Assembly: GCA_000165345.1 (NCBI GenBank) | Contig: CM000435.1 | Span: forward strand, 1,214,459 to 1,278,458 | Reading direction: 5' to 3' | Length of the DNA stretch: 64,000 bases | Shown: positions 1 to 64,000 of the stretch, piece by piece | Position numbering within the stretch: the stretch's first letter is position 1 | Layout: each line of letters begins with the position of its first letter | Notes under the pieces: generated by a model | What the model was told of the DNA's origin: nothing | Databases searched by the model: none | The model's input: only the letters and a program-made list of their open reading frames with translations | Program-made: the position numbers and the translations under genes

Positions 1-425
1 TCTAGTTTATACCCAGTATTAAATATTTAGGCCTTAGCTTATTAGTAGAAGACATATTCAAAGTGTGAGGAATAGGTGGTTTATAATTCAGCCTTAGACT
101 CTTTGATATATTCAAATTAAACAAATTGTAGACTTAATTAATTAGTATTATGTATTCTAAAATATCTATTTAGAGTGGGATCTATTTTTCATTTGAAGAA
201 AAAATAGTCCAATATTCACTATTCAGAAGTTGTTTATAATAAATCTAATAGATGGAAACTAATAGCAATGGTAAATTAACTTAGAAATCAGCTGCATCTG
301 AAATTCATAAAGATTATCATCCTTATTTGTGCTAGTATAAAATCCGCAGTGATCAAGAAAAGCCAACATATTAGTTGGAAGAAAGCATGTAAAACCATGA
401 ATATTAAATAAGAATGCAATTCACT

Positions 426-1997
426 TTACTCGTCATCATCATCATCGTCAGCCTCATCTTCATCTTCACTCCCACCCTCCTCATCTCCATCGGAACTGCC
501 ACTACTTGAAGAATAAGACTCCTCATCATTTTCAAAGTCTTCGTCATCTTCATCATCACTTGGTAGGTCTTGCTCAAGAATAGACTTGGTTGATGATTCT
601 TTCTTAGAAGAATCCTGATCTTTTGATCTAGAAGTTGTTCTTCTAGATGAAGAATCAAGACTCTCCTGAAGATTTTTAATTCTGATATTCTTTTCTTGTA
701 AGAATTTTATGAGTGGATTATACTCAGCTTTATCAATACTTGTGAAACTGTAGTCACCTCCACCCCTAATTGTAATAGTTAATTCAAAGAATCTAGTTTG
801 ATTACCACCCATTCTTGAAAACTCAATATTCAAGATATCATCAAATCTAATTAATATTACAGGTTTTGTAATAAAAATGAAGCTACGATTAAGAGGATAA
901 AGTAGACCATCCTGAGCCTTATATGAGCATCTAATACAGTGGTACATAGATGCAGATCTGAAATCTCCTGGAACTATGATTGAGTGCCCTGTTAGGGACT
1001 TTAAAATACGAGTAACTATATCCCAGAATTTACCGGTCATTATAGGGGATAGCCCAGTGAACCTTTGAATTTCTTTTTCTGAAAGATTTAAAGGCATTTC
1101 AATATTCTCATCTTGTTGTGTATCAAATTGCATTACAACAAATGGGTATTTTGTGTTTCCTTGTCTCATTGGAGTTTCTAATGCTACTACTAGGTTAACC
1201 AAGGATGTACCAGGCCTTGGGAGTAGAAATAGTCTGGAAATTGATTGGAATAAGATTGTATAATCGAAAGATTTACCATGGAGTTTTAAGCAGTTAACCA
1301 AAACTTCAATTTCGTATCTACCTCTTGGAACCAATAAGTGAATATCATTCCAACGACAGACTTTGTCCATAGATCCACTAGATCCTATTCCTGTCAGCTT
1401 TAATAAATCAGATCTCAATTTTTCTGCTGATGACAAGGAATTTCCATCAAGGGAATTTTCTTGATTTGGTACGAATAAACGTATCTCCATTAATTCATCA
1501 CAATCTTCTCCTGCATTAACTCCTTCATTGAACTCCAAAACTAACTCTGATTTAGATGGCATTGCTATTTGATTAATATTAATACTCGGAACATACATCA
1601 TTACTTTGCCTTCATTACCTATACATATGGTATCATTGTGAATAGTTAAATCTCCCCAATTAATTCCTTTTGTATTCAGCTCCTTAGTCTCCAAATTAAT
1701 TCCATAATATGTCTCAAAATGGCTCTTAATTACACTATAATCTTCAGTCTTAAAACCTGTAAAGTGGATGCAATCCTTTTTTTCTCTGATAAATACTCTT
1801 AATTGACAGCTGCTATCCTCACAACTTGTTTGTATCCATTCAACTCCCATAACTTCCTCTGGTTTATAATGATAAGTTGCATTTGTTCTTCTATTCTTCC
1901 ACCCAAATAGTTCTTTACTTGCTTTAAATATTCCTTGGTCCTGGTAACCCAGCCCTCTAATATTTCCATAAGATAGTACTCCAGCGGTTGTCGCCAT
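426..1997 (-). CDS. SSRP1: FACT complex subunit SSRP1/Pob3 (structure-specific recognition protein)
   Basis: 523-aa ORF starting at ATG 1997. Blocks nearly identical to human SSRP1: LVPRGRYEIEV vs LTPRGRYDIRIY, LHGKSFDYTILFQSISRLFLLP vs LHGKTFDYKIPYTTVLRLFLLP, IVPGDFRSASMYHCIRCSYKAQDGLLYPL vs TVPGNFQGHSGAQCITCSYKASSGLLYPL. The C-terminus is an acidic Ser/Asp/Glu tail. Confidence 0.9.
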   Translation of the reverse strand: MATTAGVLSYGNIRGLGYQDQGIFKASKELFGWKNRRTNATYHYKPEEVMGVEWIQTSCEDSSCQLRVFIREKKDCIHFTGFKTEDYSVIKSHFETYYGINLETKELNTKGINWGDLTIHNDTICIGNEGKVMMYVPSININQIAMPSKSELVLEFNEGVNAGEDCDELMEIRLFVPNQENSLDGNSLSSAEKLRSDLLKLTGIGSSGSMDKVCRWNDIHLLVPRGRYEIEVLVNCLKLHGKSFDYTILFQSISRLFLLPRPGTSLVNLVVALETPMRQGNTKYPFVVMQFDTQQDENIEMPLNLSEKEIQRFTGLSPIMTGKFWDIVTRILKSLTGHSIIVPGDFRSASMYHCIRCSYKAQDGLLYPLNRSFIFITKPVILIRFDDILNIEFSRMGGNQTRFFELTITIRGGGDYSFTSIDKAEYNPLIKFLQEKNIRIKNLQESLDSSSRRTTSRSKDQDSSKKESSTKSILEQDLPSDDEDDEDFENDEESYSSSSGSSDGDEEGGSEDEDEADDDDDDE

Positions 1998-2370
1998 CTT
2001 ATAGAGGATTACAATAGGCTCTCCAGTTAATCAAAACAATCGTCTATGTGTGTTAATATTTACTAAAAGTCTCAAAACTATCCTTTGATCAACTTACAAT
2101 TATTATTTTATTATTTTATTTTCCTATTATTATTTACTCCATAGTGGGGCAAAGGCGGTACCTTTCCTAAATATTACATAAAAACATTTAAAAAAATTGA
2201 ATATTGTTTTAGATCAAATAATTAAAAGAAAATCTCAAACTAAAACTTCATAAATTGAAATAAACAAGTTCTATAAAATTGTTAAATCTTCAAAACATAT
2301 TCCCTTCCCTTTGTCACATTAATCTAAAATATTCATTACTTTTCATTTGACTATAATTAAAATACTATTA

Positions 2371-2378
2371 GGCGGGAA
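2371..2378. promoter_or_regulatory. E2F-like box GGCGGGAA upstream of the FACT/SSRP1 gene
   Basis: Motif instance taggcgggaacatcc, about 375 nt upstream of ATG 1997. Confidence 0.4.
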
Positions 2379-2394
2379 CATCCCAAATTCTGAA

Positions 2395-3525
2395 TTACTT
2401 GACAAAAAGAGAAATTGCTCTAATAATTTCTAAAGAGAGTGCAATACTTTGATCAAATGTATATTTTGATGAAATATTGCTAATATATCTGAGAATCTTG
2501 ACCACTCCATTTCTGGTATAATCAAAAATTTGTTTGAAGTGGATTTCTATATTAACAATAGGTCTTGCGAGTAGATCTATAAGATTATGACTAGGATTCA
2601 ATAATTCCATTGGCCAAGGGAAAGGCTTGCTATAGCTTGAAACTAAAACCCCATTTACAATTAAGTAGCCATCTGTTGTTAATGGAGCATACCTTCCCAC
2701 ATACTCGTAATTTTTTTGATTGCTGTTTACATTAGAAATTATCGAGACTTGTGTTACCCACCCAACTCGCTCTTTTGAATAGATAATTACTGAGTCACCA
2801 ACCCTAATATCCTTTGCTTGGATTGAAGTAAGTTTCTTTTTTTTCTCAAGTTGAGGAGTGACTTCAATTCCAATAGCTTTTTCAATTTGACTAGGATAAT
2901 AACAATTTCCTTCGTGTGGTTTTTCTCCAAGGTATTGTATGAATATTAGATGATTCGGAGAAAGAACCAGAGGTTTCTCCATCCCTAAATATTCTACTTG
3001 AATCCATTCATCATCCAAGTATATATTTTTATCTTTATGTAACATTATTTCAACTTTGCTGTACTTAAATTTCATTGTGTTAAGATCTCTAATTAAAACA
3101 TACTCTCCAATTCTTAAATCTTCCAACTTTATTTCTCCCCTTTCTCTAGTGATTACTAAGCTATTTCCTGGGAAACACAAATTATTTGATTGACTCTGAG
3201 CCCCACAATTTGGATTATAAGGATAATCATCCTCATCAAGTTCATTAGACAAGTAACCAATATTTATCAGTTGGCCTACACAGGAAGAGGGAAATGCTAA
3301 TGAAATGGCATTTGAAATAACATTCCCCCACCCAGACCTAAATCCGGTTCCTCCTGCTGACATTCCTGAAAATGTATCAAATATCGATTTGGTTCTAACT
3401 CGAATAAAACTTAGATTTGAATGAAATAAATCCACATTTTTGCGAGATTCTTTATTAAACCAGAATAATTCAACAAGTATAGTTAACCAGAGAAAGCAAA
3501 TAATTTTTATATTATTAACTTTCAT
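2395..3525 (-). CDS. Secreted Hint (Hedgehog/intein-type autoprocessing) domain protein
   Basis: 376-aa ORF with a hydrophobic N-terminal signal (MKVNNIKIICFLWLTILVELFWF). Hint block A is CFPGNSLVITRERGEIKLEDLRIGEYVLIRD (Cys nucleophile), block B is SPNHLIFI (the T/SxxH motif), and the C-terminal block is TTDGYLIVNGVLVSSY (Hedgehog has TxxGTIVVNxVLASCY). Confidence 0.7.
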   Translation of the reverse strand: MKVNNIKIICFLWLTILVELFWFNKESRKNVDLFHSNLSFIRVRTKSIFDTFSGMSAGGTGFRSGWGNVISNAISLAFPSSCVGQLINIGYLSNELDEDDYPYNPNCGAQSQSNNLCFPGNSLVITRERGEIKLEDLRIGEYVLIRDLNTMKFKYSKVEIMLHKDKNIYLDDEWIQVEYLGMEKPLVLSPNHLIFIQYLGEKPHEGNCYYPSQIEKAIGIEVTPQLEKKKKLTSIQAKDIRVGDSVIIYSKERVGWVTQVSIISNVNSNQKNYEYVGRYAPLTTDGYLIVNGVLVSSYSKPFPWPMELLNPSHNLIDLLARPIVNIEIHFKQIFDYTRNGVVKILRYISNISSKYTFDQSIALSLEIIRAISLFVK

Positions 3526-3769
3526 TTACTCAAACCAAACCTCAATATTTAGCTATATCATTAGATTAGTTAAAGTTACAAAAAAAATTTAATTAATAAA
3601 ACTCTCTGCATTCAACCAATATCAATCTGGCTATTTTTTAGTTTGATTTAATTATTAATACAACTCTCCTTCTAGAACTTGATTCCTATATTCTTCCTTT
3701 TTTTTAATCACTACCACATTTTTATTAAATTGTCACTTATTGAAATTTGTGAGTACACACATTCAACTA

Positions 3770-3797
3770 TTTGGCGCCACAATGCGGCGCCAAATTG
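3770..3797. promoter_or_regulatory. Paired inverted E2F-like boxes TTTGGCGCCAC-N6-GGCGCCAAATT upstream of the prenyltransferase-alpha gene
   Basis: Two GGCGCC cores 17 nt apart, about 115 nt upstream of ATG 3909, in an AT-rich intergenic region. Confidence 0.6.
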
Positions 3798-3908
3798 CCG
3801 GTACTTGAAAAGATCAAAAAGAATTTTTGAAAAGAAGTCAAGTGGAAAAAAATTACAAATAAATAAATAACTAGAATTGTAAGCAAAATTTATACAAACC
3901 TAGATTAA

Positions 3909-5612
3909 ATGCATGGCAGAGTGAAGAGCGAGCAGAAGGAACTTACTGAGGAGGAAAAGCAGTACATAGCAAGAGCAAAGCGGCTTTTTGATGAATGCAT
4001 AGAGTTAATTAATCAAGATCAAAAAGAGTCAACCTTTTCAGTAAAAACTTTGGAATTAACTGAAAAGATTTTGAAGATTAATACAGAAGTAGCAACTATG
4101 TGGAATTTCAGGAAAAGCTACATTATTTCTGAGCAAAGCAATACACAACTTATTGATAATATATTAAACAATGAATTAATATTGACAGAAAGTCTGTTCA
4201 AAAATGACCCAAAATCTTACAATCTTTGGTCAAATAGAGCCTGGTTACTTGAGTTTATTGTGAATCTTAAGGATGCTGACAAAATTCTACTTAAGGTTGA
4301 AGAAGATTATTTGAAGAATATTTCAAATTTTGATAACTTAAATTATATACAACCATTTAAAGAGTCCTTAGCTAAGTACAGCAATATAAGATTAAAGTTA
4401 TTGATAAATGAATTAGAGCTTTGCAATAGGTTATTTGAAGTAGATGATCGCAATTTCCATTGTTGGAGACATCGATCATTTGTTCTTTGTTGTTTAAGAT
4501 ATATTTCTGTTATTATATCATGGAACACCTTTCTAGAAGAAATGCAACTACAAGAACTAGAATTCCTTAATAGAATGACAGAAACCAATTTTTCAAATTA
4601 TTCTGCTTGGCATCATAGGACTTTACTTGCGTTTGGACACCAATTTAACAGCATAAAAGACTTTAATAGAGAAGCAGAGTTTGTGCATACAGCAATTTAT
4701 ACTGAACCAAATGATCAGAGTATTTGGCAATACTATTTTTGGCTAATGGGTGACTTTCTTCCTAAGATACTCTTTAAAAATGAACAATTTAAAGTAACTC
4801 CATCATTTCATATCAAAGATTTACAGGTTGAATTTCCTGAAAACAAAGATGATCAAATAGTAATTCACATTAAATTTTCATTACCTTGTTTGATTAATAG
4901 TTCTACATCAAGCCTATCAATAGAATCTGATGATGGTTCCACAATCACTTTTGAAAAAGGTACCTGGGAACCAATTTATGAGGACTATGCAAGCATCTAT
5001 GGCTTTTTTAACTCCAAACTAAACTCTGATTTTGACAATAAACGTAAAAAACGAACTGCAACTTGGAGTTATTCTTTATCTCTAAAAGAAAATTCCCAAG
5101 ATGAAATTAGATCCATCACTAATTTACTAAGTAATTCCCCATCCATTTTTCTAATAATATCTGCTGCACATTCTGATACAACATATACAAACACTCCATC
5201 TTGGAACTTAAATGACCCAGAATATAAAAATGAAACGTTTTCATCACTCAGAATTAGTCCAAAATTAATTTTGGATGAATACAAATTCTACAGTTTTAAT
5301 ACACGTACAAATGACAATATAGTTACTTGTAAATATTATTTTCAGTCAGAATCTTCCAAATCTCAACTTAGAGAATGGATTGGAATTCTTCAAAGTGAAT
5401 TTGACCTTTTAAAGAGCATACAAGAATTAGAGCCTGAATGTAAATATCCTATAATAGCACTTAAGTATGTAAATGACATCTATCATCTATGCTCTCCGCC
5501 AGATATTGCGGAGAATGAAAAAATGAAAGTGGATCCAGAAATGATAAAACTGCTACCAACTATAGATCCTCTAAGAAAATTATACTATAGTGAAAAGTTC
5601 AATATTGCATAA
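3909..5612 (+). CDS. Protein prenyltransferase alpha subunit (PPTA repeat protein; likely Rab geranylgeranyltransferase alpha)
   Basis: 567-aa ORF from ATG 3909. It carries repeated PPTA-type motifs: MWNFRKSY, KSYNLWSNRAWLL, RNFHCWRHRSFVL, NYSAWHHRTLL, NDQSIWQYYFWL. A long C-terminal extension suggests the RabGGT alpha type. Confidence 0.7.
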   Translation: MHGRVKSEQKELTEEEKQYIARAKRLFDECIELINQDQKESTFSVKTLELTEKILKINTEVATMWNFRKSYIISEQSNTQLIDNILNNELILTESLFKNDPKSYNLWSNRAWLLEFIVNLKDADKILLKVEEDYLKNISNFDNLNYIQPFKESLAKYSNIRLKLLINELELCNRLFEVDDRNFHCWRHRSFVLCCLRYISVIISWNTFLEEMQLQELEFLNRMTETNFSNYSAWHHRTLLAFGHQFNSIKDFNREAEFVHTAIYTEPNDQSIWQYYFWLMGDFLPKILFKNEQFKVTPSFHIKDLQVEFPENKDDQIVIHIKFSLPCLINSSTSSLSIESDDGSTITFEKGTWEPIYEDYASIYGFFNSKLNSDFDNKRKKRTATWSYSLSLKENSQDEIRSITNLLSNSPSIFLIISAAHSDTTYTNTPSWNLNDPEYKNETFSSLRISPKLILDEYKFYSFNTRTNDNIVTCKYYFQSESSKSQLREWIGILQSEFDLLKSIQELEPECKYPIIALKYVNDIYHLCSPPDIAENEKMKVDPEMIKLLPTIDPLRKLYYSEKFNIA

Positions 5613-5703
5613 TATTCACAAAATTCCCAATACAAATTGAGGAAAATACCTGTAAGATGAGCTATATTCAAATTAGGGAGGAATCCATCATTCGAAAAAA
5701 CTC

Positions 5704-6297
5704 TTATAAGACAATTTCCTCCTGATCGTCTTCCATATCCATCATGCTAACATCTGTGTTACCACTAAATTTATCTATAAATGATTTTCTCTTTTCAACG
5801 ATCTTATTCATTTTCTTCTCGCTCTTTTTAAGAGCTTTCTGGCGAGAAATATCACTCATTGTTGTTGTTTGTGCTAAAGGAATTTCAGGTCCCTTTAGTA
5901 ATGTAGCATTTCTCTCAGTTTCCTTATCAACTAAAGTCCTCTGTGTCTGCTGCTGCTTCATTAATCTAGTCTTGTAGAATCTCTCCTTTCTTGATTCCTT
6001 AATCTTTTCCACCAATTTCATTGCCTTGATTGTCTTAATATATAGCTCTCTGTCATATCTTATTGGGCAATTCCTCTTCTTTTCAAATTCAAATGTAGTA
6101 TCCATAATCATTTCTTTTCCACGAGTCTTTCTATATGCCTTGGTCCATTTGGACTTTCTTGGGTTATGCTTCATCTTAAAATGTCTATGGCATTTACTTC
6201 TGCAAAACCTGAAAATTTTGGCATCATTTCTTACAAAAGTTACACCGTGACCTGGATATATATTACTTGAACAGTACCAACACTTCTCAATACGCAT
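5704..6297 (-). CDS. RLP24: Ribosome biogenesis protein RLP24 (ribosomal L24e-like)
   Basis: 197 aa. MRIEKCWYCSSNIYPGHGVTFVRNDAKIFRFCRSKCHRHFKMKHNPRKSKWTKAYRK is near-identical to eukaryotic Rlp24 ([51 protein letters not shown]). Confidence 0.9.
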   Translation of the reverse strand: MRIEKCWYCSSNIYPGHGVTFVRNDAKIFRFCRSKCHRHFKMKHNPRKSKWTKAYRKTRGKEMIMDTTFEFEKKRNCPIRYDRELYIKTIKAMKLVEKIKESRKERFYKTRLMKQQQTQRTLVDKETERNATLLKGPEIPLAQTTTMSDISRQKALKKSEKKMNKIVEKRKSFIDKFSGNTDVSMMDMEDDQEEIVL

Positions 6298-6610
6298 ATT
6301 TTCTGTGCTCTTCTATTATACAGTCAAATGCTACTCTTGGGACAACGCACTTCTTCTTTTATAAATGTATCAATCTTTTAGTTCAAAGTCTGACTTCAAG
6401 CTAACTTGTCTCTTAGAATGTTACTTTATATCAGACGTTTCAAATTCCTTAGATTACTTATAGCTCTACTCGAGATACTAGAACTACACCTGAATTGTTC
6501 CAAATACTTTTCCAGCCCTCTTTCTACTACTTTTATAGTTATCCCCTTGTAACTTATGTTTTTTTATTCCCTCCTTTTTATTTATCTATTATTATTAGTC
6601 AAAAAATACA

Positions 6611-6642
6611 TGGCGCCAAAATGGGTCCACATGTGGCGCCAT
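6611..6642. promoter_or_regulatory. Paired E2F-like boxes TGGCGCCAAAA ... TGGCGCCAT in the divergent RLP24 / Slt11-like promoter
   Basis: Two GGCGCC cores 23 nt apart between divergent genes (5704-6297 minus, 6759-7319 plus). Confidence 0.6.
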
Positions 6643-6758
6643 TAGCAACAATATAATAATAAAGAAAATCTGAAAATTGATTAAAGTAATTACAGAAAGA
6701 CCGGCAAGAGTTTGCCTTAATGCCCTTAAAGTAGGTTTAGAGAAGGGAGGTTTGAAGA

Positions 6759-7319
6759 ATGTCTCACGGTTTAAGTTATGAGGACTGCAATTTCCCCATT
6801 GTATGCGACAGATGCTTGGGTGAAAGCAAGTTTCTCAGAATGACAAAATCAAACCAAGAAAGATCTTGCAAGATTTGCAATCGACCATGCACAATGTTTC
6901 GCTGGAAGCTTCACAATTCCAAAAAATACAATCAAACCACAATATGTTATTCTTGTGGTAAAATCAAGAATGTATGCCAATCATGCGTAAGTGATTTAAA
7001 CTTTGGATTATCATTATATGCCAGAGATGACTATATAAAGAGTAAAAAAGAACAAGGAGATGAAACTGCTCTTCAAATTATGAATATTCCGGATAGCGTA
7101 GATAACAGGGATCATTTCATGGAGAATAAATTGAATGGAAATGATGAAACCTTTATTAAGAGAATTGATGAAAACCAGAAAAAGAGAAAGGAAATATTAA
7201 AAAAGATTTTGGCAAAGGATGACAAAATTGAAGCAAAAGAAGTGACCAATTATAGTAAGAATACCACAGAATGTGGCTCTAGTTCTAAAACTACAATCAA
7301 AAGTATTTCGAAAAATTGA
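6759..7319 (+). CDS. Slt11/RBM22-type N-terminal zinc-finger domain protein (no CCCH/RRM part encoded)
   Basis: 186 aa. NFPIVCDRCLGESKFLRMTKSNQERSCKICNRPCTMFRWK...TICYSCGKIKNVCQSCVSDLNFGL aligns with RBM22/Slt11 [39 protein letters not shown]...[24 protein letters not shown]. The ORF stops at 7319 and no downstream ORF continues it. Confidence 0.7.
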   Translation: MSHGLSYEDCNFPIVCDRCLGESKFLRMTKSNQERSCKICNRPCTMFRWKLHNSKKYNQTTICYSCGKIKNVCQSCVSDLNFGLSLYARDDYIKSKKEQGDETALQIMNIPDSVDNRDHFMENKLNGNDETFIKRIDENQKKRKEILKKILAKDDKIEAKEVTNYSKNTTECGSSSKTTIKSISKN

Positions 7320-7469
7320 ATACTTAATACTTTAATAAGTATATTTGTAGCCATAATGCCACTATATATAAATGCATACATTTCATTATACAAATATATT
7401 TTTCATAAAAGCCTTCTAATAGTTAAAAATCTGTTGCTAATTTTTTTTTTTTATCAATTCGATGTCAAG

Positions 7470-9464
7470 TCATTCATTTACCTCATCACTTTGTATCATT
7501 TCTGAAACTACATGATCACTGGAAGATGATTGCTCGGAAGGCTCTGCTGCCTGACCTGAAGTAGTTTTGTCTAAAATATTAATGGTATTTGAGCTTTTTT
7601 GGCCGGCTTGAAGGAACAATTTATCATCCTGCTCACCTTGCGTTGGTGTGATCAACCTTTCGCTGTTGTCTTTTTGAAGTTCATTGAGCATTCCAACTTC
7701 ACGACTCTGAGAATCTACTTCATTCAAATCATTGATAATCTCTGATTCAACTTCAGCTCCAACTATTTGGTCATTATCATCGTTTTCTATATCTCTAATT
7801 TCCTTTTCTGCTTCTTGCTCCAACTTTTGTTCCTCTTTAATCATCTCCTCATTCCTTCTATTAATGCTATCAGAGAGCTTCTCAAATTCTTCTTTAGACG
7901 GTAGTTCAAGGCCTTCTTTTAAGCCCTGATCTTCACTATTCTCTGGATTTGCCTCAATTAAATTCACAATCTTTTCTCCACCAGCCTTATTATTTGCTTC
8001 CAATTTGTTCAGAATGCTCATTCCTCTGAACGATGGCTGATCATACATACTTTCTGCCAACTCCTCCTCCTCCTGTTCTTCCTTATTCTTGGAGATTTGT
8101 TTATTTTGAATCTTGGCCTTTTTTTTCTTAATCGCATTTCTTCTCTTCTTTCTCTTATTTTTCTGAACATCTTTTTGAATTTCTTCTACAACCTCACTCG
8201 ATTGTTCAAAATTATCTTCTTTATCATCGCCAACTTCATTATTATTTCTAATTTCTTCCCCAAGCTCTTTTGCTATTAAATCAACTTTTCCCTCTCCAAA
8301 TGAAACTGAGCTTAGCTCTTTTGAAATATCCTCGCCTTGAGCTTCTGTTGAATCGGTATCTGTATCTGTGCTTGCCTCTGTACTTGAACCTTCCGAAAAG
8401 TCAGATATTCTATTCTCAATTTCCTTTTTATCATCTGGATGAACTAAAGCAAGAACTTCCTCTGATAACTCCTTCAAATTGATATTTACCATGTGAGCAA
8501 TAGTCTTTGGTGAAACTACTCCAGAAATTGTCTTGTCCCCAATTAGCCAAGTTGGATAAGATGTGATTTTTTCTTCAACACAACTTGTCCAAGAATTTCT
8601 ATTCTGATCAAAGTTGCAGTCAAAATATGAATTATTGTCTTTAAGTACTTGAATAGCTGCTTTTCCCCACTCCAGTTCAGTTGCAATTGCTGCAGGTGAA
8701 GTACTTATTGTGTAATATTTTCCTCCAGATTCTACATACCTTTCAATAATCCTTCTATTGATTATTTCCTCTCCTTTAGTTAGTTTTCTAATATTCATAA
8801 CTTCTGAAGTTAGGTCTTTTACTTTTCCAGTAATTTGATAGTTTCTTGAATACATCATAAATATAAACACAATAGAACTTGCAACAACTATTCCAAATAA
8901 CCTGAAACTTTCTGTATAAGTACTAAGAACTCCAGGTATCCATGTTAAAATAAGAGCTAAACCAATTACAGAAGACTTGAGTAAAAATGTCACTGATCTA
9001 GTATTATATTCAAATAAGCCAATAAACAAGAAGTAGCAACTCATAATTGCAATAAAGTTAGTCATCATGAAAACTATTCTATTCCATATTCCAATGCTAT
9101 CTATCCAATTCAAAATAGAAGAAGTATAACCCTCAGCATTTTCGTATAGATTTGAGTAGGTATAATTTGAATTATAGCTTCTGTACTCTTTAAATCTTTC
9201 CCCATCTTCAAACTCTATTTCATTTTGAGCTTTCATGTACGAAAATGAAGTTGCAATTAACAATGAAATCTCAGCCAATAAAGAGTATACTGATAATGGT
9301 ATTCCACAAATCCACCAAGCCTTGCTTTCCAATAGTTGGTGGTCATATATTGACCAGTTTTTATCCATATTATTTAGATAATACAAATCTAATATACTCA
9401 AAATTATGCAAACTGACCAGCAAGCCAATAGCACTGGCATTGTAAAAGCACTAAAAACGCTCAT
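7470..9464 (-). CDS. Multi-pass membrane protein with a VKOR-like TM segment and a thioredoxin-like (YPTW) domain; acidic low-complexity C-terminus
   Basis: 664 aa from ATG 9464, with 5-6 predicted TM helices in the first ~210 aa. A VKOR-like FG(I/V)P helix motif appears as AWWICGIPLSVYSLL. A DsbA/Trx-like segment follows: YYTISTSPAAIATELEWGKAAIQVLKDNNSYFDCNFDQ...WTSCVEEKITSYPTWLIGDKTISG (YPTW is the hallmark of VKOR-fused Trx domains). The expected CxxC is CNFD here. The C-terminal half is Glu/Lys/Asp-rich. Confidence 0.45.
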   Translation of the reverse strand: MSVFSAFTMPVLLACWSVCIILSILDLYYLNNMDKNWSIYDHQLLESKAWWICGIPLSVYSLLAEISLLIATSFSYMKAQNEIEFEDGERFKEYRSYNSNYTYSNLYENAEGYTSSILNWIDSIGIWNRIVFMMTNFIAIMSCYFLFIGLFEYNTRSVTFLLKSSVIGLALILTWIPGVLSTYTESFRLFGIVVASSIVFIFMMYSRNYQITGKVKDLTSEVMNIRKLTKGEEIINRRIIERYVESGGKYYTISTSPAAIATELEWGKAAIQVLKDNNSYFDCNFDQNRNSWTSCVEEKITSYPTWLIGDKTISGVVSPKTIAHMVNINLKELSEEVLALVHPDDKKEIENRISDFSEGSSTEASTDTDTDSTEAQGEDISKELSSVSFGEGKVDLIAKELGEEIRNNNEVGDDKEDNFEQSSEVVEEIQKDVQKNKRKKRRNAIKKKKAKIQNKQISKNKEEQEEEELAESMYDQPSFRGMSILNKLEANNKAGGEKIVNLIEANPENSEDQGLKEGLELPSKEEFEKLSDSINRRNEEMIKEEQKLEQEAEKEIRDIENDDNDQIVGAEVESEIINDLNEVDSQSREVGMLNELQKDNSERLITPTQGEQDDKLFLQAGQKSSNTINILDKTTSGQAAEPSEQSSSSDHVVSEMIQSDEVNE

Positions 9465-9900
9465 CTTAAAATTTAAAACTATCCATATAAAATTTGAATT
9501 ACTATATTAATTTTCTATTATTTGATTTTGGGTGCAAAATTTATATTGATTACCGAGCACACTAAATTTTCAATACACTATTCGGGAAAAGCTAACAAGC
9601 CTAAATTCACACTTTAACAAATCATTAGATTTTAATCTCAATAGTAACATTATAGAGAAAATTTGTTCAATGTAGTACTATTTGGTTTATTAATCAATAA
9701 TTGGTTTTGTAGAATTTAGTGTAATGTTAACAATTTTAGATTAATTTTAGAATAAAAAATGAAATGGAGACTATTAGACAAATAAATAAACCAGAAAGAT
9801 TTAAACTCTAATATAAAGAGGGCTTCAACGAATTCTACTTCCTAATTTATAATTATTTTTTTTCAAAACTTAATTTGGACTTGAATATTAAAAATGCACC

Positions 9901-9912
9901 TTTTTGGCGGCA
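9901..9912. promoter_or_regulatory. E2F-like half box TTTTTGGCGGCA
   Basis: Lies between the 7470-9464 and 9989-11635 minus-strand genes, in the upstream region of the membrane-protein gene. Confidence 0.4.
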
Positions 9913-9988
9913 TATGTGGGCAGAAAAGCATGTATATCTTGATTTTTTTTTAATATGGAAATAAGTGTAAAAATAATTAAAGAATACC

Positions 9989-11635
9989 TCAATTCCATGA
10001 TAAAGACTGATTTCCAGAATTGATGTAACTTGGAATACTTGAACAGGAAATGCTGAAAATAAAATTGTTAAACTCGTGGTTTAACTGATCAAACCTAATT
10101 TCAATACTTTTAATTTTATTGAAAGCATATTCTCTAGATTCGCTCATCAAATTTTTATTATCAATTACAGCTTCTCTAGATTTGATTCCATAGAGCTCAA
10201 CAGACTGCCTAAGCTTTTCCATTCTTTCAATAAACTGAGCATATCCAGAATTAGAAATGACAGGCTGCAAGACTGAAATTTGGTCATTGTCTGTTACAAC
10301 AAATTGATTTGCTACCTCTGATTTCTTGGCTTTTAAGCTTTGACTATGTAAAATTAAAGCACTTTCCATGTACTGAATCTCTTCTAAAAGGGACTTATAT
10401 GTAATCTCGTTTGCTGTTCCGTGTACAGTAAAGGATGCAGGTGAGGTCGCCATGAACATGTCCATAATACCAACAAGCTGGAGTTGTAATTCACTCATTT
10501 CTTGCTTAAGTAGTTGAATATCCTTATTTGTAGACTCTAAACTACTTGGCTGTGGATAAAATTCTGAATCACTATCTTCAACAAAACTCTCCTCTGTAGG
10601 TGTTTTATTTGAACCTGAATTAAAGTCCCCATTAAAATACTTTACTTTTCCATCCTGATCAATCAAAACTTTTCCTTCGAGTATTTTGTCCTTATTTTTT
10701 GTGAGAAACTCCTTTAGATAATCCTTTCTCTCCTTTAATCTATTGAGAAGGTATTTATAATCTGTAATACTACTCGAGTGTTTGACAAGTAAAGGACCAT
10801 CTAAATTGGCATCTTCGGATTCATTCAATCCTAAAATTTGGTTTTCAACTCTATCAGCATTTTTATTCTTATTAATACCTTCATCATCACCAATTAATAA
10901 TGATCTAATAGACCTGCAACCTTCTGGAAGTTCTAAATCTCTCAAAATGATGTTATTTAGCGCATAACATAAATTTTTGGAATCTTTAATTTTTTCAATT
11001 AAACTATTTGCTAAATACATATGGGAAAGAGGTTTCATATTCCACCTATCAGCATAAATAAAAAACATCATTACTGCAATATTGTTCCAATCTTCATCAA
11101 TATCATAAACGCTTTTATCTTCAACAGGTGAAAACGAAAAGATATTCCATACTTCCTTTTCTTCCTCTGCTTTATAAAACTTATCTTTATTTCTAAAAGT
11201 TGAAGGATTTACTACATCCAAGTAAACTGTTAAATTCTTCATAACTTCATATATTGAGCTAGTTTTAGTATTTAAAGTTACTAATATTATTCCGGTACCA
11301 GATGATTGAACTGCATTCAGGTCTATTTTTGCTCTTGGGAAATATCTTTCAATATCTGAGCTAACGCTAACACACCCGTCAAGTGCAGGATTGTCTGGAT
11401 TAGTTACACAGTCAATAAATTCTCCGATACTATCCATCATCCAAACATTACAACTTACATCTTCAGGAAGCTTCCAGTTATCGTAATCATCATTATTGGC
11501 TTCTTCAGGAAAAATTTGTGATCTTTCAAATCTAACAATGATAACTTCCCCTGCATATTTAGGTATTCCGAACCCTCCATGTGAACTATAATGCTTCAAT
11601 CTCCCTGTTTCATTTTCTGTGATAAGCTCTGTCAT
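9989..11635 (-). CDS. Hypothetical protein with C-terminal coiled-coil region
   Basis: 548-aa ORF with no internal stops and an E2F-like box upstream at 9903. The C-terminal third is heptad-like (LKQEMSELQLQLVG...). No family recognised by eye. Confidence 0.55.
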   Translation of the reverse strand: MTELITENETGRLKHYSSHGGFGIPKYAGEVIIVRFERSQIFPEEANNDDYDNWKLPEDVSCNVWMMDSIGEFIDCVTNPDNPALDGCVSVSSDIERYFPRAKIDLNAVQSSGTGIILVTLNTKTSSIYEVMKNLTVYLDVVNPSTFRNKDKFYKAEEEKEVWNIFSFSPVEDKSVYDIDEDWNNIAVMMFFIYADRWNMKPLSHMYLANSLIEKIKDSKNLCYALNNIILRDLELPEGCRSIRSLLIGDDEGINKNKNADRVENQILGLNESEDANLDGPLLVKHSSSITDYKYLLNRLKERKDYLKEFLTKNKDKILEGKVLIDQDGKVKYFNGDFNSGSNKTPTEESFVEDSDSEFYPQPSSLESTNKDIQLLKQEMSELQLQLVGIMDMFMATSPASFTVHGTANEITYKSLLEEIQYMESALILHSQSLKAKKSEVANQFVVTDNDQISVLQPVISNSGYAQFIERMEKLRQSVELYGIKSREAVIDNKNLMSESREYAFNKIKSIEIRFDQLNHEFNNFIFSISCSSIPSYINSGNQSLSWN

Positions 11636-12083
11636 TTTTTTTTAAAAGCTCTTTTATATTAATATTATTTAAAATATTTTCATTTAACTAGAGATCTTAA
11701 TTCGCTTAGTTCATATAGCATGGTACTTTACGTTACGTATCTACGTGTTATACCAATATTGTTCATAACTAACAGTTACCTGCAAAATAATCTTAATTAA
11801 AAGAAATTTAAATTGAAAATATTTAAGAAAAACAAATATTATATCTAAAATCACTTTTAAAAAGATAATAGTAAGTCGATATTCACTTTTATCGCAACCT
11901 AATACAAACATTAAACTCCACTTCAAAATGATAAGTTCTAAAAATGTAGGCTATATATATTAATGCTTTAAATTTCAAAAATCCTATGTAATATAGTTGA
12001 AAATCTGAATAGATTTGGATAAGATCTTTTATCAAAACTTGAATCAATTTTTCAAATGCTTATTTTTGAACTGACTACAATAG

Positions 12084-12126
12084 TGCATGCAAGGCAGCGC
12101 CAAATCACACGAACGCTGTTGGCGCC
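12084..12126. promoter_or_regulatory. TGCATGCA box plus paired E2F-like boxes (GCGCCAAAT ... TTGGCGCC)
   Basis: TGCATGCA at 12084-12091, GCGCCAAAT at 12097-12105 and TTGGCGCC at 12119-12126. Intergenic between the 11635 minus-strand gene and the small plus-strand ORF at 12319. Confidence 0.55.
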
Positions 12127-12318
12127 TATTTGAAACAAATTTGTGTGGTTTTTGATATAAATGTAAGATGAAAAAGAAAATGTATTTTTTTTCATTTTTT
12201 TTCGCAAGTTAAGGTAGGATTATCTTTTGTAATATTTTTAAATTACTTAGGTTGATAGAATGTTTCTCTTTTTTGTAACTTGACTAACTATTAGAGCATA
12301 AACTCTTTTAAAGTAGAA

Positions 12319-12543
12319 ATGTACAGAAATGAAATATTAAGTAATTTCTCCTCTAGATTGAGAATTATGTATCGCTACTACGAGAATAGATGGAATGAGC
12401 TTATATACAAACAAAATGATGATTTGGTAATGATTCTAAAAGAATATAACTTGAAAATAAAACGTGTAGCAAACAACCAAGGAAAAGGGATAGTTAAAAA
12501 AATAATGTTTTGTGAGCCTGATATAAAAAGGAATATAATTTAA
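12319..12543 (+). CDS. Possible small protein (74 aa), unassigned
   Basis: Clean ATG ORF about 190 nt downstream of a paired E2F box (12097-12126) in an otherwise empty 650-nt intergenic gap. No homology recognised. Confidence 0.25.
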   Translation: MYRNEILSNFSSRLRIMYRYYENRWNELIYKQNDDLVMILKEYNLKIKRVANNQGKGIVKKIMFCEPDIKRNII

Positions 12544-12689
12544 ATAAACTTGATTCTACAGAAAGAGCGTTTTCTATCATCAAGTACAATTTTCTAAAGT
12601 TGGGAAAAGCAATACATAATTTAAAATAACTTGGGTGTTGGAAATAAATAGTATTCAAGAATTGAATAAAAATAATCCAAAACCTTTAT

Positions 12690-12986
12690 TTAAGAATCTG
12701 AAATCTTTTGCCTCTTATATACTTGTTGGTCTTTCTCAAAGTTTTGAGTCAAATCTTCATATCCCTCTCCTACCATTCCAATACAATCGCCACGTAAAAC
12801 AAGAGACTCCATACTTACAGTTTCTACTTTGTTCAGATCTTTATTATATATCTTTTCAAAGCAATTTTGTAATACTATATTTGTTAGCTGATCGAACCCT
12901 ACCAAATTCCCAACATATACTTTGTTATCAACTGTCAATACGCTCACAGTCTTGTTGATAAACTGTTCTAATGTAGAACTATTCAT
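12690..12986 (-). CDS. LSM8: Sm-like protein LSm8 (U6 snRNA-associated)
   Basis: 98 aa. LEQFINKTVSVLTVDNKVYVGNLVGFDQLTNIVL...VETVSMESLVLRGDCIGMVGE matches human LSm8 LENYINRTVAVITSDGRMIVGTLKGFDQTINLIL...VEQVVLGLYIVRGDNVAVIGE. Confidence 0.8.
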   Translation of the reverse strand: MNSSTLEQFINKTVSVLTVDNKVYVGNLVGFDQLTNIVLQNCFEKIYNKDLNKVETVSMESLVLRGDCIGMVGEGYEDLTQNFEKDQQVYKRQKISDS

Positions 12987-13314
12987 CTGCTAATTCTAAA
13001 AGTTGGTAAAAAGTATGCAAATAATTAATAAGGACCAATATAAATATATATATTTATATAGATCAGTTTGCCAATGTATTTTGGAATCCTAATTTTTTTT
13101 AAACCTTGAAAGTAACTGGAATAATTGAAACAGTCAGTTCAAAAATAGAAAATCCTAAGGCATTGTCTAGCCACGTATTTAAGATGAATTCTTATTTAAT
13201 ATATTGTTAACAAATAAATTTCCTTGAAAAATAATTTTAAAATAATTTTTCTGGTCTCATTCTACCGACATCAATGGACCCTCATCTTGATACCGGTTTT
13301 TGACTATGAGTGCA

Positions 13315-13325
13315 TTTTGGCGGGC
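13315..13325. promoter_or_regulatory. E2F-like box TTTTGGCGGGC
   Basis: Intergenic between divergent LSm8 (minus, ATG 12986) and the 13613 plus-strand gene. Confidence 0.5.
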
Positions 13326-13612
13326 TTCGGGAATAATTTATTTATTAAGCTGATGAAAAAATTAGTATACAAATAATTTAGATTACTGTGAGTTTGAAAG
13401 AAAATTTTCGGTATTATTTGTTCTCACTGGAAAGAAGATACAATCTCTTGAAGGTATAAAGTAAAAGTCCCTTATATTCGTATTAATAATAAGTGGCTCA
13501 TAAAGCCATTAATAATAAATTTAAAAATACGAAATTTATGTGAGAATATAAGTAATAAACCTTTAAAGTGAGGGAGAAAGAGGTAGGAGTTTATCATATT
13601 GAGTACAAAACC

Positions 13613-15586
13613 ATGTATGTGGGCTCTCAGAAGAAGAATGGAGTTGTGGAATTAGAACTTGTGGGAGAAATTCCAAAAACTGAAAGGTTAGATACCGATG
13701 TAAACTCTCCCGTTTCATATGATGATTTATTCGAAATTATACCAAATTCTAGAGGAAGAAAACGCAGTAATGAGCTGAAGATTGATATACCTGAGGACTT
13801 AAACTCTCAGATGGCCGAACTTCTAAAATTTTGTGGTATTAATGAATTTGATGATGAGGAACCCTTAAATTCGGAAGAAAACAATAAGCAATCAAAATAC
13901 AATAAGGACTCTAAAAATGATAAATTACTTAAAGCTCACTCTATAGGTCCACCATTCTTAGTCAGATTAATGAGGTATAATTTACTGGAAAATAAGTTTC
14001 CTAACTTTTTTGATTTTGGGGTAAATTTAACTTTGCCTGCTTCTTTTCAAGTCTCTGAATATCGCCTTCTAAAGACAGTTCATCCCAGAGATAATCCATG
14101 GTACAAAGGTTGTAATAAACTTATTTTATTGGGGATCCCTTCATCTTTACGTCCAAATGACTTGAAGGAAATTATCCTATCTTTTGCTAATAAACCAGGG
14201 TGTAATTTAAAGATCAGAGAAACAGAAGTTGAAAATTCTAGCCCAGATTTGAAGTCTTCATCCCAGAAGTCCTTCTCAATTACAGAGTTGGGTATAAAGA
14301 ACTTCACAAATTTGTTTACAACAGAAAATAAAGGCCACTACTTAAATAATTTATATCAGCCTTCTGGAGCATTGGTAAAGAGTCATATGAATATGGCAAT
14401 ATTAGAATTCCAAGAAGAAGAAGATGCATTTGAATTTTGGGTGGCGTTAAGTACCGGACTATTTCAATGTTATGGAAGCGTTTTAACAGCAATTCCTGAC
14501 CCTTCTGGAAAGAGAATTCTTGCCGAGGGAATGTTAACGGTATTTTCCCCAAAAAACATTCCACTTATGGATTCTATTGAATCTTTTACAAAAAATATTC
14601 TTCAAAAGAATTATCAAAACTCAGATGAAGTAGAACTTGTTTTATCTTTTCCACTTATTGGTTCATCACGTTCTATTGATACTTTAAAAAATGAATTAAT
14701 TCAAATATTTAAAGATTTACCAGAATCTGACAGTTATGTAATTGAAGAAACTGTATACTGTCTAACTATACGTTCTAAGACTCAAAAAATCATGGAACTA
14801 ATTAACAATCGGCTTTTTCAACTTTGTACTTTCAAACTGACTTCAGAATCCGATCAGATGAATTTTATGGATGAGAATAATCAAATTATAAATACTGCAA
14901 TGTTTATTTTCAAAGACAAAATTTGTGAACCTGTAATAATTCAAGGGAATTATGATATTCATCCAATAAAGCACCGTACAATTGAGCTTTCAAGCTTTAA
15001 TAAAAAGCACGAAAAGAACTCTAAAGTCAGTTTTTCCTCAGTAAACCAGAATGATCAAGACACAGAGCCTGTTGGGTTTCTTTTCAAGAAATTTGAGGAA
15101 TTAAGAGAAGCTCTTCAGCATGGGCTAGCACCAATCTCTACAAACTCCGGAGACCAGAACATTAATTCTGACCAAAATGGTTCAAATAACGCTAAGAGAT
15201 TGCTTAGAACCCCTTCAGAAGTTTGTTCAATTGGTGACTCGAATTCTTCGCAAATAGCATCTAACACGATGAATGCTATCAACAAGAAACTTTCTGGAGT
15301 CCAAATAGATGGACCATTAAAGAATGAAGAAGAAAATTTCGTACAAGAATATCCAGATTCGCATTATAGACGCTCAAATAATAGAAAAAGAGCTCTCGAA
15401 AGTTTAGATGAGGATCCTGAACTTCCATTAGGTTCAAATTCTGACAATAGAAATGTGAACGGGTCAAATAAAGATGAAACACAAAGATCTGAAAACAATA
15501 AAGCTGAGAAATCTACAAGCAAGAGGAAAACCTCCGTTGAACTACCCAGGAAAAACATTAAAAGTAGCTCATCTAGGAGAGACTAA
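13613..15586 (+). CDS. Hypothetical protein (possible RRM-like segments), Ser/Asn-rich C-terminus
   Basis: The ORF track opens at GTG 13568 and the first ATG is 13613. The ~657-aa frame is uninterrupted. Segments such as ILLGIPSSLRPNDLKEIILSF and AILEFQEEEDAFEFW look RNP-like, but no firm family call is possible. Confidence 0.5.
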   Translation: MYVGSQKKNGVVELELVGEIPKTERLDTDVNSPVSYDDLFEIIPNSRGRKRSNELKIDIPEDLNSQMAELLKFCGINEFDDEEPLNSEENNKQSKYNKDSKNDKLLKAHSIGPPFLVRLMRYNLLENKFPNFFDFGVNLTLPASFQVSEYRLLKTVHPRDNPWYKGCNKLILLGIPSSLRPNDLKEIILSFANKPGCNLKIRETEVENSSPDLKSSSQKSFSITELGIKNFTNLFTTENKGHYLNNLYQPSGALVKSHMNMAILEFQEEEDAFEFWVALSTGLFQCYGSVLTAIPDPSGKRILAEGMLTVFSPKNIPLMDSIESFTKNILQKNYQNSDEVELVLSFPLIGSSRSIDTLKNELIQIFKDLPESDSYVIEETVYCLTIRSKTQKIMELINNRLFQLCTFKLTSESDQMNFMDENNQIINTAMFIFKDKICEPVIIQGNYDIHPIKHRTIELSSFNKKHEKNSKVSFSSVNQNDQDTEPVGFLFKKFEELREALQHGLAPISTNSGDQNINSDQNGSNNAKRLLRTPSEVCSIGDSNSSQIASNTMNAINKKLSGVQIDGPLKNEEENFVQEYPDSHYRRSNNRKRALESLDEDPELPLGSNSDNRNVNGSNKDETQRSENNKAEKSTSKRKTSVELPRKNIKSSSSRRD

Positions 15587-15633
15587 TATTTAGAATTTAA
15601 GCTCCAAACTTTATAAAATATATTATTTATGAA

Positions 15634-16809
15634 CTATTCATTTCTGTTAATTTTAATAGAGGAAATAGTTTTATATACCTGTTCTTCATTACTTATGACT
15701 CCTATTTCTTGAATTCCAGATAATTCATTAAGCTGAATTTCAGAGATATATCCAGGACCAAAGCTTTTTTTTGAGTATGCTTTCACAAGACTACTAGAAT
15801 TAAATGTTAATTTCTGTTTTTCACTTTTATTTCCGTATTTTGTATTGATAAAGGTTACATGTGGGTTATAATCCTGTACTATAGAATCTTTTAGATTTTG
15901 TGATTTGTTACTAATCTCTGAATTAGAATCAGATATTGTTAAATTAACCCCATATTTTATCAGTATCTCACAAAGTTTAATCCAAAGTCGTTTAATCATT
16001 GCAATTTTATGATTTTCAGATATTTTTGCATATACAACTCTAGAATTATAAGGAGATCCAAAGTACCCTAATCCATGTAACTCCACAGGAAATCCCTTTT
16101 CAGAAGATGATTCTTCCAAAATGTCTCGAAACTCTTGAGTTTCTTTTAATTCGAATAATGCATTCTCACACTGTAAAAGTTCTTGAGGTGTTTCTGCTCG
16201 AACTAACCCCAAAGTTATGTGCAATTTCTTCTCACCAATAAAAAATGTCGGTTTAATTTCTCCGTACTCTGCAGATTCATTCACCACTTTTTTTAAAGCT
16301 TTGAATTCCTTGAATAGATTCAAAGAGTGCTGATTAAATGATAAACTGAAAAAGTGTGTTGGAGTTTGATTTACTTTGATATTTTGATCTTTTTCCTCCA
16401 AATAATCCACAAATTCCAAATGATCAAAATTTGAGCCAAGCTTAGTAGCTTCTTCAGATTCTTCGCTTTCAGAATTTGAGAAATTACTATCTTCCTTAAT
16501 AACTTGCACTTCGCTTGTAGGCTTAAATGAAAGTCTTTTCAACAAACTTGCTGGAATCTGACTCAAGTCCACATACTCACTCACCATCCTCCCCCTTTCT
16601 TTATCCCCTGACCTCTGAAAGATGTTGTCTCGTATTTCAACAGCTTTTACTGGCGGGAATAAAATCATCTCATCTAACTTTTCGATTTCATTTGAATGAA
16701 AATGACTACCCTGGGGGGAATTATGATCATTATAAGATCCCTCTGCTCCCGTAACTCCGCTTTCTTCGTTCAGTTGTTTTTTAGATTCCTTAATTTTTTT
16801 TGAAGCCAT
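15634..16809 (-). CDS. 2H phosphoesterase family protein (AKAP7/ASCC1/LigT-like)
   Basis: 391 aa. Two HxT/S motifs are spaced about 115 aa apart: KKLHITLGLVRAE and NPHVTFINTKY. This is the signature of the 2H cyclic phosphodiesterase/RNA ligase-like fold. Confidence 0.55.
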   Translation of the reverse strand: MASKKIKESKKQLNEESGVTGAEGSYNDHNSPQGSHFHSNEIEKLDEMILFPPVKAVEIRDNIFQRSGDKERGRMVSEYVDLSQIPASLLKRLSFKPTSEVQVIKEDSNFSNSESEESEEATKLGSNFDHLEFVDYLEEKDQNIKVNQTPTHFFSLSFNQHSLNLFKEFKALKKVVNESAEYGEIKPTFFIGEKKLHITLGLVRAETPQELLQCENALFELKETQEFRDILEESSSEKGFPVELHGLGYFGSPYNSRVVYAKISENHKIAMIKRLWIKLCEILIKYGVNLTISDSNSEISNKSQNLKDSIVQDYNPHVTFINTKYGNKSEKQKLTFNSSSLVKAYSKKSFGPGYISEIQLNELSGIQEIGVISNEEQVYKTISSIKINRNE

Positions 16810-16881
16810 AAATCATTCTAATCGGTACCGTTAATTTCCTCAATTTACTTTTACTACTTTAAGCACTGCAAGCAAACAGAG

Positions 16882-16905
16882 AGCGCCAACTAATGGCGCC
16901 GTTTG
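16882..16905. promoter_or_regulatory. Paired E2F-like boxes AGCGCCAAC-N3-TGGCGCCGTTT in the divergent 2H-phosphoesterase / CtIP promoter
   Basis: Two GGCGCC-type cores about 70 nt from ATG 16809 (minus) and about 260 nt from ATG 17165 (plus). GCATGC also occurs at 17096-17101. Confidence 0.6.
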
Positions 16906-17164
16906 TCGATCTAATTTACAGCCAAAATTATTTAAAGGGGTGGGCTTAATAATATTCTGAATTTACTTAAGAATAGAAACGGGTATAATTTGACTTGGAA
17001 AATAGCAAGAGGTTGCAGATGTTTTATATTTTTTGTGTGAGCATTTTCATTCGGAAAATACACTCGTATTAAGTAAATAGTATTAATATATCGATCGCAT
17101 GCTGGTAGTTACCAGGAGCTAAACAGTAAAATAAAAATAAGATAATACTTGTTTTAATGAAACC

Positions 17165-17965
17165 ATGGATCAAATCATTGACGATGATGAGTACAATTCA
17201 ATTTTCCCACTTGAGAAAATTGCTTCTCATTTGAATATTTCCTTAAAATTCCTAGAAAATGCTCAAATTCAGTGGATGAATGAAAAAGAATCACTCCTTC
17301 GTGAAATTGAGAGACTAAGAATGGAAAATAGAACTCTAAGAATGGAAGTTAGAAGTAGTGAAAATATTGAAAGGAATTCTGTCTCAAATACTCCAAATAA
17401 CAACAGAATTAAAAGTTATTATTTAATAAACAATGACTCTGGTCAGATTATTCCTATCCCTCCAAATCCAGTAAATCAAGTAGTTGGAAGAAGCTGCAGT
17501 AGTTCAAACAATATTAAAAGAGTAAACGATGTTCTTGAGATTCAAAATATTACCGAAAGAAATTCGAATGCTATTCCAAATAGAAATTCGATTTCTGCAT
17601 CGAGAAGCATCCAAAATGATCAGATTTCTCCAGCTACAAGTTCACAAAACTGTCGAGTGAGACATATACAACTTGAAGACGAAAATAGCGACCATGAACC
17701 ATTAGAGGAAAAGAAAAAAGCTATTAAGTATAGAGAAGTTGGAAAAAGTATTGGCAAAAAAGAACAAAGAAAGAATCTTGAAGCATTCGAGTGTACCGAG
17801 TGTTCTAAGTTTTACAAAGCTATTAATAATAATAGAACATCAAATAGCCAATCAATGTGTAAGCATCTAAAGCAAAGCCTTCTTCTTCAGAATTCAGGAA
17901 GGCATAGGTTCAAACATCCTCCAACTAAATCTCCCCCAGGGTATTGGGATTTGGATGAAATTTGA
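17165..17965 (+). CDS. CtIP/Sae2/Ctp1-family DNA end-resection factor
   Basis: 266 aa with an N-terminal coiled coil (LLREIERLRMENRTLRMEV). The C-terminus FECTECSKFY...SGRHRFKHPPTKSPPGYWDLDEI matches the CtIP/Sae2 signature (CKECEIYY...[22 protein letters not shown]). Confidence 0.75.
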   Translation: MDQIIDDDEYNSIFPLEKIASHLNISLKFLENAQIQWMNEKESLLREIERLRMENRTLRMEVRSSENIERNSVSNTPNNNRIKSYYLINNDSGQIIPIPPNPVNQVVGRSCSSSNNIKRVNDVLEIQNITERNSNAIPNRNSISASRSIQNDQISPATSSQNCRVRHIQLEDENSDHEPLEEKKKAIKYREVGKSIGKKEQRKNLEAFECTECSKFYKAINNNRTSNSQSMCKHLKQSLLLQNSGRHRFKHPPTKSPPGYWDLDEI

Positions 17966-18056
17966 TATTAAGAAAGTATAATAAAATTTTGTTAACTTAT
18001 TATTTCTATTATCTTTTTTTTTTACTTATATTTCATTTTAAATTATCAATATGTAA

Positions 18057-19190
18057 TTATCCGGCATTAGTAAACGGTAAATCTTTTCCATTAGGTATTA
18101 AGTTAGAACCAGAATCGGGATCAGCTTGCAGTACAAAAACGGCCCAATCTCTTAAGATGTGGTTTATTTCTTTCAAGAAGGGTGACTTACATTGTAAAGG
18201 AGTACAATTTGTAGAATGCACCGCTACAACGAGAGAGCATGCTGGCTCTTTAAAAAATTGTGCCTTTTTCTCCACGTACTGGAGAAGTGGAGCAGTTGTA
18301 GCTTGATTATTACCTATAAGTTGCCCAAGATTTCCAGAAATAATTATTTCTTCTTCTGTTTCTTTACCAAATACATTACCATAGTTTCCCATATATACCC
18401 CCGATAAAGGACCAAATTCCAATTCTTTTTCTAAACCAGGCTCAAACATTTGGGTCGCTAATGTTCCTCCGAATGCCATTTCTTGGAGTCTTCTAAGCAT
18501 TATATTGTTGTTATTACCGATATCATCCCATTTCCTTTTACCCACTCCAATCTCAGATTCATCATCTTTTAATCCTTTGGAATCTCCACAAATTCCTTTA
18601 TCTTTGATACAATTCTTTGAACTGTTTTCAAATTCGTTAGTTAAAAACTCAACATTATTTTCCATATCAATTCCCATACCTCTCATTTGAACAGCTTGGA
18701 TGTCTGCTTGACTTTTCTTCACATAACGAGAAGAGGAAGTGAACAAATTGTTTGAAATAGTGTCTTGACCTCTTGAACTAGTGTCATTAAAGTTGATTGG
18801 AAACTCTTGATCATTCTTATTTTCAGAAATTTCGTTTAAAGTTTCAAAGATATCTTCAACTACTTCATCTGACACCACATCATTCTCATCAAATGTTCCA
18901 GAAATAATTTTGTATGTCTCATCTTCAGGAATTTCTTCTCCAAACTCATATTTTTCGAGTGCTTTAGGAGGAAAAATAACGTTGAAGCCCTTTGGACACC
19001 AAATTCTGCCTCTTGTATAATTAACAATATTACAAATCATAGTTACTCTTTGATAAAAAGCAAAGTTTGAGCCAATATATGAAGGTTGGGAATTATCTGG
19101 ACAAATTGCTATTGGTGGAATAACCTGAAATGCTTTGCATCCTTCAATTGAATTAACAAATCCTGCTGGACAAATTCCTCCATCCAATTC
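18057..19190 (-). CDS. COWP-like Cys-motif protein, exon 3 of 3
   Basis: Continues ELDGGICPAGFVNSIEGCKAF...ICPDNSQPSY...WCPKGFNVIFPP, then an acidic low-complexity region and a Cys-containing C-terminus. The ORF-track Met is really an internal TTG codon. Confidence 0.55.
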   Translation of the reverse strand, partial: ELDGGICPAGFVNSIEGCKAFQVIPPIAICPDNSQPSYIGSNFAFYQRVTMICNIVNYTRGRIWCPKGFNVIFPPKALEKYEFGEEIPEDETYKIISGTFDENDVVSDEVVEDIFETLNEISENKNDQEFPINFNDTSSRGQDTISNNLFTSSSRYVKKSQADIQAVQMRGMGIDMENNVEFLTNEFENSSKNCIKDKGICGDSKGLKDDESEIGVGKRKWDDIGNNNNIMLRRLQEMAFGGTLATQMFEPGLEKELEFGPLSGVYMGNYGNVFGKETEEEIIISGNLGQLIGNNQATTAPLLQYVEKKAQFFKEPACSLVVAVHSTNCTPLQCKSPFLKEINHILRDWAVFVLQADPDSGSNLIPNGKDLPFTNAG

Positions 19191-19247
19191 CTATAAAAAA
19201 AAAATTCAAATGAATTATCATCAATAATTTTATCTCCTTAAACTTAC

Positions 19248-19408
19248 AGAAAATGGAATAACACGATACCCTTCGCATGCCCATGATATAATATCTGGAG
19301 TAACTTCTCCTGTATTTGAATTAGTTTCTGATTCGTACTTAAGTCTAAGTTTCATTCCTGCTGGACATGCTAAAGAAGGTCCTACTTCTCTTTTTTCCTG
19401 GCAAATTC
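19248..19408 (-). CDS. COWP-like Cys-motif protein, exon 2 of 3
   Basis: Intron 1 is 19409-19493 (85 nt, GTAATT...AAAATAG) and intron 2 is 19191-19247 (57 nt, GTAAGT...TTTTATAG). Phases are consistent (1 then 0). The exon encodes ICQEKREVGPSLACPAGMKLRL...WACEGYRVIPFS. Confidence 0.5.
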
Positions 19409-19493
19409 CTATTTTTAATAAATAAAAAATATATTATATTTAATATAAGTAAATTTATTACTGTAAGCCAAAAAGAATATTTTGCAAAATTAC

Positions 19494-19953
19494 CTGGATA
19501 TAAAGATGACTGTTTAGGAATAGTGCCTGACGCTGAGCTAACAAATCTTCCCAGATCACCAAAACACTCTGTTCTTGGTCCCAAAGAAACCTCAGCCATA
19601 CAAAGTGGCCCCCAAGGAGTCCAGCCTTTTGGGCATCTGACCTGAACAGGTCTAATTAATTCAGGTACCCTATTATCTACTCCTTTTTCTTGCTTTCTAG
19701 TTAAAATGGGTTCAAATTCAGGTTTTTTTTCCGTCAATTTATGAAGCTCAAGAATCTCCGTAATATTTGCATCATATCTGGGAAACTTGTCTTTCCAAGG
19801 AAGGGGCTTGTAATCTGACTTTAATTTTTGAGGTCCATACATTTCAGCTGGGTTTGTAGATCCTGAAAAGTCATGCCTTTCTTGTGCCACATTTCTTTGC
19901 GATAATACATATCTAAAACATAAAACAAGCAGTAATAATATCAAAAAATTCAT
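19494..19953 (-). CDS. Secreted Cys-motif protein with CPxG(F/W/M) repeats (COWP-like), exon 1 of 3
   Basis: Signal peptide MNFLILLLLVLCFRYVLSQ. The exon ends CCAG|GTAATT in phase 1. It contains RCPKGWTPWGPLC. Confidence 0.55.
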
Positions 19954-20061
19954 TTTATAACTAGAAAATGAGTATCATCTGCTCAGTTCAATTCATATTT
20001 CTTGAACTTTCATTAAAAAGAAAAACCTTATTGCATGCTTTTTTATAATATTACCAAATTA

Positions 20062-20070
20062 CCCGCCAAA
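20062..20070. promoter_or_regulatory. E2F-like box CCCGCCAAA (reverse complement TTTGGCGGG)
   Basis: Intergenic between the COWP-like gene (minus, ATG 19953) and the WDR44-like gene (plus, ATG 20303). Confidence 0.5.
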
Positions 20071-20206
20071 GCGATTTTTTGATGATACCCCAAAAAGATC
20101 GATAAAGAAAAAAAAATAGGACAAATTATTACGTGAAAAGTGGGAAAAACTTTGATACACATATTTTTGTGTATGAGCCCTAATAGTGAATCAGATATTA
20201 GGTAGC

Positions 20207-20224
20207 AGAGAGAGAGAGAGAGAA
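20207..20224. repeat. (GA)9 microsatellite / GAGA-like box about 80 nt upstream of the WDR44-like gene
   Basis: agagagagagagagagag at 20207-20224 in the intergenic region. Confidence 0.6.
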
Positions 20225-20302
20225 GCAAAATATCTTGGAGTTGGAACAATGTTTTGAAGTTAATGGGATCAGAAAGAAGAACAAAGGTATTTCCGGTTAA
20301 AT

Positions 20303-22975
20303 ATGAATAACGAGATTGAAGTATCCGGAATTTATTCATTACCTGAGATAGATAAGTTAATAGGAGAAAAGGTATTTTTTTCATCGGCTCTACAAAATAG
20401 CCTTTCAAGCAAAAATGAACAAGAATTAAAAATATATAGTTATCTAAATCAAGATTTAAGCGGATCTATCTTAGAGACTGAATCAATTTTAAATAAAGTA
20501 TTTAACACTGATAACTTTTCTATGACGGATTCGTCTATTTTGGAGAAAAATGAAGACAATATAGTCGATGGAATTCATCAAAAAGAAGAGTTAAATAGTC
20601 ATTACGTCTCAGTAGAAAACACTCTGAAAGAGAATCAAAGCATTGAAAACTCTTTGAGTGAATTTCCAGATGAAAAAGGAGTAGCAGCTCAAGATGATTT
20701 AAACGAGAGTTCTGAAGGGAAAAGTAAAATTAATATCAACGAAATGGAGCATTTTATGGATGCTGATGCAAACTCTGTTGGGTCTGAGATGGATTCTCTG
20801 GATGGATATACAACATTTGACTATGGATTTGATGGGAGTGGGATTATTTCTTCTGTGGAAGACTGGGAAAGTGACGATAACTCGGTAGTTTTTAGATATA
20901 ATGAAATGGCCTGGCCAGAAGAAGCCATATTAGAAGGAACAGAAACGGATGCAAATGAGGTTATAGAAAATATATGTGAAGAGGATGACCCAGATAAAGA
21001 TTTAGGCGAAGCTAAATCTGAAGAAGAAATTGTACCTAAAGAAAATACTCCTGAATGCAAGGATTATAATCAAATTTCAGTTAATGAAGAGAATTTTATT
21101 AAAGAATCCGAATTTGTTAGCAGTGAAATCAAAATTGGTGATGTTGAATCTATTGGCAGAAGCGATCAAATAGATAGTGATGAAAGAGATGTTATTTATA
21201 TAAAAAGAAGACCAGGTTCTGAAAGCAGCTTTCATGTTGAAGGAGGGATGATGCACGTACCTTCAGTTGAACAAGAGGTAGTACTGGAAAAAGTTGCGGG
21301 AGAGAGTGCTGAGGCTTCTCCGTCGTCGACAAAATTCAGGAAATGGCTTTCAAGTAACTCAGGAACCTCTAAGATCCATTCATATTTAGGAAATTTTAGA
21401 GGAGAAAATTTCAAGGATGGCTCCGGGATATCTGGTTCAAGTACTTTGAAGAGTTTATTTAAAGTTGGAGGAGTTTTTAGAAGATATGGGTACCTTTCAA
21501 ACTCTTCTTTTAACTCAAATCTTGTTACAAGTTTGGGAAGTATTATTAATCAAGCAGAAAAGAGCAATAGTAGGACATTCAAAGGTGATGATTCTGGCCT
21601 ATCTCATGTAGAAGTCTTAAACGGAGCTCACGAAGCCAGAAGAAACTTGAGACAGCGTACCCTTCCGATGAAGATTTCTACAAAATTTCAAATCAGCAAT
21701 AAGACAAGGAAGGCAAGGGAAAATGATATTGGATCAATTTGGCTGATAAGAGAAATATATTTATCTTTAACACCTCAAATTCTAAAGCTATCAATGAGTA
21801 TTGATGGAGAGTGGTTGATTTTAGGAAGTCAAGATGGTAGTATACGACAATGGAAGTTTAAAGGAGATGAATTTGGAGATTCTGGAATGATTTCGTCATC
21901 AGGCCATCAAATAGAGCCATTCTTTAATGAAAAGGAGGACTTTAATATTCAAGCTCATTCAAATGCAATCATATCTTTGCACTGGGAGAATGATGAAGGA
22001 AGCCATAGGTTTCTCTCAAGCAGTATGGACAGAACTGTGAAGCTTTGGGAGGCAGGCTCTACAGAACCAAATGCTGTAATTAACTGCTCAGATTGGCCGA
22101 CATCTGTTTCTTTCCATCCAATACAAAAAAATATTATTTTTATTGGCTCATTAGATGCATCTGTACAGATTTTGAGACTAATTCCTAACGAAGGTTCCCC
22201 AAATAAATTCCTAACCAAAGTAGTTGAAACGATTAGAGTACAGGATTTATTGACTTCTTTATCTATTTCACCTAATGGTAAATATCTTGCTTGTGGATTT
22301 AAGGATGGGGGAGTTGCATTTTACGATGCTAGAACTTTAAAGTATAGATGTGATGTGGATTGTAGAAATAGAAGAGGAAAATCCTCAAAAGGCAGAAAAG
22401 TTAGTGGTATTTCTTGGAAAAGAGACAATAAAAGTGTTTTAGTAACTACTAATGATAGCAGAGTGAGATTATTTAATTTGAGTGATTTGTCAACATTTGT
22501 TAAATTTAAAGGCCATATAAATGAGGAAACTCTTCTTTCTGCTCAAATTTCTAATGATGAAAAATTCATAGTCTCTGGTTCGGAAAATGGGTACATTTGT
22601 TTGTGGGATCTTCAACCAGATTTTGGAAGATCCATTTTTGGAATCCAATACAATAAAAATAACCTAAATGGCTCGAACTTCCACCCAAATGTTACCAGCA
22701 ACCAAATTTCTTTAAGATATGATAGGATTAACATTAGAAGAGGTCCCACGCAACATTGTGTTGACTCATTCAAGGCATTTGATTCGTCTCTAACCTCGAC
22801 TATACTTGCTCCTCCTGCTTTTTCCAAAAAGATTATTAAATTCTTCAAAATGAACCAAAGAAATTCATTGAATTATCCTTCATTTGGAACCTACATTAAT
22901 GAAAAAAATGCTCAAATATTTATCGCTGTAAACAGAAATGGACAAATCAGAATTTTTATGAACATTCCTAATTAA
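20303..22975 (+). CDS. WDR44/rabphilin-11-like WD40 repeat protein
   Basis: 890 aa with an acidic Ser/Glu/Asp-rich N-terminal half. C-terminal WD repeats closely match WDR44: SSSMDRTVKLWE (SSSMDKTVRLWH), ISPNGKYLACGFKDGGVAFYDARTLKY (CQNGKYAVIGTYDGRCIFYDTEHLKY), LVTTNDSRVRLFNLSDL (LVTSNDSRIRLYDLRDL), IVSGSENGYICLWD (LVSGSEDKYVYIW). Confidence 0.75.
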   Translation: MNNEIEVSGIYSLPEIDKLIGEKVFFSSALQNSLSSKNEQELKIYSYLNQDLSGSILETESILNKVFNTDNFSMTDSSILEKNEDNIVDGIHQKEELNSHYVSVENTLKENQSIENSLSEFPDEKGVAAQDDLNESSEGKSKININEMEHFMDADANSVGSEMDSLDGYTTFDYGFDGSGIISSVEDWESDDNSVVFRYNEMAWPEEAILEGTETDANEVIENICEEDDPDKDLGEAKSEEEIVPKENTPECKDYNQISVNEENFIKESEFVSSEIKIGDVESIGRSDQIDSDERDVIYIKRRPGSESSFHVEGGMMHVPSVEQEVVLEKVAGESAEASPSSTKFRKWLSSNSGTSKIHSYLGNFRGENFKDGSGISGSSTLKSLFKVGGVFRRYGYLSNSSFNSNLVTSLGSIINQAEKSNSRTFKGDDSGLSHVEVLNGAHEARRNLRQRTLPMKISTKFQISNKTRKARENDIGSIWLIREIYLSLTPQILKLSMSIDGEWLILGSQDGSIRQWKFKGDEFGDSGMISSSGHQIEPFFNEKEDFNIQAHSNAIISLHWENDEGSHRFLSSSMDRTVKLWEAGSTEPNAVINCSDWPTSVSFHPIQKNIIFIGSLDASVQILRLIPNEGSPNKFLTKVVETIRVQDLLTSLSISPNGKYLACGFKDGGVAFYDARTLKYRCDVDCRNRRGKSSKGRKVSGISWKRDNKSVLVTTNDSRVRLFNLSDLSTFVKFKGHINEETLLSAQISNDEKFIVSGSENGYICLWDLQPDFGRSIFGIQYNKNNLNGSNFHPNVTSNQISLRYDRINIRRGPTQHCVDSFKAFDSSLTSTILAPPAFSKKIIKFFKMNQRNSLNYPSFGTYINEKNAQIFIAVNRNGQIRIFMNIPN

Positions 22976-23286
22976 AAACAATCTCTTATATTAGGTTATT
23001 CTTCATTTGCACTCTGATAAAAAAAAATTAATATCTTTCAATCTATTCCTAAGATAATAACTCTATCTTTTCATTCAAATACACAATATATTCTCGTCAC
23101 GAAGATACGTATTTCTTTGTTTTTTCTTTATCTAAATAGCATTAAACTTATATGAAGGATAACATAATTCTGTGTTATTCAATAGTAATAAATCAAAGCC
23201 TGAAAGTAATTACATCAATAAAACTCGGGTATTAAATTTAAGACCCTTTCCCGATCAAGGATGAAATATCTAGTATTTACTTTCTT

Positions 23287-24858
23287 TCAAGTAGGAACAA
23301 ATCCAACTAAGTTTACTATTTTTAATTTATTACTTGAATCAAATGATGCATTTAGGCAAATATTTCCCTGAATAAAACGAACATATAATAATAAATTATC
23401 GATAGTGAAATTAGGGTTAGAACATTCAGAAGATCCTTCATTGTTTTCAATAGACAGTATTCTCTCAGCTACTTGCCTGGTTAAACATACATCCTCCAAT
23501 AGTAATTCATCCCACGGCTTTGGTAAAGGTATTGGATAATGAATACCTAGTTCAAGGAGCATTTCATCACTATTTACACTCCTTCTAGAGTTAATTACAA
23601 CAGCTTCAACCCAAATGACTAATTCATCTTCATTTTGTGGGTGATCAATTTCATTTAAACTTTCAGAATTAGTTTGTAATACTGATGGAGCTTCCGATAA
23701 ATTAAATTCATGATTATTATTTATATCAGGATAATAGCTATTTAAACCCTCGAAATTTTCATCTTGATATTCTAAATCCTCTCTAATTTCAATATCAGCA
23801 TAATTTTCAAAGTCAAAATAACCTTGTAAATCGTCTACAATACCGACATCCAATATTTCATTTTCCTTTTCTTCAATGGACTTAGGAAAAATCTCAATAA
23901 CTGAATTAGAATCAGAATTAGAGTTATCTGGTTCTATAAAGCATTCATCTTTGATTTCTAATTTCTCTAATAATAACTCGTCTTCAATCAAAGAGTTGCT
24001 TAAAAAAGAATCTGAATTAACTTGATTCAGTGCTTTTTGGTTTGAAATAACTTTATAGTTCTCTTCAAATATCTGATTATCTTTTTTTTCCTTTAAGCCT
24101 GAATTTGTAATCACAAAGTTTGAGTATGACCTGATATCTAAGATCCCCTCTGGGGTTTTAATTGGTTTCTTAACTAAGTTTTCTGACAAAATAGAGGAGC
24201 TGGAATTGCTTGTAGACTTTTCTCCTATGTTTTCATTGAGCTTTTTAACTCGATCATGAACACTTTGTTCAGCATCTTTATGCATGATAAAAGTAAGCAT
24301 TCCAGGTAATAAAAGCATGACTCCTCTTTTGATTTCAGGCTCACCTGACAAAAGAACCAATATATGGGCGTTGTTATCTCGCTGATTTGAATCTCCATTC
24401 TTTTCAATATGTTCTGTATATTTGCACCAAAAGCTTATGAATTCATCTAATTCAGGCATGTACCTATATTCCATTGCAGAGCATACATTTGTGCCATCTG
24501 TTAAAATGAGTTTCATCATCCTATTCTTAGAAGGAGTAGTTATTGATACTTGCTCCATCTTAGATAAATCTGAGTTAAAATAGAATCGATTTCTAGACTT
24601 AGCCTTGGAAACATCCTCAGCCTCTATTAATTGCAATAAATGAACTCCTTTTAAGTTAATTTTATGCAAAGAATGAATATCCAAAGGTAGACTTCCTTTC
24701 TTAATAATTTTTGATAGGTCCACTGAAAGCAAAAGTTTTAAAAGTTTGTCAGAATAATCATCATAATCCTCTTTAAATGGTTCTAATAGCTTTTCAACCT
24801 CCTCACAAACTTGAATTTGCAAATCCTTCAAAATGTGTTCAATCAAATTTTCACTCAT
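23287..24858 (-). CDS. RMI1-like protein (DUF1767 N-terminal helical domain plus OB fold); long acidic C-terminus
   Basis: The track ORF opens at TTG 24870 and the first ATG is 24858 (MSENLIEHILKDL...). The OB-fold region MMKLILTDGTNVCSAMEYRYMPEL...ILVLLSGEPEIKRGVMLLLPGMLTFI resembles the RMI1 N-OB (LKLQLTDGSQSVRAVEYRPIP...G.LLL). TDRD3-type proteins have the same layout, so this is tentative. Confidence 0.45.
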   Translation of the reverse strand: MSENLIEHILKDLQIQVCEEVEKLLEPFKEDYDDYSDKLLKLLLSVDLSKIIKKGSLPLDIHSLHKINLKGVHLLQLIEAEDVSKAKSRNRFYFNSDLSKMEQVSITTPSKNRMMKLILTDGTNVCSAMEYRYMPELDEFISFWCKYTEHIEKNGDSNQRDNNAHILVLLSGEPEIKRGVMLLLPGMLTFIMHKDAEQSVHDRVKKLNENIGEKSTSNSSSSILSENLVKKPIKTPEGILDIRSYSNFVITNSGLKEKKDNQIFEENYKVISNQKALNQVNSDSFLSNSLIEDELLLEKLEIKDECFIEPDNSNSDSNSVIEIFPKSIEEKENEILDVGIVDDLQGYFDFENYADIEIREDLEYQDENFEGLNSYYPDINNNHEFNLSEAPSVLQTNSESLNEIDHPQNEDELVIWVEAVVINSRRSVNSDEMLLELGIHYPIPLPKPWDELLLEDVCLTRQVAERILSIENNEGSSECSNPNFTIDNLLLYVRFIQGNICLNASFDSSNKLKIVNLVGFVPT

Positions 24859-25004
24859 CAATCTATTCAATGTTCAAATCTCATTTAACAGGAAGAAAAT
24901 GTATTTTGCACATTATAAGTTCATTTGAGCTACTCACTATTATTTCAAACTAATTATTTTTTTCTTTTACATTTGGATCAAATATTGTTTGGTACCGTAC
25001 ATAA

Positions 25005-25015
25005 TTTGGCGGGAA
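25005..25015. promoter_or_regulatory. Canonical E2F box TTTGGCGGGAA in the divergent RMI1-like / hypothetical promoter
   Basis: About 150 nt from ATG 24858 (minus) and about 50 nt from ATG 25063 (plus). Confidence 0.6.
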
Positions 25016-25062
25016 TTGCAATTCCAAAATAATCAACAAAAAAATAAAAGAAAGTTAAGATC

Positions 25063-26808
25063 ATGTTTAAAAAGCTTAATATAAAAGAAAAGGGCTGTGA
25101 TGATGAATCTTTACTCTCTGACAGGTTTCATATTCAGAAACTTCTTTTAGATTTTGATAGGGAAGCATCCATTCATTTAGATGATGACAATACCGAAGAA
25201 CTGCTTATTCAACTTTCTAAGATTTATTCAGAATATGTTATTCCCTTAACTGCAGTTACAATAAATGAAGACCTTGTAAAAAGTTGGAGTTTGTTTAATA
25301 TTTATTTAAAATTAGAATTGTGTGGTGGCTGTATTGAACACTTCATATTAGCATTTCAAATGATTTCTAGTATTATTACCACAAATCCAAATTCTGTATA
25401 TTTATTATTTACTCCATTAAATGAAAGGACTGATATATGCCCAATAAAGTACATATGTTTGATGTTGAGTAATTCTTTTTATGGCTTAGATCCCAAATCA
25501 CCAGAATTTGAAAATTTGTTAACTAGTATTAGTTTTTTACAAACTGATTATATTGGAAACGGAATTGAAGATGAATTTATTAGAAATTTGGAAAATGGCC
25601 AAAAAGATAATTTGAAAGCTATTAAGAATGAAGAAATTGAAAATAAGAAATTCAAATTAGAAGAATTGGCAGTAAATTTAATTATTGAATCTCTAGATTT
25701 ACTTGAGCTAATCCTAAAGTACATAGATGATTTATCATTGATGTATGAAGCAGATTTTAAGCAAACCGAAAATTTTATTATTTGCATTAAAGCTTTAATA
25801 GATACTTACTCCCCTATATTTCAAACAATTCTCTCATCTAAAATGATGTTAAAATTACATGGGAAGGAAACTGATAAGATTAAGGAAACACGAATTATTG
25901 TTTTGAGGATTTTTGAGAGGCTGGCTTTGGTTTTATTTAATACAGGCCTACTTCCTTACTTTCTTGAATCCCTTAATAAAGAAATAGTTAGTAATCAAGG
26001 TACTGTTTTTGAAAGTTTGATGGACATTCTATCTCCAGATTTTCCGAATTGGTACACATTTAAGTACAAAGGGCTGGAAGAATTAAAAAATTTCATTTTT
26101 TCTTTACAACTTCAATTTACTGGATTCTTGTTTTTAAAAACCATATGTAACACTGTAGAAGAGCCATCTTCCGCCGTTAATATGCTCTTAAATGTAAGAA
26201 AGTATCATATACCTTTTGATGAACTCCCTGACTTTATCTCACAATCCAATTATTGGTTTAGCGACATTAAAGACAAAATAAACTTTGATAAAGAAAACAC
26301 TATTTTTGGAAATTTCTCGGAATATGGGAATTCTTTACCAAAATATGTAAACAGTATTTTCTCCAACTTATTCTATAGGGTGGCTGCTGTAGCGTTTCAT
26401 AATGGGCTCAAACTCCAACAGAATATGATCGATTTTTCTCAAATCACTGAAACATTTCATGAAGGTATTATTGGAAGTGAAACTCTGGCTCTAAAAAGAC
26501 TTTACTCTCTTAAGACTGATCTTTTTATTGTTAATATCCAAATTATTACTTTTATAATTTCTTCAATTGTTTCAATTTCTGCAGAAGTTGTTTCCGATGA
26601 TGAATTTATAAAGTCAAATCCTACAGCAGAAGTTATTTCTATTCTTCACTTGTTTTTAGTATGGATCTGCGAGTTCGTATTTGATTACAAATCTAAAATT
26701 CCAATATTCTATCATATTCTTGAGGAAATTAATATTATAAAAATTAGGCTTCCTATACTATATAATGCCTTTAATAATAAAGATTCTACAAATGATAATA
26801 AGATATAG
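25063..26808 (+). CDS. Hypothetical protein
   Basis: 581-aa ATG ORF immediately downstream of a canonical E2F box (TTTGGCGGGAA, 25005-25015). Helical and Leu/Ile-rich. No family recognised. Confidence 0.5.
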   Translation: MFKKLNIKEKGCDDESLLSDRFHIQKLLLDFDREASIHLDDDNTEELLIQLSKIYSEYVIPLTAVTINEDLVKSWSLFNIYLKLELCGGCIEHFILAFQMISSIITTNPNSVYLLFTPLNERTDICPIKYICLMLSNSFYGLDPKSPEFENLLTSISFLQTDYIGNGIEDEFIRNLENGQKDNLKAIKNEEIENKKFKLEELAVNLIIESLDLLELILKYIDDLSLMYEADFKQTENFIICIKALIDTYSPIFQTILSSKMMLKLHGKETDKIKETRIIVLRIFERLALVLFNTGLLPYFLESLNKEIVSNQGTVFESLMDILSPDFPNWYTFKYKGLEELKNFIFSLQLQFTGFLFLKTICNTVEEPSSAVNMLLNVRKYHIPFDELPDFISQSNYWFSDIKDKINFDKENTIFGNFSEYGNSLPKYVNSIFSNLFYRVAAVAFHNGLKLQQNMIDFSQITETFHEGIIGSETLALKRLYSLKTDLFIVNIQIITFIISSIVSISAEVVSDDEFIKSNPTAEVISILHLFLVWICEFVFDYKSKIPIFYHILEEINIIKIRLPILYNAFNNKDSTNDNKI

Positions 26809-27143
26809 TATATTTGAGCTAAATCTAGACAACTATTGATTCATGTGACACAAATGTGAATAGTTATTATTCTCAACAGGGATTAATCTTTCTAGCTCCC
26901 CTATTTCTTAAATTACTATTCTATTTAGGCTACACACTAAATATATTATTTCATATTTAAAATCAAACAAGCCAAACTGAATTGAAAAGTCATTTAGTTT
27001 CGTAGTCAAAGTAATTTTTTTAATTAAATAGACAAATCTTTAGGGTGATAGCTTAGAGAAACTTGTGACATAACTCCCCTTATATCTTGCTTTGGACTTG
27101 TTTAATTTTACTTGGAGGCGGAGATAGGCTCATTCTTCAGAAA

Positions 27144-27158
27144 AATGGCGCGCGCTTG
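27144..27158. promoter_or_regulatory. E2F-like GC box AAATGGCGCGCGCTT upstream of the 3229-aa giant ORF
   Basis: The only GC-rich island in the 600-nt AT-rich gap, about 265 nt upstream of ATG 27422. Confidence 0.45.
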
Positions 27159-27421
27159 AAAATGTTTTTTTTTGTGTTGTATTGATTAAAATACTTTTTG
27201 TTATATATAATAATTAAAAAAATAGAGGAGTTTAAAAACCACAACATAGATAAATTTAATAGATTTAGAGAAACAAAAGTAGCTAATCAACTCATAATTG
27301 ATGTGTCTAAGGTTGAAAACAAAGGCAAAAAATCCGCAGAATTAACACTGAAGAATTTATGACAAAAATTAATTAATTTAGGTGGGAAAAGAAAATAGTG
27401 GCAGGAGCCTTAAGATCAAAG

Positions 27422-30400
27422 ATGGATAGAGACAGATGGATTGGATTACTGAGAAATTGTAACAGATCCCTGCTTTCATTCCAAGTATATGCAAACCACC
27501 AGTATACAGAAAAGGGGAGTACCCAAGAAATAGAAAATCTGGTTCTGAAAGATATTCCTCTAGTTGTTCGTGAGAGGATTGAGAGTTATACAAAAAAAAG
27601 TATTATTCCTCAGAATATTTCTCCTGAGAGTCAAATATTTTCAGAAAAGGATGTAATTAAGACAATTTCAAATTGCTTTCAAGTAGAATCAGAAGAAGCC
27701 TGTCGAATTTTTAGAGGCTTTAACTATTTAAGAGAAGGCGGTTTCATTATAAGATTTACAAATACAGACGACCAATTTTTATCAAAAGAGATCATAAATA
27801 GAAACGGGAATGATCCTGAAGGTAAATATAGTAATGCTGGAACAAACTCTGGAGGAGTTTTGGATTGTTTTTTTTCAGATGTGGACTTAATAAGCAAAAT
27901 ATACGATTTCATATTACAAGAACAGCTTTCTCTACTAGACTCAGTGAAATTCATGTATGAAAATGCAAATTTTGAAAAGGAACATTCAGGCTATGGAGCA
28001 GTTTTAAAGAAGGTTTGTTTTGGAGAAGTCCTCTGGGGAAAAGACCAAGATCAATCAACAAAAGAAGGGATTGGAAAACATTCTTCCTCATTTAATATAC
28101 TAGATGAGCTTTGGAGATGGTATTCTAGGTTAGTTAATGACCAGTTTGTTGATTTTGACAATCCAGAATTGGAAAGAGTTTTTGGAGGTCCTCTATTACA
28201 AGCATATTCTAGACAACTACTCGAGTCTAATCTGTTACACACTATTTTGGTGGTTCTCCAAGCTCATAAAGGGTATATGGGTAGTTTAACTGGTATTCAA
28301 AAGAAACCAGAAACTGAAGTGAGCTCTAACAATAATAATAATAGAATCCCTATTGGGGAATCTCTTTCAAGGTCTTCACCTCTTAACAGATGTAGACTCA
28401 TCATTTCTGAACTCCAGTCAAAATGCTTCCTTGGTAGTCTTTATACTTTATATTCCTCCAACAGTGGAATTGGCATAGGACCACTCACGTTTTGCGATAG
28501 CAGCTTGGCTCACTCCACATCTATGATAGATCAACTCAGACAAACTGCCTCCAATGGAGTACTTTTGGCTAGCTCTCTAATACTTTCATTCTCTCCAAAA
28601 GAGATTACAATTAATAATGAAGATTTGGGCTTTTTAATCAACGTTATAGTAACTTTATTACAGTCAATATGCTCGAATGACTCAGGAGAGGTTTTGTGTG
28701 ATATCCAACAAGAAAAGTATAACTTTTCTACTCCTGCGAGAGCTAAAGCTGATACATTTAGTAGAAATGCTCAGAAACAACTATTTATAAGAGGTAACTT
28801 ACTTTTGGTTCATGCTAAGGTTGTAAAACCCTTATTACCTGCTCTAATATTCAGCTATGCCTCCATAGTTGTACAAACTCCAAATAGAGATTCACTTTTG
28901 GCTCCTATTCTTGAAGCTCCGTCATTCTTTCAATCCTCTGCATTTTCTGATTCTTTGGAAAGTATACTTCATGCTCTCAGTTCTCAACATCCTCTTAAAC
29001 AATATATTTCAGTTTCATTACTTTCAAGCTGCGGATTGGAAAACAAGACAACTCAAAACAAAACTTTAGATTTGGATGATGCTTACTTTTCAGAAGATTT
29101 TAATAGTGACAATAAGAAAAATATCATTCTGGGAGAAGCCTTTGGAACATATTACCAGCATTTGGTTCTTTATAGTATAATTAGAAATACAGTTTCAACA
29201 TTTTCACTCAACTCCTTACCTTTAGTTGCAAGAATTTCGAAACATCTAAGTTTCTTACTCAGAAAAGAGCCTAGACTGGTTTATAGAGAATGTTGGAGAG
29301 GGGACTATTTCAGACAAATTGGAGTCCATTTAATCATTGAATTATTCATGTCATCATTTCCATACGGAATTGTTGAGTTTCTTGATCTCTTAAACAGTCT
29401 TGTTCCTGACTTTAATTCAATTTCAAAATTCAATCAAGCTGACATCGATATGGCCAAGCAATCATTCAAACTTTTTATGACTTTTTTGAGAACTCCAATT
29501 AGAAATATTTCCTTTCCTCCATACCTTTCCTCTCTTGGGTTATCTCCTATTCCTGTTAATAATTGGAATCCGGATTCAATAAAAAATGATTCTGAATTCC
29601 CTGAGCTTCCTCTACATTTACAAGTATCACGCTTAGAGACACCAGATTTGGCTCTTGGAGCATCCTTTTCTCAGGCATCCTTGGCAGGAACGCTTGAAGG
29701 ATGCTTGTTGGACTTTTTAGAAATCAAACTCAACGATGTAACTCCGCTCTCTGCTGGATTTCCGAATGCAAGAAAATGTCTCACACCACTTAGAGTACTT
29801 CCTATTGGAGTTGCTCAGTCAGTTCCTTTAAAGTCGCTTTTAATCGAAAACTCAGAAACTAGTTTTTCTTCACCTCTTTGGTCAAATTCTCCCTATGGAA
29901 CTTCTTATGACTTTCCTGAAGTTGAAATGCCACCATATTACCACATTTACAATTCTAGAAGCAAGTTAGAAGAAAGCAAAAAGGTAAGAAGTTCCGATCT
30001 TCTTGATATTAATAAGCTTAGACTTCCTTCTGAACTTAATAATAACTCAACAGAAATTAGGCTTGGAGATTTGGACCCTTTCACAATAAAATTCTGTTGT
30101 AAAAATATTCAAAATCCTGATTCTTTGCCATCGCTTCTCAAAATTTTGTTGTTGATCTGGGAATCTATTGGCCTTTCATTGTCACAGTTTGGCGGAAACT
30201 TGATAAAACAACATATTGAAATGCTGGTTTCACTTAGCGAACTTATATATAGACTTGCATCATTCCACCCTTCAATTATATTTGTTCTTGATCAGGAAAT
30301 CTTCTCATGGAATGCACTAATTCCGAATGCTACCCAACAAGGATTAAAAGCTTCCACTAGATTTGGGCTTTTACCAATCAAAACTATACAAATGCTGAAG

Positions 30401-33400
30401 GGAATTTGCTATCTAATTAACAACAAGAATAATGGAGAGGAGGCTGTATCAGTTACTTTCCAAACTATTCCTAGACTCATTAATCTTCTTCAAGTATCCC
30501 TCCAACCTATTGATTTACTTTCAATCGATGACGCAGCTAATGGGAACTTTTTAAAGCTTCAAATTGGTTCTAAAGAGTTTAATAGAGAAAATAAACAAGT
30601 AAACAAGCAATCAAAGTTATTTAGCTTTCAATTCCCGTGGAGCCACCAATCTCACAATATACCAATGTACTGGCTTGTTCCTCTGTTGGTTTCATGTCTT
30701 GGTTCGAAAACTCTTGTGGATCCGGCTACACAAAGAGATTCAGGTTTTTATTCTCCAGTGCTTAAAGGAATACAGGGATTCAACTTGGATGAGCTTTTTA
30801 ACCTTGTATCAAAATCTCTAGAAATTGTCGAAAAGCAGCTGAAGTCATATCCAATTACTGCTCAAATTCTTGAATTTATTGTTACTTTACTTAACTTTTG
30901 TCCTGCTTCATTTTGGGGTCTTGGATGGGACAGACATGCAAGACTTCTGCTTTCAACTTTGGAAGAATTTAGCTATAGTTCATCTACAACAAATAAGATT
31001 ATTAGAGATATTCAGTTTCTAATTAATGACTGCATATTATGTCAACAATGCTCTGAAGAGTTGGAGCAGAGAGATTTATTTGGATTTTTTGGTAGGATCT
31101 CCAACTTCTCAATTCATACCGTTCTTTCTAGAATTTCAAGCTGGCAATTCAATTTGGAGTCAGAAAGGAACTTATTGTTTCTACGCTCACTTTCAGTGTT
31201 TGGATTACTATTAAACTCAATGGACTCTGCTACAATAATAAAATCTGACGAAGATTATGAACAACAATTAAATGAAAACATGATAAAGTCTGAAGTTAAA
31301 GATAGCAACTCTTATAGCCTAAAAGATATTGTTCCCAGTATTTCAGGAATTGCATCGTCTAATCATCGTGCTATTATAGCTACTCTTTTAAAACACATCA
31401 CTGAAACTGGCTTGATACCTTCATTACTTACAATACTGTCTTGTGAATACAGCATTCACTCCCAGTCATTTAGAAGGTCGCGGTATTCGCAGTTAGCAAA
31501 AGATGAATTGAATGATATTCCTGCTCCTTGGGAATTACTTATTTCAAACTCTGTAGTTGCCCAGGCAATGGAAAAGAATGAATCTCTTTCCTTTACTCTC
31601 GCTCTCCATCTTCAACATTCAAACTCTCAAGTTATGTTTTTAGATAAACTCCTTGTTCCTACGTTCGAATGCAGTAATACTCTTCCTAACAGAAGCGGGG
31701 AATTATTCTCTTCTCCAGATGTTATCGTTGCTCAACAGGTTGTTACTGAAGTTCTCAAGGTAATTCAAAAATTGCTCAACTCCGTTGCCGATCTTCAAAC
31801 TAGTTCAGATATGCTTTGCTCTCTAAGAACGGCTTTAGTTCAATGGATTTTATCTTCTTCATCAAATCAAGGCTCTCATATTTCAAATAGTCTGCTGAAT
31901 TCCCCAAAGTTTAGTTGGTCAGATACTGACATTATCGCAAATCATATACATTCAAGAATATCACTGCTTTATCTTTCTAAGAAGCCAGTAATGAATTTAG
32001 TAAAGTCTTTATTTTCACTCATGCTTAGCTTTGTACCTTCATCTATGGCCTCAAATACTCCAATTGTTGCAGCAAAGCTTCTCTCTTCATTCTGTTATAT
32101 ACTTTCATCAGAATCTTCCGTAAACAACTATGAGCAAAGCCAAGTACAAAACTCCAGATTGGACATAATTCTTGAGCAAATTCTAAAGCCATCTACATCT
32201 CTCGGCTCAATACAGCAAGATTTCTTACTTTCACTAACAAATACTAAACTATTTCCATTGCTGATCAAACTTCTATACCAAGAGCTTGACTTTGTACTTT
32301 TAGCCCCGATTTTCAGCTTCTTAAAGACCTTTGACTTTTCTGAAACTAAAATAAATAGCCAGGACAAAACCCCAATTGAATTTTGTAAAGTGGTTTTGGA
32401 ACTCATTAACTTATTTTCTGCATCCCATCCTTCAATGCTTATTGGATCAACTAAAAGCTTTTCTTTTGAAAGGCTAGATTATGTTTTAGCTCACTGTAAA
32501 TCTAATCTCACTATTTGCTCTGGTAATCAGATTAATGGGTCTCCTTCATCCTCTTTTAGTAGAATCGGATTAATTTGCCATGCTATAGTTGGAATCCTTG
32601 AGAAATGTAATTCACTACTAACATGTATCAACAAGGCTAATCTAGTAATCTCCTCAAATCTGCTCAATATTTTACATCTAATTCCTCTTTCATTAAGTAT
32701 ATTGAACCAACTTTTTGAAAATACAAGATCAAAGGATTTCTTGATCAGGGAAATGTTTATTAAAACAAAAGATAAAGATGGCAGTCCATCAGCCACTTCA
32801 ACATGGAATATTGTCATTTCAGTTACACAAAATCTAACTTCTCTTTGGAGTTGTCTTCAACTTGATTCCAATATCTCTCAAGCCAAGTTGCAATTGTTAA
32901 CTATAATATCTTCATCTGTTGCATGTACATATCATTTAACATCCAGGTTTATCAGTGTATCTACTCATCTGAGCTTTAAAAACTATGACAAACTTCCAGT
33001 TTTCCTAAGAGAACGAAAAATATTTGATTTTGTCAAGTACCTTGTTTCAGACAAAACTATAAATGAAATTCTTCACTCCTCCAAGAGCTCCAAGCTTATT
33101 TTTGGTTTATTCCTTAGATCCAATAGCCATTTTTCAGAAGTTGAAGATAAACTAGGAGTGCCAATTAAATATTGTGTATTCAGTAGAAAAAACTATGATT
33201 CCAGTAATGATTCAGAATTGGCTAAAACTCAAAGCTCATACACAGATAATTCCTTGGAACAATTTGTTAACAAATATTACTTTGAAAGATACCTCAAATT
33301 CTCTCATTTGATCATTTCAAATGAGACAATTAACAATCTCACAGAATTTAATATATCAAAGATTTGTGAGTTTAGAGATGAAAGTACTAAAGATTTGAGA

Positions 33401-36400
33401 TCAAGTTCCTTTGATCCCAGCAGCCAAACCTTCAAGCTTCCTCCTTCCAGCAATAGTGAAACTTCTCAGCTTGCTACACTTGAAATGGTATGGGAATCTG
33501 GACAGCTTTTAGCTCCAAAACAACACTTTTCTCCAAACAATACGAGCCTTGAAAAGAAAGAAGGGTCTTTACATGTTAGAGATGAAGAACCACTTATCAA
33601 ACACTCTGTTGTTAGTTCCAGAATTAAGGAAAGGCCAGAAAATTTATCACCTCTGCAAATATCTAGGAAGGAGGCTTCTAATTCAGGATTAAACAAAATT
33701 GTGGAAATACCTTCATTACTTTCACTAAGAAACTCTTCTTTTATTCATAAAACAAGGCAATGGGGACCCGAATTTGAACTGGATGTTTCATCGGTACTCT
33801 TACTGCTTTCATGCTCAGCTGCAGCTTGTATTTCTGTTCCTCACTCAGAAATGGATATTCTGTCCTTACTTACTTTTTCTAAAGAAATGATATTCCAAAT
33901 CCGTCGAGAAAATTCATCTAGGAGCTTTCTGGAGTCATTCATGTACCTTTTAACTAGCTATAATGAACTTATATTCTATCTAAAGACGCTACTTCCTGTA
34001 GTAATTGCAAAGTTTAGTAACCTGGTCTCAAACTCTTTCCTCTCAGAATTGGCAATACTTTTTGACTCGACAAAACTAGCCTTAATTAATCATTGTATTA
34101 GTCTAGCTCAGAAAGAAAGCCACGATTTCGAACTAGAGGGAGATGATACAAGTCCTAAAACTCCCATTCTGGATAATTTGGGGCAAAGAAAGCCTAGATT
34201 CCTTCCAAATCTAATGATGACCATTATATTTTCTACATGCACTGACCTATTGACGTTTGACCTTGTATCTAGTGTCAGACTTATTCTTGGGAGAGCAGAA
34301 ATGATTGAAACTCAAAACTCATTGAAAGCCCTTAAATCTTCCACAGAGGTGAAAAGTGGTGAAAAGAATGACTCCTACACGCTCAATCTTACCCCTATTG
34401 CTCCAAATAGCTCATCGGTTTGCTTATCTTCGTCCTGGCAAGATCTCGGTTGCCAGAATTTAAAAAATAACCAGAGATTAAATGATGAGGCTTCAGAGTT
34501 TAGAGGCTGTGTTGGAAACTTAATCAATTATATGCCTGTCTCAGAATTTTCTGAAAAAAGCCAGAGGTCCAATATCAAAAGATTGTTTTCTTCACTTATC
34601 GAGCAATGTTGTAGGTACATTATTAGAAATCTAAGGACTATGTTGCTAAACCAAGAAAAAGCAATTCCGTTCCAGATTCGAACTCAGAATAAGAACGAAA
34701 TATCTACGTATAACTTTGACTTCAAGAACATTTGGACGATCCAATCTTCCCAGACGACGAATAGTTCAGCTGAAGTCCAGGTCTCACAAGAAAATGATAT
34801 TTGTTTATCCTGTGATTTAACAGCTGCAGTTTACCTCCTCCTATTTGCTCTCAAACAGTTATCTTCACTCTCAGAAGTAGAAGATATCACGCCAATTATA
34901 GAAAGCACTACAATATCATTGTTGCTAGAGCTAACTTCATGTTCTATGCAATTTTATAAGAAAAACGGAAAGTTCATTCACAGAATTGCAAATGAAGTTG
35001 GGAATATAGATTCGAATGGTAATTTACTAAACTTTTTCTCGAGCTCTTTGATAGCTCTCCCAATCCTTTGTCTTTGCATTCCTGCAAAAATACTGGAAGT
35101 TATATATATTGAAAATAGGAAAAAGCTTCTTCAGGATATCTCATCTGAGTTTACAATGAATACTTCGAACTTAAAATCTCCGATAATAACCAGAATCAAA
35201 GAATTACTTGTTACAAACCCTCTTATGTATGACTTCAATATAGATATGGCTGTCAAGATAGTCCCATTATTAGATTCTGTAATTCAACTAAGCTCTGCCT
35301 GTCTTGAAAAAAATGAAGCTCCCAGTTATAGTTATCAACAAGCAATTATCAGAAAAGGTCGTATTGAGTCCATTGGATACTTTAAACCTCTTAAAGTACC
35401 ATTTCTAAGCTGGAGTGAGGCAGCTTACCACTCTTTACTATCATCTACAATGTCTTGCCTAGCTGCAATTTCCTCTACTCCCCAAGGATGCATGCTTATC
35501 CTCAAGAGTGGAATACTAGTACAAATAGCATCAAATTTCTTCCTTAATGGGTTCAGATTTACCAATATTTCAGCTCCTTCAAAGCAATCATATGAAAACT
35601 CTGATATTACTCCTGAAATACAATCTATTATAACCCCATCAAATTCATCTTTCTGGCCCTCAACCTATCTTATAATCGAACTTGGAGATCAAACAATTAG
35701 AAATCCTATGCATATTTTATGGTGTAGGCTAATTTCTCTTGCAACAAATATATTTGTATCACTCGAAAAATCTTCAAACGTTATTTATTCAGAAGGCGAT
35801 ACAAATTTACAAAACAAAAATCTTAATGCATCTGTCCAAGGAGGAACAGAATACAGACAGTCTATGAATACCTATGCAGGGAGAATGATGTTACGTGGAC
35901 AATCACCTCGTAGTCTTAGCACTATTTCTAGAAAGTTTGCGAATACAAAAATCGAGGGAGAGACAAATAAATATATCTCGGAGCAACATGTTAGAGATGA
36001 TTCTCAGGCAAAAGAAGAAGTATTGAAATTTATTCAGCTTTTAGAGCCAAGAATTCAACTAATTCTTTCCGAGCAAAGACAAATTTCCCAACTTGCAACT
36101 TTGGAAGAATTTAACCTGGGTATTGATTTAATCAGAGCAACTATTTCTCTGAACATCCCTGAGCTTAGGTATGAATTGACAGAAATTCTTAGAAAATCTC
36201 TTAAGACTGTTAGAGGCATATCTGTAGTGTCTCTTGGGCGTGGAATAACAGAAACCTTTGACTTATTTAAACCAACTTCAAGAATAGAGAGAATTTCAGC
36301 AGGCCAAATCCCAGAAACCTTGAATTTATACCATTTAGATAGTCTCCCTGCTCAAGTACCATCCATTTTCCACCAACGTTGCTGCACTCTTTTATTGAAT

Positions 36401-37111
36401 TCTGTTAGGAGTATTATTGATACATTTATCTCAGAAACCGGGTTCTCTCTCGAATTACGTGGATGCAGAGAACTGCTCATGCAACTGTTTCATGATACTA
36501 TGGATTTAGGTCGTCCAATACTGCAACTATTGGAAGATATACCAAACCACTGTTATTCTGTCTTTACGATTGTTAAATCCAAAGGTGGGGAATCCTTCCT
36601 ACCTCTATCTTTAAATATCCAAGCTCTAAACCCTTCAGAGCCTTCAATTGGTGATTTCCTTCCAGAATATAAAAATTCATCACTGAATAAGAACAGTGTA
36701 GAATTTAGAGGAATAGCCAGGGTCTCAGCTATTACAGAATCATGTTGCCTACCAGAAATGATCACTTTCAGCTCATTTGTACATTTGCTTAGCTCTTTGG
36801 TTGACAATATTGCAATTTGTGGAGCGAAATGCCTCTATACACTTGAAAGTTTAGAGGCTTCAGATCAACATAACGACACTATTAGAAGATTCTTAGAATT
36901 CCTTCACCTTTCTCAAGGTCTCAACTCTTCTTCACTTTTGGATTCATCAAGGAAATTAATTGAAAAGGTTTATGCAAATCTTAAATCTAAGCTTGGAGAT
37001 CAAATTAATGTGGAAGTTGTAGGTCTTGTTGGAATCAAGAAAGATCCCATTCATACACTTTTATTTGACAGACTCTCGAATACAAATAGTAATGCAAGTT
37101 CTGGGATATGA
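27422..37111 (+). CDS. Giant hypothetical protein (~3229 aa), probably alpha-helical repeat
   Basis: A single uninterrupted 9.7-kb frame. The track opens at GTG 27398 and the first ATG is 27422. An E2F-like GGCGCGCGC box lies at 27146. No catalytic motifs (P-loop, kinase, HECT, RING) seen by eye. Confidence 0.65.
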   Translation: MDRDRWIGLLRNCNRSLLSFQVYANHQYTEKGSTQEIENLVLKDIPLVVRERIESYTKKSIIPQNISPESQIFSEKDVIKTISNCFQVESEEACRIFRGFNYLREGGFIIRFTNTDDQFLSKEIINRNGNDPEGKYSNAGTNSGGVLDCFFSDVDLISKIYDFILQEQLSLLDSVKFMYENANFEKEHSGYGAVLKKVCFGEVLWGKDQDQSTKEGIGKHSSSFNILDELWRWYSRLVNDQFVDFDNPELERVFGGPLLQAYSRQLLESNLLHTILVVLQAHKGYMGSLTGIQKKPETEVSSNNNNNRIPIGESLSRSSPLNRCRLIISELQSKCFLGSLYTLYSSNSGIGIGPLTFCDSSLAHSTSMIDQLRQTASNGVLLASSLILSFSPKEITINNEDLGFLINVIVTLLQSICSNDSGEVLCDIQQEKYNFSTPARAKADTFSRNAQKQLFIRGNLLLVHAKVVKPLLPALIFSYASIVVQTPNRDSLLAPILEAPSFFQSSAFSDSLESILHALSSQHPLKQYISVSLLSSCGLENKTTQNKTLDLDDAYFSEDFNSDNKKNIILGEAFGTYYQHLVLYSIIRNTVSTFSLNSLPLVARISKHLSFLLRKEPRLVYRECWRGDYFRQIGVHLIIELFMSSFPYGIVEFLDLLNSLVPDFNSISKFNQADIDMAKQSFKLFMTFLRTPIRNISFPPYLSSLGLSPIPVNNWNPDSIKNDSEFPELPLHLQVSRLETPDLALGASFSQASLAGTLEGCLLDFLEIKLNDVTPLSAGFPNARKCLTPLRVLPIGVAQSVPLKSLLIENSETSFSSPLWSNSPYGTSYDFPEVEMPPYYHIYNSRSKLEESKKVRSSDLLDINKLRLPSELNNNSTEIRLGDLDPFTIKFCCKNIQNPDSLPSLLKILLLIWESIGLSLSQFGGNLIKQHIEMLVSLSELIYRLASFHPSIIFVLDQEIFSWNALIPNATQQGLKASTRFGLLPIKTIQMLKGICYLINNKNNGEEAVSVTFQTIPRLINLLQVSLQPIDLLSIDDAANGNFLKLQIGSKEFNRENKQVNKQSKLFSFQFPWSHQSHNIPMYWLVPLLVSCLGSKTLVDPATQRDSGFYSPVLKGIQGFNLDELFNLVSKSLEIVEKQLKSYPITAQILEFIVTLLNFCPASFWGLGWDRHARLLLSTLEEFSYSSSTTNKIIRDIQFLINDCILCQQCSEELEQRDLFGFFGRISNFSIHTVLSRISSWQFNLESERNLLFLRSLSVFGLLLNSMDSATIIKSDEDYEQQLNENMIKSEVKDSNSYSLKDIVPSISGIASSNHRAIIATLLKHITETGLIPSLLTILSCEYSIHSQSFRRSRYSQLAKDELNDIPAPWELLISNSVVAQAMEKNESLSFTLALHLQHSNSQVMFLDKLLVPTFECSNTLPNRSGELFSSPDVIVAQQVVTEVLKVIQKLLNSVADLQTSSDMLCSLRTALVQWILSSSSNQGSHISNSLLNSPKFSWSDTDIIANHIHSRISLLYLSKKPVMNLVKSLFSLMLSFVPSSMASNTPIVAAKLLSSFCYILSSESSVNNYEQSQVQNSRLDIILEQILKPSTSLGSIQQDFLLSLTNTKLFPLLIKLLYQELDFVLLAPIFSFLKTFDFSETKINSQDKTPIEFCKVVLELINLFSASHPSMLIGSTKSFSFERLDYVLAHCKSNLTICSGNQINGSPSSSFSRIGLICHAIVGILEKCNSLLTCINKANLVISSNLLNILHLIPLSLSILNQLFENTRSKDFLIREMFIKTKDKDGSPSATSTWNIVISVTQNLTSLWSCLQLDSNISQAKLQLLTIISSSVACTYHLTSRFISVSTHLSFKNYDKLPVFLRERKIFDFVKYLVSDKTINEILHSSKSSKLIFGLFLRSNSHFSEVEDKLGVPIKYCVFSRKNYDSSNDSELAKTQSSYTDNSLEQFVNKYYFERYLKFSHLIISNETINNLTEFNISKICEFRDESTKDLRSSSFDPSSQTFKLPPSSNSETSQLATLEMVWESGQLLAPKQHFSPNNTSLEKKEGSLHVRDEEPLIKHSVVSSRIKERPENLSPLQISRKEASNSGLNKIVEIPSLLSLRNSSFIHKTRQWGPEFELDVSSVLLLLSCSAAACISVPHSEMDILSLLTFSKEMIFQIRRENSSRSFLESFMYLLTSYNELIFYLKTLLPVVIAKFSNLVSNSFLSELAILFDSTKLALINHCISLAQKESHDFELEGDDTSPKTPILDNLGQRKPRFLPNLMMTIIFSTCTDLLTFDLVSSVRLILGRAEMIETQNSLKALKSSTEVKSGEKNDSYTLNLTPIAPNSSSVCLSSSWQDLGCQNLKNNQRLNDEASEFRGCVGNLINYMPVSEFSEKSQRSNIKRLFSSLIEQCCRYIIRNLRTMLLNQEKAIPFQIRTQNKNEISTYNFDFKNIWTIQSSQTTNSSAEVQVSQENDICLSCDLTAAVYLLLFALKQLSSLSEVEDITPIIESTTISLLLELTSCSMQFYKKNGKFIHRIANEVGNIDSNGNLLNFFSSSLIALPILCLCIPAKILEVIYIENRKKLLQDISSEFTMNTSNLKSPIITRIKELLVTNPLMYDFNIDMAVKIVPLLDSVIQLSSACLEKNEAPSYSYQQAIIRKGRIESIGYFKPLKVPFLSWSEAAYHSLLSSTMSCLAAISSTPQGCMLILKSGILVQIASNFFLNGFRFTNISAPSKQSYENSDITPEIQSIITPSNSSFWPSTYLIIELGDQTIRNPMHILWCRLISLATNIFVSLEKSSNVIYSEGDTNLQNKNLNASVQGGTEYRQSMNTYAGRMMLRGQSPRSLSTISRKFANTKIEGETNKYISEQHVRDDSQAKEEVLKFIQLLEPRIQLILSEQRQISQLATLEEFNLGIDLIRATISLNIPELRYELTEILRKSLKTVRGISVVSLGRGITETFDLFKPTSRIERISAGQIPETLNLYHLDSLPAQVPSIFHQRCCTLLLNSVRSIIDTFISETGFSLELRGCRELLMQLFHDTMDLGRPILQLLEDIPNHCYSVFTIVKSKGGESFLPLSLNIQALNPSEPSIGDFLPEYKNSSLNKNSVEFRGIARVSAITESCCLPEMITFSSFVHLLSSLVDNIAICGAKCLYTLESLEASDQHNDTIRRFLEFLHLSQGLNSSSLLDSSRKLIEKVYANLKSKLGDQINVEVVGLVGIKKDPIHTLLFDRLSNTNSNASSGI

Positions 37112-37310
37112 ACAAATTAATATACTTTAGATTTGTTTTATAATAGTAATTAATGATCTAAATGCTTCAATAATAAAAATTAATCTACAATTCTTATATT
37201 TTGTATTCCATCCTATTTTTTCAAGTATTTTCAATTTATATTGAACAGAATTTTTGAATCCCCTCCAATTTATCTATCTCTATATCCGGAAAATTAACAT
37301 AACTAACCAT

Positions 37311-38315
37311 TTAACTTGCATTAAATTGCCTTTCTTTAGTCATAGGATTTGCCTTTTGGATCAATCTTGAATCTTTTTTTGGGTTCCATCTTGCAATTAG
37401 CTCGCTCATCTGTATTGCAACAACTGCAGATGCCGAAGTTGGAGATAGTCCTGAATCTTCATCTTCTTTTCTGGTACTATTTCTACCAAAATTAATATTT
37501 GAAAATTTATTCTGTTCGTTTGTTTTATATATTTTCCCTACTAAATCATTATTATGTGGCCTTTTCTTTAGACTTTTATAAGTAATATGCTTACTAGCTC
37601 TTGTACTGCTTTCATCCCCCGTTGTACTTTCCTCAATCGCCTCAGTAAATGCTTGAACTGATGGAAGAGAAGAAGAAGACCTAGGTCTTGTCGTTATCTT
37701 GCAACTATCAGAACTTCCATCTGAAATTAGCGAATGCCTTCTCAAAGAGTTGTTCTTTACTTTTGTAAAAGTGAGCGAAGGAGCATTCATTGTATTGTTA
37801 TCCTTCTTTTCCCTTCCTACTAAAACCTTTCCTTCAATATCATTGAAATTAGAATCATCACACTCTTGTTCAATTGGAACTTCATCTCTTCTAGACTTGA
37901 AGCCAAATCTTTTTGCATATCTTGGAATAAGTGCAATCGCCAGAATAAACAAACCAAAAATAATTACTGAAATAAAAAACATCAAAGTTAATACCTGAGT
38001 ACCATTATAAATAATCTCTGAGGTTCTTAAACTATTGTATCCATGAACTTCAGAAATGTTATTAGCAACATCTTGCTTTTCAACTCCTGCTGTTCTAGAA
38101 GTTATCAAAGAGTCGTCCATCTTTGCTATTTTTGTTTGAGAAGGATTTCTTGCATCTCCAACTTCACTCTTGATTCTCATTTGATTGTTTACCTTAAGAT
38201 TGTTGTAAACTTGAGGACCATTTACTACATTTCCTCCTTTGCTTTGCTCCTGTTTTATTCCAAAAATGCCTTCACTTAATGAAATAACCAAGAGTAATAC
38301 TAAAAATATTCGCAT
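37311..38315 (-). CDS. Type-I membrane protein (signal peptide plus single TM), Ser-rich cytoplasmic tail
   Basis: 334 aa. Signal MRIFLVLLLVISLSEGIFG. TM helix LTLMFFISVIIFGLFILAIALI followed by RYAKRFGFKSRR. No homology recognised. Confidence 0.55.
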   Translation of the reverse strand: MRIFLVLLLVISLSEGIFGIKQEQSKGGNVVNGPQVYNNLKVNNQMRIKSEVGDARNPSQTKIAKMDDSLITSRTAGVEKQDVANNISEVHGYNSLRTSEIIYNGTQVLTLMFFISVIIFGLFILAIALIPRYAKRFGFKSRRDEVPIEQECDDSNFNDIEGKVLVGREKKDNNTMNAPSLTFTKVKNNSLRRHSLISDGSSDSCKITTRPRSSSSLPSVQAFTEAIEESTTGDESSTRASKHITYKSLKKRPHNNDLVGKIYKTNEQNKFSNINFGRNSTRKEDEDSGLSPTSASAVVAIQMSELIARWNPKKDSRLIQKANPMTKERQFNAS

Positions 38316-38430
38316 TCTTTACATATCGATTATAATAAAGTATGGAGAAACGCAAAGGGATATGTGACTTGCTCTCATCTTCAATCAACTTTGAATTTTA
38401 AAGAATGGCCCTCGTTTTTCGGTATTATAG

Positions 38431-38442
38431 TGCATGCATGCA
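38431..38442. promoter_or_regulatory. TGCATGCATGCA box (ApiAP2-type motif)
   Basis: Overlapping TGCATGCA copies about 120 nt upstream of the type-I membrane protein gene start (38315, minus). Confidence 0.35.
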
Positions 38443-38707
38443 GATTACATGGAATGTTTAATTTTACTTTATAAAGATTTAGATATCAAGTAAATCAATT
38501 TTTATAAATTAAGATAAAATAAATACACTTATTTTGAGATCTACTGGGAAATTTGAATAAATTTTTTCATCCAAATTTTCCGAAAAAAAAAATTCATCAA
38601 TTACGTATTATTGTATATAGAAAGAATAAATTATTTCCTAATATGATAAAAAGTTTAAATAGTACTAATTAATAGCTAGTAATAAACATATAATTGTGTA
38701 AATAAGT

Positions 38708-41608
38708 TTAGTCTTTTTTCAAAATACCACTAATAGCCCCAGAAAAAGTATTCAATATTTTATTCTGAACATTATTATTGGCATTTCTAAGCTGTTGAGT
38801 CTCTCTATACATCCCTGCACGATTAAACCAGTAGCTCTGTTTTTCGGAATCTCTAAGCTTTGGAATTAGTTTTGCTGCGATGTGTCTTGCATCATAATAT
38901 ATACAAATATCAATGATCTTTTCCAAGCTAATGGGAGGGTATGACAAATTTAAAGACTGAACTTCAGCTGAAAGTTCTTGAAACTTTTTTCCCATTGCAA
39001 GGCCTTTAATTTTATACGTCCAATAAATCTTATCCTGAACATTTAAAGCATTTTTTAACTGCAAAAGATCATCTAGAAGCCCTAGGAATGCAAGATATTT
39101 GATTGTAGTGGAAAGTGAGCATCCAACGAATGAAACAAAATTTGGAATTTCAGAGGTTCTCCAAGATGCTTGCTTAGATTTGCTATCTAAATTTGTCTGA
39201 TATTGAATAAGCTCTATTTCAGCTATAACAGCTTCACGTTCAAAAGAAGAACCAGAATTAGGATTTGAAGAATGAATAAAAGATATTGCTTGAGTTTTAT
39301 CGTTTGATTGAGGAATTGTGTTTTTTAGCAGTATTAATGACTTAGTTAAAGTATTATTGGAGATCATTTTACTAATTTCAAGAGATTTTTTTGATTTCAA
39401 AGATGAAGAGAAATAAGCAGCTGCATGCGCAAGATGCTCGAGTTTTGCTAATACAGAATTTTTCTCTAGAGTTGCAAGCATAATCTTAACCCAGCCAGCA
39501 TCAAAGAAATTTTCCATCTCTTCAAAAAGTTTAAGAAGTAAGTCAGTTTCTCCTAAGTTGGTACAGTAATATATTACAAAAGGTACCATTTCTGGAATAT
39601 TGGCCAAAGTCTCAATAGTTTCAGAATCCCAATAATGCTTTTGAGTTGACTCAGAAGTTAATGGAGAAGAATTTTCAATTTCTCTAAATTTTTCTTTGGA
39701 TGATGCAAACAACAAATGGGTAACGCAAACGTACACAAGGTCTATATCTCTGTGCTTAATAGACTGTTCAACGGCTAGCTTAAAAGCTGGTAGCTTAAGT
39801 AACATGGCAACTCTTCTTTGAAGATTTGGCTCATGTTGTAGTAAAAGGATAGCAAGATGCATTCTTCCTGCCTTTGCTGCCTCATCAGCTATTAAGGAAA
39901 AGCAAGAGCTTCCAACACCATTTTCTATAAATCCACTACTACCCTGACTCCCAATAATCTTTGAAATTATAGTCCCAGCCAACTCTTCGTCAGTAGCTTC
40001 TAATGAATGTCTTATTTTTGCACATGCCCAGCTGGATAGTATATGAAAGTAGCTAATGTTGCAATATTCACATATTTTTATTGAAAGTAAATAGCATCTG
40101 TGGTTTGCCAATCTTGTTGAAAGAACCTTAACACCATAAGTTCTGAGCTGAACAACACTTGTGTTAAACTCTGCACTAGACTGATTAACTGCCTTTACTA
40201 TGCGAAGATCTCTACAAGCTGATATATAACTTCTTTCCCATTTCTTAGCCTCAATTTGATCTGAACCTAAGGATTTAATAGAAAAAAGTCTCCCGAATGA
40301 TGCAACTTTAAGAAGTTTAATGCAAGTTTCCTCCTCATGAAACTTGCAAATAGAAGCATCAATACATTTTAAGCTCGCTTCTATTAATTGGGAAGAAATT
40401 GCCCTAAGTGAATAATAAGCTGTAATATCTCCCGAAATGTGTTTTTCATATGCAAAATAAAGCATTGCAGAAGGTTCACAACTACCTATTCCAAAAACGC
40501 TTTCTAGACATTCTGGGACCCTATATAAGAAATCAGAGTGTGTTGCTGTTTGAACCTTAACTCCGTCAACTTCAGTATTTAGAATTAATGGCTGCCTACC
40601 GTAGTTATATGTTAGCCATTGATTATCAGGACCTCCAATATAAACTACATTTTTCAGCTTTTGATTTCCGGAGGGATCTGAAGTAGAAATAACAGCATTT
40701 AAGGCTACAGATTCATTTCCACACCAAACCATTTGCCTCAACTTAGAAAATGATATATTCAACTTGCATGAGAATATGGGATCTTCAAATATTGAATTGG
40801 TTTTTCTCAATGAAAAAACAAAAGATTCAGTTAATGAAGCCAATACTGCCCCATTTGGAGAGACACTGAATGCAAGTATCTTCTCCCTCGCCTCACCATC
40901 TGAATTGAATGATAAATATGCTGGATCAACTGGGCTCGGAGATGCAATTCCTTCTTTAGTAATTAAATTTGAAATTTTTGGATCCCAAATACTAATTATA
41001 GCAATAGAACTATCTTCAAGGGGAAGGAAAACATTTGTGGGAAAAATAAAGGAGATATTTGAATCATTGCCATTTGGAGTTGTTACTGAAATTTCCAGTG
41101 GACTACACCTAAGTGGTATATTAGTCAAACAATAACTCTGTGATATATTGGAATTTGAAACAAAGTGCACATTATAACTAGAAGTCACAAAACAAATACC
41201 ATATGGAAGTACCCGAGCCATAATTATACACTCTGTAGGTTCTATGTTCCGCTTCAAACTTATAATACTCAACTGTTCTAATAGGGGGGAAAATACCCTT
41301 ATTGTTCCATCAGAAAATATAGATAACAGGGTACTTTCTAGAGTCCACCCAATAGATACTGGAATATGATCCATCCAAGCAATTCTACCTAGTTCAGTCC
41401 CTCTAAAAGTATAAGTTGCCAGGTAAAAGTTAGAAACCAGAGAATTTCCATCTGAAGGAAGTGCCATCAAAATAGCTATAGGACCCCCGTTATTTGCTAT
41501 TGCAATAATATTCCTCCTCAAATCACGATCGGAAACCTCCCAGCTCATTTTCGAGTCTCTCCTCCGGTCATACCAGCCATTTCCCAGCCTTTGCCAGTTA
41601 TATTTCAT
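38708..41608 (-). CDS. VPS16: Vacuolar protein sorting 16 (HOPS/CORVET core subunit)
   Basis: The track opens at TTG 41620 and the first ATG is 41608 (MKYNWQRLGNGWYD). The N-terminus KMSWEVSDRDLRRNIIAIANNGGPIAILMALP matches human VPS16 [31 protein letters not shown]. The C-domain LSIKICEYCNISYFHILSSWACAKI matches [29 protein letters not shown]. Confidence 0.85.
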   Translation of the reverse strand: MKYNWQRLGNGWYDRRRDSKMSWEVSDRDLRRNIIAIANNGGPIAILMALPSDGNSLVSNFYLATYTFRGTELGRIAWMDHIPVSIGWTLESTLLSIFSDGTIRVFSPLLEQLSIISLKRNIEPTECIIMARVLPYGICFVTSSYNVHFVSNSNISQSYCLTNIPLRCSPLEISVTTPNGNDSNISFIFPTNVFLPLEDSSIAIISIWDPKISNLITKEGIASPSPVDPAYLSFNSDGEAREKILAFSVSPNGAVLASLTESFVFSLRKTNSIFEDPIFSCKLNISFSKLRQMVWCGNESVALNAVISTSDPSGNQKLKNVVYIGGPDNQWLTYNYGRQPLILNTEVDGVKVQTATHSDFLYRVPECLESVFGIGSCEPSAMLYFAYEKHISGDITAYYSLRAISSQLIEASLKCIDASICKFHEEETCIKLLKVASFGRLFSIKSLGSDQIEAKKWERSYISACRDLRIVKAVNQSSAEFNTSVVQLRTYGVKVLSTRLANHRCYLLSIKICEYCNISYFHILSSWACAKIRHSLEATDEELAGTIISKIIGSQGSSGFIENGVGSSCFSLIADEAAKAGRMHLAILLLQHEPNLQRRVAMLLKLPAFKLAVEQSIKHRDIDLVYVCVTHLLFASSKEKFREIENSSPLTSESTQKHYWDSETIETLANIPEMVPFVIYYCTNLGETDLLLKLFEEMENFFDAGWVKIMLATLEKNSVLAKLEHLAHAAAYFSSSLKSKKSLEISKMISNNTLTKSLILLKNTIPQSNDKTQAISFIHSSNPNSGSSFEREAVIAEIELIQYQTNLDSKSKQASWRTSEIPNFVSFVGCSLSTTIKYLAFLGLLDDLLQLKNALNVQDKIYWTYKIKGLAMGKKFQELSAEVQSLNLSYPPISLEKIIDICIYYDARHIAAKLIPKLRDSEKQSYWFNRAGMYRETQQLRNANNNVQNKILNTFSGAISGILKKD

Positions 41609-41684
41609 CTTTTTTGACAAACGACTTTAGTCCACAGCCTATTACTCCTGTAAACAAAAGCTATGCATTTCCACTAAGTGCACA

Positions 41685-41701
41685 TTGGCGCGTGCGCCAA
41701 C
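41685..41701. promoter_or_regulatory. Palindromic double E2F-like box TTGGCGCGTGCGCCAAC in the divergent VPS16 / hypothetical promoter
   Basis: Near-perfect inverted repeat (TTGGCGC / GCGCCAA) about 80 nt from ATG 41608 (minus) and about 135 nt from ATG 41835 (plus). Confidence 0.6.
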
Positions 41702-41834
41702 TATCGGGTGTTACTGAAATATTTATACCGTAATTTCCGACTCACTCAGTTAGAAAGATAATTCGACTATGGCTTATTTTGCTCAAAAGCTATCGAACTT
41801 TTAGCTTTAGCTAAAGTTTTATGTTAAAATATAG

Positions 41835-43067
41835 TTGATCTGTTGGAAGAATTTAAGAATGAGTAATTCTCCAGAAAAAATTCAGCTTTTAGCTTCAACT
41901 GGCTTAAGAAGCTATTCTGATGAAGAGCTTCCAGTAATTACTCCATGCTCTGCTCCTTACTCATCTACAAGCTTAAATCGAGATTTTATTTCAAACTCCA
42001 TTGCAAAGAGCTTTCCGTCTATTAAGGTATATTCAGAACAGGATGGTACATACATAACGTTCCATATTAAATCTGTGGAAACTACTGTGGCAAACCTTAA
42101 AAATTTCATTGGTTCATTAAAAGATAATAAGAGAACACACAATAGTAGTCTGGATTCCCAAGCATCAACTATGGATTCAGATTTGAATTTATCTCGGCAA
42201 ATAAAAGAAGGTGAATTATCATTATTTGAACAGAATATTCAAATATATGGAGAGATTCCAGGTCTACCAAAGAGAATATTATCTGATTCAGACAGAATTC
42301 TACAAGTCATTAGGGAAACTGATAATTTGAAGTTATACTATTTATATGAGAGTTTTGAAAATAAAAAAGGTACTCAAAATGAATTGATAGTTATTGTATA
42401 TCCTAAAGCGAACCTACACGAATTAGGGATCAAATGTTTTATCACCATTTCTGGATCTGGACTAAAATTCATTCCAGTTGATGAGACTAAATCATCTAAG
42501 AGAATCATTTTTATAAGTTTTGATGACGTTTGTTCAGTAACAGTATATAAACAAGTAGAAAATAGTCTTTTAATAAAAAGAAGGACAATTGGGAAAAGCC
42601 CATTTCTTATTCGAGCAAGTTCCAGCGTCGATTTTACTGTCATAAAGAGAAGGTTAAAACAGGCTTCAGAATTACAGAAAGATTCAAGCCTTATTTCTGA
42701 CGCTGATTCCAGGTTGTCTAAATGCAAGTTGCAATTCAATAATGTTGAGTTAATGACCAAAATGAACGCATTAACAACATTTTTTGAATTTGTAGGCTCT
42801 GAATTTGGTAGGATTTTCTTTTCTAATTGGATTAAATCTATTGAAGAAGATTCGAAGAAATCCTCTGAATTAAAAGTTTTAAAAGAAAAGTCTGAAAATA
42901 ATAGTCTCAGTCATCTAATCACATTCACGAAAATTAAAGAAGGCTTAATTAACCAAGACTACTTTTCACTTAGTGAGGAGAAAGAATTAAATGACTTTAT
43001 AGTTGAATTTCAAAGATATTTAAGTGAAGCCTCACCTTCTTTAGAAGATATATTACAGGTAAATTAA
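41835..43067 (+). CDS. Hypothetical protein
   Basis: 410-aa ORF. An alternative ATG at 41859 gives MSNSPEK. It is divergent from VPS16 with a palindromic E2F pair (41685-41701) between them. No family recognised. Confidence 0.5.
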   Translation: MICWKNLRMSNSPEKIQLLASTGLRSYSDEELPVITPCSAPYSSTSLNRDFISNSIAKSFPSIKVYSEQDGTYITFHIKSVETTVANLKNFIGSLKDNKRTHNSSLDSQASTMDSDLNLSRQIKEGELSLFEQNIQIYGEIPGLPKRILSDSDRILQVIRETDNLKLYYLYESFENKKGTQNELIVIVYPKANLHELGIKCFITISGSGLKFIPVDETKSSKRIIFISFDDVCSVTVYKQVENSLLIKRRTIGKSPFLIRASSSVDFTVIKRRLKQASELQKDSSLISDADSRLSKCKLQFNNVELMTKMNALTTFFEFVGSEFGRIFFSNWIKSIEEDSKKSSELKVLKEKSENNSLSHLITFTKIKEGLINQDYFSLSEEKELNDFIVEFQRYLSEASPSLEDILQVN

Positions 43068-43206
43068 GTTTATAAACTGTATTTACGGCAAACTGTTAAA
43101 TATTATAATTAGCAATGCATATATATATAGATTAGTTATCAAATTTAGTTTATATTTTTGTAAATAAATCTGCAAATATAATTTTATTTCAGTAATACTA
43201 TATAAC

Positions 43207-46200
43207 TTAATTTTGCATGACTTTAAGTAATGCAAAACACTTGTTAAATAAATCTTGGATTATTGGATAGGTACGAGAACTTAAATCCAAATCCTCAAAT
43301 GTTTCAGCTTCCACCTTAAGTAGCTCAAGTGAAATCATTATTGAGCTACATTGGGAATCAGAATACGTTCTTAGAGGCTTTCTCACATGTTCAACAGAAC
43401 TTACTAGTTGGCTGGGATTGAAGGATAGGAGTACCTCTAATAGAGCCAAAGATAGTACGAGGAATTCAGAACTCCTAGATATTTTGGCCTTCTCCAGAAT
43501 ACTCAAAATTTTTATTTTATCTGGAAACTCGTCAACTTTCCACTGTTTAATAAATTTCTTTTTCGATGATGAAAGAGCCAGACTTAGAAATAATTTCAAA
43601 ACTCCACATTTTATTGGTATTGGAACAGAGTCATTTAAAATAATGCTATCCAAAAGCATTCTGCCTTTTTTAGGATTAATTTTTAAATCAAAACCATCCA
43701 GTTTATTCAGTTCTTTCTTAGTTACGTTACTCATGAGGAAGCCATTCTCTTCATTAATTTCAATAGGAAAACGTAGAGCTCCTCGATTTAACCTTAAACC
43801 AACAGAGCTTTCGGTATCAAGGAGATTGATAAATAAGTCGTGAAAGCGTGCAGAACCTTGGTTTTGAGATCTTGCCAAATCTGAAAGCGGTACTGGGTTC
43901 GCTCCTTGCGTTATATTCGTCATTTGTGTCTCGGAAATTGGAATAATTTGCGAAGAACAACACAATAATAGAGAAATTATCTGCGTAATCATATAAGAAA
44001 AATGTTCAATATCTTGACTTTCGCCAGTGATTTTGCATGTATATTTCCACCAAGTTCGAATGCATGTTTCAAAACCAGAGCGATTACTTCTTTCAAGTTC
44101 TGCTTCTAGTTGCTTGGAAATGCAACTAAGGAGTGCCAAAGATTCTAAGGTAAAGTTAAGTAAAGGCTTCAACTTGTTATTAGTTAAAAGATTATGAGGA
44201 CCTTCAAATTCTGCTAAAAAGAGTCCAATAACTTTTATAAATTGGAAAAGACAACACATTTGTGAAAGAAAAGCATTTTCATTAAATTTGTTCAAGTTTT
44301 TGTTTGTCTGTTTAGCCATTGCTCTAAGAGAAGCAATTGTACAAGATCTAAGCTCTCCAAGACAAATTTCTCTGATTTCAACAAGAATTTCAGAAGTTCT
44401 CAGTAAAACATTATCCAATAGGCCATTGAGATAAAAATTCTTGTTAAATATTCTATTCCAATCTCCTAGATCTGACGTTCCACTAGATTTGACCTTGATC
44501 TTATATATAAAGGAGGCAAAATAAATAATAGGGTAGTTTAATTTACTTAAACTTTCTTCTGAATTGTTTATGAAGAGCCAAATGTTCTTTAAATCATCAG
44601 TAAACTTCCCAGGATCAAATTTATTTAGATTATTGGTTAATAGCTCCGTAAATATATCCATTGTAATTATCTGAATATAATAATCAATACAAAGTTTTAT
44701 TTCATTATAGAATTCTTTCTTTTCACTTTGTTGTGCTCGAAGCTCATTGTATAATTCTTCAGAGTGGCTCATTTGGCTTTTCGAAAAAAATGAAGTTAAA
44801 TATATAAAGTTTTCCCATATTGTAAAAATGTGGTTAAAGAGCTTTCCAATAAATTCCTCTTCCATTTCAATGGACAAGCTTGAGCTGTTGAGTATTGAAA
44901 GAGCAGATAAAAGTAAGGCCAATGATTCCTGTAACATATCAATTTGGTCCAAAGAACAATAAAGCGTCAAAAACTCTGAACTAATTGAAATTTTACTCGA
45001 TATTTCAATTCCTACTATCACTGAGTTGAATATCTCTTTTTTCAGCTCCTCACTTAAAGAGTTTGATGAATCATCAATTGAAACTATCTGGGAAAGTTTC
45101 AGTGACAATAAAGAAACTCCCATTAATAAATTATAGGTATTGTTGAAGTTTAAGCTTTGTGGCAATTCCAATGTAAGGTTATGTCCATCTTTTGACTTTG
45201 GTAGAATTTTAGACATACTCAAAAGAACTTGATTACAGAGTGAAGAGATCTTTTCTAATAGTCTTGAACAAATTTCATGATTCTTTAATCCTTTGTCAAA
45301 CAAAAACAGTAAAAATGATAAAAGCTTGTTCATCTGGTCCGAAGTCATTTCCTTGGGGGAGATCTTACTAATTAAAATGATTATGTGCTCTCTTAATACT
45401 CCAAAGCAACTTGGATCCGCTTTTACTATGCATAAAACAAGTTGTATTTGTAAAAGAAAACTATTAATACTCAGTTCTAAGTGAGAAATCCCACTTAGAG
45501 ATGAAGAAAAAAGACTTAAGTTATCAGCAATTTTTTGGAATACAAGAGATGAGAAAGGCAAGAATCTACTCAACTTGCAGAGAAACCCAAACATTAAATT
45601 GGTGAATAAAAGCCTTTCTTTTTCAATATTCGAATCTTGCATTGTTATTAGATTTAAAAAAGGAGTGATTATTTCTTCTGCAATAACTTCCATAGATTCA
45701 GTTAAAGTTGTTATTACTAGCTGAATTTCTCCATTATTTTGATCGAAATTTTCATTGGACTCGATTTCAATTGGTCTGTGTTGAATGGTCAAAAAAACTT
45801 CTAAGAACCTTAAAATACTGGCTAAATACTCAAAGAACTCCACATTTCTCCATCCAATATATGATTTAATTAAATTTTCATTTATTGGCACTAAATAGCT
45901 CATATTATTGATCAAGTGATTTAAACTCTTAATAGACCTAGAGAAAATGAACCCCCAAGATATTTGCTGATTTATTTCAATATTATCAACATTAGGAATC
46001 CGAAAGTTAGAAATTATTGAATAAGTATTATTAGAATGTTCATAATCCCATTTATCCAAGAGAACAAGCTTTAAATCCCAGATTTTTGTTTGAACTTCAA
46101 ATGAACTAGAAACCAATCCTACACCTAGGAGCCACTTAAGAAGGCTTTTTTGTATAAGTGCATTAATTGGATGGTTTGGGTTTTCAAAAACTGAGATTTT

Positions 46201-49200
46201 ATCGAAAATAGATATTACTTTCTTGACAAAATACGAATCTTGAAAACTCTGTGCGCAAAGCAGTAATTCAGGGAGCTCTCTATTACAAAACAGACTTTTG
46301 TTTAAAATAAGCAGCTTCAAACATTCTAAAGTGTACCTTGGATCTTCTTCAAACCATCTTTTTAGAGGCATCTTACTCAATAATTTGGTTACTAGAAGCA
46401 TAGTAGTAGGAGATTGAACTGTATTAATGGGGTCAATTAGCTTCGGTACTTGCAATATAATAAAGCTCCATTGAATATTAATTGGTAAAATATCAAATAA
46501 TAATTCACATAAAGCCCCATTACAAGAGTCCAAACAAAGGGAAATTGTATCAAAAATTCCAAAGCTTATCTTCGGTCTGATTGTTCCGACTATAAAATTG
46601 CCATCTTTATCTCTGAAATAGTTGTTAAAATATGATAAGATTATAACAATAAATGAAGAATATTTGGAAAGAGTTTCTGAAAGTGACTCACTATTTACGT
46701 GCTGGAAAGAATGTAGTATTGAATGAATAACTTTAAGTACTGCAAGCATTTTAATATCAATATTCCTTGATTGAGAATTAATTAAATCAGAATATCTCTC
46801 AATTTCAGAAAGATACTCAGGGTTATTCTGGCCCAACAACATTATTAATTTTGAAAGTACAGAGTCGATACTGTCCTTAATTTTTGATATTCCGCTTTCA
46901 AGACGAACAACTTGACTGGTCATTCTTGTCCAGGGAAATGAAAGCGAAAATACCGAATACAAAAATTCCTCAAGAGGTACGCCACTTGTTTTGATGGATC
47001 TTTTTCTAAAAAGTCTATCTAAATCCCATAAAACCTTTGAAATTTCTTGTGATGCATTTGTTTGAGAAACAAGAGGCTTGAACAAATTGACTTTCTTTAC
47101 GTCGTCAAATTTGAGAGGTGAGGTATGCTCACTATTTTCATGTAGTTCTACTTCATAGATTTCCTTATATTCTTTTGTTTCTCTTGTTGAAGTTGGGAGA
47201 ATTAACGTGTTTCGGACCAAGGGAGATGTTTTAAGGTATGTGGTGGTCTTATCTAAAAATAAATCATCTGGAGATTCAATACTTGGAGTATCTGAGATTA
47301 CTCCTGTTTTTAAAATTATTATCAGAATGGTTGTAAGGAGTGAAAATGAACCAGATCTACATTCTTCAGAGGAACTGAATATCCAAATACTTAGGTGGTG
47401 AATGAGCGTAATTGAGTAAGATGCAGCTAGATATTCTAGTAAATTCTTTCTATATGATCTCGAGATAAAAATTGCATTTAGAGCAATTGAAAGATGGTAG
47501 AACAGAGAATTTTCTTCAATTGAAATGAGCTCTGTAATATCAAAAGCTGACTCATCTCTTGAAGAATTGTCCAAATTCTGCTTTTTAGTACAGAAACTTT
47601 TACAGCTCAGATTCATCAAAATCTTCACAAGCTCATCTACATATATACAAAATAATTTACATGAAATTTTTGAGGAAGTTAGAGATTTAGTCAAGGACTT
47701 TAGTGCAGAAATCTTTATTTGTGTTTGAATCCTTGGGTTTTTTATTGCTGATAAAAGTTTGGAGAGTCGAAAAGAGTCTGGAGTTTTTAATACTGACGAA
47801 TTTGGCCCTTCTGTGCTCATCATTACTGATTTCTTGTGGTGAATATCTAATTCTTCCATTTTTTCTACCAACAGAGCCTCTCCATATATGTTTTGTTCAT
47901 AAGCAGTACTCATTTCATCTTTTTCGAGGTCAACCAAGGTAAAATAGTCGAAAAAAATATGCTTTGTATTCAAGCTCCACTGTCTTTCTATAAATTCAAG
48001 ATCATTTACAACTTCTAAATTTAAATCGTCTTTAGAGAATTTTACTCTTTTATTCAAGAGATCGACTAGCTGCAAAACAGAGGTTCTTCTTAAACTTCTA
48101 TTTTTAAGTATTAAAGTAAGCATAGTGGACACCATATAAAGTTCTGCAAGATTTTCTAAATCTAGATTATCCTTATTCCCACTCAGAATTAAAGAGCAAT
48201 ATAATATGCACCTTCTAATTCCTCGCAGTCTAGACTGGCAAAATTTGATATTTGACGAAGAAATCATTAATTCCGAAACTTTGGTCCATTTTGATAGGAA
48301 TAATTTTAAGCTCGAAATAATTTTGGATGAATTTGGGAGTACTTTTTTATTTTGAAAAAGTACAAAATCGAGAGTTATAACTTTGGAAATCCAAGTTAAA
48401 GGAGAATAAAAGTGAAGGCATTCATCAGACACTCTTTCAATTAAGACGTCAAAAAGAGACGCTAGATTTTTGGACCCATAGCTTTCTTGGCATAAAAGAT
48501 CGAATAAGTATCCTAATGTAATTGGTATTAAATTTTCAAATGGTGAATTCTTTAAACTAAATAAATAATCCAATAGAATACTTAAATGTTTTGATAGATT
48601 TTCTTTAGAAGCATCAGATCTTAATATATAAATTATGGATGCAACTACATGGATTGGGCTTTTAATGAATCTTTCAGTAAGCTTTTCTATATAAGAAAAT
48701 TTATATTCCATTTGGCCTTCTAAAGAGTAATTTGAATTATTTGGGTATAAAAGCGAAACAAAATCGTAGACAAATAATGTTTGGCTAATCATTGAAACCG
48801 AGTCTAGGCTCGCCAAATCATTGCCTTGGAACAATGACTCTAAGACATCCAATATAGTAAATCTGATAGAATCGCTATGCACTATTCTAAAAGAATCGAA
48901 TTCAATTATTTTTTCATTTCCAAGCAAAAAAACAATGCATGACATCAAGCTATTTGTTTCAAAGCGCTCCATGTGTTTACTCCGTTTAGTTTCAGACTCG
49001 TGTACCTTTTCTAAAGCTGATCCATGACTATTGTTGCTATTATTTGCAGAATTAAATTCTGCACTAAAGTTGTAAATATCTTCAATATTTTCTAAACTGT
49101 CCAAATCGTTAAGATCTGCAATTTTATCTGAAGATTCAACTTCTTCATTGTATTCTGCAAAAGATTCAATTTGCAAATCAAACCTTTGATTGAAAAGAAA

Positions 49201-50178
49201 ATCAAGTTTGGTATTACACATTTTGATATCTTCAAAGTAAACAATCTTGAATATTGTGGAAACATACTTGATGAATTGAGAGAAAATGTCCCCTGCAGCA
49301 AGAAGAGAAAAATATTTATGGCCTTCATTATCCGAAAGAAAGTTAAACCTGGTAAAGGTTGAACAAATGAGTTGCGCAGAATCCAAAAATTTTAGGTTAC
49401 ATACTGAAAAATCCACTACTTGTGGCTCAATTTTAGTCTTCTTTGATTGAAGCTTTTTTTTAATTTCAATTGCATTAGAGTTTAGGTCGTTACAACTCAT
49501 TAATAGCCTGAACAAAGTAGACCAAAGCCTGCTTTCCTTCATTAAAAGTTCAGAATATGTTGAAATTGATTCTTGAACGACAAAAGATAAAGATACAAGA
49601 GGCTCTAATTTACATTCACAATGAGAAGAAATGGATGATTTTAAGGAGCAACAAACGAGGTTTGGAATAACTGTTTCTGCAAGATTTAAGATCCAAAATT
49701 CTATTTCAGATACATCGGTTGAATATACTTTGTTTTTAGTTAATAATTCATTAATGCTTTGTATCATTTCCGTTAATAATTCAAGGATTTTCTCCTTAAG
49801 AACAACACAACAACTAGATCCCATATATCCATCAGTGCTCGAATTTTCATACAAACCAGGAAATAATGCCTTGTAAGTTTTGTCAGAAACTGAGGGACAG
49901 CAGCATGAGCTCAAAGAATTAATCAACAAGTCCCACAACTCCAAATTTAGTGTAAGCAAAGCTGAGGGGAAATCTCCTAATACATCCTGCCTAATTGCAG
50001 CAATAAGCTGCAATAATTCTTTACATTTTCTTATCTTTATTTGAATATCACCATCTTGAATCTTTGAAGTAATTTCCTTCACAGCTTCATTAATATGACT
50101 CAATAGTTCTGCCTCCTGTTTATTCACGCCAACTTTTTCAAGGAGCTCCAGGTTTTCACTCTCCAACCTGAAACTCAT
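43207..50178 (-). CDS. Giant hypothetical protein (2323 aa), probably HEAT/ARM-like helical repeat
   Basis: A single uninterrupted 7-kb frame from ATG 50178. Leu-rich, helical and Cys-rich in places. No enzymatic motifs recognised. Confidence 0.65.
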   Translation of the reverse strand: MSFRLESENLELLEKVGVNKQEAELLSHINEAVKEITSKIQDGDIQIKIRKCKELLQLIAAIRQDVLGDFPSALLTLNLELWDLLINSLSSCCCPSVSDKTYKALFPGLYENSSTDGYMGSSCCVVLKEKILELLTEMIQSINELLTKNKVYSTDVSEIEFWILNLAETVIPNLVCCSLKSSISSHCECKLEPLVSLSFVVQESISTYSELLMKESRLWSTLFRLLMSCNDLNSNAIEIKKKLQSKKTKIEPQVVDFSVCNLKFLDSAQLICSTFTRFNFLSDNEGHKYFSLLAAGDIFSQFIKYVSTIFKIVYFEDIKMCNTKLDFLFNQRFDLQIESFAEYNEEVESSDKIADLNDLDSLENIEDIYNFSAEFNSANNSNNSHGSALEKVHESETKRSKHMERFETNSLMSCIVFLLGNEKIIEFDSFRIVHSDSIRFTILDVLESLFQGNDLASLDSVSMISQTLFVYDFVSLLYPNNSNYSLEGQMEYKFSYIEKLTERFIKSPIHVVASIIYILRSDASKENLSKHLSILLDYLFSLKNSPFENLIPITLGYLFDLLCQESYGSKNLASLFDVLIERVSDECLHFYSPLTWISKVITLDFVLFQNKKVLPNSSKIISSLKLFLSKWTKVSELMISSSNIKFCQSRLRGIRRCILYCSLILSGNKDNLDLENLAELYMVSTMLTLILKNRSLRRTSVLQLVDLLNKRVKFSKDDLNLEVVNDLEFIERQWSLNTKHIFFDYFTLVDLEKDEMSTAYEQNIYGEALLVEKMEELDIHHKKSVMMSTEGPNSSVLKTPDSFRLSKLLSAIKNPRIQTQIKISALKSLTKSLTSSKISCKLFCIYVDELVKILMNLSCKSFCTKKQNLDNSSRDESAFDITELISIEENSLFYHLSIALNAIFISRSYRKNLLEYLAASYSITLIHHLSIWIFSSSEECRSGSFSLLTTILIIILKTGVISDTPSIESPDDLFLDKTTTYLKTSPLVRNTLILPTSTRETKEYKEIYEVELHENSEHTSPLKFDDVKKVNLFKPLVSQTNASQEISKVLWDLDRLFRKRSIKTSGVPLEEFLYSVFSLSFPWTRMTSQVVRLESGISKIKDSIDSVLSKLIMLLGQNNPEYLSEIERYSDLINSQSRNIDIKMLAVLKVIHSILHSFQHVNSESLSETLSKYSSFIVIILSYFNNYFRDKDGNFIVGTIRPKISFGIFDTISLCLDSCNGALCELLFDILPINIQWSFIILQVPKLIDPINTVQSPTTMLLVTKLLSKMPLKRWFEEDPRYTLECLKLLILNKSLFCNRELPELLLCAQSFQDSYFVKKVISIFDKISVFENPNHPINALIQKSLLKWLLGVGLVSSSFEVQTKIWDLKLVLLDKWDYEHSNNTYSIISNFRIPNVDNIEINQQISWGFIFSRSIKSLNHLINNMSYLVPINENLIKSYIGWRNVEFFEYLASILRFLEVFLTIQHRPIEIESNENFDQNNGEIQLVITTLTESMEVIAEEIITPFLNLITMQDSNIEKERLLFTNLMFGFLCKLSRFLPFSSLVFQKIADNLSLFSSSLSGISHLELSINSFLLQIQLVLCIVKADPSCFGVLREHIIILISKISPKEMTSDQMNKLLSFLLFLFDKGLKNHEICSRLLEKISSLCNQVLLSMSKILPKSKDGHNLTLELPQSLNFNNTYNLLMGVSLLSLKLSQIVSIDDSSNSLSEELKKEIFNSVIVGIEISSKISISSEFLTLYCSLDQIDMLQESLALLLSALSILNSSSLSIEMEEEFIGKLFNHIFTIWENFIYLTSFFSKSQMSHSEELYNELRAQQSEKKEFYNEIKLCIDYYIQIITMDIFTELLTNNLNKFDPGKFTDDLKNIWLFINNSEESLSKLNYPIIYFASFIYKIKVKSSGTSDLGDWNRIFNKNFYLNGLLDNVLLRTSEILVEIREICLGELRSCTIASLRAMAKQTNKNLNKFNENAFLSQMCCLFQFIKVIGLFLAEFEGPHNLLTNNKLKPLLNFTLESLALLSCISKQLEAELERSNRSGFETCIRTWWKYTCKITGESQDIEHFSYMITQIISLLLCCSSQIIPISETQMTNITQGANPVPLSDLARSQNQGSARFHDLFINLLDTESSVGLRLNRGALRFPIEINEENGFLMSNVTKKELNKLDGFDLKINPKKGRMLLDSIILNDSVPIPIKCGVLKLFLSLALSSSKKKFIKQWKVDEFPDKIKILSILEKAKISRSSEFLVLSLALLEVLLSFNPSQLVSSVEHVRKPLRTYSDSQCSSIMISLELLKVEAETFEDLDLSSRTYPIIQDLFNKCFALLKVMQN

Positions 50179-50275
50179 CTGTGGCAGTGAAGCTTATACA
50201 TAAATTTATTCCACCGAATATTTCTATCTTTTTTTTCTCACTTTTAAGTTAATTACACATTCATGTTATGAGGAA

Positions 50276-50283
50276 GACCCGCC
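50276..50283. promoter_or_regulatory. E2F-like half box GACCCGCC upstream of the 2323-aa giant gene
   Basis: About 100 nt upstream of ATG 50178 (minus strand). Confidence 0.3.
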
Positions 50284-50416
50284 TTTTTTTACAGGTAACT
50301 TATAGTCGACTAGACGGCCAGAAAGTGCTTATAATTGCTTAAGAATTTAACTAAAAGAAAACATGTAACGCAAACCGGATAAATTATAATAAAACAAAGA
50401 TACATAATTACTCTTG

Positions 50417-51405
50417 CTAGATACTTTTCTTTTGCTGTTCTCTAGAAGGTCTTTTCGACTCGCAGTGAGTTACAAGCCTTTTAAACATTTGAATATATTT
50501 TCTTGTAGTTTCATCATTCAAGACATGAGCAATATGAGAGGAAAAAATTTTTGTTCTTCCAGCTCTTTCGTGTATACCTACCATAGTTACGCCCATTGGC
50601 CATGGCGCATTTCCAATTGCCAATTCAATATATTTATCTTGAGCTTTATTGTAATCTCTTTGGTTACACAAAGTCACAATTTCAAATAATTTATCGAGAA
50701 CCTCTTTATCAACTTTTCCATCAGATGCCTCTAGCGAATTAACTAAAGGTTGAATGTCTCTTTTTGTTTGATAGTATTGAGCGGAATCCTGCATACCTTT
50801 TTCTGTTTCAGAGTCCGCTTTCTTTCGACATTTAAGTAGTTTCTCCCATTCTTTTAGCTGAGTATCTATCCATCTAAGAATAAACTTCTGATTGCTTTCT
50901 CCTTCTATATGCTCAAATTCCTCATATATCTCGACCTGTGTGTGGTCATCGCTTACAGAATAGAGAGAGAAATTAGGATCAAAGCCATGCAAAAAGATAT
51001 TCTGTTGGCCAATATTCATTTCTTCATTTGTTCTTCCCTTAAACTCTAATCTCCTTAGTCTATTATATCTTTCGTTATCATCCTCTCCAAATAAGGTTAT
51101 TGGTTCTCCAAGTAGTCTTAGCCTCTTTATAGTCTCCTCATTTTGTATAGGCAGGGAAGAGGTTAAGCATTCCGAACCATTTTCCAATTTATTTGAGATA
51201 ATTTTGCAATCACTATTAGATAAATCAATAACAGAACTACTATTTTCATGGTTACTTTTCTTTATTCTGTCTTCCGAAGTTATACAATGTGAATTCTTAA
51301 TATTCTCCTTCTTTACTTTTTTCAAATCCCTTTCTCTCTGCCTTCTGATATATTCTTGCCTCTCATGCTCTTGCACTTCACTTTGAGAAACCCAACTTCG
51401 GTTAT
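50417..51405 (-). CDS. PRP18: Pre-mRNA splicing factor PRP18, exon 2 of 2
   Basis: ETIKRLRLLGEPITLFGEDDNERYNRLRRLE (human [31 protein letters not shown]). [62 protein letters not shown] (human [59 protein letters not shown]). The exon starts at an AG acceptor in phase 1. Confidence 0.85.
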
Positions 51406-51474
51406 CTAAATGTAAACGAAAAAAAAGAGGTTATTAATCAGTAATTATAACGTCTGCATTATTATTAAACTTAC

Positions 51475-51532
51475 CTAGCTTCTTTTTAAGTTCTATTTTT
51501 TTAGAGTTAATAAGCTCCTCAAGAGATTCCAT
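51475..51532 (-). CDS. PRP18: PRP18 exon 1 (MESLEELINSKKIELKKKL-)
   Basis: ATG at 51532. Donor CTAG|GTAAGTTT. The 69-nt intron 51406-51474 ends TTTACATTTAG. The phase-1 join gives ...KKKLDNRSWVSQSEVQEHERQ, which parallels the human PRP18 N-terminus MDILKSEILRKRQLVEDRN. Confidence 0.7.
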
Positions 51533-51667
51533 CCAATTTAATTAGTCAGAAAATATCAAAAAAGATTACAAGAGTCATATAGAAAACTTTAAATTGTCCG
51601 CTTTTCCCAAAAAAGTACAACACTTAAATACAATTATGCAATCTTAAAACTTAATCAAACACATTAA

Positions 51668-51682
51668 CCGCGCGCGCCAATC
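51668..51682. promoter_or_regulatory. E2F-like GC box CCGCGCGCGCCAATC in the divergent PRP18 / secreted glycoprotein promoter
   Basis: About 135 nt from PRP18 ATG 51532 (minus) and about 130 nt from ATG 51814 (plus). Confidence 0.5.
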
Positions 51683-51813
51683 CCAGCAATAGTCTACTAT
51701 AACGAAGCTGTAAAATGAAAAGTCAAGTAAAATATATTCTTTGCATGGGGACTGATAAAAATTAAATTAAAATATGATAAAGAATATTTTAAACTCTGAA
51801 TAGATTTAGAATA

Positions 51814-54800
51814 ATGCGGAAGATAACAATTTTTTATTTTTATTTAATAATATTGTTAAAAACTTCAAATTGCCAGATACCTGGAGGAAATTATGACAAG
51901 ATCACGGTAGAACCATACTTGGCACAAAATGGATCTCCTTATGGAATTGATGTAAAAGACCCTAAACCAACACCTCCATATTATGAAACTGTTTGGGGTG
52001 CAATTTCGGTTCCCCCATTAATCACTCCATGTCAATTTATTAATCCAATAACTTTAACAGTGGGAAACCTTAATAGAACTGATCCCGTTCCAGTTGAGTT
52101 CTCATGCGATACCAAAAAATTGAGTGGAACATCCAAAATACAAACTCAATACGGAGTTCTTACTATCTCAAATGCTGTTGCTTTATCCCCACTTTGTGAA
52201 GCTGCTGCCACACTTTTAAACGGAATAACTCCTACTATAATTCAAACCTACTCCTATACTAACCTAACTTATTATATAACAAATGATATGATTGAAAGCC
52301 TAATTCTTAAATTTCCACAGACCCATCAATCTTTAGACGGTCAGGGAGAGATTAATTGGCTTTCTCAACACATATTTAGTGAAGTTTGGTATGATATTAA
52401 AGACGACCTTGGTCTTGCACCTGAATTAAGCCCTAAAATGACAATACCATTAATCTATAGGGTATTTCTACCAAGCGATATACTTCCAGGAAAAAATGTT
52501 GTTGGTTCTAATGGCGATCACTATTTTGTGGATGCATTTAATGTTACCATTTTAGATGTTTCATCGTTAGAGCATTCTAGAGATAATAGTGACAATTTGT
52601 GGGTTCCAAAGTATGGATTAGGAGGTTTTATTCCTACAATTACCCCAACTTATCAGATGAAGGTAATTCCATACTTTAGTAACGTCACAACTCACTACAA
52701 TAACGCTGCTATTACGTGGGGACAAACAAATATTCCATTTACTGTTACTCCAATCAGAGTTGTGCCACCTTCAAGATTACCTGAGCAGACTCTGAGTTTC
52801 CAAAAAAAATCTAATTGCTCAAGCAACTTTGATTTTTATTTCCCACTAAGACCTTATACAATGGTTGGAAACCTTATAGATGATGAAGATCCAAGAGATC
52901 TTTCGCTTTTACTGAGTAAAAAATCAGGCTCCATATTTCAAAGAAATACTCTTAAAGGAATGGGATTTTTCAACAAATTTATTATTATGAATAACCCCAA
53001 AAGAACAGGAATATTAGAAGATACTGGGTCACCATCAATTATAATTGAAGAGAATTTTATTGGAGGATGTTTTTTTAATGGAACGTTCCCGTTTACACCC
53101 TCAATAGAAAATAAAGGATTTTACCAACAAGGACGTTGTTCCAGTGAACAATTAAATTCTAGTACTAAGTATAAAAGCCCATTTTATCCTCCACCAAAGA
53201 AATTTGATGGATACTTCCAACCTTCGTTAGATCACCCAGGATTGCAAACTACTATTCTTCAAACAGTGAGCTATACCCAGAATGGTGGAGGTCCTAAGGA
53301 ACTAGATGACTCAAAAAAAACCTTTATCAGAAATTATCCAGGAATTTCTGTAGTCAGCCAAATTTTTTATGGAATTTTCTTACAGGGGCCCAGAGTTACA
53401 TGGCAATCCTCATTGTTTCATAACCAAAATAATCCAATTATACCGGAGGGATCTTTTTATGCCTTTTCACCGCAATATATTGAAAAAATGTTTGGTTCCT
53501 TTAACCTTCCTGGGGGTGGAGCCAGCTGCAGAGCTGCTAGAATGCTTCCAATTCCAACGGAAATGGTAGATGTAAAAGTCACTTGGCAATGCTATACACC
53601 AGCAACTCCTGTTTCACTTTTGTATTCAACTACTACTCTTAAGGATCAAGCATTTGAAACTTGCATGGAGGCAAACCCTCCTCCTGCAAGCCTTGCAAAT
53701 TGTATTACGGCTGAAAAGAAGTTGCCATATACTCTTAATACTGGATTACAAAAAGGAAATACTTGGAGCGCTAAAATTGAATCTAAGGAGTATAGCACTA
53801 CCACCCCATTACTTTTTATACAAAATAACACGTCGCCGCACGTAATATATGGGTATTCTCCAACAGGTTGGTGGATTGAAACATTACCATATCCAAATAA
53901 CTACAATCAATGGTTCCTCCGTACTCAGACTTGCGCGTACCCTTCAGAAATTCCAATATTCCCTACAGATATCCCTCAAGTATTCACTATCAAATCAGTA
54001 CCAAAAGCATGGGATCACATTAATACAGGTCATCATTTCGCTACAATACCTTACACAAGTCAAAATACATCATTTAGTTTTGAAGTTTTGCTGAATGAAG
54101 TTTCATATTTTTCTAGTATGACTGAAATTATTAAATTCGAGTCTCAGCTGTTATGTGAAGGGCACCACTCTATCCACCTTGAAACTTTACCTTCTGAAGC
54201 TTTAGTTCAAGAAATACTTCCTCCTGAATCAATAATTGTTTCTGCAATTATTAAACCATTTAGCATACTATCAGAGCAAAATGTTAACTGTTTTCTTGTT
54301 TTCCGTGCCTTACCTGAAAACTTGAAACAGGCTACATCAATCCCCACAGCTTATGGAACTCTTGCAAACCAGATTCCTACTGCCCCTATAAGGGGAATTG
54401 GAGAATATATTTACTTTTTAAGTGCAGATATGCCTCCTCAGATGGAAGAATTCTCTCTGTTGATTCCAAACCCAGGAAAAACATCTGCAAGTGATACTCT
54501 TTATCTTCAAATACCTAGAATCGCATTCCCAACAACAGTACAATCATCTGTTTTTCCTTCACTAGGGATCATTGCATCATCAGACCCAGTGGTATCATCA
54601 TCTTCAAGGATTTTAATTATAGGAGATCAACTGCAACTTTTGCAACAATCAATAAGGCTACCATCAACAGAAAAAGCCTGGTATGTTTTTCTGAAAGCTT
54701 CAACGCCGTCCAACAGCGGTTGCCTAATCCCTTGCGATAAAAGTCTCAAAAATCATTACATATCTCCTTATTGTAGCTACGGAAATGAACCAATTTGTCC

Positions 54801-56265
54801 ATATCAGAAAGTAATTATGAATGATCAACTTGAGAGCAGAGAACAAATAATGGAATTAATAGCTGCTGCAACACATTCATTATCCTACTTATCTCTTTTT
54901 GATGGACTTCAACTCGGTATTTCTTTGTTTTCACAGCCAGTATCTCAATCTCTCGTTTGGAATGAATACTTTGATGTATTGTATGATATGCTTTTAGATA
55001 ACCCAAAAAATCCAACTTCTGCGGATTATTCAGCATCTAAAATTACAGTTTTTGGAATCTTAAATATGATACTCCGAAATGCATTAGAAAACCCAAAGCT
55101 ACAAATAGATACAATTAAGCCATTCAATTCGATTATGAATAATACATTAATATCTGAATGCGCAAATAGCCCTGGGTTTAAGTTTCTCCTTTTAGAAACT
55201 ATAGACCTTCTTGTTGCAGTAAACGGGTGGGATTTCATTTCATCAAATATTCAATACTTGCAAGTAGTTGAATTAATATTGCAATCAATTGGAAATAGGT
55301 TATCATTTTCGGACCCTATTAGATCTCAATTTAAATGGGATGGACCTAATTCTAAAATTACTTTCGAGAGTAAAACATTTGCCAAGCAGGACTTAAAATC
55401 AGGATTTAAGTTAGATACAATAAATATTCCGCCTTTTTCTCTCTCAAACAACATTGAATTTCAGCTTGCAGAATCTATTTATATGATTCAGAATCCTAGA
55501 TACTTTGATCACCAGTTAGCAAGTTCTTATTGGATTCCTTCCTGCCCAAATAATACTCTATCCATCTCAGTTTCAAAGTATCCAAATGAGCTTATAAGAC
55601 AATCCATCCATAAACATATTTCCAATGAAGATCAAGTTGTAATACCAGTACTATCTACATCATTTTTTGCATGCTCTATTGACTATTATCTAATTAACAT
55701 TCCAACCCCAGTTTCTTTCAATATTGATATTGAACTTGACATACAAGCTAATATCACAAGCCTTTCGTGTGTTGCAAGGAAAGGAGATCAGTGGGATGGA
55801 TCTTTATGCCAAACATTCCACCGCTATAATGAGTTTAATACTAGAAAATCTCAAATTCAATGTCTTTGCAATGCATTATCTAGTTATGCTCTTAAAGGCA
55901 CAGTTACTCCCTTAAACAAATATCAAAATGATACAGCAGCTTGGCCAGGATTTGATGGAGATTTTGGTGGATTCATTCCTAATATTTCTGAAATTCGTCC
56001 TTTATTAGGAAATGTTGGGTCTGGGTTTATATTCCTTCAAGGAGACTCAACTAACAAGAAAAACCCAAATAGCAATTTAGAAGATGGTCAGGTTGGAAGA
56101 TATTCGGTCAATTATAAGCGAGAAAAAAATAATACAAGCGAAACTGTTGGGCTTGTTCAGGAACAATCAGCATTTAATGGTATTGCTTACTATGATTATG
56201 ATTTTCTCTATTCGTGGGAGCCAAAATCATACAATTTAACAGTAAATGTGACTATTGAGCATTAA
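51814..56265 (+). CDS. Large secreted glycoprotein (1483 aa), Cys-containing, many N-glycosylation sequons
   Basis: Signal peptide MRKITIFYFYLIILLKTSNCQ. No TM helix afterwards. Many NxS/T sequons and scattered Cys. No homology recognised; likely lineage-specific. Confidence 0.6.
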   Translation: MRKITIFYFYLIILLKTSNCQIPGGNYDKITVEPYLAQNGSPYGIDVKDPKPTPPYYETVWGAISVPPLITPCQFINPITLTVGNLNRTDPVPVEFSCDTKKLSGTSKIQTQYGVLTISNAVALSPLCEAAATLLNGITPTIIQTYSYTNLTYYITNDMIESLILKFPQTHQSLDGQGEINWLSQHIFSEVWYDIKDDLGLAPELSPKMTIPLIYRVFLPSDILPGKNVVGSNGDHYFVDAFNVTILDVSSLEHSRDNSDNLWVPKYGLGGFIPTITPTYQMKVIPYFSNVTTHYNNAAITWGQTNIPFTVTPIRVVPPSRLPEQTLSFQKKSNCSSNFDFYFPLRPYTMVGNLIDDEDPRDLSLLLSKKSGSIFQRNTLKGMGFFNKFIIMNNPKRTGILEDTGSPSIIIEENFIGGCFFNGTFPFTPSIENKGFYQQGRCSSEQLNSSTKYKSPFYPPPKKFDGYFQPSLDHPGLQTTILQTVSYTQNGGGPKELDDSKKTFIRNYPGISVVSQIFYGIFLQGPRVTWQSSLFHNQNNPIIPEGSFYAFSPQYIEKMFGSFNLPGGGASCRAARMLPIPTEMVDVKVTWQCYTPATPVSLLYSTTTLKDQAFETCMEANPPPASLANCITAEKKLPYTLNTGLQKGNTWSAKIESKEYSTTTPLLFIQNNTSPHVIYGYSPTGWWIETLPYPNNYNQWFLRTQTCAYPSEIPIFPTDIPQVFTIKSVPKAWDHINTGHHFATIPYTSQNTSFSFEVLLNEVSYFSSMTEIIKFESQLLCEGHHSIHLETLPSEALVQEILPPESIIVSAIIKPFSILSEQNVNCFLVFRALPENLKQATSIPTAYGTLANQIPTAPIRGIGEYIYFLSADMPPQMEEFSLLIPNPGKTSASDTLYLQIPRIAFPTTVQSSVFPSLGIIASSDPVVSSSSRILIIGDQLQLLQQSIRLPSTEKAWYVFLKASTPSNSGCLIPCDKSLKNHYISPYCSYGNEPICPYQKVIMNDQLESREQIMELIAAATHSLSYLSLFDGLQLGISLFSQPVSQSLVWNEYFDVLYDMLLDNPKNPTSADYSASKITVFGILNMILRNALENPKLQIDTIKPFNSIMNNTLISECANSPGFKFLLLETIDLLVAVNGWDFISSNIQYLQVVELILQSIGNRLSFSDPIRSQFKWDGPNSKITFESKTFAKQDLKSGFKLDTINIPPFSLSNNIEFQLAESIYMIQNPRYFDHQLASSYWIPSCPNNTLSISVSKYPNELIRQSIHKHISNEDQVVIPVLSTSFFACSIDYYLINIPTPVSFNIDIELDIQANITSLSCVARKGDQWDGSLCQTFHRYNEFNTRKSQIQCLCNALSSYALKGTVTPLNKYQNDTAAWPGFDGDFGGFIPNISEIRPLLGNVGSGFIFLQGDSTNKKNPNSNLEDGQVGRYSVNYKREKNNTSETVGLVQEQSAFNGIAYYDYDFLYSWEPKSYNLTVNVTIEH

Positions 56266-56738
56266 ACTATAAGATAATTTGCCAAATTATTCAAATAGAA
56301 ACTGAATCAAAATTTTTAATCATTATTAAGCAATTTTGTTAACAAAAATAGCAAAATACATTAGAAAACAAAGTTAAGGTTGTAGGAATAAATGTAAAAT
56401 ACCAAAGGCGATTAATTTTTTTTATTTCTCTTTCGGCATTTTCTTTACTTACATTAACAATTTTTTTTGATTTCCCTCCAAATAATTTATTATTTGGTAA
56501 AGGTAAATCTCAAGTGTGGGCATTCACAGTCAAATCCTGACCATAGAAAAATCCCACATTAGACATGTGGAAACAAAAATTCAAAAAAAATATAAATATG
56601 AAATTCAATTAAACTATAAAGATGAATTTATAAGATTAAAATTTATTGTTCATTTCCTCAATTAATACTGGTAGATTATAACTCAGGTAGAAAAATCAAA
56701 TTAAGGTTCAAATATTTTTTTAATATCTTTTTTTAACA

Positions 56739-57458
56739 ATGAATAATTTCATAAATGAGATGTCAATCAAGTTAATATACAAAGCTACTAAATACATATT
56801 TATTTACATGATTTTTGCTTTACTTTTAAAAAAACTAGAAGATAATAGTCATAAAATATCTTTTGATTCGAACTTATCGCTTATAAAGGTTCTAAACTCA
56901 TTCGAAAATTTACAAATAGATTTAATGGAAGACCCAAAAGACCTAAAATTAGCTATTGATACTGAAGACATAAATCAGCCTGATATTTCTGAAAAAAATA
57001 ACTCAACATATGTTTCTGATAAATTGGATGCTCATTTAGAAGCTGAAAATGACATAAATGAGAAAGTGCGTGTTCCCAAGATTCAATTATTATCTGAAGT
57101 AAACTTAGTATTAATTGGTCAAGAATCAAAGTCTGAAACTGAATCTCCTAAAAGTAACCAAGATGACGCAGAGAAGTATGAGCCATCCAATCAATTTAAT
57201 AGAGAAGATCTAGAAAATCACATTTCAAAATTAACGAAGAAAGTGAAGAAACTTCTCAAAGAGCTTGAAAGGGTTGAATTCATCGTGAATTTATATTCAA
57301 AGGCATTTCTTTCGGATTCAAGCATGAGTAATACGATAAAATATATTAAAAAATATGAGTTTCTAAAAAAATGTCATCAAGAAAATCTAGAATTACTTAG
57401 TAAAAAGAAAGCGGAATTAGATGAATATCAGAAAATGTTGTCTAAAACCGGGATTTAG
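56739..57458 (+). CDS. Hypothetical small protein with N-terminal hydrophobic anchor and C-terminal coiled coil
   Basis: 239-aa ATG ORF in an AT-rich gap. Hydrophobic YIFIYMIFALLL near the N-terminus. C-terminal heptads KKVKKLLKELERVEF. Weak support only. Confidence 0.3.
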   Translation: MNNFINEMSIKLIYKATKYIFIYMIFALLLKKLEDNSHKISFDSNLSLIKVLNSFENLQIDLMEDPKDLKLAIDTEDINQPDISEKNNSTYVSDKLDAHLEAENDINEKVRVPKIQLLSEVNLVLIGQESKSETESPKSNQDDAEKYEPSNQFNREDLENHISKLTKKVKKLLKELERVEFIVNLYSKAFLSDSSMSNTIKYIKKYEFLKKCHQENLELLSKKKAELDEYQKMLSKTGI

Positions 57459-58115
57459 AATTTATTACAATATTCTATTAATTATTTAAGAAAGCTAATA
57501 ATCTAGTTGAAAAAATAATTAATCTTTTTTTTTTTTTAAATACAATTTTTTTTCAGTTATTAAGGCTTAAATTTTCCGTTATACTTTTGCAAATCTTTTG
57601 CCAAACGTTAATTTATTCACCTTAAATTGGTAAAGATATTTTGTAATTATCTTATTTTTAAAGCATGCACAAATATTTTTATATCGAATTAAAAAAATTC
57701 AATATAGCAATCAAATATTAGCATTTAAAAAAAATTAGCTCAGAAATAGCGATCTTTGATTAAGAACTTTATCCTATATTTGAATAATTAAAGTTTGATC
57801 CAGCTCTATTCCAAACTTTACAACTTCCCAAATATGTCATTTTTGTTTTTCTTACCACTTTAATCTTCTTCAATTTTGTGTTATCGAATGGGATTATCAA
57901 AGTAAGCAAATATCCCTTTATTCGGCATCTTACAAATTATTAGAAAGTATTTTGAAACAATAATTAACAATACAACTAAATTTCAGAAAATCACTTGATA
58001 TGCCTACAAAATCCTAATTATTTTTATTTAAATAAACTATCAATATGAATTTTACTTGAGTTGACAATTTAGATATTTGGAAATGGCTAAGGCCATATTT
58101 ATCAATGCAGATACT

Positions 58116-60973
58116 TTACATTTTGTTTCTAATTTCTTTCGAAGTATCTTCAATAATGTCATTTTTAGTGATTACTTGCTCACCATCAACCATTTTATCC
58201 TTTTCCCCATAACTTTCCACATCTGCCAGCTTGCTGGAAAGATTGGGTTGATTTGGAAGATTTAGTGTATTAAAACTCGAATTACCTTCCTGATTATTAT
58301 GATTTTCATTTTCTTGGTTAGGATATGTAGCTGGCTTTGAGTTTTGTTCTGTAGAAGTGATTGGTAAGCGTTCTGAGTCCAATCCTTCTTCTGGAGAAGT
58401 AGCAGGAGTGTGATCTGAGCTGGATCCTGTTTCTGGTATAGTAGCAGAAGGATGATTTGAACTTGATCCAGTCTCTGGAATTGTCACAGGCGCGTGATCT
58501 GAGCCTGACCCGGTCTCTGGAATCGTCACAGGTGCGTGATCTGAGTCTGATCCAGTCTCTGGAATAGTAACAGAAGGATGATTTGAACTTGATTCAGTCT
58601 CTGGAACTGTCACAGAAGGATGATTTGAACTTGATCCAGTCTCTGGAACTGTCACAGAAGGATGATTTGAACTTGATCCAGTCTCTGGAATAGTAACAGA
58701 AGGATGATTTGAACTTGATTCAGTCTCTGGAACTGTCACAGAAGGATGATTTGAACTTGATCCAGTCTCTGGAATAGTAACAGGCGCGTGATCTGAGCCT
58801 GACCCGGTCTCTGGAATCGTCACAGGTGCGTGATCTGAGCCTGATCCAGTCTCTGGAACTGTCACAGAAGGATGATTTGAACTTGATCCAGTCTCTGGAA
58901 TAGTGGCAGGATGATCTGAACCCGAATCAGTCTCTGGTTTAGTAACAGAAGGATGGTTTGAACTTGATCCAGTCTCTGGAATAGTAACAGAAGGATGATT
59001 TGAACTTGATCCAGTCTCTGGAATTGTCACAGGTGCGTGATCTGAGTCTGATCCAGTCTCTGGAACTGTCACAGAAGGATGATTTGAACTTGATCCAGTA
59101 TCTGGAATTGTCACAGAAGGATGATTTGAACTTGATCCAGTCTCTGGAATAGTAACAGAAGGATGATTTGAACTTGATTCAGTCTCTGGAATTGTCACAG
59201 AAGGATGATTTGAACTTGATCCAGTATCTGGAATTGTCACAGAAGGATGATTTGAACTTGATCCAGTCTCTGGAACTGTCACAGAAGGATGGTTTGAACT
59301 TGATCCAGTATCTGGAACTGTCACAGAAGGATGATTTGAACTTGATTCGTTTTCTGGTGAGGTAATAGGGGCTTGCTCTGAACCAGATTCTTGATGTTCA
59401 CCATTTGAGGGCTTTTCTGTAGGATGCGGTCTAACAACTGGATGAGGCTTTGTGTTTTGGTTCTGAGTTAAGTTATTCCCACCTGATTCTGGATTTGTTG
59501 AGTTTAGTGGCTTCATTATTTCATTTTGAATATTTTGATTTTCTTGATTATTCAAGTGGCCATTTTCTTTTATAGGCGCATGTTTAATTAAAGAAGAAGA
59601 AAATCCATCGATAATACTCCAATATCCAATTGTGGAGATTGAGTTTTCTCCGGCTTCAAGAGAAATTTTGTTGATTTTATTTGTGTTAATTGGAATATAT
59701 CCAAGAATGCAGTTATTCCATGTAAGGAAAAGATAATATTCAGAATTAGAAGATTGGAGAGTTGTCGCTAAGTCTTTCTCAGAACCAAAAGTCATTTTAT
59801 TCTCAGCGCGATTAAAGGGTTTAAGACAATGTGCTTCATTCTTTTCAAAACATGTTTTTGTATAGAAAACACAAGCGATTGAATAACTTACAGCTTCAAG
59901 AGCGTGTTTCCTATCAAGGATAAAAATATCACCTCCGAGCCAACTACCATTTATCAAGCCAAGCTCAAATTTAATTTCGAATTTAGTAGAAATGTTTTTC
60001 AAAATTCCGGATCCATCTGGATTTAAAACAAATAATGACTTTGCATCGTTTGAATCAAAGAAACTAATTGAAATAGGTAAAAGATCAGTTCTTGGAACAT
60101 TAAATCCAAATCTTAAATAATTTCCCTTAGTTAGACCGCCATAATACGGAATTAAAACAACATTCGATTTGCACACATTCATTGCTTCAGAAATACTGCA
60201 AACATTATTTGATTTAGAAAGTGCTAGCATTTCATTGTTAATTTTCATCGCATCATTGACTGATATTTTGTCGCCATTATTTGTACCATTCTTATAATTC
60301 CCAGCAAAAAGAATAATTTTCGAGTGGGTATTATCAAATAAATAACTGGAACTTTCATCCCAGTATAATGAAAGGTTTATTTTTGTTGAATTTGACCATT
60401 CTTCGGGTATTTGAGAAATGCTAGATATTGTAGAATCGTTGTCAAATAAACTTACTTCATTGTCATTCAACCAAAGAAGCATTTGTTTTTTCAAGTTTGT
60501 TGTGCCAAATAAGTTAGAAACGAGCATTGGAATATTCCTAAAATCGTTCCTCTTAATAGTAAAATTGATTAACCCTTTAGAACCATTAGTTATTCCAGAA
60601 TTTTCATTATGAAAATTTAAATTTGGGCAATTTTTACTGTTTATATTAAATACAGTACCATTGTGAGATAAAACTGAAAAGATTTTATCACCATGCCCAT
60701 CTGGGGAATTAAGGCCCAAATTAATATTCGATTGGCCTGAATGTTTATCTTTGGATTCGGAGAAATCTTCATCTAAAACTTGTTCCATGGAATTATTTTT
60801 TAAATCTATTTCTTTCTCATTTGATGAAAAATATTCACTAGTAGTTTTCGTACTAGTAGTAGTTTTCGTACTAGCAGTAGTTCTTGTAGTAGTAGTAGTT
60901 CTTGTAGTAGTAGTAGTTCTTGTAGTAGTAGTAGTTCTTGTAGTAGTAGTAGTAGTAGTAGGGATTTTCATAA
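58116..60973 (-). CDS. Mucin-like glycoprotein, exon 5 of 5 (Thr-rich stalk, ~450-aa domain, then ~24 tandem 15-aa S/T/P repeats)
   Basis: 951 codons. The exon opens with (TTTTTR)n, then a Cys-containing Asn-rich domain, then repeats of SSSNHPSVT(I/V)PETG(S). It ends with an Asn/Gln-rich tail. The acceptor ATATTTAG lies 2 nt upstream of the MKIP... codon at 60971, so the exon is entered in phase 1. Confidence 0.8.
58380..59370 (-). repeat. In-frame 45-nt tandem coding repeats (~22-24 copies) of the mucin gene
   Basis: Repeated ccagtctctggaa(t/c)(a/t)gtcacagaaggatgatttgaacttgat units with point variants. They encode the SSSNHPSVTIPETGS units. Confidence 0.85.
60845..60963 (-). repeat. 18-nt ACT/AGA-codon repeats encoding (TTTTTR)n
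   Basis: gtagtagtagtagttctt tandem units on the plus strand at the 5' end of mucin exon 5. Confidence 0.8.
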
Positions 60974-61019
60974 CTAAATATTTAGTTAAATGATAAAAAA
61001 TTTAAAAATATTGACTTAC

Positions 61020-61140
61020 TAAATTCGCTTCTGTCTGTAAGTGTCCATTTGAATTCTTCATCTAGTAAAGTAGTGTTGAAAAAAGTGGGTTCTACTCCAA
61101 ATTCCTTTGTTTTGAAAATAAGACTATCTGGCCTATTAAA
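61020..61140 (-). CDS. Mucin-like glycoprotein, exon 4
   Basis: Encodes FNRPDSLIFKTKEFGVEPTFFNTTLLDEEFKWTLTDRSEF. It is flanked by intron 61141-61188 (GTAAGTGAGCC...CGTTTTTAG, 48 nt) and intron 60974-61019 (GTAAGTCAA...ATATTTAG, 46 nt). Phases are 0 in and 1 out, matching exon 5. Confidence 0.6.
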
Positions 61141-61188
61141 CTAAAAACGGTTATATTTCATTCAAGAAGTTTTCTGTGGCTCACTTAC

Positions 61189-61283
61189 CATATAAAGTGA
61201 GAATTCATCATTGTAAAAATCAAAAGTAAATGAACAAGGATTTTGATTTCCAGGTTTTGCTATTTTATCGCTAGAAACAGAGT
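61189..61283 (-). CDS. Mucin-like glycoprotein, exon 3
   Basis: Encodes (Y)SVSSDKIAKPGNQNPCSFTFDFYNDEFSLYM. Acceptor AAATTTAG|AC in phase 1. Donor TATATG|GTAAGTG in phase 0. Confidence 0.55.
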
Positions 61284-61336
61284 CTAAATTTATGGGATTA
61301 GAATCCATAAGTTAAATGGGTTACAAGTAAACTTAC

Positions 61337-61778
61337 ATAACTTTGAACCACAGGAAATTTGGATTTGCTTTGTGATAGGGTCGCATCTTATATTACCTTC
61401 TTTATTATGTATATCTTTTCCGCAAGGAAATATATATTCAAATTCATTTGAAAGGTTTAGCGGAGCGATGGAATTTAAGATGTATTGCTGAATTACATGG
61501 TTAGAATAATTCACTATGAGTAGATTGTCACTAATACATGTAAGTTGTGAACTAAAAGGAATTATTTCACAAACGTTACTCTCAACTGAACCCATTTTCA
61601 AAAGAAAAAATATCAGGAAGTCAGAGAAATAACTACTTTTTGTTGTATGAGAAAATTGCACACAATAGCATGTGATTTTTTTTAAGTTGTACCCAAAGGT
61701 TATGTCTTTTAACAAAAAAAATTGTAATGCAAAATTCAAGTGTGAAAATATCGTTATAATAGCACATAGAATGGATAG
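61337..61778 (-). CDS. Mucin-like glycoprotein, exon 2 (signal peptide plus Cys-containing N-terminal domain)
   Basis: Begins after acceptor TTATTTCTGCAG| with LSILCAIITIFSHLNFALQFFLLKD... It has no in-frame ATG before its hydrophobic start, so it needs exon 1. It ends AAGTTAT|GTAAGTTTAC in phase 1. Intron 2 is 61284-61336 (53 nt). Confidence 0.55.
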
Positions 61779-61839
61779 CTGCAGAAATAATTAGTTTTCT
61801 GTGTTCAGTTTTTCTTAATATTGAATTTATTAATTTTAC

Positions 61840-61848
61840 ATTTTCCAT
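61840..61848 (-). CDS. Mucin-like glycoprotein, micro-exon 1 (ATG GAA AAT)
   Basis: ATG at 61848 followed by donor AAT|GTAAAATTAA. The 61-nt intron 61779-61839 ends at CTGCAG. Joining gives MEN-LSILCAIITIF..., a signal-peptide-like N-terminus. Confidence 0.45.
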
Positions 61849-62489
61849 TTTTGAGAAGAAAAATCAGGTATTTTAATTTATTAAGTTATTATTTTACATA
61901 GGTTCTTGATAATATTTAGTCGTATTATTATAGATTTAGACGAGAAATTCAAACCTTTAATTTATGTAGAAATGAAATAATAATATGTCAAGCCTTTATT
62001 TTATCTGATCTAATATTTTATAATATAAAAGTTGTGAATTAATTTTTTTTTAAAATTAATTTAATAAATATTTACTAGAGGTATGAAGAGTCAAATTAGT
62101 TGGTTTATACTGAGTTCAAATTTATACAATATATTTTCACAAAGACGAAATATATAAGTAAATTTGGTGAAATATGTAAATAACATTTTATATATAGATA
62201 TTCAATATTTATAGATAATTATTTTTTTCAAGTAGAAGATGATTATAGTTAAAGATATGGAAATGAATGGGATGAATAAGAACAGAGATATGAATATAGT
62301 GAAAGTGGAGAGAGGTAGTGGAAAGAAAGAGTTTAGAAGAGGATGAGGATAGGGGTGGTTGTGGAGAAGATAAGTAGAATAGTAGTAGAGTATTCATAGG
62401 AGGAGAAATGGTGATGAGAGTAGCAGAATAGGAAATGAGAGATAATTAGATAAAGAATGGCATTAACTTGAATGTTGAAAAAATAATTT

Positions 62490-62795
62490 TTGAATTTTTT
62501 TTGGATTGTTTTTTTTTGCACTTGAATTTTTTTTGCACTTGGATTTTTTTTGGATTGAGTTTTTTTGCACTTGAATTTTTTATACTTGATTTTTTTTGGA
62601 TTGAGTTTTTTTGGATTGTTTTTTTTTGCACTTGAATTTTTTTTGTACTTGGATTTTTTTTGGATTGAGTTTTTTTGCACTTGAATTTTTTATACTTGAT
62701 TTTTTTTGGATTGAGTTTTTTTGGATTGAGTTTTTTTGCACTTGAATTTTTTTTGCACTTGGATTTTTTATACTTGATTTTTTTTTTTTCATAAA
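62490..62795. repeat. T-rich ~110-120-nt tandem sub-repeats (~2.7 copies) in the spacer upstream of the 18S rRNA gene
   Basis: The motifs ttggattgagtttttttgcacttgaattttttatacttgattttttt and ttggattgtttttttttgcacttgaattttttttgcacttgg recur at 62505, 62612 and 62712. The Lys-rich minus-strand ORFs here are translation artefacts of the repeat. Confidence 0.7.
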
Positions 62796-63559
62796 GTAAT
62801 TTTTTTTAATGGAATGTTGAATAATATTTTAAATAGCAAAGTGCTAAATTTATAAGTAAAATAATAATATAATAAATAAAGTATTAGAATTAAAAAAAAA
62901 AAAAAAAAAGTGGGCGGTGTAACATAGTGAAAATAAAAAAATAATAAAAAATATTTTTTCCGGGGTGAAGAGTATTCAACCTGGGAATGTAGGAACTGAC
63001 GTGTTAGTAGTGAGCTGACATTGAGTATTAAAAATTTGTAGTCTATTTCGATTTGAAAAGGCTATGGAATGATTAGTACTGATGAGAGAAATATATTATA
63101 GATGAGTAATGTATAATATATGAGTCGCAGGTAAATACATGTTTTTACGATTGAAATATAACGTTGTTTTATATTTGATTGTAAATGTAGTGTATTTAGT
63201 GTAGTCAATTTTGACAATATGTGTTGAATTGATATTTACACGAATGTTAAATATAAGAGGTTGTTGTATTATTATGGTTTCCAAAGAATTATATGTGATA
63301 AGTATTAATGTATGACTCTACATTGTTATATAGTAGTTATGTTGTTTATATATATTTATATGTATATATATGATATATATATTATTGTATAATGGTGTTT
63401 TGGGAGCGTACAATGTTGGAATATTTCGTAACCATTGTTGAAAAGAAAAAGCAATAATTTTTTATAATATATTATTATTATTATTATTACTTTATATTCA
63501 AGGTTATGGGGTATTTTTCAATGTAGTTTTAATACTATCTTAAATTGCTAGTTAAATTA

Positions 63560-63840
63560 ATATATTTTTCTTATTAATTAACTGGATAAGAAATTTTTAT
63601 GATATTTTTATACAGTTTATATATTATATGTATATATATGTTGTATAAATAATATATATTCATTAATGATTTCTTAAATAATTCTTTTGTTTATTATAAA
63701 TAATAGACATAAATGTATTCAATGTTAATAATATGTATATTATATATGATATATAATATATATAATATATATGTTACATGTATATATTTGTATATATTAT
63801 ATATATATATATATAACACATATTATTAATATGAATGATA
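63560..63840. repeat. (TA)n-rich low-complexity tract immediately 5' of the 18S rRNA
   Basis: Runs of atatatatat and tatatgtatatata from about 63600 up to the first base of the SSU rRNA. Confidence 0.5.
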
Positions 63841-63842
63841 GT

Positions 63843-64000
63843 AACCTGGTTGATCCTGCCAGTAGTCATATGCTTGTCTCAAAGATTAAGCCATGCATGT
63901 CTAAGTATAAACTTTTATACGGTTAAACTGCGAATGGCTCATTATAACAGTTATAGTTTACTTGATATGTTTACTAGGGTACCGAGTCCGAATTCGTAAC
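63843..64000 (+). rRNA. SSU (18S) rRNA, 5' end (partial; gene continues beyond the window)
   Basis: AACCTGGTTGATCCTGCCAGTAGTCATATGCTTGTCTCAAAGATTAAGCCATGCATGTCTAAGTATAAACTTTTATACGGTTAAACTGCGAATGGCTCATTATAACAGTTATAGTTTACTTGATA is the universal eukaryotic 18S 5' end. It differs by about 1 nt from Cryptosporidium 18S over this stretch. Confidence 0.9.

Follow-up and report, generated by a model that had tools for sequence, protein, structure and literature searches.

The window analysed here, a stretch of 64,000 nucleotides (GenBank assembly GCA_000165345.1, contig CM000435.1, positions 1,214,459 to 1,278,458), carries on its minus strand a complete, single-exon gene for the Hog precursor of C. 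parvum (positions 2395..3525, with an ATG start and a stop codon at 2395-2397), which encodes a protein of 376 amino acids. The gene lies between two housekeeping neighbours, SSRP1/POB3 (426..1997, minus strand) and the alpha subunit of a protein prenyltransferase (3909..5612, plus strand), and a tblastn search detected no paralogue of it within the 64-kb window. A sequence-only reading of this DNA had proposed a secreted Hedgehog-type Hint protein devoid of a Hedgehog N-domain, in an apicomplexan parasite. The open reading frame is indeed as described there, as seen upon re-translating the coordinates of each part, and the guess at the organism was right, the product being identical to the C. 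parvum protein EAK90482.1 / QOY40857.1. The call itself is borne out by Pfam, profile and fold matches, as well as by annotation and publication. We consider it about 95% probable that the protein is the C. parvum Hog precursor, following the plan of Hedgehog proteins with a different cargo.

The C. parvum Hog protein has already been annotated in GenBank and published in 2008, and is not a discovery of the present work. On C. parvum chromosome 8 (CP141124.1) the gene is called at ~1.258 Mb, and EAK90482.1 bears the product name 'hedgehog-type HINT domain protein, possible animal horizontal transfer, signal peptide'; one C. hominis record goes under the name 'QUA-1 protein'. Bürglin (2008; BMC Genomics 9:127, PMC2362128) described the Hog proteins of C. 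parvum and C. muris as aCp Hog and aCm Hog, aCp Hog (EAK90482.1) being the same protein as the one studied here, with no sequence difference. According to this author, both have signal peptides and a conserved region of ~100 amino acids that contains two cysteines and has no similarity to anything else, followed by a Hog domain in which motifs J and K are found, the cysteine of motif J being replaced by serine in some cases. No experimental work on the C. parvum Hog protein was found in the literature searched. What is added here are small increments: a residue-level catalytic map, the constraint acting on the cargo, relatives of the cargo domain and the genus-wide synteny of the gene.

The precursor starts with a probable signal peptide (residues 1 to ~24, MKVNNIKIICFLWLTILVELFWFN, positions 3454..3525 on the minus strand, its end being approximate), which is the sole strongly hydrophobic segment of the protein. 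In fact, Kyte-Doolittle values above 1.6 are centred on residues 12-15 and no other strongly hydrophobic stretch is observed, so that the signal peptide proposed from the sequence fits this N-terminal region, in agreement with Bürglin (2008) and with the GenBank product name. The segment is kept in all orthologues and is poorly conserved, with 38% identity and a dN/dS ratio of 0.4-0.8.

The region that follows, residues 25-116 (3178..3453, minus strand; conserved core 40-116, 3178..3408), corresponds to the predicted released peptide. It had been described as a Gly/Ser/Asn-rich segment of ~85 amino acids: the composition holds, with 36% Ser/Asn/Gly, and the length was only roughly right, the segment having 92 residues. 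Judging from the alignment of the orthologues, this segment is to be regarded as a conserved cargo domain and not as a low-complexity linker, since it comprises the invariant Cys82 and Cys107 and the acidic ELDEDDYPYNPNC motif, its invariant features including FRSxWGNVIS, FP.SC (with Cys82), N.GY, EDDY and N.NC (with Cys107). Across Cryptosporidium the mean identity amounts to 72% over residues 25-116, 66% over the Hint domain and 58% over the tail. Comparisons with C. meleagridis and C. ubiquitum yield dN/dS ratios of 0.08-0.11 for the cargo core (40-116) and 0.10-0.17 for the Hint domain. The tail, at 0.25-0.37, is less constrained than any other domain but the signal peptide, and the protein as a whole stands at 0.15-0.23. 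Clearly, the cargo is under strong purifying selection and is the best conserved part of the protein. No Pfam family matches residues 1-109 at E<=1 and no signalling-domain match is found, confirming the claimed absence of a Hedgehog N-domain, and a profile search with the N-domain retrieved no relative of solved structure (PDB).

The Hint fold occupies residues 117-299 (2629..3177, minus strand) and is recognized by the Pfam Hint profile, by Hedgehog C-domain profiles and by fold comparison. The Pfam match (PF01079, residues 110-299, E=1.8e-21) reaches 77.2 bits against a gathering score of 29.7, so that a Hint-family hit is obtained well over the cutoff and far beyond what chance would give; PF01079 is carried by the relatives as well as by all orthologues, and no other Pfam family reaches its own cutoff on the C. 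parvum protein. The three blocks on which the proposal of an intact Hint module had been based are all in place, CFPGNSLVITRERGEIKLEDLRIGEYVLIRD corresponding to residues 117-147, SPNHLIFI to residues 189-196 and TTDGYLIVNGVLVSSY to residues 283-298. With a profile built from the orthologues, an E value of 6.7e-12 was obtained for the Sonic hedgehog precursor (7e2i), and values of 4.7e-10 (6tyy) and 6e-9 (1at0) for the Drosophila Hedgehog C-domain. An AlphaFold model of the whole protein (14-sequence alignment) had a mean pLDDT of 45.7, with ~22-29 over the N-domain, and was too poor to be used; only residues 111-376 were therefore refolded and searched. The model of these 266 residues, obtained from a 13-sequence alignment including distant relatives, has a mean pLDDT of 66, with values of 75-94 over most of the Hint core, and includes, modelled with low confidence, an insertion of ~40 amino acids at ~residues 197-236 with respect to the Drosophila Hedgehog Hint domain. 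Foldseek comparison of this model with the PDB places 6tyy and 1at0 at ranks 1-2 (E ~1e-10, target TM 0.84, 22% identity), ahead of the Tetrahymena BIL2, a bacterial BIL domain and many inteins (6-16% identity, E=5e-9 and weaker). The predicted fold is thus closest to the Drosophila Hedgehog autoprocessing domain.

We have mapped the catalytic positions of Hedgehog onto this domain. The predicted nucleophile is Cys117 (3175..3177, minus strand), which aligns to Cys1 of the Hedgehog C-domain, as expected from the CFPG start that had been noted, and the C117-F-P-G motif is invariant in 14/14 aligned sequences; the predicted scissile bond is Leu116|Cys117. The TxxH motif has its counterpart in S189-P-N-H192 (2950..2961), where Ser189 takes the place of Thr69, retaining a hydroxyl side chain, and His192 that of His72. 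The slot of Asp46 (Asp303 in full-length numbering) is filled by His163 (3037..3039). None of Cys117, His163, Ser189 and His192 varies in 13 Cryptosporidium sequences or in three distant relatives (P0013, P0021 and P0025). His163 aligns to His46 of 6TYY, which is the engineered Drosophila D46H 'general base swap' protein; according to secondary sources, this variant retains autoprocessing in cells and tolerates a broader set of sterols, and His at this position sustains the reaction in both Drosophila and human Hedgehog. As D46H Hedgehog is active, the His163 slot is plausibly functional, even if the residue is non-canonical. The fifth position, Cys143 (Cys400), is occupied by Ser297 (2635..2637; aligned to 1at0 and 6tyy), so that SCY of motif J becomes SSY, a replacement that Bürglin (2008) also noted. 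All Cryptosporidium sequences have Ser here, P0013 has Cys, and Gln is found in P0021 and P0025, which are more similar to the Cryptosporidium proteins than any other relative. Given this replacement, the canonical second step may not operate. The residue at −1 to Cys117 is Leu116, as opposed to the conserved Gly of Hedgehog. Taken together, the alignment indicates that four of the five Hedgehog catalytic positions are conserved in a plausibly workable form.

Downstream of the Hint fold, the C-terminal extension that had been estimated at ~85 amino acids is present and comprises 77 (residues 300-376; 2398..2628, minus strand). This tail is a candidate region for the recognition of an adduct or sterol. 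AlphaFold predicts it, with low confidence, to form three helices, which loosely recall the helix-loop-helix proposed for the Hedgehog sterol-recognition region. Positions 162-213 of the Pfam Hint profile, which represent the sterol-recognition part, are unmatched in the tail, where Bürglin (2008) places motif K. Neither SCYA nor HWY motifs were seen in the C. parvum Hog sequence, and a hydropathy scan of residues 300-376 disclosed no transmembrane-grade hydrophobicity. The predicted helical extension is retained in all orthologues and distant relatives.

An orthologue of the Hog gene is found in every Cryptosporidium species sampled, the lowest identities being 42-43% (C. muris and C. serpentis), and C. 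parvum and C. muris have the same arrangement of genes around it (RPL24e, prenyltransferase alpha, Hint, SSRP1, eIF2alpha). The genus-wide orthologues and the shared gene order indicate that the gene predates the genus. We have also searched a profile of the cargo core against 1.84 billion representative proteins, which beyond Cryptosporidium yielded three convincing relatives. These are P0021 (381 amino acids, from a Logan/ENA assembly) and P0025 (437 amino acids, from runs SRR25454955 and SRR25454952), in both of which the N-domain is followed by CFPG and a full Hint domain (PF01079), and P0023, a 181-residue fragment from the blastogregarine Siedleckia nematoides (EukProt), in which the N-domain is followed by CFPE and which ends ~30 residues into the Hint domain. 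In all three the Hint start directly follows the cargo domain. On the basis of these sequence matches, Bürglin's statement that the upstream region has no relatives can now be extended, as relatives appear in Siedleckia and in two transcript assemblies. Two further word-indexed homologue searches, limited to 8000 candidates, a limit under which P0021 and P0023 dropped out, returned nothing beyond the first search and no named gregarine or chromerid orthologue.

Some other matches of the cargo profile were set aside. P0022 (a Runella 'choice-of-anchor D' protein, matched over 18 stretches), P0026 (a bacterial repeat protein) and P0024 (a repetitive open reading frame) are probably no homologues, their scores adding up from weak alignments between repeats and a short Cys/Gly/Asp-rich stretch. 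P0013 (30% identity) was rejected as a relative of the N-domain, as the extracted segments show that the alignment over that domain is forced. The 5' end of its transcript is one mismatch away from the dinoflagellate spliced leader, and P0013 is probably a dinoflagellate Hog protein.

These data bear on the origin of the gene. The GenBank product name raises the possibility of a recent horizontal transfer from an animal host, which would be in line with the fact that the best matches among solved structures are animal Hedgehog proteins and with the reported absence of Hint domains from other apicomplexans. However, the fusion of the cargo to the Hog domain in Siedleckia, where both the cargo domain and the start of the Hint domain (CFPE) are present, and in the transcript assemblies argues that it goes far back in the branch of Cryptosporidium and the gregarines and is not a recent gain from an animal. 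A transfer of this kind also fits poorly with the genus-wide synteny, with an N-domain that has no animal counterpart and with the spliced-leader-like 5' end of P0013, and HINT domains have been reported as common to chromerids, Cryptosporidium and Gregarina. Moreover, dinoflagellates possess Hog proteins, as do many other protists (Bürglin 2008, PMC2362128). We thus regard a recent acquisition from an animal as very improbable.

The arrangement of the precursor suggests how it could be processed. The signal peptide would direct the precursor into the ER, where Cys117 would attack the carbonyl of Leu116, with Ser189 and His192 assisting an N-to-S acyl shift that results in a thioester. A second nucleophile, activated by His163 and possibly positioned by the predicted helical region 300-376, would then resolve the thioester and release a peptide of ~8-10 kDa extending up to residue 116, probably disulfide-bonded, which would be the functional product. 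Were a sterol to act as the nucleophile, as it does in Hedgehog, the released peptide would become lipid-anchored. Secretion and cleavage, like the adduct and the function of the peptide, are inferences. We consider it likely that the precursor would cleave itself at L116|C117, whereas a sterol adduct on the cargo peptide is speculative and rated well below even odds. Apicomplexans are reported to lack cholesterol synthesis and to obtain this sterol from their host, so any sterol adduct would be host-derived. A sterol is favoured by the invariance of the His in the slot that activates it and by the retention of the predicted helical tail, and disfavoured by the absence of Cys143 and of any sequence resemblance to the sterol-recognition region. 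The mechanism as a whole has against it the Leu in place of Gly at −1, the low confidence of the C-terminal helices and Ser297 in place of Cys143.

A different outcome of the same first step would be that water, or a small nucleophile other than a sterol, resolves the thioester to give a soluble, unlipidated peptide, the tail having some task apart from sterol recruitment, such as folding or ER/Golgi targeting. This would account for the unmatched sterol-recognition positions of the Pfam profile, for the Ser in place of Cys143 and for a tail under looser constraint than every other domain except the signal peptide, and Bürglin (2008, PMC2362128) speaks of an 'adduct recognition region' precisely because cholesterol addition is unproven for Hog proteins other than Hedgehog. 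It does not readily explain the invariant His in a general-base slot whose known role is the activation of the sterol hydroxyl, nor the fact that a helical extension of ~77 amino acids, similar to the sterol-recognition region in size and position, is present in all orthologues and distant relatives. We put a non-sterol resolution at well below even odds. The Hint domain could also be catalytically dead, acting as a structural or binding module in an uncleaved secreted or ER protein. The equivalent of Cys143 is indeed Ser (Gln in relatives), the −1 residue is Leu and not Gly, and Sonic hedgehog in which Cys143, proposed to form a branched thioester intermediate, is changed to Ala or Asp has its autoprocessing abolished. 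However, these reported inactive mutants are Ala and Asp replacements, a C143S variant not being found in the literature searched, and replacements of the motif J cysteine are widespread in non-animal Hog domains (Bürglin 2008, PMC2362128), which indicates that Cys143 defines animal Hedgehog and not Hog domains generally. In addition, the Cys, the SxxH motif and the His of the general-base slot are invariant across the genus and in relatives at 25-30% identity, which is hard to explain in a dead enzyme, and we consider loss of activity improbable.

An intein or bacterial-intein-like element, undergoing splicing or C-terminal cleavage, would share with the Hog domain the Hint superfamily fold and the initial N-to-S acyl shift. 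Inteins and BIL domains are found among the fold matches (E=5e-9 and weaker), and there is a weak match to Pfam Hint_2 (PF13403, 22.2 bits, residues 117-197 only). However, the latter is below its 28.4-bit cutoff, identity to inteins is 6-16%, and the matches are weaker than those to Hedgehog. The fold ends in VLVSSYSKPF, with no His-Asn followed by Cys/Ser/Thr; this absence of the intein-type terminal residues, among the catalytic residues considered in the sequence-only reading, is as expected for a Hog domain. The Asn cyclisation motif, a downstream extein and a splicing architecture are equally lacking: the N-terminal 'extein' would consist of a signal peptide and a small Cys-containing domain, and what follows the fold looks like an adduct-recognition tail, not like a host protein. 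To an intein-type element we assign practically no likelihood.

Among known systems, the C-domain of animal Hedgehog (1AT0, 6TYY, 7E2I) is like the C. parvum Hog protein in its fold (TM 0.84), in the CFPG start with its nucleophilic Cys, in the T/SxxH motif, in a general-base slot that is occupied, here by His, and in a C-terminal tail of ~75 amino acids, predicted to be helical in C. parvum, the two precursors having in common a signal peptide and a cargo placed N-terminal to the Hint domain. The C. parvum protein differs in that its cargo is not the Hedgehog signalling domain, in having His for Asp46, Ser for Cys143, Ser for Thr69 and Leu for Gly at −1, in lacking a detectable sequence match to the sterol-recognition region and in the extra Hint insertion of ~40 amino acids. 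The same modular logic is found in the nematode warthog, groundhog and quahog proteins and in the Hog proteins of protists and others (dinoflagellates, red algae, moss, choanoflagellate Hoglet), whose common plan consists of a signal peptide, a lineage-specific Cys-containing cargo and a Hog domain with an 'adduct recognition region'. The cargos are unrelated, however, that of Cryptosporidium being found only in early-branching apicomplexan-like lineages.

The protein poses a biochemical question, namely whether a Hog domain from outside the animals, in which His fills the general-base slot and Cys143 is missing, retains self-cleavage, and which adduct it would add. On a reading that we advance tentatively and would put at well under even odds, a Hedgehog-style reaction may serve Cryptosporidium and its gregarine-like relatives to couple a sterol taken from the host to a small, conserved secreted peptide, and the natural His may relax the choice of sterol. 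If this is true, the parasite would produce a ligand or surface factor that is held by a lipid anchor and acts at the host-parasite interface, and the reaction would be the first demonstrated protein sterylation outside animals, occurring in a sterol auxotroph. A cargo peptide that is more constrained than any other part of the protein, and that a blastogregarine also possesses, suggests a conserved role in early-branching apicomplexans, lost in coccidians and blood parasites; a sterol-modified secreted peptide would link the scavenging of host lipids to parasite signalling or adhesion.

When the Hint domain of the C. parvum Hog protein is compared with that of Drosophila Hedgehog, an insertion in the fold becomes apparent, which spans approximately residues 197-236 (roughly 2818-2937 on the minus strand of the window) and is modelled with low confidence. 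This segment holds a nearly invariant cysteine, Cys208, together with a G-x-x-P-x-x-G-x-C pattern and, in contrast to the situation in Cryptosporidium, it is shorter or different in the gregarine-like relatives.

A further extension is found at the C-terminus of the C. muris orthologue P0011 (L008, 5001-6245), which carries some 40 additional and very hydrophobic residues (…YYLTIAYIIKLYLVIFLISNIFTMIFINKIYY…), being these absent from the close relative C. serpentis as well as from all other species. This stretch could correspond to a transmembrane tail, or it could be an artefact arising from the gene model or from read-through. Two readings likewise have to be weighed for the bacterial proteins recovered by the profile of the cargo domain, the segment preceding the Hint module. 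P0022, a Runella 'choice-of-anchor D' protein, and P0026, whose repeats have the form DPSTCLGTDGKI, are large Bacteroidota repeat proteins which match profile positions 36-75 in 18 and 5 stretches, respectively. A distant relationship between the cysteine-containing cargo core and a bacterial surface repeat is possible; the matches are, however, probably due to chance, summed over the repeats.

The genes on both sides of the Hint gene are housekeeping ones. At 426-1997, on the minus strand, lies that of the SSRP1/POB3 subunit of the FACT complex, the product of which has an acidic tail rich in Ser, Asp and Glu, while the plus strand at 3909-5612 encodes a protein prenyltransferase alpha subunit, probably that of Rab geranylgeranyltransferase. 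The latter is transcribed divergently from the Hint gene, across an intergenic region of 383 bp (3526-3908). At the far end of the window, on the plus strand, lies part of a small-subunit rRNA gene of eukaryotic type: positions 63843-64000 match its 5' portion (Rfam RF01960, with 125 bits over model positions 1-168), the gene being cut by the window edge. The spacer upstream, from about 62000, is very AT-rich and (TA)n-rich, with a GC content of 0.23 and a GC skew of +0.48, and the final ~30 bases of the window (…GGGTACCGAGTCCGAATTCGTAAC) appear unlike the 18S sequence of C. parvum.

The distant Hog protein P0013 retains the canonical 'SCY' cysteine and has a histidine in the Asp46 slot, the position of the Hedgehog general base. 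It is encoded on contig L007 of run SRR30260935, whose 5' end (bases 1-22) reads CTCAAGGCCAATTTGGCTCAAG; this differs by one mismatch from the dinoflagellate spliced leader and has a relic CTCAAG ahead. The source of P0013 is probably a dinoflagellate.

What the first reader, a model, noticed from the sequence alone, without database searches (positions are those of the whole stretch)
3770..51682. Recurrent paired or palindromic GGCGCC (E2F-type) boxes mark nearly every divergent promoter in the window
Against about 75% AT intergenic DNA, GC-rich E2F-like boxes stand out. Most are pairs of inverted half-sites: 3770-3797, 6611-6642, 12097-12126, 16882-16905 and 41685-41701. Single boxes occur at 2371, 9903, 13315, 20062, 25005, 27146, 50276 and 51668. 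They lie 50-400 nt from start codons and often between divergently transcribed genes. Downstream genes include FACT, Rlp24, the Slt11-like gene, LSm8, CtIP, RMI1-like, Vps16 and Prp18. The E2F/DP motif is an established over-represented upstream element in Cryptosporidium. The consistent two-site inverted architecture with 12-25 nt spacing is a structural detail worth testing, for example as a dimer-of-dimers E2F/DP binding mode or a bidirectional promoter element.
Basis: partly seen in the sequence, partly recalled or inferred. Interest (0 to 1): 0.5.

Follow-up and report, generated by a model that had tools for sequence, protein, structure and literature searches.

The report
Conserved E2F-type promoter boxes, often paired
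The GC-rich GGCGCC/GGCGGG boxes are real, evolutionarily conserved promoter elements of the already well-known Cryptosporidium E2F-type motif; about half occur as two closely spaced boxes, but I found no strict orientation or spacing rule.

Summary
All five pairs and eight single boxes sit at the stated coordinates. GGCGCC occurs 6 times against 0.68 expected. Relaxed boxes lie in all 8 divergent intergenic regions, 5 of 9 tandem ones and 0 of 8 convergent ones. The window is the right end of C. parvum chromosome 7.

In syntenic loci from six other Cryptosporidium species the boxes are phylogenetic footprints: 76% of box columns are invariant against 18% of other intergenic columns. Four spaced pairs persist as pairs from C. 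parvum to C. felis, and one persists in all seven species.

The motif is already known. Published work describes it as the most abundant upstream motif in C. parvum and the main motif in open-chromatin peaks.

The proposed "inverted, 12-25 nt" grammar is only partly supported:
- The core is its own palindrome, and flank orientation varies between pairs.
- Spacer length is no better conserved than random intergenic segments (25 becomes 20-21; 23 becomes 36-39).
- Pairs occur in tandem promoters as well as divergent ones.
- The fifth "pair" is one overlapping GC block.

A weak preference for 13-14 bp spacing remains untested genome-wide. Verdict: a known element with a modest new detail.

The parts
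3770..3797 (.). Pair 1: two full E2F-type boxes (GGCGCC at 3773 and 3786, 13 bp apart) in the divergent Hint<->PPTA intergenic region
   Evidence: Both boxes are present in all 7 species at 13-14 bp, with unrelated spacer sequence.
6611..6642 (.). Pair 2: TGGCGCCA twice, 23 bp apart, in the divergent Rlp24(L24e)<->STL11 intergenic region
   Evidence: The 23-bp spacing is kept in parvum, meleagridis, ubiquitum, canis and felis; it is 36 and 39 bp in xiaoi and ryanae.
12096..12126 (.). Pair 3: AGCGCCAAA ... TTGGCGCC, 25 bp apart, in the 1054-nt tandem region between LSm and the 548-aa gene, 460-485 nt upstream of that gene's ATG
   Evidence: Spacing is 25 bp in three species, 21 in canis and 20 in felis; xiaoi and ryanae have a single box.
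16882..16900 (.). Pair 4: AGCGCC and GGCGCC, 13 bp apart, in the divergent AKAP7/LigT-like<->SAE2/CtIP intergenic region
   Evidence: Spacing is 13-14 bp in five species, with GGCGCC/GGCGGG/CCCGCC exchanged at the same position; absent in xiaoi and ryanae.
41685..41700 (.). Overlapping composite GC block TTGGCGCGTGCGCCAA (cores 6 bp apart) in the divergent Vps16<->402-aa intergenic region
   Evidence: The orthologues have (G/C)GCGCGCGCGG(G/T), an uninterrupted GC block. This is the same class as the boxes at 27146 and 51668.
2371..2379 (-). Single box GGCGGGAAC (= TTCCCGCC on the minus strand), 373 nt upstream of the FACT ATG and about 20 nt past the Hint stop codon
   Evidence: TTCCCGCC is conserved in five species.
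9903..9911 (+). Single box TTTGGCGGC in the tandem region upstream of the thioredoxin/PDI-like gene
   Evidence: CCGCCAAAA is conserved. C. ubiquitum has gained a second box 13 bp away.
13315..13324 (+). Single box TTTTGGCGGG in the divergent LSm<->657-aa intergenic region
   Evidence: CCCGCCAAAATGCAC is conserved in five species and CCGCCAAAA in xiaoi and ryanae.
20062..20070 (-). Single box CCCGCCAAA in the divergent 202-aa<->WD40 intergenic region
25005..25016 (.). Single box TTTGGCGGGAAT in the divergent RMI1-like<->581-aa intergenic region, 49 nt from the right-hand ATG
27146..27157 (.). GC block TGGCGCGCGCTT upstream of the 3229-aa gene, with a weak GGCGGA box 30 bp upstream at 27117
50278..50283 (.). 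CCCGCC followed by T7 (non-canonical flank) upstream of the 2323-aa gene. Its E2F identity is less certain.
   Evidence: CCCGCCT(A/T)TTT(T)TACAGGTAAC is conserved in four species.
51668..51680 (.). GC block CCGCGCGCGCCAA in the centre of the divergent Prp18<->1483-aa intergenic region (about 140 nt from each ATG once the annotated Prp18 5' exon is used)
   Evidence: Conserved in four species.

Best explanation
These are E2F/DP-type cis-regulatory boxes, the general promoter element of Cryptosporidium genes. Each box is a complete binding site for one E2F/DP winged-helix heterodimer: a core GGCGCC, GGCGGG or GCGCGC, usually flanked by TT on one side or AA on the other. The boxes lie in the promoter-bearing intergenic regions of this gene-dense stretch of C. 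parvum chromosome 7, where they probably nucleate the accessible promoter region. In a divergent region this serves both genes.

About half of the box-bearing promoters carry two boxes within 30 bp, or an overlapping GC block. I read these as homotypic two-site modules that selection keeps as modules, most simply because two sites raise occupancy or strength. The spacing is loose, except perhaps for a closest-packing class at 13-14 bp.

Shown here: presence, enrichment, promoter-restricted location, cross-species conservation of the boxes and of the two-box state, and interchange of GGCGCC with GGCGGG at the same position. Inferred: that E2F/DP is the binding factor, and that pairing acts through occupancy or cooperativity.
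For: - Enrichment and location.
- Phylogenetic footprint: 55/72 box columns are invariant across five species against 671/3728 other intergenic columns (Fisher p = 2.7e-26).
- Pairs 1-4 are kept as pairs from C. parvum to C. felis, and pair 1 in all seven species, while the spacer sequence differs.
- Single boxes stay single at orthologous promoters.
- Boxes change GGCGCC<->GGCGGG/GCCGCC in place, keeping the E2F core GGCG.
- Close clustering of boxes within a region is beyond uniform placement (p = 5e-5) and beyond placement in a 150-nt zone (p = 0.011).
- Replication in six unseen C. parvum intergenic regions left of the window: five carry boxes, including a GGCGCC-N8-GGCGCC pair at 14 bp and an inverted CCCGCC-TA-GGCGGG.
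- Literature: E2F is the most abundant upstream motif, found in 163/200 expression clusters, and E2F and DP genes are present (PMC3734150). It is the dominant motif in ATAC-seq peaks (bioRxiv 10.1101/2025.01.17.633476). None of the C. parvum AP2 domains tested on protein-binding arrays bound this motif (PMC4117751).
Against: - No direct binding data exist for Cryptosporidium E2F/DP. A 2025 review says most regulatory components lack functional validation (PMC12246861).
- If boxes are assumed to be confined to a 100-nt promoter core, the clustering is not significant (p = 0.075).
- Some GC boxes have non-E2F flanks and may belong to another factor: 2154 GGTACCGCCTTTGCCCC, and 50278 CCCGCC followed by T7.
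- Several tandem-region boxes lie 370-485 nt from the downstream ATG and close to the upstream gene's stop codon, so their promoter role is assumed rather than shown.
- The sample is one 64-kb window plus 10 kb, not the genome.
Confidence: 0.8

Rival explanations
1. Dimer-of-dimers: two E2F/DP heterodimers bind the two boxes cooperatively as one stereospecific complex, so spacing and orientation are functionally fixed.
For: - 13-14 bp recurs in independent promoters: 3773 and 16882 in the window, L010 16512, and a second box gained only in C. ubiquitum. That is 4 of 9 independent close pairs.
- Pair 1 keeps 13-14 bp in all seven species although its spacer sequence is replaced.
- Pair 2 keeps exactly 23 bp in five species.
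- From my own knowledge, not checked here: cooperative binding to two inverted E2F sites is classical for the adenovirus E2-early promoter.
Against: - Spacer length is no better conserved than random intergenic segments. The baseline for identical length in five species is 58% for 7 nt, 34% for 17 nt and 30% for 19 nt; only one of four pairs is exact.
- Pair 3 shrinks from 25 to 21 and 20 bp, pair 2 widens to 36 and 39 bp, and pairs 3 and 4 lose boxes in xiaoi and ryanae.
- Flank orientation is inconsistent, and direct in C. xiaoi.
- The excess at 13-14 bp is a post-hoc observation (roughly p = 0.03-0.05). It is also the closest packing possible for two 12-bp sites.
Confidence: 0.15
2. One box per direction: in a divergent region each box drives one of the two genes, so pairing is the signature of a bidirectional promoter.
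For: Four of the five pairs in the window lie in divergent regions, and all eight divergent regions carry a box. More than half of ATAC-seq regulatory peaks are annotated as bidirectional (bioRxiv 10.1101/2025.01.17.633476).
Against: - Four of eight divergent regions have one box only: 13319, 20062, 25008 and 51673.
- Pairs occur in tandem (unidirectional) regions: 12096-12126, 27117/27147, and L010 16512 and 20533.
- Boxes 13 bp apart cannot plausibly define two separate promoters.
Confidence: 0.08
3. The boxes are bound by a factor other than E2F/DP, for example an ApiAP2, zinc-finger or Myb protein that recognises GGCGCC. The E2F resemblance would then be coincidental.
For: No binding experiment exists for Cryptosporidium E2F/DP (PMC12246861). 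Some boxes have atypical flanks (2154, 50278). AP2-type motifs are closely associated with the boxes: GTGCA/TGCAC lies 9-13 nt away at four sites, and CACACA is nearby.
Against: - The core plus TT/AA flanks match TTTSSCGC, and GGCGCC and GGCGGG interchange in evolution as expected for E2F sites.
- Cryptosporidium is reported to be the only apicomplexan that keeps E2F/DP, and the only one with this motif dominant (PMC3734150).
- Protein-binding arrays of C. parvum AP2 domains gave TGCAT, CACACA and G-box motifs, not this one (PMC4117751).
Confidence: 0.1
4. The paired boxes act through secondary structure, as a DNA cruciform or an RNA stem-loop formed between the two self-complementary boxes.
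For: In C. parvum the arms are 7-13 nt and 77-100% complementary. Pair 1 has 13-nt arms at 92%, and pair 2 has 9-nt arms at 100%.
Against: No compensatory change is seen in any pair or species. One-sided changes reduce core complementarity to 4/6 while each box keeps the GGCG core, for example GGCGCC to GGCGGG in felis pairs 2 and 4 and canis pair 4. The xiaoi pair 1 is a direct repeat. The complementarity is an automatic result of a palindromic core.
Confidence: 0.02

Closest known systems
Cryptosporidium parvum 'E2F' upstream motif family (Oberstaller et al. 2013, motifs 3 [C/G]GCGC[G/C] and 4 GGCGGG; octamer TGGCGCCA, attributed there to Bankier et al. 2003)
   Same: Same sequence, same organism and same location upstream of genes. 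The frequency also agrees: 13 of 17 promoter-bearing regions here, against 2,379 of 3,281 genes in motif-positive clusters in the paper (PMC3734150). It is also the main motif in ATAC-seq peaks, many of them bidirectional (bioRxiv 10.1101/2025.01.17.633476).
   Different: The papers I could read do not describe two-box modules, their spacing or their conservation across species. The preprint stresses a single E2F motif per peak, and the 2013 paper only says that orientation, spacing and number need to be considered.
Double E2F sites of classical E2F-regulated promoters: the two inverted sites of adenovirus E2-early bound cooperatively with E4-ORF6/7, and the overlapping inverted sites of DHFR and E2F1
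   Same: Two complete E2F sites tens of base pairs apart or overlapping, often reading as an inverted repeat. The overlapping GC blocks at 41685, 51668 and 27146 resemble the DHFR-type TTTCGCGCCAAA.
   Different: No bridging factor is known in Cryptosporidium, and no pRB homologue is reported (PMC3734150). Orientation and spacing are not fixed here. These are housekeeping and general promoters, not cell-cycle genes only.
Plant E2F sites TTTCCCGCC / TTTGGCGGG (Ramirez-Parra et al. 2003, as cited in PMC3734150)
   Same: The single boxes at 2371, 13315, 20062 and 25005 are exactly these variants.
   Different: A different kingdom. Function in Cryptosporidium is inferred only.

Membership tests
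E2F/DP binding site (TTTSSCGC; Cryptosporidium E2F motif family) | Core [C/G]GCGC[G/C] or GGCGGG | tested here: met
   12 non-coding SGCGCS and 5 non-coding GGCGGG/CCCGCC cores.
E2F/DP binding site (TTTSSCGC; Cryptosporidium E2F motif family) | T-rich 5' flank and/or A-rich 3' flank next to the core | tested here: met
   By my reading, about 15 of the 21 non-coding boxes show TTGGCG / CGCCAA / TTCCCGCC flanks (sequences). The exceptions are 2154, 27117, 50278, 62913 and, weakly, 6635 and 16895.
E2F/DP binding site (TTTSSCGC; Cryptosporidium E2F motif family) | Enriched upstream of genes, in promoter regions | tested here: met
   21/32 boxes lie in the 18.4% non-coding fraction (p = 5e-9). They occur in 8/8 divergent, 5/9 tandem and 0/8 convergent regions.
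E2F/DP binding site (TTTSSCGC; Cryptosporidium E2F motif family) | The organism encodes E2F and DP proteins | not tested
   Literature only: 2-3 E2F and 2 DP genes (PMC3734150, PMC4117751, bioRxiv 10.1101/2025.01.17.633476). I could not retrieve them with the capped searches.
E2F/DP binding site (TTTSSCGC; Cryptosporidium E2F motif family) | Physical occupancy by E2F/DP at these sites | not testable with these tools
   None of the Cryptosporidium papers I read reports E2F/DP binding data. A 2025 review says most regulatory components lack validation (PMC12246861).
Stereospecific cooperative double E2F site (adenovirus E2-early type) | Fixed inverted orientation of the two sites | tested here: not met
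   The core is self-palindromic. T/A flanks face outward (pairs 1 and 5), inward (pair 3) or are mixed (pairs 2 and 4). The C. xiaoi pair 1 is a direct repeat.
Stereospecific cooperative double E2F site (adenovirus E2-early type) | Spacing under constraint | tested here: inconclusive
   The 13-14 bp class is stable in up to seven species. However, spacer length overall is no better conserved than random intergenic segments, and the wide pairs vary (25 to 20-21; 23 to 36-39).
Stereospecific cooperative double E2F site (adenovirus E2-early type) | Cooperative binding or a bridging factor | not testable with these tools
   Needs EMSA or footprinting with recombinant proteins.
Bidirectional-promoter-specific element | Pairing restricted to, or enriched in, divergent intergenic regions | tested here: not met
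   4/8 divergent regions have one box only. Pairs are also found in tandem regions (window 12096-12126 and 27117/27147; L010 16512 and 20533).
Structured element (hairpin or cruciform) | Compensatory substitutions that keep the pairing between arms | tested here: not met
   Only one-sided changes are seen. Core complementarity falls to 4/6 while the E2F core is kept.

The most novel reading that the evidence does not exclude
Cryptosporidium promoters may use a preferred two-site E2F module in which two complete boxes are packed 13-14 bp apart, with a looser class at about 20-25 bp. Two E2F/DP heterodimers would bind it cooperatively. The module would be maintained, and occasionally created anew as in C. 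ubiquitum, across the genus. This would be a promoter grammar specific to the one apicomplexan lineage that relies on E2F rather than ApiAP2 for general transcription.
Probability: 0.15. Interest if true: 0.45.

Novelty: already known. Interest (0 to 1): 0.27.

Why it matters
Cryptosporidium is the only apicomplexan reported to have kept E2F/DP, and this motif is thought to drive most of its promoters. Yet no binding or reporter experiment has tested it.

This locus offers clean, conserved test cases: compact bidirectional promoters such as Rlp24<->STL11 and Hint<->PPTA, each with two boxes that have survived from C. parvum to C. felis or beyond. They are ready-made substrates for EMSA and for CRISPR promoter mutagenesis.

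The cross-species comparison also shows that the GGCGCC and GGCGGG variants replace one another at the same position, which argues that they are one functional element. Beyond that, the finding restates published knowledge. The paired arrangement is a modest refinement, not a new mechanism.

Tried and rejected
1. Spacer-length constraint. I compared the four spacers with all same-length segments in the five-species intergenic alignments. There was no excess conservation, so I dropped the claim of strict spacing.
2. Helical phasing. The values 13, 13, 14, 23 and 25 cluster at about 0.2-0.4 of a turn. The orthologous spacings 20, 21, 36 and 39 break the pattern, and n is too small. Not pursued.
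3. GGCGCC boxes paired versus GGCGGG boxes single. In the window, 5/5 paired regions against 2/8 single regions have a GCGC core. Orthologues swap the two types at the same position, and a single perfect palindrome, TTTGGCGCCAAAG, sits upstream of eIF2alpha in all species. I rejected this as a real dichotomy.
4. Hairpin or cruciform. Rejected because there are no compensatory changes.
5. A third, degenerate copy inside pair 2 (TGGGTCCA, 6622-6629). It is not conserved in orthologues.
6. Extending the C. parvum sample. The leftward walk gave six new intergenic regions. The rightward walk reached only subtelomeric rDNA. A further leftward walk failed because my last homologue search, on a partial gene in L010, returned nothing; an intron may be the reason.
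7. Literature. Bankier 2003 is not held in the library. Two malformed searches failed. A search for the adenovirus double-site literature found no directly usable text, so that comparison rests on my own knowledge.
The remaining candidates were further orthologues, with little added value.

Full report
**Where the window is.** A protein in the window is 100% identical to C. parvum CPHLJ_7g5470. A neighbouring gene maps to chromosome record CP029786.1, which ends about 5 kb beyond the window. The last 158 bases of the window are the 5' end of an SSU rRNA gene. The window is therefore the gene-dense right end of C. parvum chromosome 7. ATG-initiated ORFs give 26 genes with almost no introns.

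**The observation.** GGCGCC occurs 6 times against 0.68 expected, and TTGGCGC 9 times against 0.90; no shuffle out of 100 reaches either count. GGCGCCA and GCGCCAA are the most strongly non-coding-enriched 7-mers in the window, with 9 non-coding and 0 coding occurrences.

I then used a relaxed definition, GGCG[CG]N or its complement. By that definition 21 of 32 boxes lie in the 18.4% of the sequence that is non-coding (p = 5e-9). Every one of the 8 divergent intergenic regions has at least one box. Five of 9 tandem regions have one, and none of the 8 convergent regions does. Allowing for the short length of convergent regions, about 4.65 boxes would be expected there, so P(0) is about 0.01. 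Two of the four box-less tandem promoters carry the GCATGC ApiAP2 motif instead. Thirteen of 17 promoter-bearing regions have a box, which matches the published frequency of the motif (PMC3734150).

**Anatomy of the pairs.** Core-to-core distances are 13 bp (3773/3786), 23 bp (6612/6635), 25 bp (12096/12121), 13 bp (16882/16895) and 6 bp (41687/41693). The last is not a spaced pair. In C. ubiquitum, C. canis and C. felis it is one uninterrupted GC block, (G/C)GCGCGCGCGG(G/T), of the same class as the 'single' sites at 27146 and 51668.

Each box is a complete E2F-type site, not a half-site. Because GGCGCC is its own reverse complement, any two copies read as both direct and inverted repeats. 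The T/A flanks that give an E2F site its polarity face outward in pairs 1 and 5, inward in pair 3 and are mixed in pairs 2 and 4.

**Are pairs more than chance?** I held the number of boxes per region fixed. Six of the seven neighbouring-box distances are 30 bp or less. The probability of that is 5e-5 if boxes fall uniformly in the region, 0.011 if they are confined to a 150-nt zone and 0.075 if confined to a 100-nt zone. Short-range clustering is therefore real. From this window alone, however, it cannot be separated from both boxes simply lying in the same small promoter core.

**Related sequences.** The Cryptosporidium-specific thioredoxin/PDI-like protein and the 402-aa protein led to syntenic loci in other species. 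These were C. meleagridis, ubiquitum, canis, felis, xiaoi and ryanae for window 1-19.5 kb, and ubiquitum, canis and felis for 32-53 kb.

In five-species alignments of seven intergenic regions, 55 of 72 box columns are invariant against 671 of 3728 other columns (Fisher p = 2.7e-26). The boxes are among the longest invariant runs in those alignments.

How each pair behaves across species:
- Pair 1 is present in all seven species at 13-14 bp, with unrelated spacer sequences.
- Pair 2 keeps 23 bp in five species and widens to 36 and 39 bp in xiaoi and ryanae.
- Pair 3 is 25 bp in three species, 21 in canis and 20 in felis, and a single box in xiaoi and ryanae.
- Pair 4 is 13-14 bp in five species and absent in xiaoi and ryanae.

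Single boxes remain single, with one exception: C. ubiquitum has gained a second CCCGCC box exactly 13 bp from the ancestral one. At several positions GGCGCC is replaced by GGCGGG or GCCGCC in one species. The two published motif variants are thus interchangeable at a single site.

**Tests of the proposed grammar.**
- Spacing. Random intergenic segments of 7, 17 and 19 nt keep identical length in all five species 58%, 34% and 30% of the time. Only one of the four spacers does. There is no evidence for extra constraint on spacing.
- Bidirectionality. Four of eight divergent regions have one box only, and pairs also occur in tandem regions. In 10 kb of previously unseen C. parvum sequence left of the window, five of six tandem regions carry boxes. 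These include a GGCGCC-N8-GGCGCC pair at 14 bp, an inverted CCCGCC-TA-GGCGGG, and a single perfect palindrome TTTGGCGCCAAAG upstream of eIF2alpha.
- Secondary structure. All changes are one-sided and keep the GGCG core rather than the complementarity between arms.
- What remains. The 13-14 bp distance recurs in four independent cases out of nine close pairs. This is post hoc. It is also the closest packing possible for two 12-bp sites.

**What is known.** The motif TGGCGCCA / [C/G]GCGC[G/C] / GGCGGG is published as the most over-represented upstream motif in C. parvum. It was attributed to E2F/DP, which Cryptosporidium alone among apicomplexans is reported to retain (PMC3734150, PMC4117751, PMC12246861). 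It is also the dominant motif in sporozoite ATAC-seq peaks, more than half of which are annotated as bidirectional promoters (bioRxiv 10.1101/2025.01.17.633476). Protein-binding arrays of C. parvum AP2 domains did not recover this motif (PMC4117751).

None of the Cryptosporidium papers I read reports direct E2F/DP binding data. None of the papers I could search describes paired boxes, their spacing or their conservation. Double E2F sites are classical in adenoviral and mammalian promoters; that statement rests on my own knowledge and was not verified here.

**Verdict.** The E2F-type identity and the promoter role are well supported, but they are already known. The two-box state is real and evolutionarily maintained, which is a modest new detail. 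A fixed inverted architecture, a strict 12-25 nt spacing rule and a specific link to divergent transcription are not supported. Cooperative binding at the 13-14 bp class remains possible, at about 15%. Testing it needs a genome-wide distance histogram and binding assays.

Noticed in passing
window 63843-64000 (+); chromosome end about 5 kb beyond the window: The window ends in the first 168 model positions of a eukaryotic SSU rRNA gene (125 bits). The chromosome record stops about 5 kb further on, so this is a subtelomeric rDNA unit at the right end of C. parvum chromosome 7. No genes are called between window coordinate 61596 and the chromosome end.
   Followed up: partly
window 62494-62785: Tandem repeat array (periods 15, 49 and 110 nt; the 110-nt unit is 97% matched over 2.5 copies) made of T-rich units ending in GGATTG or GCACTTG. 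It lies about 1.1 kb upstream of the SSU rRNA start. It may be rDNA spacer promoter or enhancer repeats.
   Followed up: no
window 9895, 12083, 13310, 41678: GTGCA/TGCAC lies 9-13 nt to the left (lower-coordinate side) of an E2F-type box at four promoters: 5 hits against 0.66 expected, p about 6e-4. It is invariant in orthologues (CCGCCAAAATGCAC; AGTGCACATTGGCGCG). This may be a composite of an E2F box with a TGCA-type ApiAP2 site.
   Followed up: partly
window 3755-3761 and 12106-12110: CACACA-type motif (an ApiAP2 binding motif in PMC4117751) next to pair 1 and inside the pair 3 spacer. TGTGTG beside pair 1 is kept in all five species, and GTGTG in the pair 3 spacer in four of five. AACCACAC flanking pair 3 is invariant.
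   Followed up: no
window 2146-2162 (-) and 50278-50300: Two conserved GC-containing elements whose flanks do not fit E2F. GGTACCGCCTTTGCCCC upstream of FACT is found in near-identical form (TACCGCC...GCCCC) in all seven species. CCCGCCT(A/T)TTT(T)TACAGGTAAC upstream of the 2323-aa gene is conserved in four species. They may be sites for a different factor.
   Followed up: no
window 11720-11739 (-): A 20-nt block, TACGTAACGTAAAGTACCAT, invariant across five species. It lies 85-105 nt upstream of the 548-aa ORF's ATG, inside an unusually long (1054-nt) intergenic region. It could be an unannotated 5' exon or intron signal, or a small RNA.
   Followed up: no
window 19275 and 38431-38442: Two of the four tandem promoters that lack any E2F-type box carry the ApiAP2 motif instead: GCATGC at 19275 and TGCATGCATGCA at 38431-38442.
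   Followed up: no
window 50417-51532 (-): The Prp18 gene is longer than its ORF. The annotated C. parvum gene (348 aa, PRP4 + Prp18 domains) spans 50417-51532 with an intron, whereas the ATG-initiated ORF ends at 51019. This shortens the Prp18<->1483-aa intergenic region to 281 nt and puts the box at 51668 in its centre.
   Followed up: partly
L002 9533-9552 (C. ubiquitum; orthologous to window about 9900): Lineage-specific gain of a second CCCGCCAA box exactly 13 bp from the ancestral one, in direct orientation. The promoter has a single box in the other species.
   Followed up: partly

Follow-up and report, generated by a model that had tools for sequence, protein, structure and literature searches.

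The gene and its product

A single ORF of 664 aa, as given by the ORF listing, occupies exactly positions 7470..9464 of the minus strand of the window, by which is meant the whole stretch of 64,000 nucleotides that was analysed. All features described below lie on this strand and are given in window coordinates. An exact-sequence look-up showed the product to be identical to C. parvum EAK90485.1, which carries the database name 'thioredoxin/PDI, cyanobacterial type, signal peptide plus 4 transmembrane domains'. The protein consists of five transmembrane (TM) helices, followed by a thioredoxin (Trx)-fold domain and a 308-aa acidic tail. Hydropathy places the helices at aa ~8–30, 51–73, 129–150, 157–180 and 186–206, in line with the initial annotation, which had counted five to six of them ahead of a Trx segment.

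Orthologues with conserved synteny were found across seven named Cryptosporidium species, those in C. xiaoi and C. ryanae also serving as evidence for the ORF. An uninterrupted ORF at the syntenic position is present in C. parvum, C. hominis, C. tyzzeri, C. meleagridis, C. xiaoi, C. bovis, C. ryanae and C. muris; in the database, the orthologue from C. muris carries only the name 'uncharacterized'. For residue comparison, four aligned Cryptosporidium species (C. parvum, C. xiaoi, C. ryanae and C. muris) were set against 106 cyanobacterial VKOR-Trx proteins, the inclusion of C. muris covering the deepest split of the genus. Few membrane proteins of Cryptosporidium have been characterised, and a literature search for the localisation, topology and expression of this gene returned nothing specific.

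The thioredoxin-fold domain

The Trx-fold domain extends over aa 226–330 (8475..8789) and was recognised by its sequence homology to 3kp8_A, the Trx domain fused to cyanobacterial VKOR (E=0.003–0.004, the latter by phmmer). An exhaustive profile search of 1.84 billion proteins returned only Cryptosporidium sequences and Trx domains of the CPHC type (best E=1.3e-6; P0014), and a mixed-profile search retrieved mostly PF07884 VKOR-Trx fusions. By these matches, the domain belongs to the Trx subfamily that is found joined to cyanobacterial VKOR, its relation to which is significant at the sequence level. It sits C-terminal to the VKOR-like part, to which it is connected by the fifth TM helix (TM5, aa 183–210), and the alignments are collinear.

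The motif S-Y-P-T-W (aa 302–306, 8547..8561), which forms the cis-Pro loop of the Trx fold, has been kept. The initial annotation had taken YPTW with a downstream Gly, within ...WTSCVEEKITSYPTWLIGDKTISG, as the mark of a VKOR-fused Trx domain. This was borne out, as the sequence is present and P304, W306 and the downstream G315 are invariant in 110/110 sequences, i.e. in the four Cryptosporidium species and in the 106 cyanobacterial VKOR-Trx proteins.

The membrane domain

TM1 (aa 8–30, 9375..9443) was identified by hydropathy and is modelled by AF2 as a helix spanning residues 2–31 with pLDDT up to 95; it holds Cys19, which is invariant in Cryptosporidium. The database name takes this segment for a signal peptide. 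TM1 is conserved and aligns to TM1 of VKOR, and a cleaved signal peptide was rejected on this ground; TM1 more likely corresponds to the first helix in the four-helix bundle of VKOR.

The loop helix and TM2 together form the segment HQLLESKAWWICGIPLSVYSLLAEISLLIATS (aa 42–73, 9246..9341), delimited by hhalign, by an hmmsearch domain at 43–72 and by the residue table. It corresponds to the VKOR signature region 'VLxS...FGxPL', of which L45, S47, G54, P56 and L57 are kept. S47, the conserved family Ser/Thr preceding FG(I/L)P, does not vary in Cryptosporidium and falls on a Ser with 98% conservation. The likeness of AWWICGIPLSVYSLL to the VKOR FG(I/V)P motif, pointed out in the initial annotation, was confirmed by its alignment to 'FG(L/I)PL' with G54, P56 and L57 kept; at position 53, C. 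ryanae and C. muris have Phe instead of Cys.

The TM2–TM3 loop (aa 74–122, 9099..9245) is a Tyr/Asn/Glu-rich insert specific to Cryptosporidium that faces a gap in cyanobacterial VKOR. It is modelled at pLDDT 48–69, shows a dN/dS of 0.15 and is predicted to be cytosolic from homology-based topology. TM3 (aa 123–152, 9009..9098; hydropathy, alignment, AF2) contains Y144, invariant in Cryptosporidium and in the cyanobacterial family. In TM4 (aa 158–181, 8922..8993) S164 and G178 are kept, while the active-site C-x-Y-C motif of VKOR has become V158-T-F-L161, a position on which BLASTP and MAFFT agree in register and which was checked by translation; the hmmsearch alignment likewise pairs 'vClyCias' of VKOR with 'SVTFLLKS' of Cryptosporidium. 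TM5 (8835..8918) is the linker helix according to hydropathy, BLASTP and AF2 and in keeping with the family architecture (PMC4555120, PMC3842002). It would put the Trx domain and the VKOR loops on one side of the membrane, which is the arrangement of VKOR-Trx fusions in bacteria and plants.

The alternative that only the Trx domain is VKOR-associated, and that the five-helix domain is unrelated and resembles VKOR merely in TM composition and a short chance motif, bears directly on this assignment. Several searches agree with it. Pfam hmmscan of the full protein and of TM-only segments gave neither PF07884 nor any other relevant match at E≤10, and a TM-only HMMER profile run against the PDB returned no VKOR, its sole match being a compositional one to a GPCR, the angiotensin receptor. 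A cyanobacterial VKOR-TM HMM scored the Cryptosporidium TM region weakly in hmmsearch (4–7 bits, empirical p 0.01–0.03). The structure models have to be read in the same light. With a deep MSA, AF2 gave a confident model (pLDDT 83.5) with a helix at 42–46 and a short strand pair preceding TM2, and its top five Foldseek matches were all Synechococcus VKOR (E=2e-8 to 7.5e-7); the VKOR-like fold of this model is, however, partly built in because the MSA was 96% cyanobacterial VKOR-Trx, and the model obtained with a Cryptosporidium-only MSA of three sequences was uninformative (pLDDT 41).

Against this alternative, hhalign of the TM domain alone to VKOR gave a score of 31.9 (P=4.3e-4), which exceeds two motif-destroying nulls by 4.5 to 7.8 SD (16.1±3.5 and 14.0±2.3, each with 0/200 decoys reaching 31.9, hence 0/400). 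A caveat is that most of this signal is concentrated in ~30 residues, the loop helix/TM2 segment. An additional null, a 20-column forward block shuffle of which 29/200 decoys reached the score, was discarded as invalid, because 26/27 high-scoring decoys retained the real loop-helix/TM2 segment on the VKOR motif. Moreover, the L45/S47/G54/P56/L57 motif is placed exactly at the loop-helix/TM2 boundary, the alignment to VKOR has an identical register in three species, and BLASTP alignments to cyanobacterial VKOR run collinearly through TM2–TM5 (query 43–327, E=1e-12; further collinear alignments with E=4e-10 and 2e-10). The number and order of helices and their fusion to the matching Trx subfamily are also those of VKOR-Trx. 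An unrelated membrane domain is therefore regarded as unlikely. Neither of the findings that the initial annotation had named as speaking against its reading, namely a structure with neither a VKOR nor a Trx fold or a YPTW confined to one species, was encountered.

Loss of the relay cysteines and retention of a second pair

Eight Cys are invariant across the 106 cyanobacterial VKOR-Trx proteins, and at six of these positions each of the four aligned Cryptosporidium species has another residue or a gap. At the loop Cys pair between TM1 and TM2 (Cys in 106/106 cyanobacterial sequences) all four have W37 and a gap. At the active-site CxxC that opens TM4 of VKOR, equally Cys in 106/106, C. parvum has V158..L161 and C. 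muris S..T; both C. xiaoi and C. ryanae have L..L. The residue table thus agrees with the initial annotation that the TM domain has neither a CxxC nor the loop Cys pair. The catalytic W-C-P-H-C site of the Trx domain corresponds to T255-S-P-A-A259 (8688..8702; alignments and translation check) with both Cys lost. It varies as T/S/G-S-P-A/S-A/T among Cryptosporidium species, the two Cys positions being S/A in C. parvum and S/T in C. muris.

The initial annotation was accordingly right about the replacement of the redox Cys but had placed it elsewhere, at FDCNFDQ. Alignments with both free-standing and VKOR-fused relatives put WCPHC on residues 255–259, and FDCNFD was rejected as the CxxC equivalent since it holds C283, the first Cys of a retained, non-catalytic second pair. 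This pair, C283...C295 (8580..8618), is defined by alignments as Y-x-E/D-C ... C upstream of the cis-Pro. Every Cryptosporidium species has kept it, as have 106/106 cyanobacterial proteins, and it probably forms a structural disulfide. When the orthologues were checked for Cys conservation, as the initial annotation had suggested, all six redox Cys were absent from the four aligned species, C. muris included. The C. parvum protein has Cys only at positions 15, 19, 53, 143, 283 and 295, and neither CxxC nor CxxS occurs.

It might be argued that thiol-disulfide oxidoreductase activity persists through non-canonical Cys such as C283/C295 or Cys19, given that all three are invariant in Cryptosporidium (C19 aligns to Ala in 89/106 cyanobacterial sequences) and that both the Trx fold and the cis-Pro loop are kept. 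But there is no CxxC anywhere, and the nucleophilic and resolving Cys of the Trx domain are Ser/Ala or Ser/Thr. The four VKOR-domain Cys, which are needed for the function of Arabidopsis LTO1 (PMC4400859), are gone as well. C283/C295 must be accessory in the cyanobacterial proteins, because the pair coexists there with the catalytic CxxC in 106/106 cases, and Cys19, a lone Cys in the membrane, is unable to make up a relay. We consider such an activity quite improbable.

Selective constraint and lineage-specific parts

The dN/dS ratio is 0.04 for the Trx domain, 0.15 for the TM domain and 0.42 for the tail, with dS of the domains at ~0.8–1.0. The low domain values indicate that the gene is functional and not decaying. 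A decaying pseudogene or low-complexity annotation artefact, as the lost catalytic residues, the long low-complexity tail and the blank Pfam result could suggest, is extremely improbable in view of this purifying selection and of an ORF intact and syntenic in eight species including C. muris, and was rejected.

The Trx domain is followed by conserved, Cryptosporidium-specific helices (aa 331–356, 8397..8474; AF2 helices 330–340 and 343–351) with a dN/dS of 0.04. The remainder, aa 357–664 (7473..8396), is the fast-evolving acidic tail, characterised by its composition and a five-species alignment. The initial annotation had noticed an acidic tail, which has a net charge of −38, and estimated it at ~280 aa; its length is 308 aa. 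Conserved islands in the five-species alignment are a K/R cluster (434–453), YDQPSFRG (474–481) and IENDDNDQ (559–566).

Discussion

The VKOR family was defined by Goodstadt & Ponting (2004, as cited in PMC4555120). Of its hallmarks, the four-helix TM bundle with a loop or cap helix between TM1 and TM2 is shared by EAK90485.1 according to hydropathy, the MSA-driven AF2 model and the Foldseek matches of this model. In the VKOR phylogeny of PMC4555120 the four Cys are treated as universal, apicomplexan sequences are not included, and the 'photosynthetic' clade 5, with C-terminal Trx domains, includes plant and algal LTO1. Plant LTO1 shares its family with Synechococcus VKOR, in which a quinone reductase resembling DsbB is joined to a Trx domain resembling DsbA. 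With the Synechococcus VKOR-Trx structures (3kp9, 3kp8, 4nv2, 4nv5, 4nv6) and the cyanobacterial PF07884-Trx proteins, EAK90485.1 shares five TM helices followed by Trx, the loop-helix motif 'LxS...G(I/L)PL', the equivalents of Y144, S164 and G178, the cis-Pro 'YPTW...G' and the second Cys pair (Y-x-E/D-C ... C). Unlike them it is without the six relay Cys, has a ~50-aa TM2–TM3 insert, post-Trx helices and the acidic tail, is unrecognised by the Pfam VKOR model, and shows only 19–25% identity.

On these grounds the gene is probably a catalytically dead descendant of a cyanobacterial or plastid-type VKOR-thioredoxin fusion, for which a non-redox binding or scaffold role is proposed. The redox-dead pseudo-VKOR with a Trx-like domain suspected in the initial annotation, which was unsure of the fold, is thereby supported by the Trx match, the collinear TM domain and the absence of the six Cys. 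The database name is right on the cyanobacterial-type Trx fold and the multi-pass membrane region; it misses the VKOR domain, takes TM1 for a signal peptide and implies a PDI-type redox activity, which is ruled out because CxxC is missing.

In the ancestral enzyme, the Trx CxxC takes up electrons from substrate thiols and hands them to the VKOR loop Cys pair, from which they reach the TM4 CxxC and finally quinone. In the Cryptosporidium protein every one of these Cys is replaced (W37 and a deletion; VTFL; SPAA), so that disulfide formation by the family mechanism would be impossible; quinone reduction coupled to thiol oxidation is likewise predicted to be absent, as CxxC is missing. What has been kept under strong purifying selection is the five-helix membrane scaffold, the loop helix with its 'GIPL' cap and conserved Ser, the Trx fold with the cis-Pro loop and the probable C283–C295 disulfide. 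To this, Cryptosporidium has added the loop insert predicted to be cytosolic, the two conserved post-Trx helices and the long acidic tail. Judging from homology-based topology, TM1 may act as an uncleaved signal-anchor, in which case the Trx domain and tail would lie on the lumenal side of the ER/secretory pathway or outside the cell. We infer that the most likely role of the protein is binding or scaffolding without redox chemistry; a partner polypeptide would be held in the cis-Pro groove, and a lineage-specific effector or interaction region would be provided by the tail. The b/b' domains of PDI and ERp29 are soluble ER proteins in which a Trx fold without CxxC serves binding rather than catalysis. 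They are unrelated to the VKOR-fused subfamily, and only a functional analogy is proposed.

LTO1 (AtVKOR, Lumen Thiol Oxidoreductase 1) is a eukaryotic, plastid-derived VKOR-Trx fusion with lumen-facing redox domains (PMC3842002) and is the kind of gene expected in a plastid-bearing ancestor of Cryptosporidium, the likeness being drawn here from published descriptions of LTO1. LTO1 acts on substrates in the thylakoid lumen; the Cryptosporidium protein, in contrast, has zero relay Cys and resides in an organism without a plastid (PMC3516247). For the VKOR of Chromera, endosymbiotic gene transfer (EGT) has been inferred (PMC3516247). A literature search for an apicoplast VKOR returned nothing specific. 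Tentatively, the gene might be a relic of the lost Cryptosporidium plastid, that is, a thylakoid/LTO1-type VKOR-Trx acquired by EGT that outlasted the plastid, was stripped of all its redox Cys and was re-used as a secretory or surface non-enzymatic membrane receptor or scaffold with a lineage-specific acidic tail. Direct horizontal transfer (HGT) would be the other possible route.

A six-Cys disulfide relay over two fused domains has thus been erased, both folds of which are still strongly constrained. The "thioredoxin/PDI" name has spread across Cryptosporidium genomes and would mislead counts of redox or disulfide-forming enzymes and of drug targets. EAK90485.1 is a conserved protein that crosses the membrane several times, probably exposes a domain on the exoplasmic side and carries an acidic tail that evolves fast, and is a plausible candidate for a part in secretory-pathway or surface biology. 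Its nearest relatives are cyanobacterial or of the photosynthetic clade, and a plastid origin, if supported by phylogeny, would be new evidence on plastid history. If it is indeed a plastid relic, it would add one more to the very short list of cyanobacterial- or algal-derived genes in the plastid-less Cryptosporidium and would be the first VKOR-family pseudoenzyme that we have found described.

The gene, its orthologues and its relatives

The gene is a single uninterrupted ORF on the minus strand of the window (7470..9464; window G+C ~30–35%), ~1.26 Mb into the 1.36-Mb chromosome record, and its 664-aa product is identical to C. parvum EAK90485.1, which is annotated as a cyanobacterial-type thioredoxin/PDI with a signal peptide and 4 transmembrane domains. 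A Kyte-Doolittle scan showed five hydrophobic helices (residues ~8–30, 51–73, 129–150, 157–180 and 186–206). The acidic tail (aa 357–664) contains 17.5% Glu and 78 acidic vs 40 basic residues, giving a net charge of −38. Cys occurs only at positions 15, 19, 53, 143, 283 and 295 of the entire protein.

The C. hominis and C. tyzzeri orthologues fall into the same 90% cluster as the C. parvum protein. Orthologues were also retrieved (database handles in brackets) from C. meleagridis (P0012), C. xiaoi (P0001), C. bovis (P0011), C. ryanae (P0002) and C. muris (P0013, i.e. CMU_019480, named "uncharacterized"; 38–39% identity). C. parvum, C. xiaoi and C. ryanae share the gene order unnamed ~550–590-aa gene, VKOR-Trx gene, STL11, L24e, PPTA. 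The unnamed upstream gene (9989–11635, minus strand, 548 aa) has no Pfam match on record; with syntenic counterparts of 586–587 aa in C. xiaoi and C. ryanae, its product counts as conserved in Cryptosporidium.

HMMER, run exhaustively against 1.84 billion representatives with a profile of residues 1–352 built from Cryptosporidium sequences only, returned just six proteins at E≤1e-3, with no gregarine or other apicomplexan relative among them. Three are from Cryptosporidium; the others (best E 1.3e-6) are composed of Trx domains with YGAYWCPHC...Y-x-E-C...C...YPTW. A mixed profile, combining the Cryptosporidium sequences with three CPHC-type Trx domains, matched 186 proteins; among the 120 listed, almost all carry PF07884 (VKOR) and are 290–340 aa long, and those bearing names are cyanobacterial. 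Outside the window, the metagenomic proteins P0016–P0018 (453–491 aa) contain four tandem VKOR-type Trx domains without a VKOR domain. Some P0016 repeats miss one or both CxxC Cys (YWDPHTF, YWCRFTQ), and degeneration of this Trx subtype is therefore not unique to Cryptosporidium.

The Trx domain and the site of the lost CxxC

The best match in the PDB was 3kp8_A, the Synechococcus VKOR homologue reduced to its Trx-like domain (E=0.004 by phmmer, 0.003 by profile search); in both searches the full-length chains 3kp9/4nv2/4nv6 came next. All 110 aligned sequences share the cis-Pro loop (Y303-P304-x-W306) and G315 without variation. All motifs quoted in the initial annotation are present in the ORF product, but its placement of FDCNFDQ at the WCxHC position has to be revised: FDC283...SC295 aligns to the Synechococcus "VEC...QEC", the second Cys pair and not the active site. 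In alignments with the CPHC-type domains, W-C-P-H-C falls instead on T255-S-P-A-A259 (SSPAA in C. xiaoi and C. ryanae, GSPST in C. muris), a placement repeated in the 110-sequence alignment. The active-site position thus reads S-P-A-A, and the catalytic Cys are gone, as had been proposed.

Probable VKOR homology of the membrane domain

BLASTP of residues 1–352 against three mixed-profile matches gave single collinear alignments spanning the loop helix/TM2, the helices up to TM5 and the Trx domain (P0046, E=1e-12, 25% identity over query 43–327; P0022, E=4e-10; P0100, E=2e-10). Because the Trx part dominates these scores, the TM part was assessed alone. VKOR was found neither by Pfam nor by a TM-only HMMER profile against the PDB. 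A cyanobacterial VKOR-TM HMM gave only 4–7 bits on the Cryptosporidium TM regions, always in the same register (empirical p 9/1000 for C. parvum, 10/1000 for C. ryanae and 30/1000 for C. muris). On this domain, profile-profile comparison was clearer than Pfam, HMMER or HMM scoring: six Cryptosporidium against 106 cyanobacterial TM regions scored 31.9 (P=4.3e-4), with residues 42–157 aligned.

Reversing the template or the query lowered the score to 18.4 and 17.0, respectively. Shuffled 8-column blocks gave 16.1±3.5, and 20-column blocks, each internally reversed, 14.0±2.3; in both cases 0/200 reached 31.9. Forward 20-column blocks gave 27.2±3.5, with 29/200 reaching 31.9, and were rejected as a null, the original residues 41–72 still lying on the VKOR loop-helix/TM2 in 26/27 high-scoring decoys. 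As the other controls stay below 31.9, the VKOR signal of the TM domain is judged, at the level of sequence profiles, to be real. It is concentrated in ~30 residues (LLESKAWWICGIPLSVYSLLAEISL), with TM3–TM4 collinear.

Predicted structure

AF2 with a three-sequence Cryptosporidium MSA gave no usable model (pLDDT 40.7). With 110 sequences, pLDDT was 83.5 and pTM 0.61; most of the TM helices and of the Trx domain had pLDDT above 90, and only the 74–122 insert was low. The top five Foldseek hits of this model in the PDB were Synechococcus VKOR chains (E=2e-8 to 7.5e-7, ~330 columns), with fish and human VKOR lower in the list (probability 0.77–0.99). Since the MSA consists mostly of VKOR-Trx sequences, this match supports the fold without proving it independently.

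Loss of the disulfide relay under constraint

Eight Cys are invariant across the 106 cyanobacterial VKOR-Trx proteins. Loop Cys 1 corresponds to W37 and loop Cys 2 to a deletion in Cryptosporidium; the TM4 C-x-Y-C is V158/L161 (L/L in C. xiaoi and C. ryanae, S/T in C. muris) and the Trx C-P-H-C is S256/A259 (S/T in C. muris). The second Trx pair is retained as C283/C295. Further family residues kept are L45, S47, G54, P56, L57, W120, Y144, S164, G178, Y251 and G267, S47 being at the position of the conserved VKOR Ser/Thr of Goodstadt & Ponting (PMC4555120). C53 and C143 could be mistaken for remnants; neither is conserved, and C. ryanae and C. muris have the family's Phe in place of C53. Cys19 in TM1 (codon at 9408–9410, minus strand) is invariant in five aligned Cryptosporidium species, its equivalent being Ala in 89/106 cyanobacterial proteins; it is a lineage-specific lone membrane Cys.

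Selection was estimated according to Nei-Gojobori for C. xiaoi vs C. ryanae (dS ~0.8–1.3), all other pairs being saturated. The dN/dS was 0.15 in both the TM helices and the TM2–TM3 insert, 0.04 in both the Trx domain and the post-Trx helices (331–356), and 0.42 in the tail. Values of 0.04–0.15 imply that the Cys-less domains are functional. The tail evolves fast and keeps three islands out to C. muris: a K/R cluster (434–453), YDQPxxRG (474–481) and IEN..DQ (559–566).

Other features of the window

A 951-aa ORF (58116–60971, minus strand) looks like a gene for a mucin-like secreted glycoprotein, with a Thr-rich N-terminus bearing TTTTTR repeats and ~22 tandem copies of the 14-aa unit PETGSSSNHPSVT(I/V), encoded by a 42-nt repeat (58411–59346, TRF score 1228). 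AT-rich intergenic sequence at 62494–62785 and 63728–63815 (G+C 0.23, GC skew +0.48) contains T-tract repeats (periods 15/49/110) together with an (AT)n run. Two very long ORFs lie at 27398–37111 (plus strand, 3237 aa) and 43207–50178 (minus strand, 2323 aa). No tRNA genes were found within the 64 kb.

Discussion

The data are most consistent with a redox-dead VKOR-Trx (LTO1-like) pseudoenzyme conserved across the genus Cryptosporidium. This upholds the initial proposal of a redox-dead pseudo-VKOR with a Trx-like domain, one motif having been mis-assigned. The protein lacks the catalytic hallmarks of both the VKOR and the thioredoxin/PDI families; both folds are kept. In the VKOR-Trx family a DsbA-like Trx domain is paired with a DsbB-like VKOR domain, and the redox motifs face the periplasm or thylakoid lumen (PMC3842002); LTO1 function in planta requires the four VKOR Cys (PMC4400859). 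With every relay Cys absent, this chemistry cannot occur.

By homology, the N-terminus and the 74–122 insert would be cytosolic, while loop 1, the TM3–TM4 turn, the Trx domain and the tail would be lumenal or exoplasmic. TM1 presumably belongs to the bundle as a helix/signal-anchor instead of being cleaved as a signal peptide. C283–C295 probably form a structural disulfide, which would be consistent with an oxidising compartment. We tentatively assign the protein a non-catalytic function, as a module for binding or scaffolding; the helix bundle might retain some capacity to bind lipid or quinone.

The cyanobacterial-type Trx domain had already been recognised by the genome annotators (EAK90485.1). 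No mention of the VKOR domain, of the reinterpreted "signal peptide" or of the complete relay loss in EAK90485.1 was found in literature or annotation. Apicomplexan sequences are absent from the VKOR-family phylogeny (PMC4555120), Huang et al. do not list EAK90485.1 in their table of genes acquired by transfer in C. parvum (PMC545779), and the gene is not mentioned in Maruyama et al. The Chromera VKOR has been offered to exemplify endosymbiotic transfer from red algae (PMC3516247) and an annotated VKOR is present in Toxoplasma (PMC3616887), which makes a route through the plastid plausible for the Cryptosporidium gene.

The finding corrects a propagated thioredoxin/PDI annotation and provides an unusual case in which a disulfide relay has been fully erased, yet strong constraint persists. 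It may also be that the gene is a hitherto unrecognised remnant of the lost plastid.

What the first reader, a model, noticed from the sequence alone, without database searches (positions are those of the whole stretch)
17165..17965. CtIP/Sae2 end-resection factor recognisable by its C-terminal signature, behind a double E2F promoter
CtIP/Sae2/Ctp1 orthologues are notoriously hard to find in divergent protists. This 266-aa protein has the diagnostic C-terminus: CxxC...FY (FECTECSKFY), RHRF, then PPTKSPPGYWD (human [22 protein letters not shown]). It also has an N-terminal coiled coil like the CtIP tetramerisation helix. The shared promoter region (16882-16905) carries two GGCGCC E2F-like cores. 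This parallels the E2F control of CtIP in animals and suggests S/G2 cell-cycle expression. A second recombination-related gene, the RMI1-like OB-fold protein at 23287-24858, also sits behind a canonical TTTGGCGGGAA box.
Basis: partly seen in the sequence, partly recalled or inferred. Interest (0 to 1): 0.55.

Follow-up and report, generated by a model that had tools for sequence, protein, structure and literature searches.

The report
Cryptosporidium CtIP/Sae2 gene, already annotated
This 266-residue Cryptosporidium parvum protein (cgd7_5380) is a real but already annotated member of the CtIP/Sae2/Ctp1 DNA-end-resection family; the GC boxes upstream are a conserved but generic promoter element, and published data show the transcript peaking late in culture rather than with S phase.

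Summary
The ORF at 17165-17965 (+) is real. It is identical to C. parvum Iowa II EAK90492.1 / XP_628681.1 / UniProt Q5CXP9, already named 'CtIP type zinc knuckle (C2H2)'. Primer mapping identifies it as cgd7_5380.

Family membership holds:
- Pfam PF08573 scores 28.2 bits (cutoff 19.8).
- A profile of the Cryptosporidium C-terminus finds 245 proteins, and all 40 sampled are PF08573 members.
- RHRFKHPPTKSPPGYW aligns without gaps to primate CtIP [16 protein letters not shown]. This puts invariant S256-P257 on the T847 CDK site.
- The N-terminus is a confident helix with a seven-heptad leucine ladder.

The promoter reading is only partly right. There is one exact GGCGCC; the other box is AGCGCC. 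The pair is conserved in 7 of 9 species. However, E2F-like boxes occur in all 8 divergent intergenic regions of the window. This pair also lies 73-86 bp from the neighbouring gene's ATG and 270-283 bp from the CtIP ATG.

Published qRT-PCR shows no transcript at 2 h, a minor 6 h peak and a maximum at 48-72 h. That tracks DMC1 (rho 0.75), not the divergent neighbour (0.11) or the RMI1-like gene (-0.21).

Verdict: a correct call of an already annotated gene. S/G2 expression driven by E2F is not supported.

The parts
17165..17965 (+). Complete single-exon gene cgd7_5380 (266 aa plus stop): the Cryptosporidium parvum CtIP/Sae2/Ctp1 orthologue
   Evidence: ORF. Identical to EAK90492.1 / XP_628681.1 / Q5CXP9. 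The Mauzy 2012 cgd7_5380 primers map to 17688-17709 and 17844-17868. Orthologues occur in at least 12 Cryptosporidium species or genotypes.
17210..17377 (+). N-terminal long helix (residues 16-71) with a seven-heptad leucine ladder; candidate oligomerisation coiled coil
   Evidence: AF2 helix 16-71, pLDDT about 90-96 over residues 21-60. The d positions are L16, L23, L30, W37, L44, L51 and L58, with N55 at an a position, conserved in 9 species; 0.23% of shuffles match. No sequence match to the CtIP or Ctp1 tetramerisation domains.
17624..17683 (+). Genus-conserved central block I154-E173 (ISPxxxSQxCRVRHIQLEDE) with invariant S155-P156 and S160-Q161; candidate phospho-regulatory motif inside the disordered linker
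   Evidence: Invariant columns S155, P156, S160, Q161, C163, V165, R166, I168 and Q169 in alignment A1. C. andersoni keeps it as SPNRTNSQTCKVRRIQL. Function is inferred only.
17726..17956 (+). C-terminal SAE2/CtIP domain (residues 188-264)
   Evidence: Pfam PF08573, 28.2 bits (cutoff 19.8), profile positions 39-104 of 110. The profile of this region finds 245 proteins at E <= 1e-3, and 40 of 40 sampled are PF08573.
17792..17803 (+). CxxC motif (C210-T-E-C213)
   Evidence: Both Cys are invariant in 9 Cryptosporidium sequences and in 40 distant family members.
17858..17866 (+). C232-K-H234; with the CxxC, a possible Cys3-His zinc-ligand set
   Evidence: Invariant in the genus. 'CxH' appears in the majority consensus of distant members. 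Metal binding was not tested.
17900..17908 (+). RHR motif (R246-H247-R248)
   Evidence: H and the second R are invariant, and the first R nearly so, in 40 family members. It aligns to RHR of primate CtIP.
17930..17935 (+). S256-P257: minimal CDK consensus at the position of human CtIP T847-P848
   Evidence: Gapless alignment of RHRFKHPPTKSPPGYW with [16 protein letters not shown]. Invariant in the genus. Numbering was checked by counting back from residue 897 of the validated human C-terminal peptide.
16882..16900 (.). Pair of E2F-like GC boxes (AGCGCC 16882-16887 and GGCGCC 16895-16900) in the 355-bp divergent intergenic region shared with cgd7_5370
   Evidence: Conserved as a pair 12-14 bp apart in 7 of 9 species, with switching between GGCGCC, AGCGCC, GGCGGG and CCCGCC. 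The pair is 73-86 bp from the cgd7_5370 ATG and 270-283 bp from the CtIP ATG.
17033..17041 (+). TTGTGTGAG block, the most conserved element of the CtIP-proximal half of the intergenic region (about 125-130 bp upstream of the ATG)
   Evidence: TGTGTG columns are invariant in all 9 species. It resembles the GTGTGT / AP2_2 (GCACAC) motifs listed in PMC12246861. Binding is inferred only.
17097..17106 (+). GCATGCTGGT block (AP2_1-like GCATGC / ACATGY core) about 60-68 bp upstream of the CtIP ATG
   Evidence: Conserved as (G/A)CATGCTGGT in the six or seven closest species. AP2_1-like motifs BGCATGCAH and ACATGY are described in PMC3734150. Binding is inferred only.

Best explanation
The ORF encodes the Cryptosporidium parvum orthologue (cgd7_5380) of the CtIP/Sae2/Ctp1 cofactor of the Mre11-Rad50 nuclease, in a minimal form of 266 residues, similar in size to yeast Ctp1. 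Shown here: (i) it has the family's C-terminal domain with CxxC, RHR and a Ser-Pro at the exact position of the CDK site T847 of human CtIP; (ii) it has an N-terminal leucine-zipper-type helix followed by a long disordered linker, which is the family's usual layout; (iii) it is conserved and syntenic across the genus; (iv) it is transcribed at low level with a maximum at 48-72 h in culture. Inferred from what is established for CtIP, Sae2 and Ctp1: the helix oligomerises the protein. CDK phosphorylation of S256 then lets the C-terminus engage Rad50/Mre11 and switch on the Mre11 endonuclease at blocked DNA ends, starting 5' resection for homologous recombination. This would matter in a parasite reported to lack classical NHEJ (PMC6635534). 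The late expression peak, parallel to DMC1, suggests the main demand is during gametogenesis and meiotic break processing, the original Sae2/Com1 role, with a smaller demand in asexual replication. The upstream pair of E2F-like boxes is a conserved element of a bidirectional promoter. It is the generic promoter motif of this organism, so it does not by itself indicate cell-cycle control of this gene.
For: PF08573 is above the curated cutoff. The identical sequence already carries a CtIP name, and the orthologues are PF08573-positive. The exhaustive HMMER search with the C-terminal profile gave 245 hits, mostly at extreme C-termini, and 40 of 40 sampled are PF08573, best E = 8.3e-17. Invariant C, C, H, R, P and W columns are shared with 40 distant members. 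There is a gapless residue-level match to primate CtIP, including S256-P257 on T847-P848. AF2 predicts a helix plus disorder, and the heptad ladder is conserved. Synteny holds in 8 other genomes. For expression, primers map inside the ORF; the late-to-early ratio is 3-22 fold in all four time courses and rho with DMC1 is 0.75. Mauzy et al. report that DNA-repair and meiosis genes peak at 48-72 h. NHEJ loss in Cryptosporidium is reported in PMC6635534.
Against: There is no biochemical or genetic evidence for this protein. The Pfam score is modest (28 bits), and the C. parvum match covers only profile positions 39-104. The N-terminal helix shows no detectable sequence homology to the CtIP_N or Ctp1 tetramerisation domains, so oligomeric state is unknown. 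The protein ends 5 residues after the conserved Trp and lacks the FPSTQ-type ATM/ATR site that Rhytidocystis and vertebrates keep. Expression values are very low (about 1e-8 of 18S) and come from asynchronous bulk culture. rho = 0.75 rests on 7 points (p = 0.05). cgd7_5380 is absent from the female-versus-asexual differential lists held for Tandel 2019, although some of those files are truncated. Mre11, Rad50 and CDK partners were not examined because they lie outside the window.
Confidence: 0.85

Rival explanations
1. One reading: the two GC boxes are E2F/DP sites that drive S/G2-phase transcription of the CtIP gene, paralleling E2F control of CtIP in animals.
For: The box pair is conserved in 7 of 9 species, with switching among E2F-type variants, which argues for selection on function. 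Its distance to the CtIP ATG is fairly constant (261-299 bp). Cryptosporidium retains E2F/DP factors. cgd7_5380 has a minor 6 h peak and a 24 h rise, resembling the cyclic ORC2/ORC5 pattern described by Mauzy et al..
Against: E2F-like boxes occur in 8 of 8 divergent promoters in the window, whatever the gene function (ribosomal L24, Rab GGTase, Vps16, Prp18 and others). The literature finds the motif upstream of clusters peaking at every time point. The boxes are three to four times closer to the neighbour's ATG. The CtIP transcript is near its minimum at 12 h and maximal at 48-72 h. It is uncorrelated with the promoter-sharing neighbour (rho 0.11) and with the E2F-box-bearing RMI1-like gene (rho -0.21). 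In C. parvum neither box matches the full 8-mer consensus [A/T][C/G]GCGC[G/C][A/T].
Confidence: 0.2
2. The E2F-like pair belongs functionally to the divergent neighbour cgd7_5370 (AKAP7/LigT-type 2H phosphoesterase). CtIP is driven by its own proximal, AP2-type elements (TTGTGTGAG at -125/-130 and GCATGCTGGT at -60/-68), giving late or sexual-stage expression.
For: The boxes are close to the cgd7_5370 ATG. cgd7_5370 peaks at 6 h and 24 h, as many E2F-associated clusters do, while cgd7_5380 peaks late. Two further blocks near the CtIP ATG are conserved, and TGTGTG is invariant in all nine species, including C. ryanae and C. xiaoi, where the E2F pair is degraded. AP2_1-like and GTGTGT motifs are documented binding sites of C. 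parvum ApiAP2 factors, several of them female-specific.
Against: No transcription start site or binding data were available. The conserved proximal blocks could instead be 5'UTR or core-promoter sequence. More than half of ATAC peaks in C. parvum are annotated as bidirectional promoters, so one E2F pair could serve both genes.
Confidence: 0.45
3. The protein is not a true CtIP relative but a small zinc-knuckle or C2H2-like nucleic-acid-binding protein that matches PF08573 by chance through its CxxC and a few basic residues.
For: The Pfam score is modest. There is a sub-threshold hit to FdhE_C, a Cys-rich domain (18.7 bits against a cutoff of 27). The C-terminal profile gives weak C2H2-like alignments to PDB chains (E = 1.5-2). 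The database name itself says 'zinc knuckle (C2H2)'.
Against: The match extends well beyond CxxC to RHR[FY], PP.[ST]PPG[FY]W and the KY.EV..K..R..L lead-in, in the correct order and spacing, at the extreme C-terminus. The reciprocal search retrieves only PF08573 proteins in the sample checked (40 of 40). The FdhE_C and PDB hits are below threshold.
Confidence: 0.03

Closest known systems
Schizosaccharomyces pombe Ctp1 and S. cerevisiae Sae2 (small fungal members of the CtIP family, Pfam PF08573)
   Same: Small size (266 aa; Ctp1 and Sae2 are about 300-350 aa, from my own knowledge). The same three-part layout: N-terminal oligomerisation-type helix, disordered linker and short conserved C-terminal domain. 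The CxxC and RHR motifs are as described for Ctp1, and an S/T-P sits at the CDK site position. Late, meiosis-associated expression fits the original Sae2/Com1 meiotic role (role from established knowledge).
   Different: There is no detectable sequence similarity in the N-terminal helix. The protein stops 5 residues after the conserved Trp. It has a genus-specific conserved central block with invariant SP and SQ. No clustered SXT (CK2/Nbs1-FHA type) motifs were looked for systematically.
Human CtIP / RBBP8
   Same: The C-terminal signature aligns without gaps: RHRF..(I/P)PP.(T/S)P..(F/Y)W, with S256-P257 on T847-P848.
   Different: CtIP is 897 aa, with BRCA1-, CtBP- and Rb-binding regions that have no counterpart here. 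The T859 'FPSTQ' ATR/ATM site and the 40-residue tail are absent. Pfam CtIP_N does not match. E2F control of the human gene has no demonstrated parallel here.
Cryptosporidium E2F-like promoter motifs (Oberstaller et al. 2013, motif 3 DTTGSCGCCH and motif 4 TTTGGCGGGAAV)
   Same: GGCGCC core. Location in a short divergent intergenic region. Paired arrangement like other promoters in this window: 3773/3786, 6612/6635, 12097/12121 and 41687/41694.
   Different: In C. parvum neither box matches the extended consensus, and one box has A in place of the first G. The downstream gene does not show an early-asexual or S-phase profile.

Membership tests
CtIP/Sae2/Ctp1 (Pfam PF08573 SAE2) | C-terminal SAE2/CtIP domain scoring above the Pfam gathering threshold | tested here: met
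   28.2 bits against a cutoff of 19.8, E = 4.1e-6, residues 188-264. The C. andersoni orthologue scores 32 bits.
CtIP/Sae2/Ctp1 (Pfam PF08573 SAE2) | Reciprocity: a profile built from this protein's C-terminus retrieves recognised family members and not other families | tested here: met
   245 hits at E <= 1e-3 among 1.84 billion representatives. All 40 sampled hits match PF08573, and no other family recurs.
CtIP/Sae2/Ctp1 (Pfam PF08573 SAE2) | Conserved CxxC and RHR motifs in the correct order and spacing | tested here: met
   C210/C213 and H247/R248 fall in columns that are invariant across 40 distant members.
CtIP/Sae2/Ctp1 (Pfam PF08573 SAE2) | S/T-P CDK site at the position of human T847 / yeast S267, followed by ..[FY]W | tested here: met
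   S256-P257 aligns without gaps to T847-P848 and is invariant in the genus. Actual phosphorylation cannot be tested with these tools.
CtIP/Sae2/Ctp1 (Pfam PF08573 SAE2) | N-terminal coiled-coil oligomerisation (tetramerisation) domain | tested here: inconclusive
   A confident helix at 16-71 and a conserved seven-heptad ladder support a coiled coil. There is no sequence match to CtIP_N or to the solved CtIP or Ctp1 N-terminal domains, and oligomeric state was not modelled.
CtIP/Sae2/Ctp1 (Pfam PF08573 SAE2) | Binds Mre11-Rad50(-Nbs1) and stimulates the Mre11 endonuclease; needed for resection and removal of meiotic Spo11 | not testable with these tools
   This needs biochemistry or genetics. 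The partner genes lie outside the window and were not searched.
E2F/DP-regulated cell-cycle promoter | Match to the E2F consensus and evolutionary conservation of the site | tested here: met
   One exact GGCGCC core plus one AGCGCC. The pair is conserved in 7 of 9 species and arises in 0.05% of shuffles. The extended 8- to 10-mer consensus is not matched exactly in C. parvum.
E2F/DP-regulated cell-cycle promoter | The motif is specific to replication, repair or cell-cycle genes rather than to promoters in general | tested here: not met
   8 of 8 divergent intergenic regions in the window carry such boxes, at 2.12 per kb intergenic against 0.115 per kb coding. The neighbouring genes have unrelated functions. 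The literature agrees.
E2F/DP-regulated cell-cycle promoter | The transcript peaks with S-phase genes | tested here: not met
   cgd7_5380 is at 2% of its maximum at 12 h, when histones and MCM10 peak according to Mauzy et al., and at 97-100% at 48-72 h. These are bulk, asynchronous data.
RMI1 (Pfam PF08585), side claim | N-terminal OB-fold domain above the Pfam gathering threshold | tested here: met
   ORF 23287-24858 (-), cgd7_5420: PF08585 at 31.3 bits against a cutoff of 23, E = 2e-7. Gene ID from primer mapping.

The most novel reading that the evidence does not exclude
Cryptosporidium's CtIP may be a stripped-down version of the family, consisting of a leucine zipper, one CDK site and no ATM/ATR tail. 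Its main job would be meiotic and gametogenic break processing, under stage-specific AP2-type control rather than E2F cell-cycle control. Its genus-conserved central SP/SQ block would be a lineage-specific regulatory module. In addition, the Cryptosporidium-derived profile detects C-terminal CtIP domains in other apicomplexans and alveolate-like sequences (Rhytidocystis P0027; unnamed 899- and 915-aa proteins P0026 and P0030). It could therefore help resolve the 'CtIP not detected' entries in Toxoplasma and Plasmodium repair inventories (PMC4853372).
Probability: 0.3. Interest if true: 0.35.

Novelty: already known. Interest (0 to 1): 0.15.

Why it matters
Cryptosporidium is reported to lack classical end joining (PMC6635534). 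Homologous recombination, and hence the resection step that CtIP licenses, would therefore be central both to parasite genome maintenance and to the homology-directed gene editing the field relies on. Confirming that the annotated CtIP gene has every sequence hallmark, including the CDK-site serine, gives a concrete handle for experiments: S256, the zipper and the central SP/SQ block. The identification itself adds nothing to existing databases. The useful corrections are negative ones. In this organism an upstream E2F box says almost nothing about cell-cycle regulation. The available expression data point to late or sexual-stage rather than S-phase expression.

Tried and rejected
(1) I searched the N-terminal profile (A4) against PDB sequences. 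Only generic coiled coils came back (BQLF2, APC, NudE-like), with no CtIP or Ctp1 tetramerisation domain. Pfam CtIP_N was also absent, so homology of the N-terminus could not be shown.
(2) I searched the C-terminal profile (A3) against the PDB. There were only sub-threshold C2H2-like hits, so no solved structure of this domain is detectable.
(3) I did not run a fold search. The AF2 model is confident only for a single helix (mean pLDDT 50.5), and any matches would be meaningless.
(4) I used the last word-indexed homology search with a broadened profile (A6) to obtain named apicomplexan members. It returned only 24 short, mostly unnamed fragments, all but one carrying a precomputed PF08573 hit, so it said nothing about distribution.
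(5) I looked for expression data in other sources. Product-name searches of the supplements failed. Walzer 2024, the single-cell atlas, is not held. The Tandel 2019 lists do not contain cgd7_5380, and some of those files are truncated.
(6) I rejected the FdhE_C sub-threshold Pfam hit (18.7 bits against a cutoff of 27) as a CxxC artefact.
(7) I searched the literature for a Cryptosporidium CtIP or Sae2 study and found none.
(8) A caveat on my intergenic classification: region 11636-13567 contains the small gene cgd7_5350 (LSM domain) on the minus strand, which I had not modelled. The 8-of-8 count is based on long ORFs only.
Full report
**What is there**

The window is Cryptosporidium parvum chromosome 7 sequence (32% G+C). 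An exact-sequence look-up shows it is identical to C. parvum Iowa II EAK90492.1 / XP_628681.1 / UniProt Q5CXP9. That entry is already named 'CtIP type zinc knuckle (C2H2)'. Near-identical entries exist for C. hominis and C. tyzzeri, and one cluster member is named 'DNA repair protein endonuclease SAE2/CtIP C-terminus family protein'.

I mapped the qRT-PCR primers published by Mauzy et al. 2012 (PMC3305300, Table S2) onto the window. This identifies the gene as cgd7_5380. Its divergent upstream neighbour (15634-16809, minus strand, an AKAP7/LigT-type 2H phosphoesterase) is cgd7_5370. The RMI1-like gene is cgd7_5420.

**Family membership**

Pfam PF08573 (SAE2/CtIP C-terminus) matches residues 188-264 at 28.2 bits against a curated cutoff of 19.8 (E = 4.1e-6).

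Nine further orthologues were found, from 46 to 99% identical, all with precomputed PF08573 hits. They are syntenic in all eight genomes fetched: 2H phosphoesterase (-), CtIP (+), a gene of about 580 aa (-), then a WD40 gene (+).

I built a profile from only the last 83 residues of the nine Cryptosporidium proteins (A3) and ran it exhaustively against 1.84 billion representative proteins:
- It found 245 proteins at E <= 1e-3, most matching profile positions 13-79 at their extreme C-terminus.
- All 40 sampled hits match PF08573, with a best E of 8.3e-17, and no other family recurs.
- The third hit is the C. andersoni / C. muris / C. serpentis orthologue. Another hit is from the apicomplexan Rhytidocystis.

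The consensus of the distant hits is KY.EVVRKK.ER..L.A.EC..C.KFY.A...C.H...SRHRY.Y.PP.TP.GFW. The Cys, Cys, His, Arg, Pro and Trp columns are invariant.

I validated a recalled human CtIP C-terminal peptide against primate and mammalian CtIP fragments (95-100% identity). I then aligned a primate fragment with the Cryptosporidium C-terminus. RHRFKHPPTKSPPGYW aligns without gaps to [16 protein letters not shown]. The invariant S256-P257 therefore sits exactly on T847-P848, the CDK site that licenses resection in human cells. That role comes from established knowledge (Huertas and Jackson 2009, cited in PMC4853372).

The Cryptosporidium proteins stop five residues after the conserved Trp. They lack the 'FPSTQ' ATM/ATR-type site that Rhytidocystis (WDMDFPPTQL) and vertebrates retain.

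**Architecture**

AlphaFold2, run with the nine-sequence alignment, gives one confident helix over residues 16-71 (pLDDT about 90-96 over residues 21-60). The rest is low-confidence and looks disordered (mean pLDDT 50.5).

The helix has an unbroken ladder at heptad d positions: L16, L23, L30, W37, L44, L51, L58. The a positions include L27, I48 and N55. The ladder is conserved in all nine species and arises in only 0.23% of composition-preserving shuffles. So the 'N-terminal coiled coil' is real.

Whether it is homologous to the CtIP or Ctp1 tetramerisation domain could not be shown. Pfam CtIP_N does not match, and a profile search of PDB sequences finds only generic coiled coils.

The linker contains a block conserved across the genus, ISPxxxSQxCRVRHIQLEDE (residues 154-173). 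It has invariant Ser-Pro and Ser-Gln, so it is a candidate regulatory phosphorylation module. That is an inference.

**The promoter**

Region 16882-16905 contains one exact GGCGCC (16895-16900) and one AGCGCC (16882-16887), not two GGCGCC.

Aligning the 333-418 bp intergenic regions of nine species shows that the pair is the best-conserved feature of the upstream half:
- It is present as two boxes 12-14 bp apart in seven species.
- Individual boxes switch among GGCGCC, AGCGCC, GGCGGG and CCCGCC, all of them E2F-type variants.
- It is degraded in C. ryanae and C. xiaoi.
- A pair within 30 bp arises in 0.05% of shuffles.

So the element is almost certainly functional.

First, the motif is generic. 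Using long-ORF gene models, E2F-like boxes occur in 8 of 8 divergent intergenic regions of the window, 0 of 8 convergent and 4 of 8 tandem ones. Their density is 2.12 per kb in intergenic DNA against 0.115 per kb in coding DNA, even though intergenic DNA has lower G+C. The flanking genes include ribosomal protein L24, Rab geranylgeranyltransferase alpha, a FACT subunit, Vps16 and Prp18. This agrees with three publications:
- Oberstaller et al. 2013 found E2F-like motifs over-represented in 161 expression clusters that peak at any of the seven time points.
- Xiao et al. 2025 found E2F to be the dominant motif in ATAC-seq peaks, more than half of which are bidirectional promoters.

Second, position. 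In every species the pair lies 54-110 bp from the neighbour's ATG and 261-299 bp from the CtIP ATG. The half of the spacer nearer CtIP has its own conserved blocks. TTGTGTGAG (17033-41) has TGTGTG invariant in all nine species. GCATGCTGGT (17097-106) is also conserved. Both resemble published ApiAP2 motifs.

Third, expression. The values below are 18S-normalised medians of four time courses from Mauzy 2012, Table S1.

| Time | cgd7_5380 | % of its maximum |
|---|---|---|
| 2 h | 0 | 0 |
| 6 h | 1.8e-8 | 38 |
| 12 h | 9e-10 | 2 |
| 24 h | 9e-9 | 19 |
| 36 h | 2.4e-8 | 50 |
| 48 h | 4.6e-8 | 97 |
| 72 h | 4.8e-8 | 100 |

- The 36-72 h mean exceeds the 2-24 h mean by 3- to 22-fold in each of the four time courses.
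- The promoter-sharing neighbour cgd7_5370 is about 30-fold more abundant and peaks at 6 h and 24 h (rho 0.11).
- The RMI1-like gene cgd7_5420 peaks at 6 h and declines late (rho -0.21).
- DMC1 (cgd7_1690) gives rho 0.75.
- Mauzy et al. state that histones and MCM10 peak at 12 h. They also state that the late cluster (little expression until 36 h, high at 48-72 h) is the one richest in DNA-repair and replication genes, and that meiosis genes peak at 48-72 h.

The available data therefore point to late, sexual-stage-associated expression with a minor early peak, not a simple S-phase pattern.

Three caveats apply. The cultures are asynchronous. The transcript is near the detection floor. cgd7_5380 is not in the female-versus-asexual lists held for Tandel 2019, some of which are truncated.

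**Side claim**

ORF 23287-24858 (minus strand) does match Pfam RMI1_N_C (31.3 bits, cutoff 23). TTTGGCGGGAA is at 25005-25015. It too lies in a 204-bp divergent spacer. It is 48 bp from the ATG of the plus-strand gene at 25063 and 147 bp from the RMI1-like ATG.

**Mechanism**

These steps are inferred from the family, not shown here. The zipper oligomerises the protein. CDK phosphorylation of S256 allows the C-terminal domain to engage Rad50/Mre11 and activate the Mre11 endonuclease at blocked ends, starting resection for homologous recombination. In a genus reported to lack classical NHEJ (PMC6635534), this pathway should be important. The expression profile suggests the greatest demand is during gametogenesis and meiosis.

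**Novelty and verdict**

The protein is correctly identified, but it is already annotated under that name in GenBank, UniProt and Pfam-based pipelines for many Cryptosporidium species. No paper in the searchable library studies it. A 2016 review lists CtIP as 'not detected' in Toxoplasma and reports similar gaps for Plasmodium. The family's representation in Apicomplexa is therefore under-appreciated rather than unknown. The abundance of the E2F motif is well documented. The finding is a sound re-discovery with an over-interpreted promoter, so interest is low.

Noticed in passing
window 18057-19187 (-) and 19345-19953 (-): These two ORFs carry separate IDs in C. parvum: primers place cgd7_5390 on the first, and gene order suggests cgd7_5400 for the second. 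In C. ubiquitum, chipmunk genotype I, C. canis and C. xiaoi they correspond to a single gene of 577-602 aa. Both are up-regulated in females with near-identical profiles in Tandel 2019, and cgd7_5390 rises from 12 h to 72 h in Mauzy 2012. This is probably one gene with an intron, or a split model, and it has no Pfam domain.
   Followed up: partly
window 3773/3786, 6612/6635, 12097/12121, 16883/16895, 41687/41694: E2F-like GC boxes recur as pairs 7-24 bp apart (five pairs; this one is 12-13 bp) in divergent intergenic regions. This suggests a common two-site architecture for bidirectional promoters in C. parvum.
   Followed up: partly
window 12776-12917 (-), inside the 1.9-kb gap 11636-13567: The Mauzy primers for cgd7_5350 (an 'LSM domain containing protein' in the Tandel 2019 tables) map here, although no ORF of at least 100 aa is present on that strand. 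This is probably a small, possibly intron-containing gene. It means my 'intergenic' classification of this stretch is imperfect.
   Followed up: no
window 25005-25015, spacer 24859-25062: The canonical TTTGGCGGGAA box credited to the RMI1-like gene is 48 bp from the ATG of the plus-strand gene at 25063 (581 aa, no Pfam hit) and 147 bp from the RMI1-like ATG. As with CtIP, it is unclear which gene it serves. The RMI1-like transcript peaks at 6 h.
   Followed up: partly
proteins P0026 (899 aa), P0030 (915 aa) and P0027 (Rhytidocystis, 1253 aa): These are large, G+C-rich proteins with a clear CtIP C-terminus (…AFECVGCKKFY…GRHRYQWAPPATPSGYWNIGFDTETQ). P0026 and P0030 come from unnamed metagenome or read-archive (SRA) assemblies. 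In Rhytidocystis a long insert (about 80 residues) separates the CxxC/CxH part from the RHR part. They may be coccidian-like or other alveolate orthologues, which bears on the 'CtIP not detected' entries for Toxoplasma.
   Followed up: partly
window 2395-3525 (-): This is a Hedgehog-type Hint-module protein (PF01079, 77 bits; cgd7_5290 in the Tandel tables). It is an unusual domain for an apicomplexan but is already annotated.
   Followed up: no
window 16908-16921: The block GATCTAATTTACAG immediately downstream of the E2F pair is conserved in seven species (TGATCTAATTTACAG consensus). It matches no motif named in the papers read. It could be a core-promoter or transcription-start element of the bidirectional promoter.
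   Followed up: no
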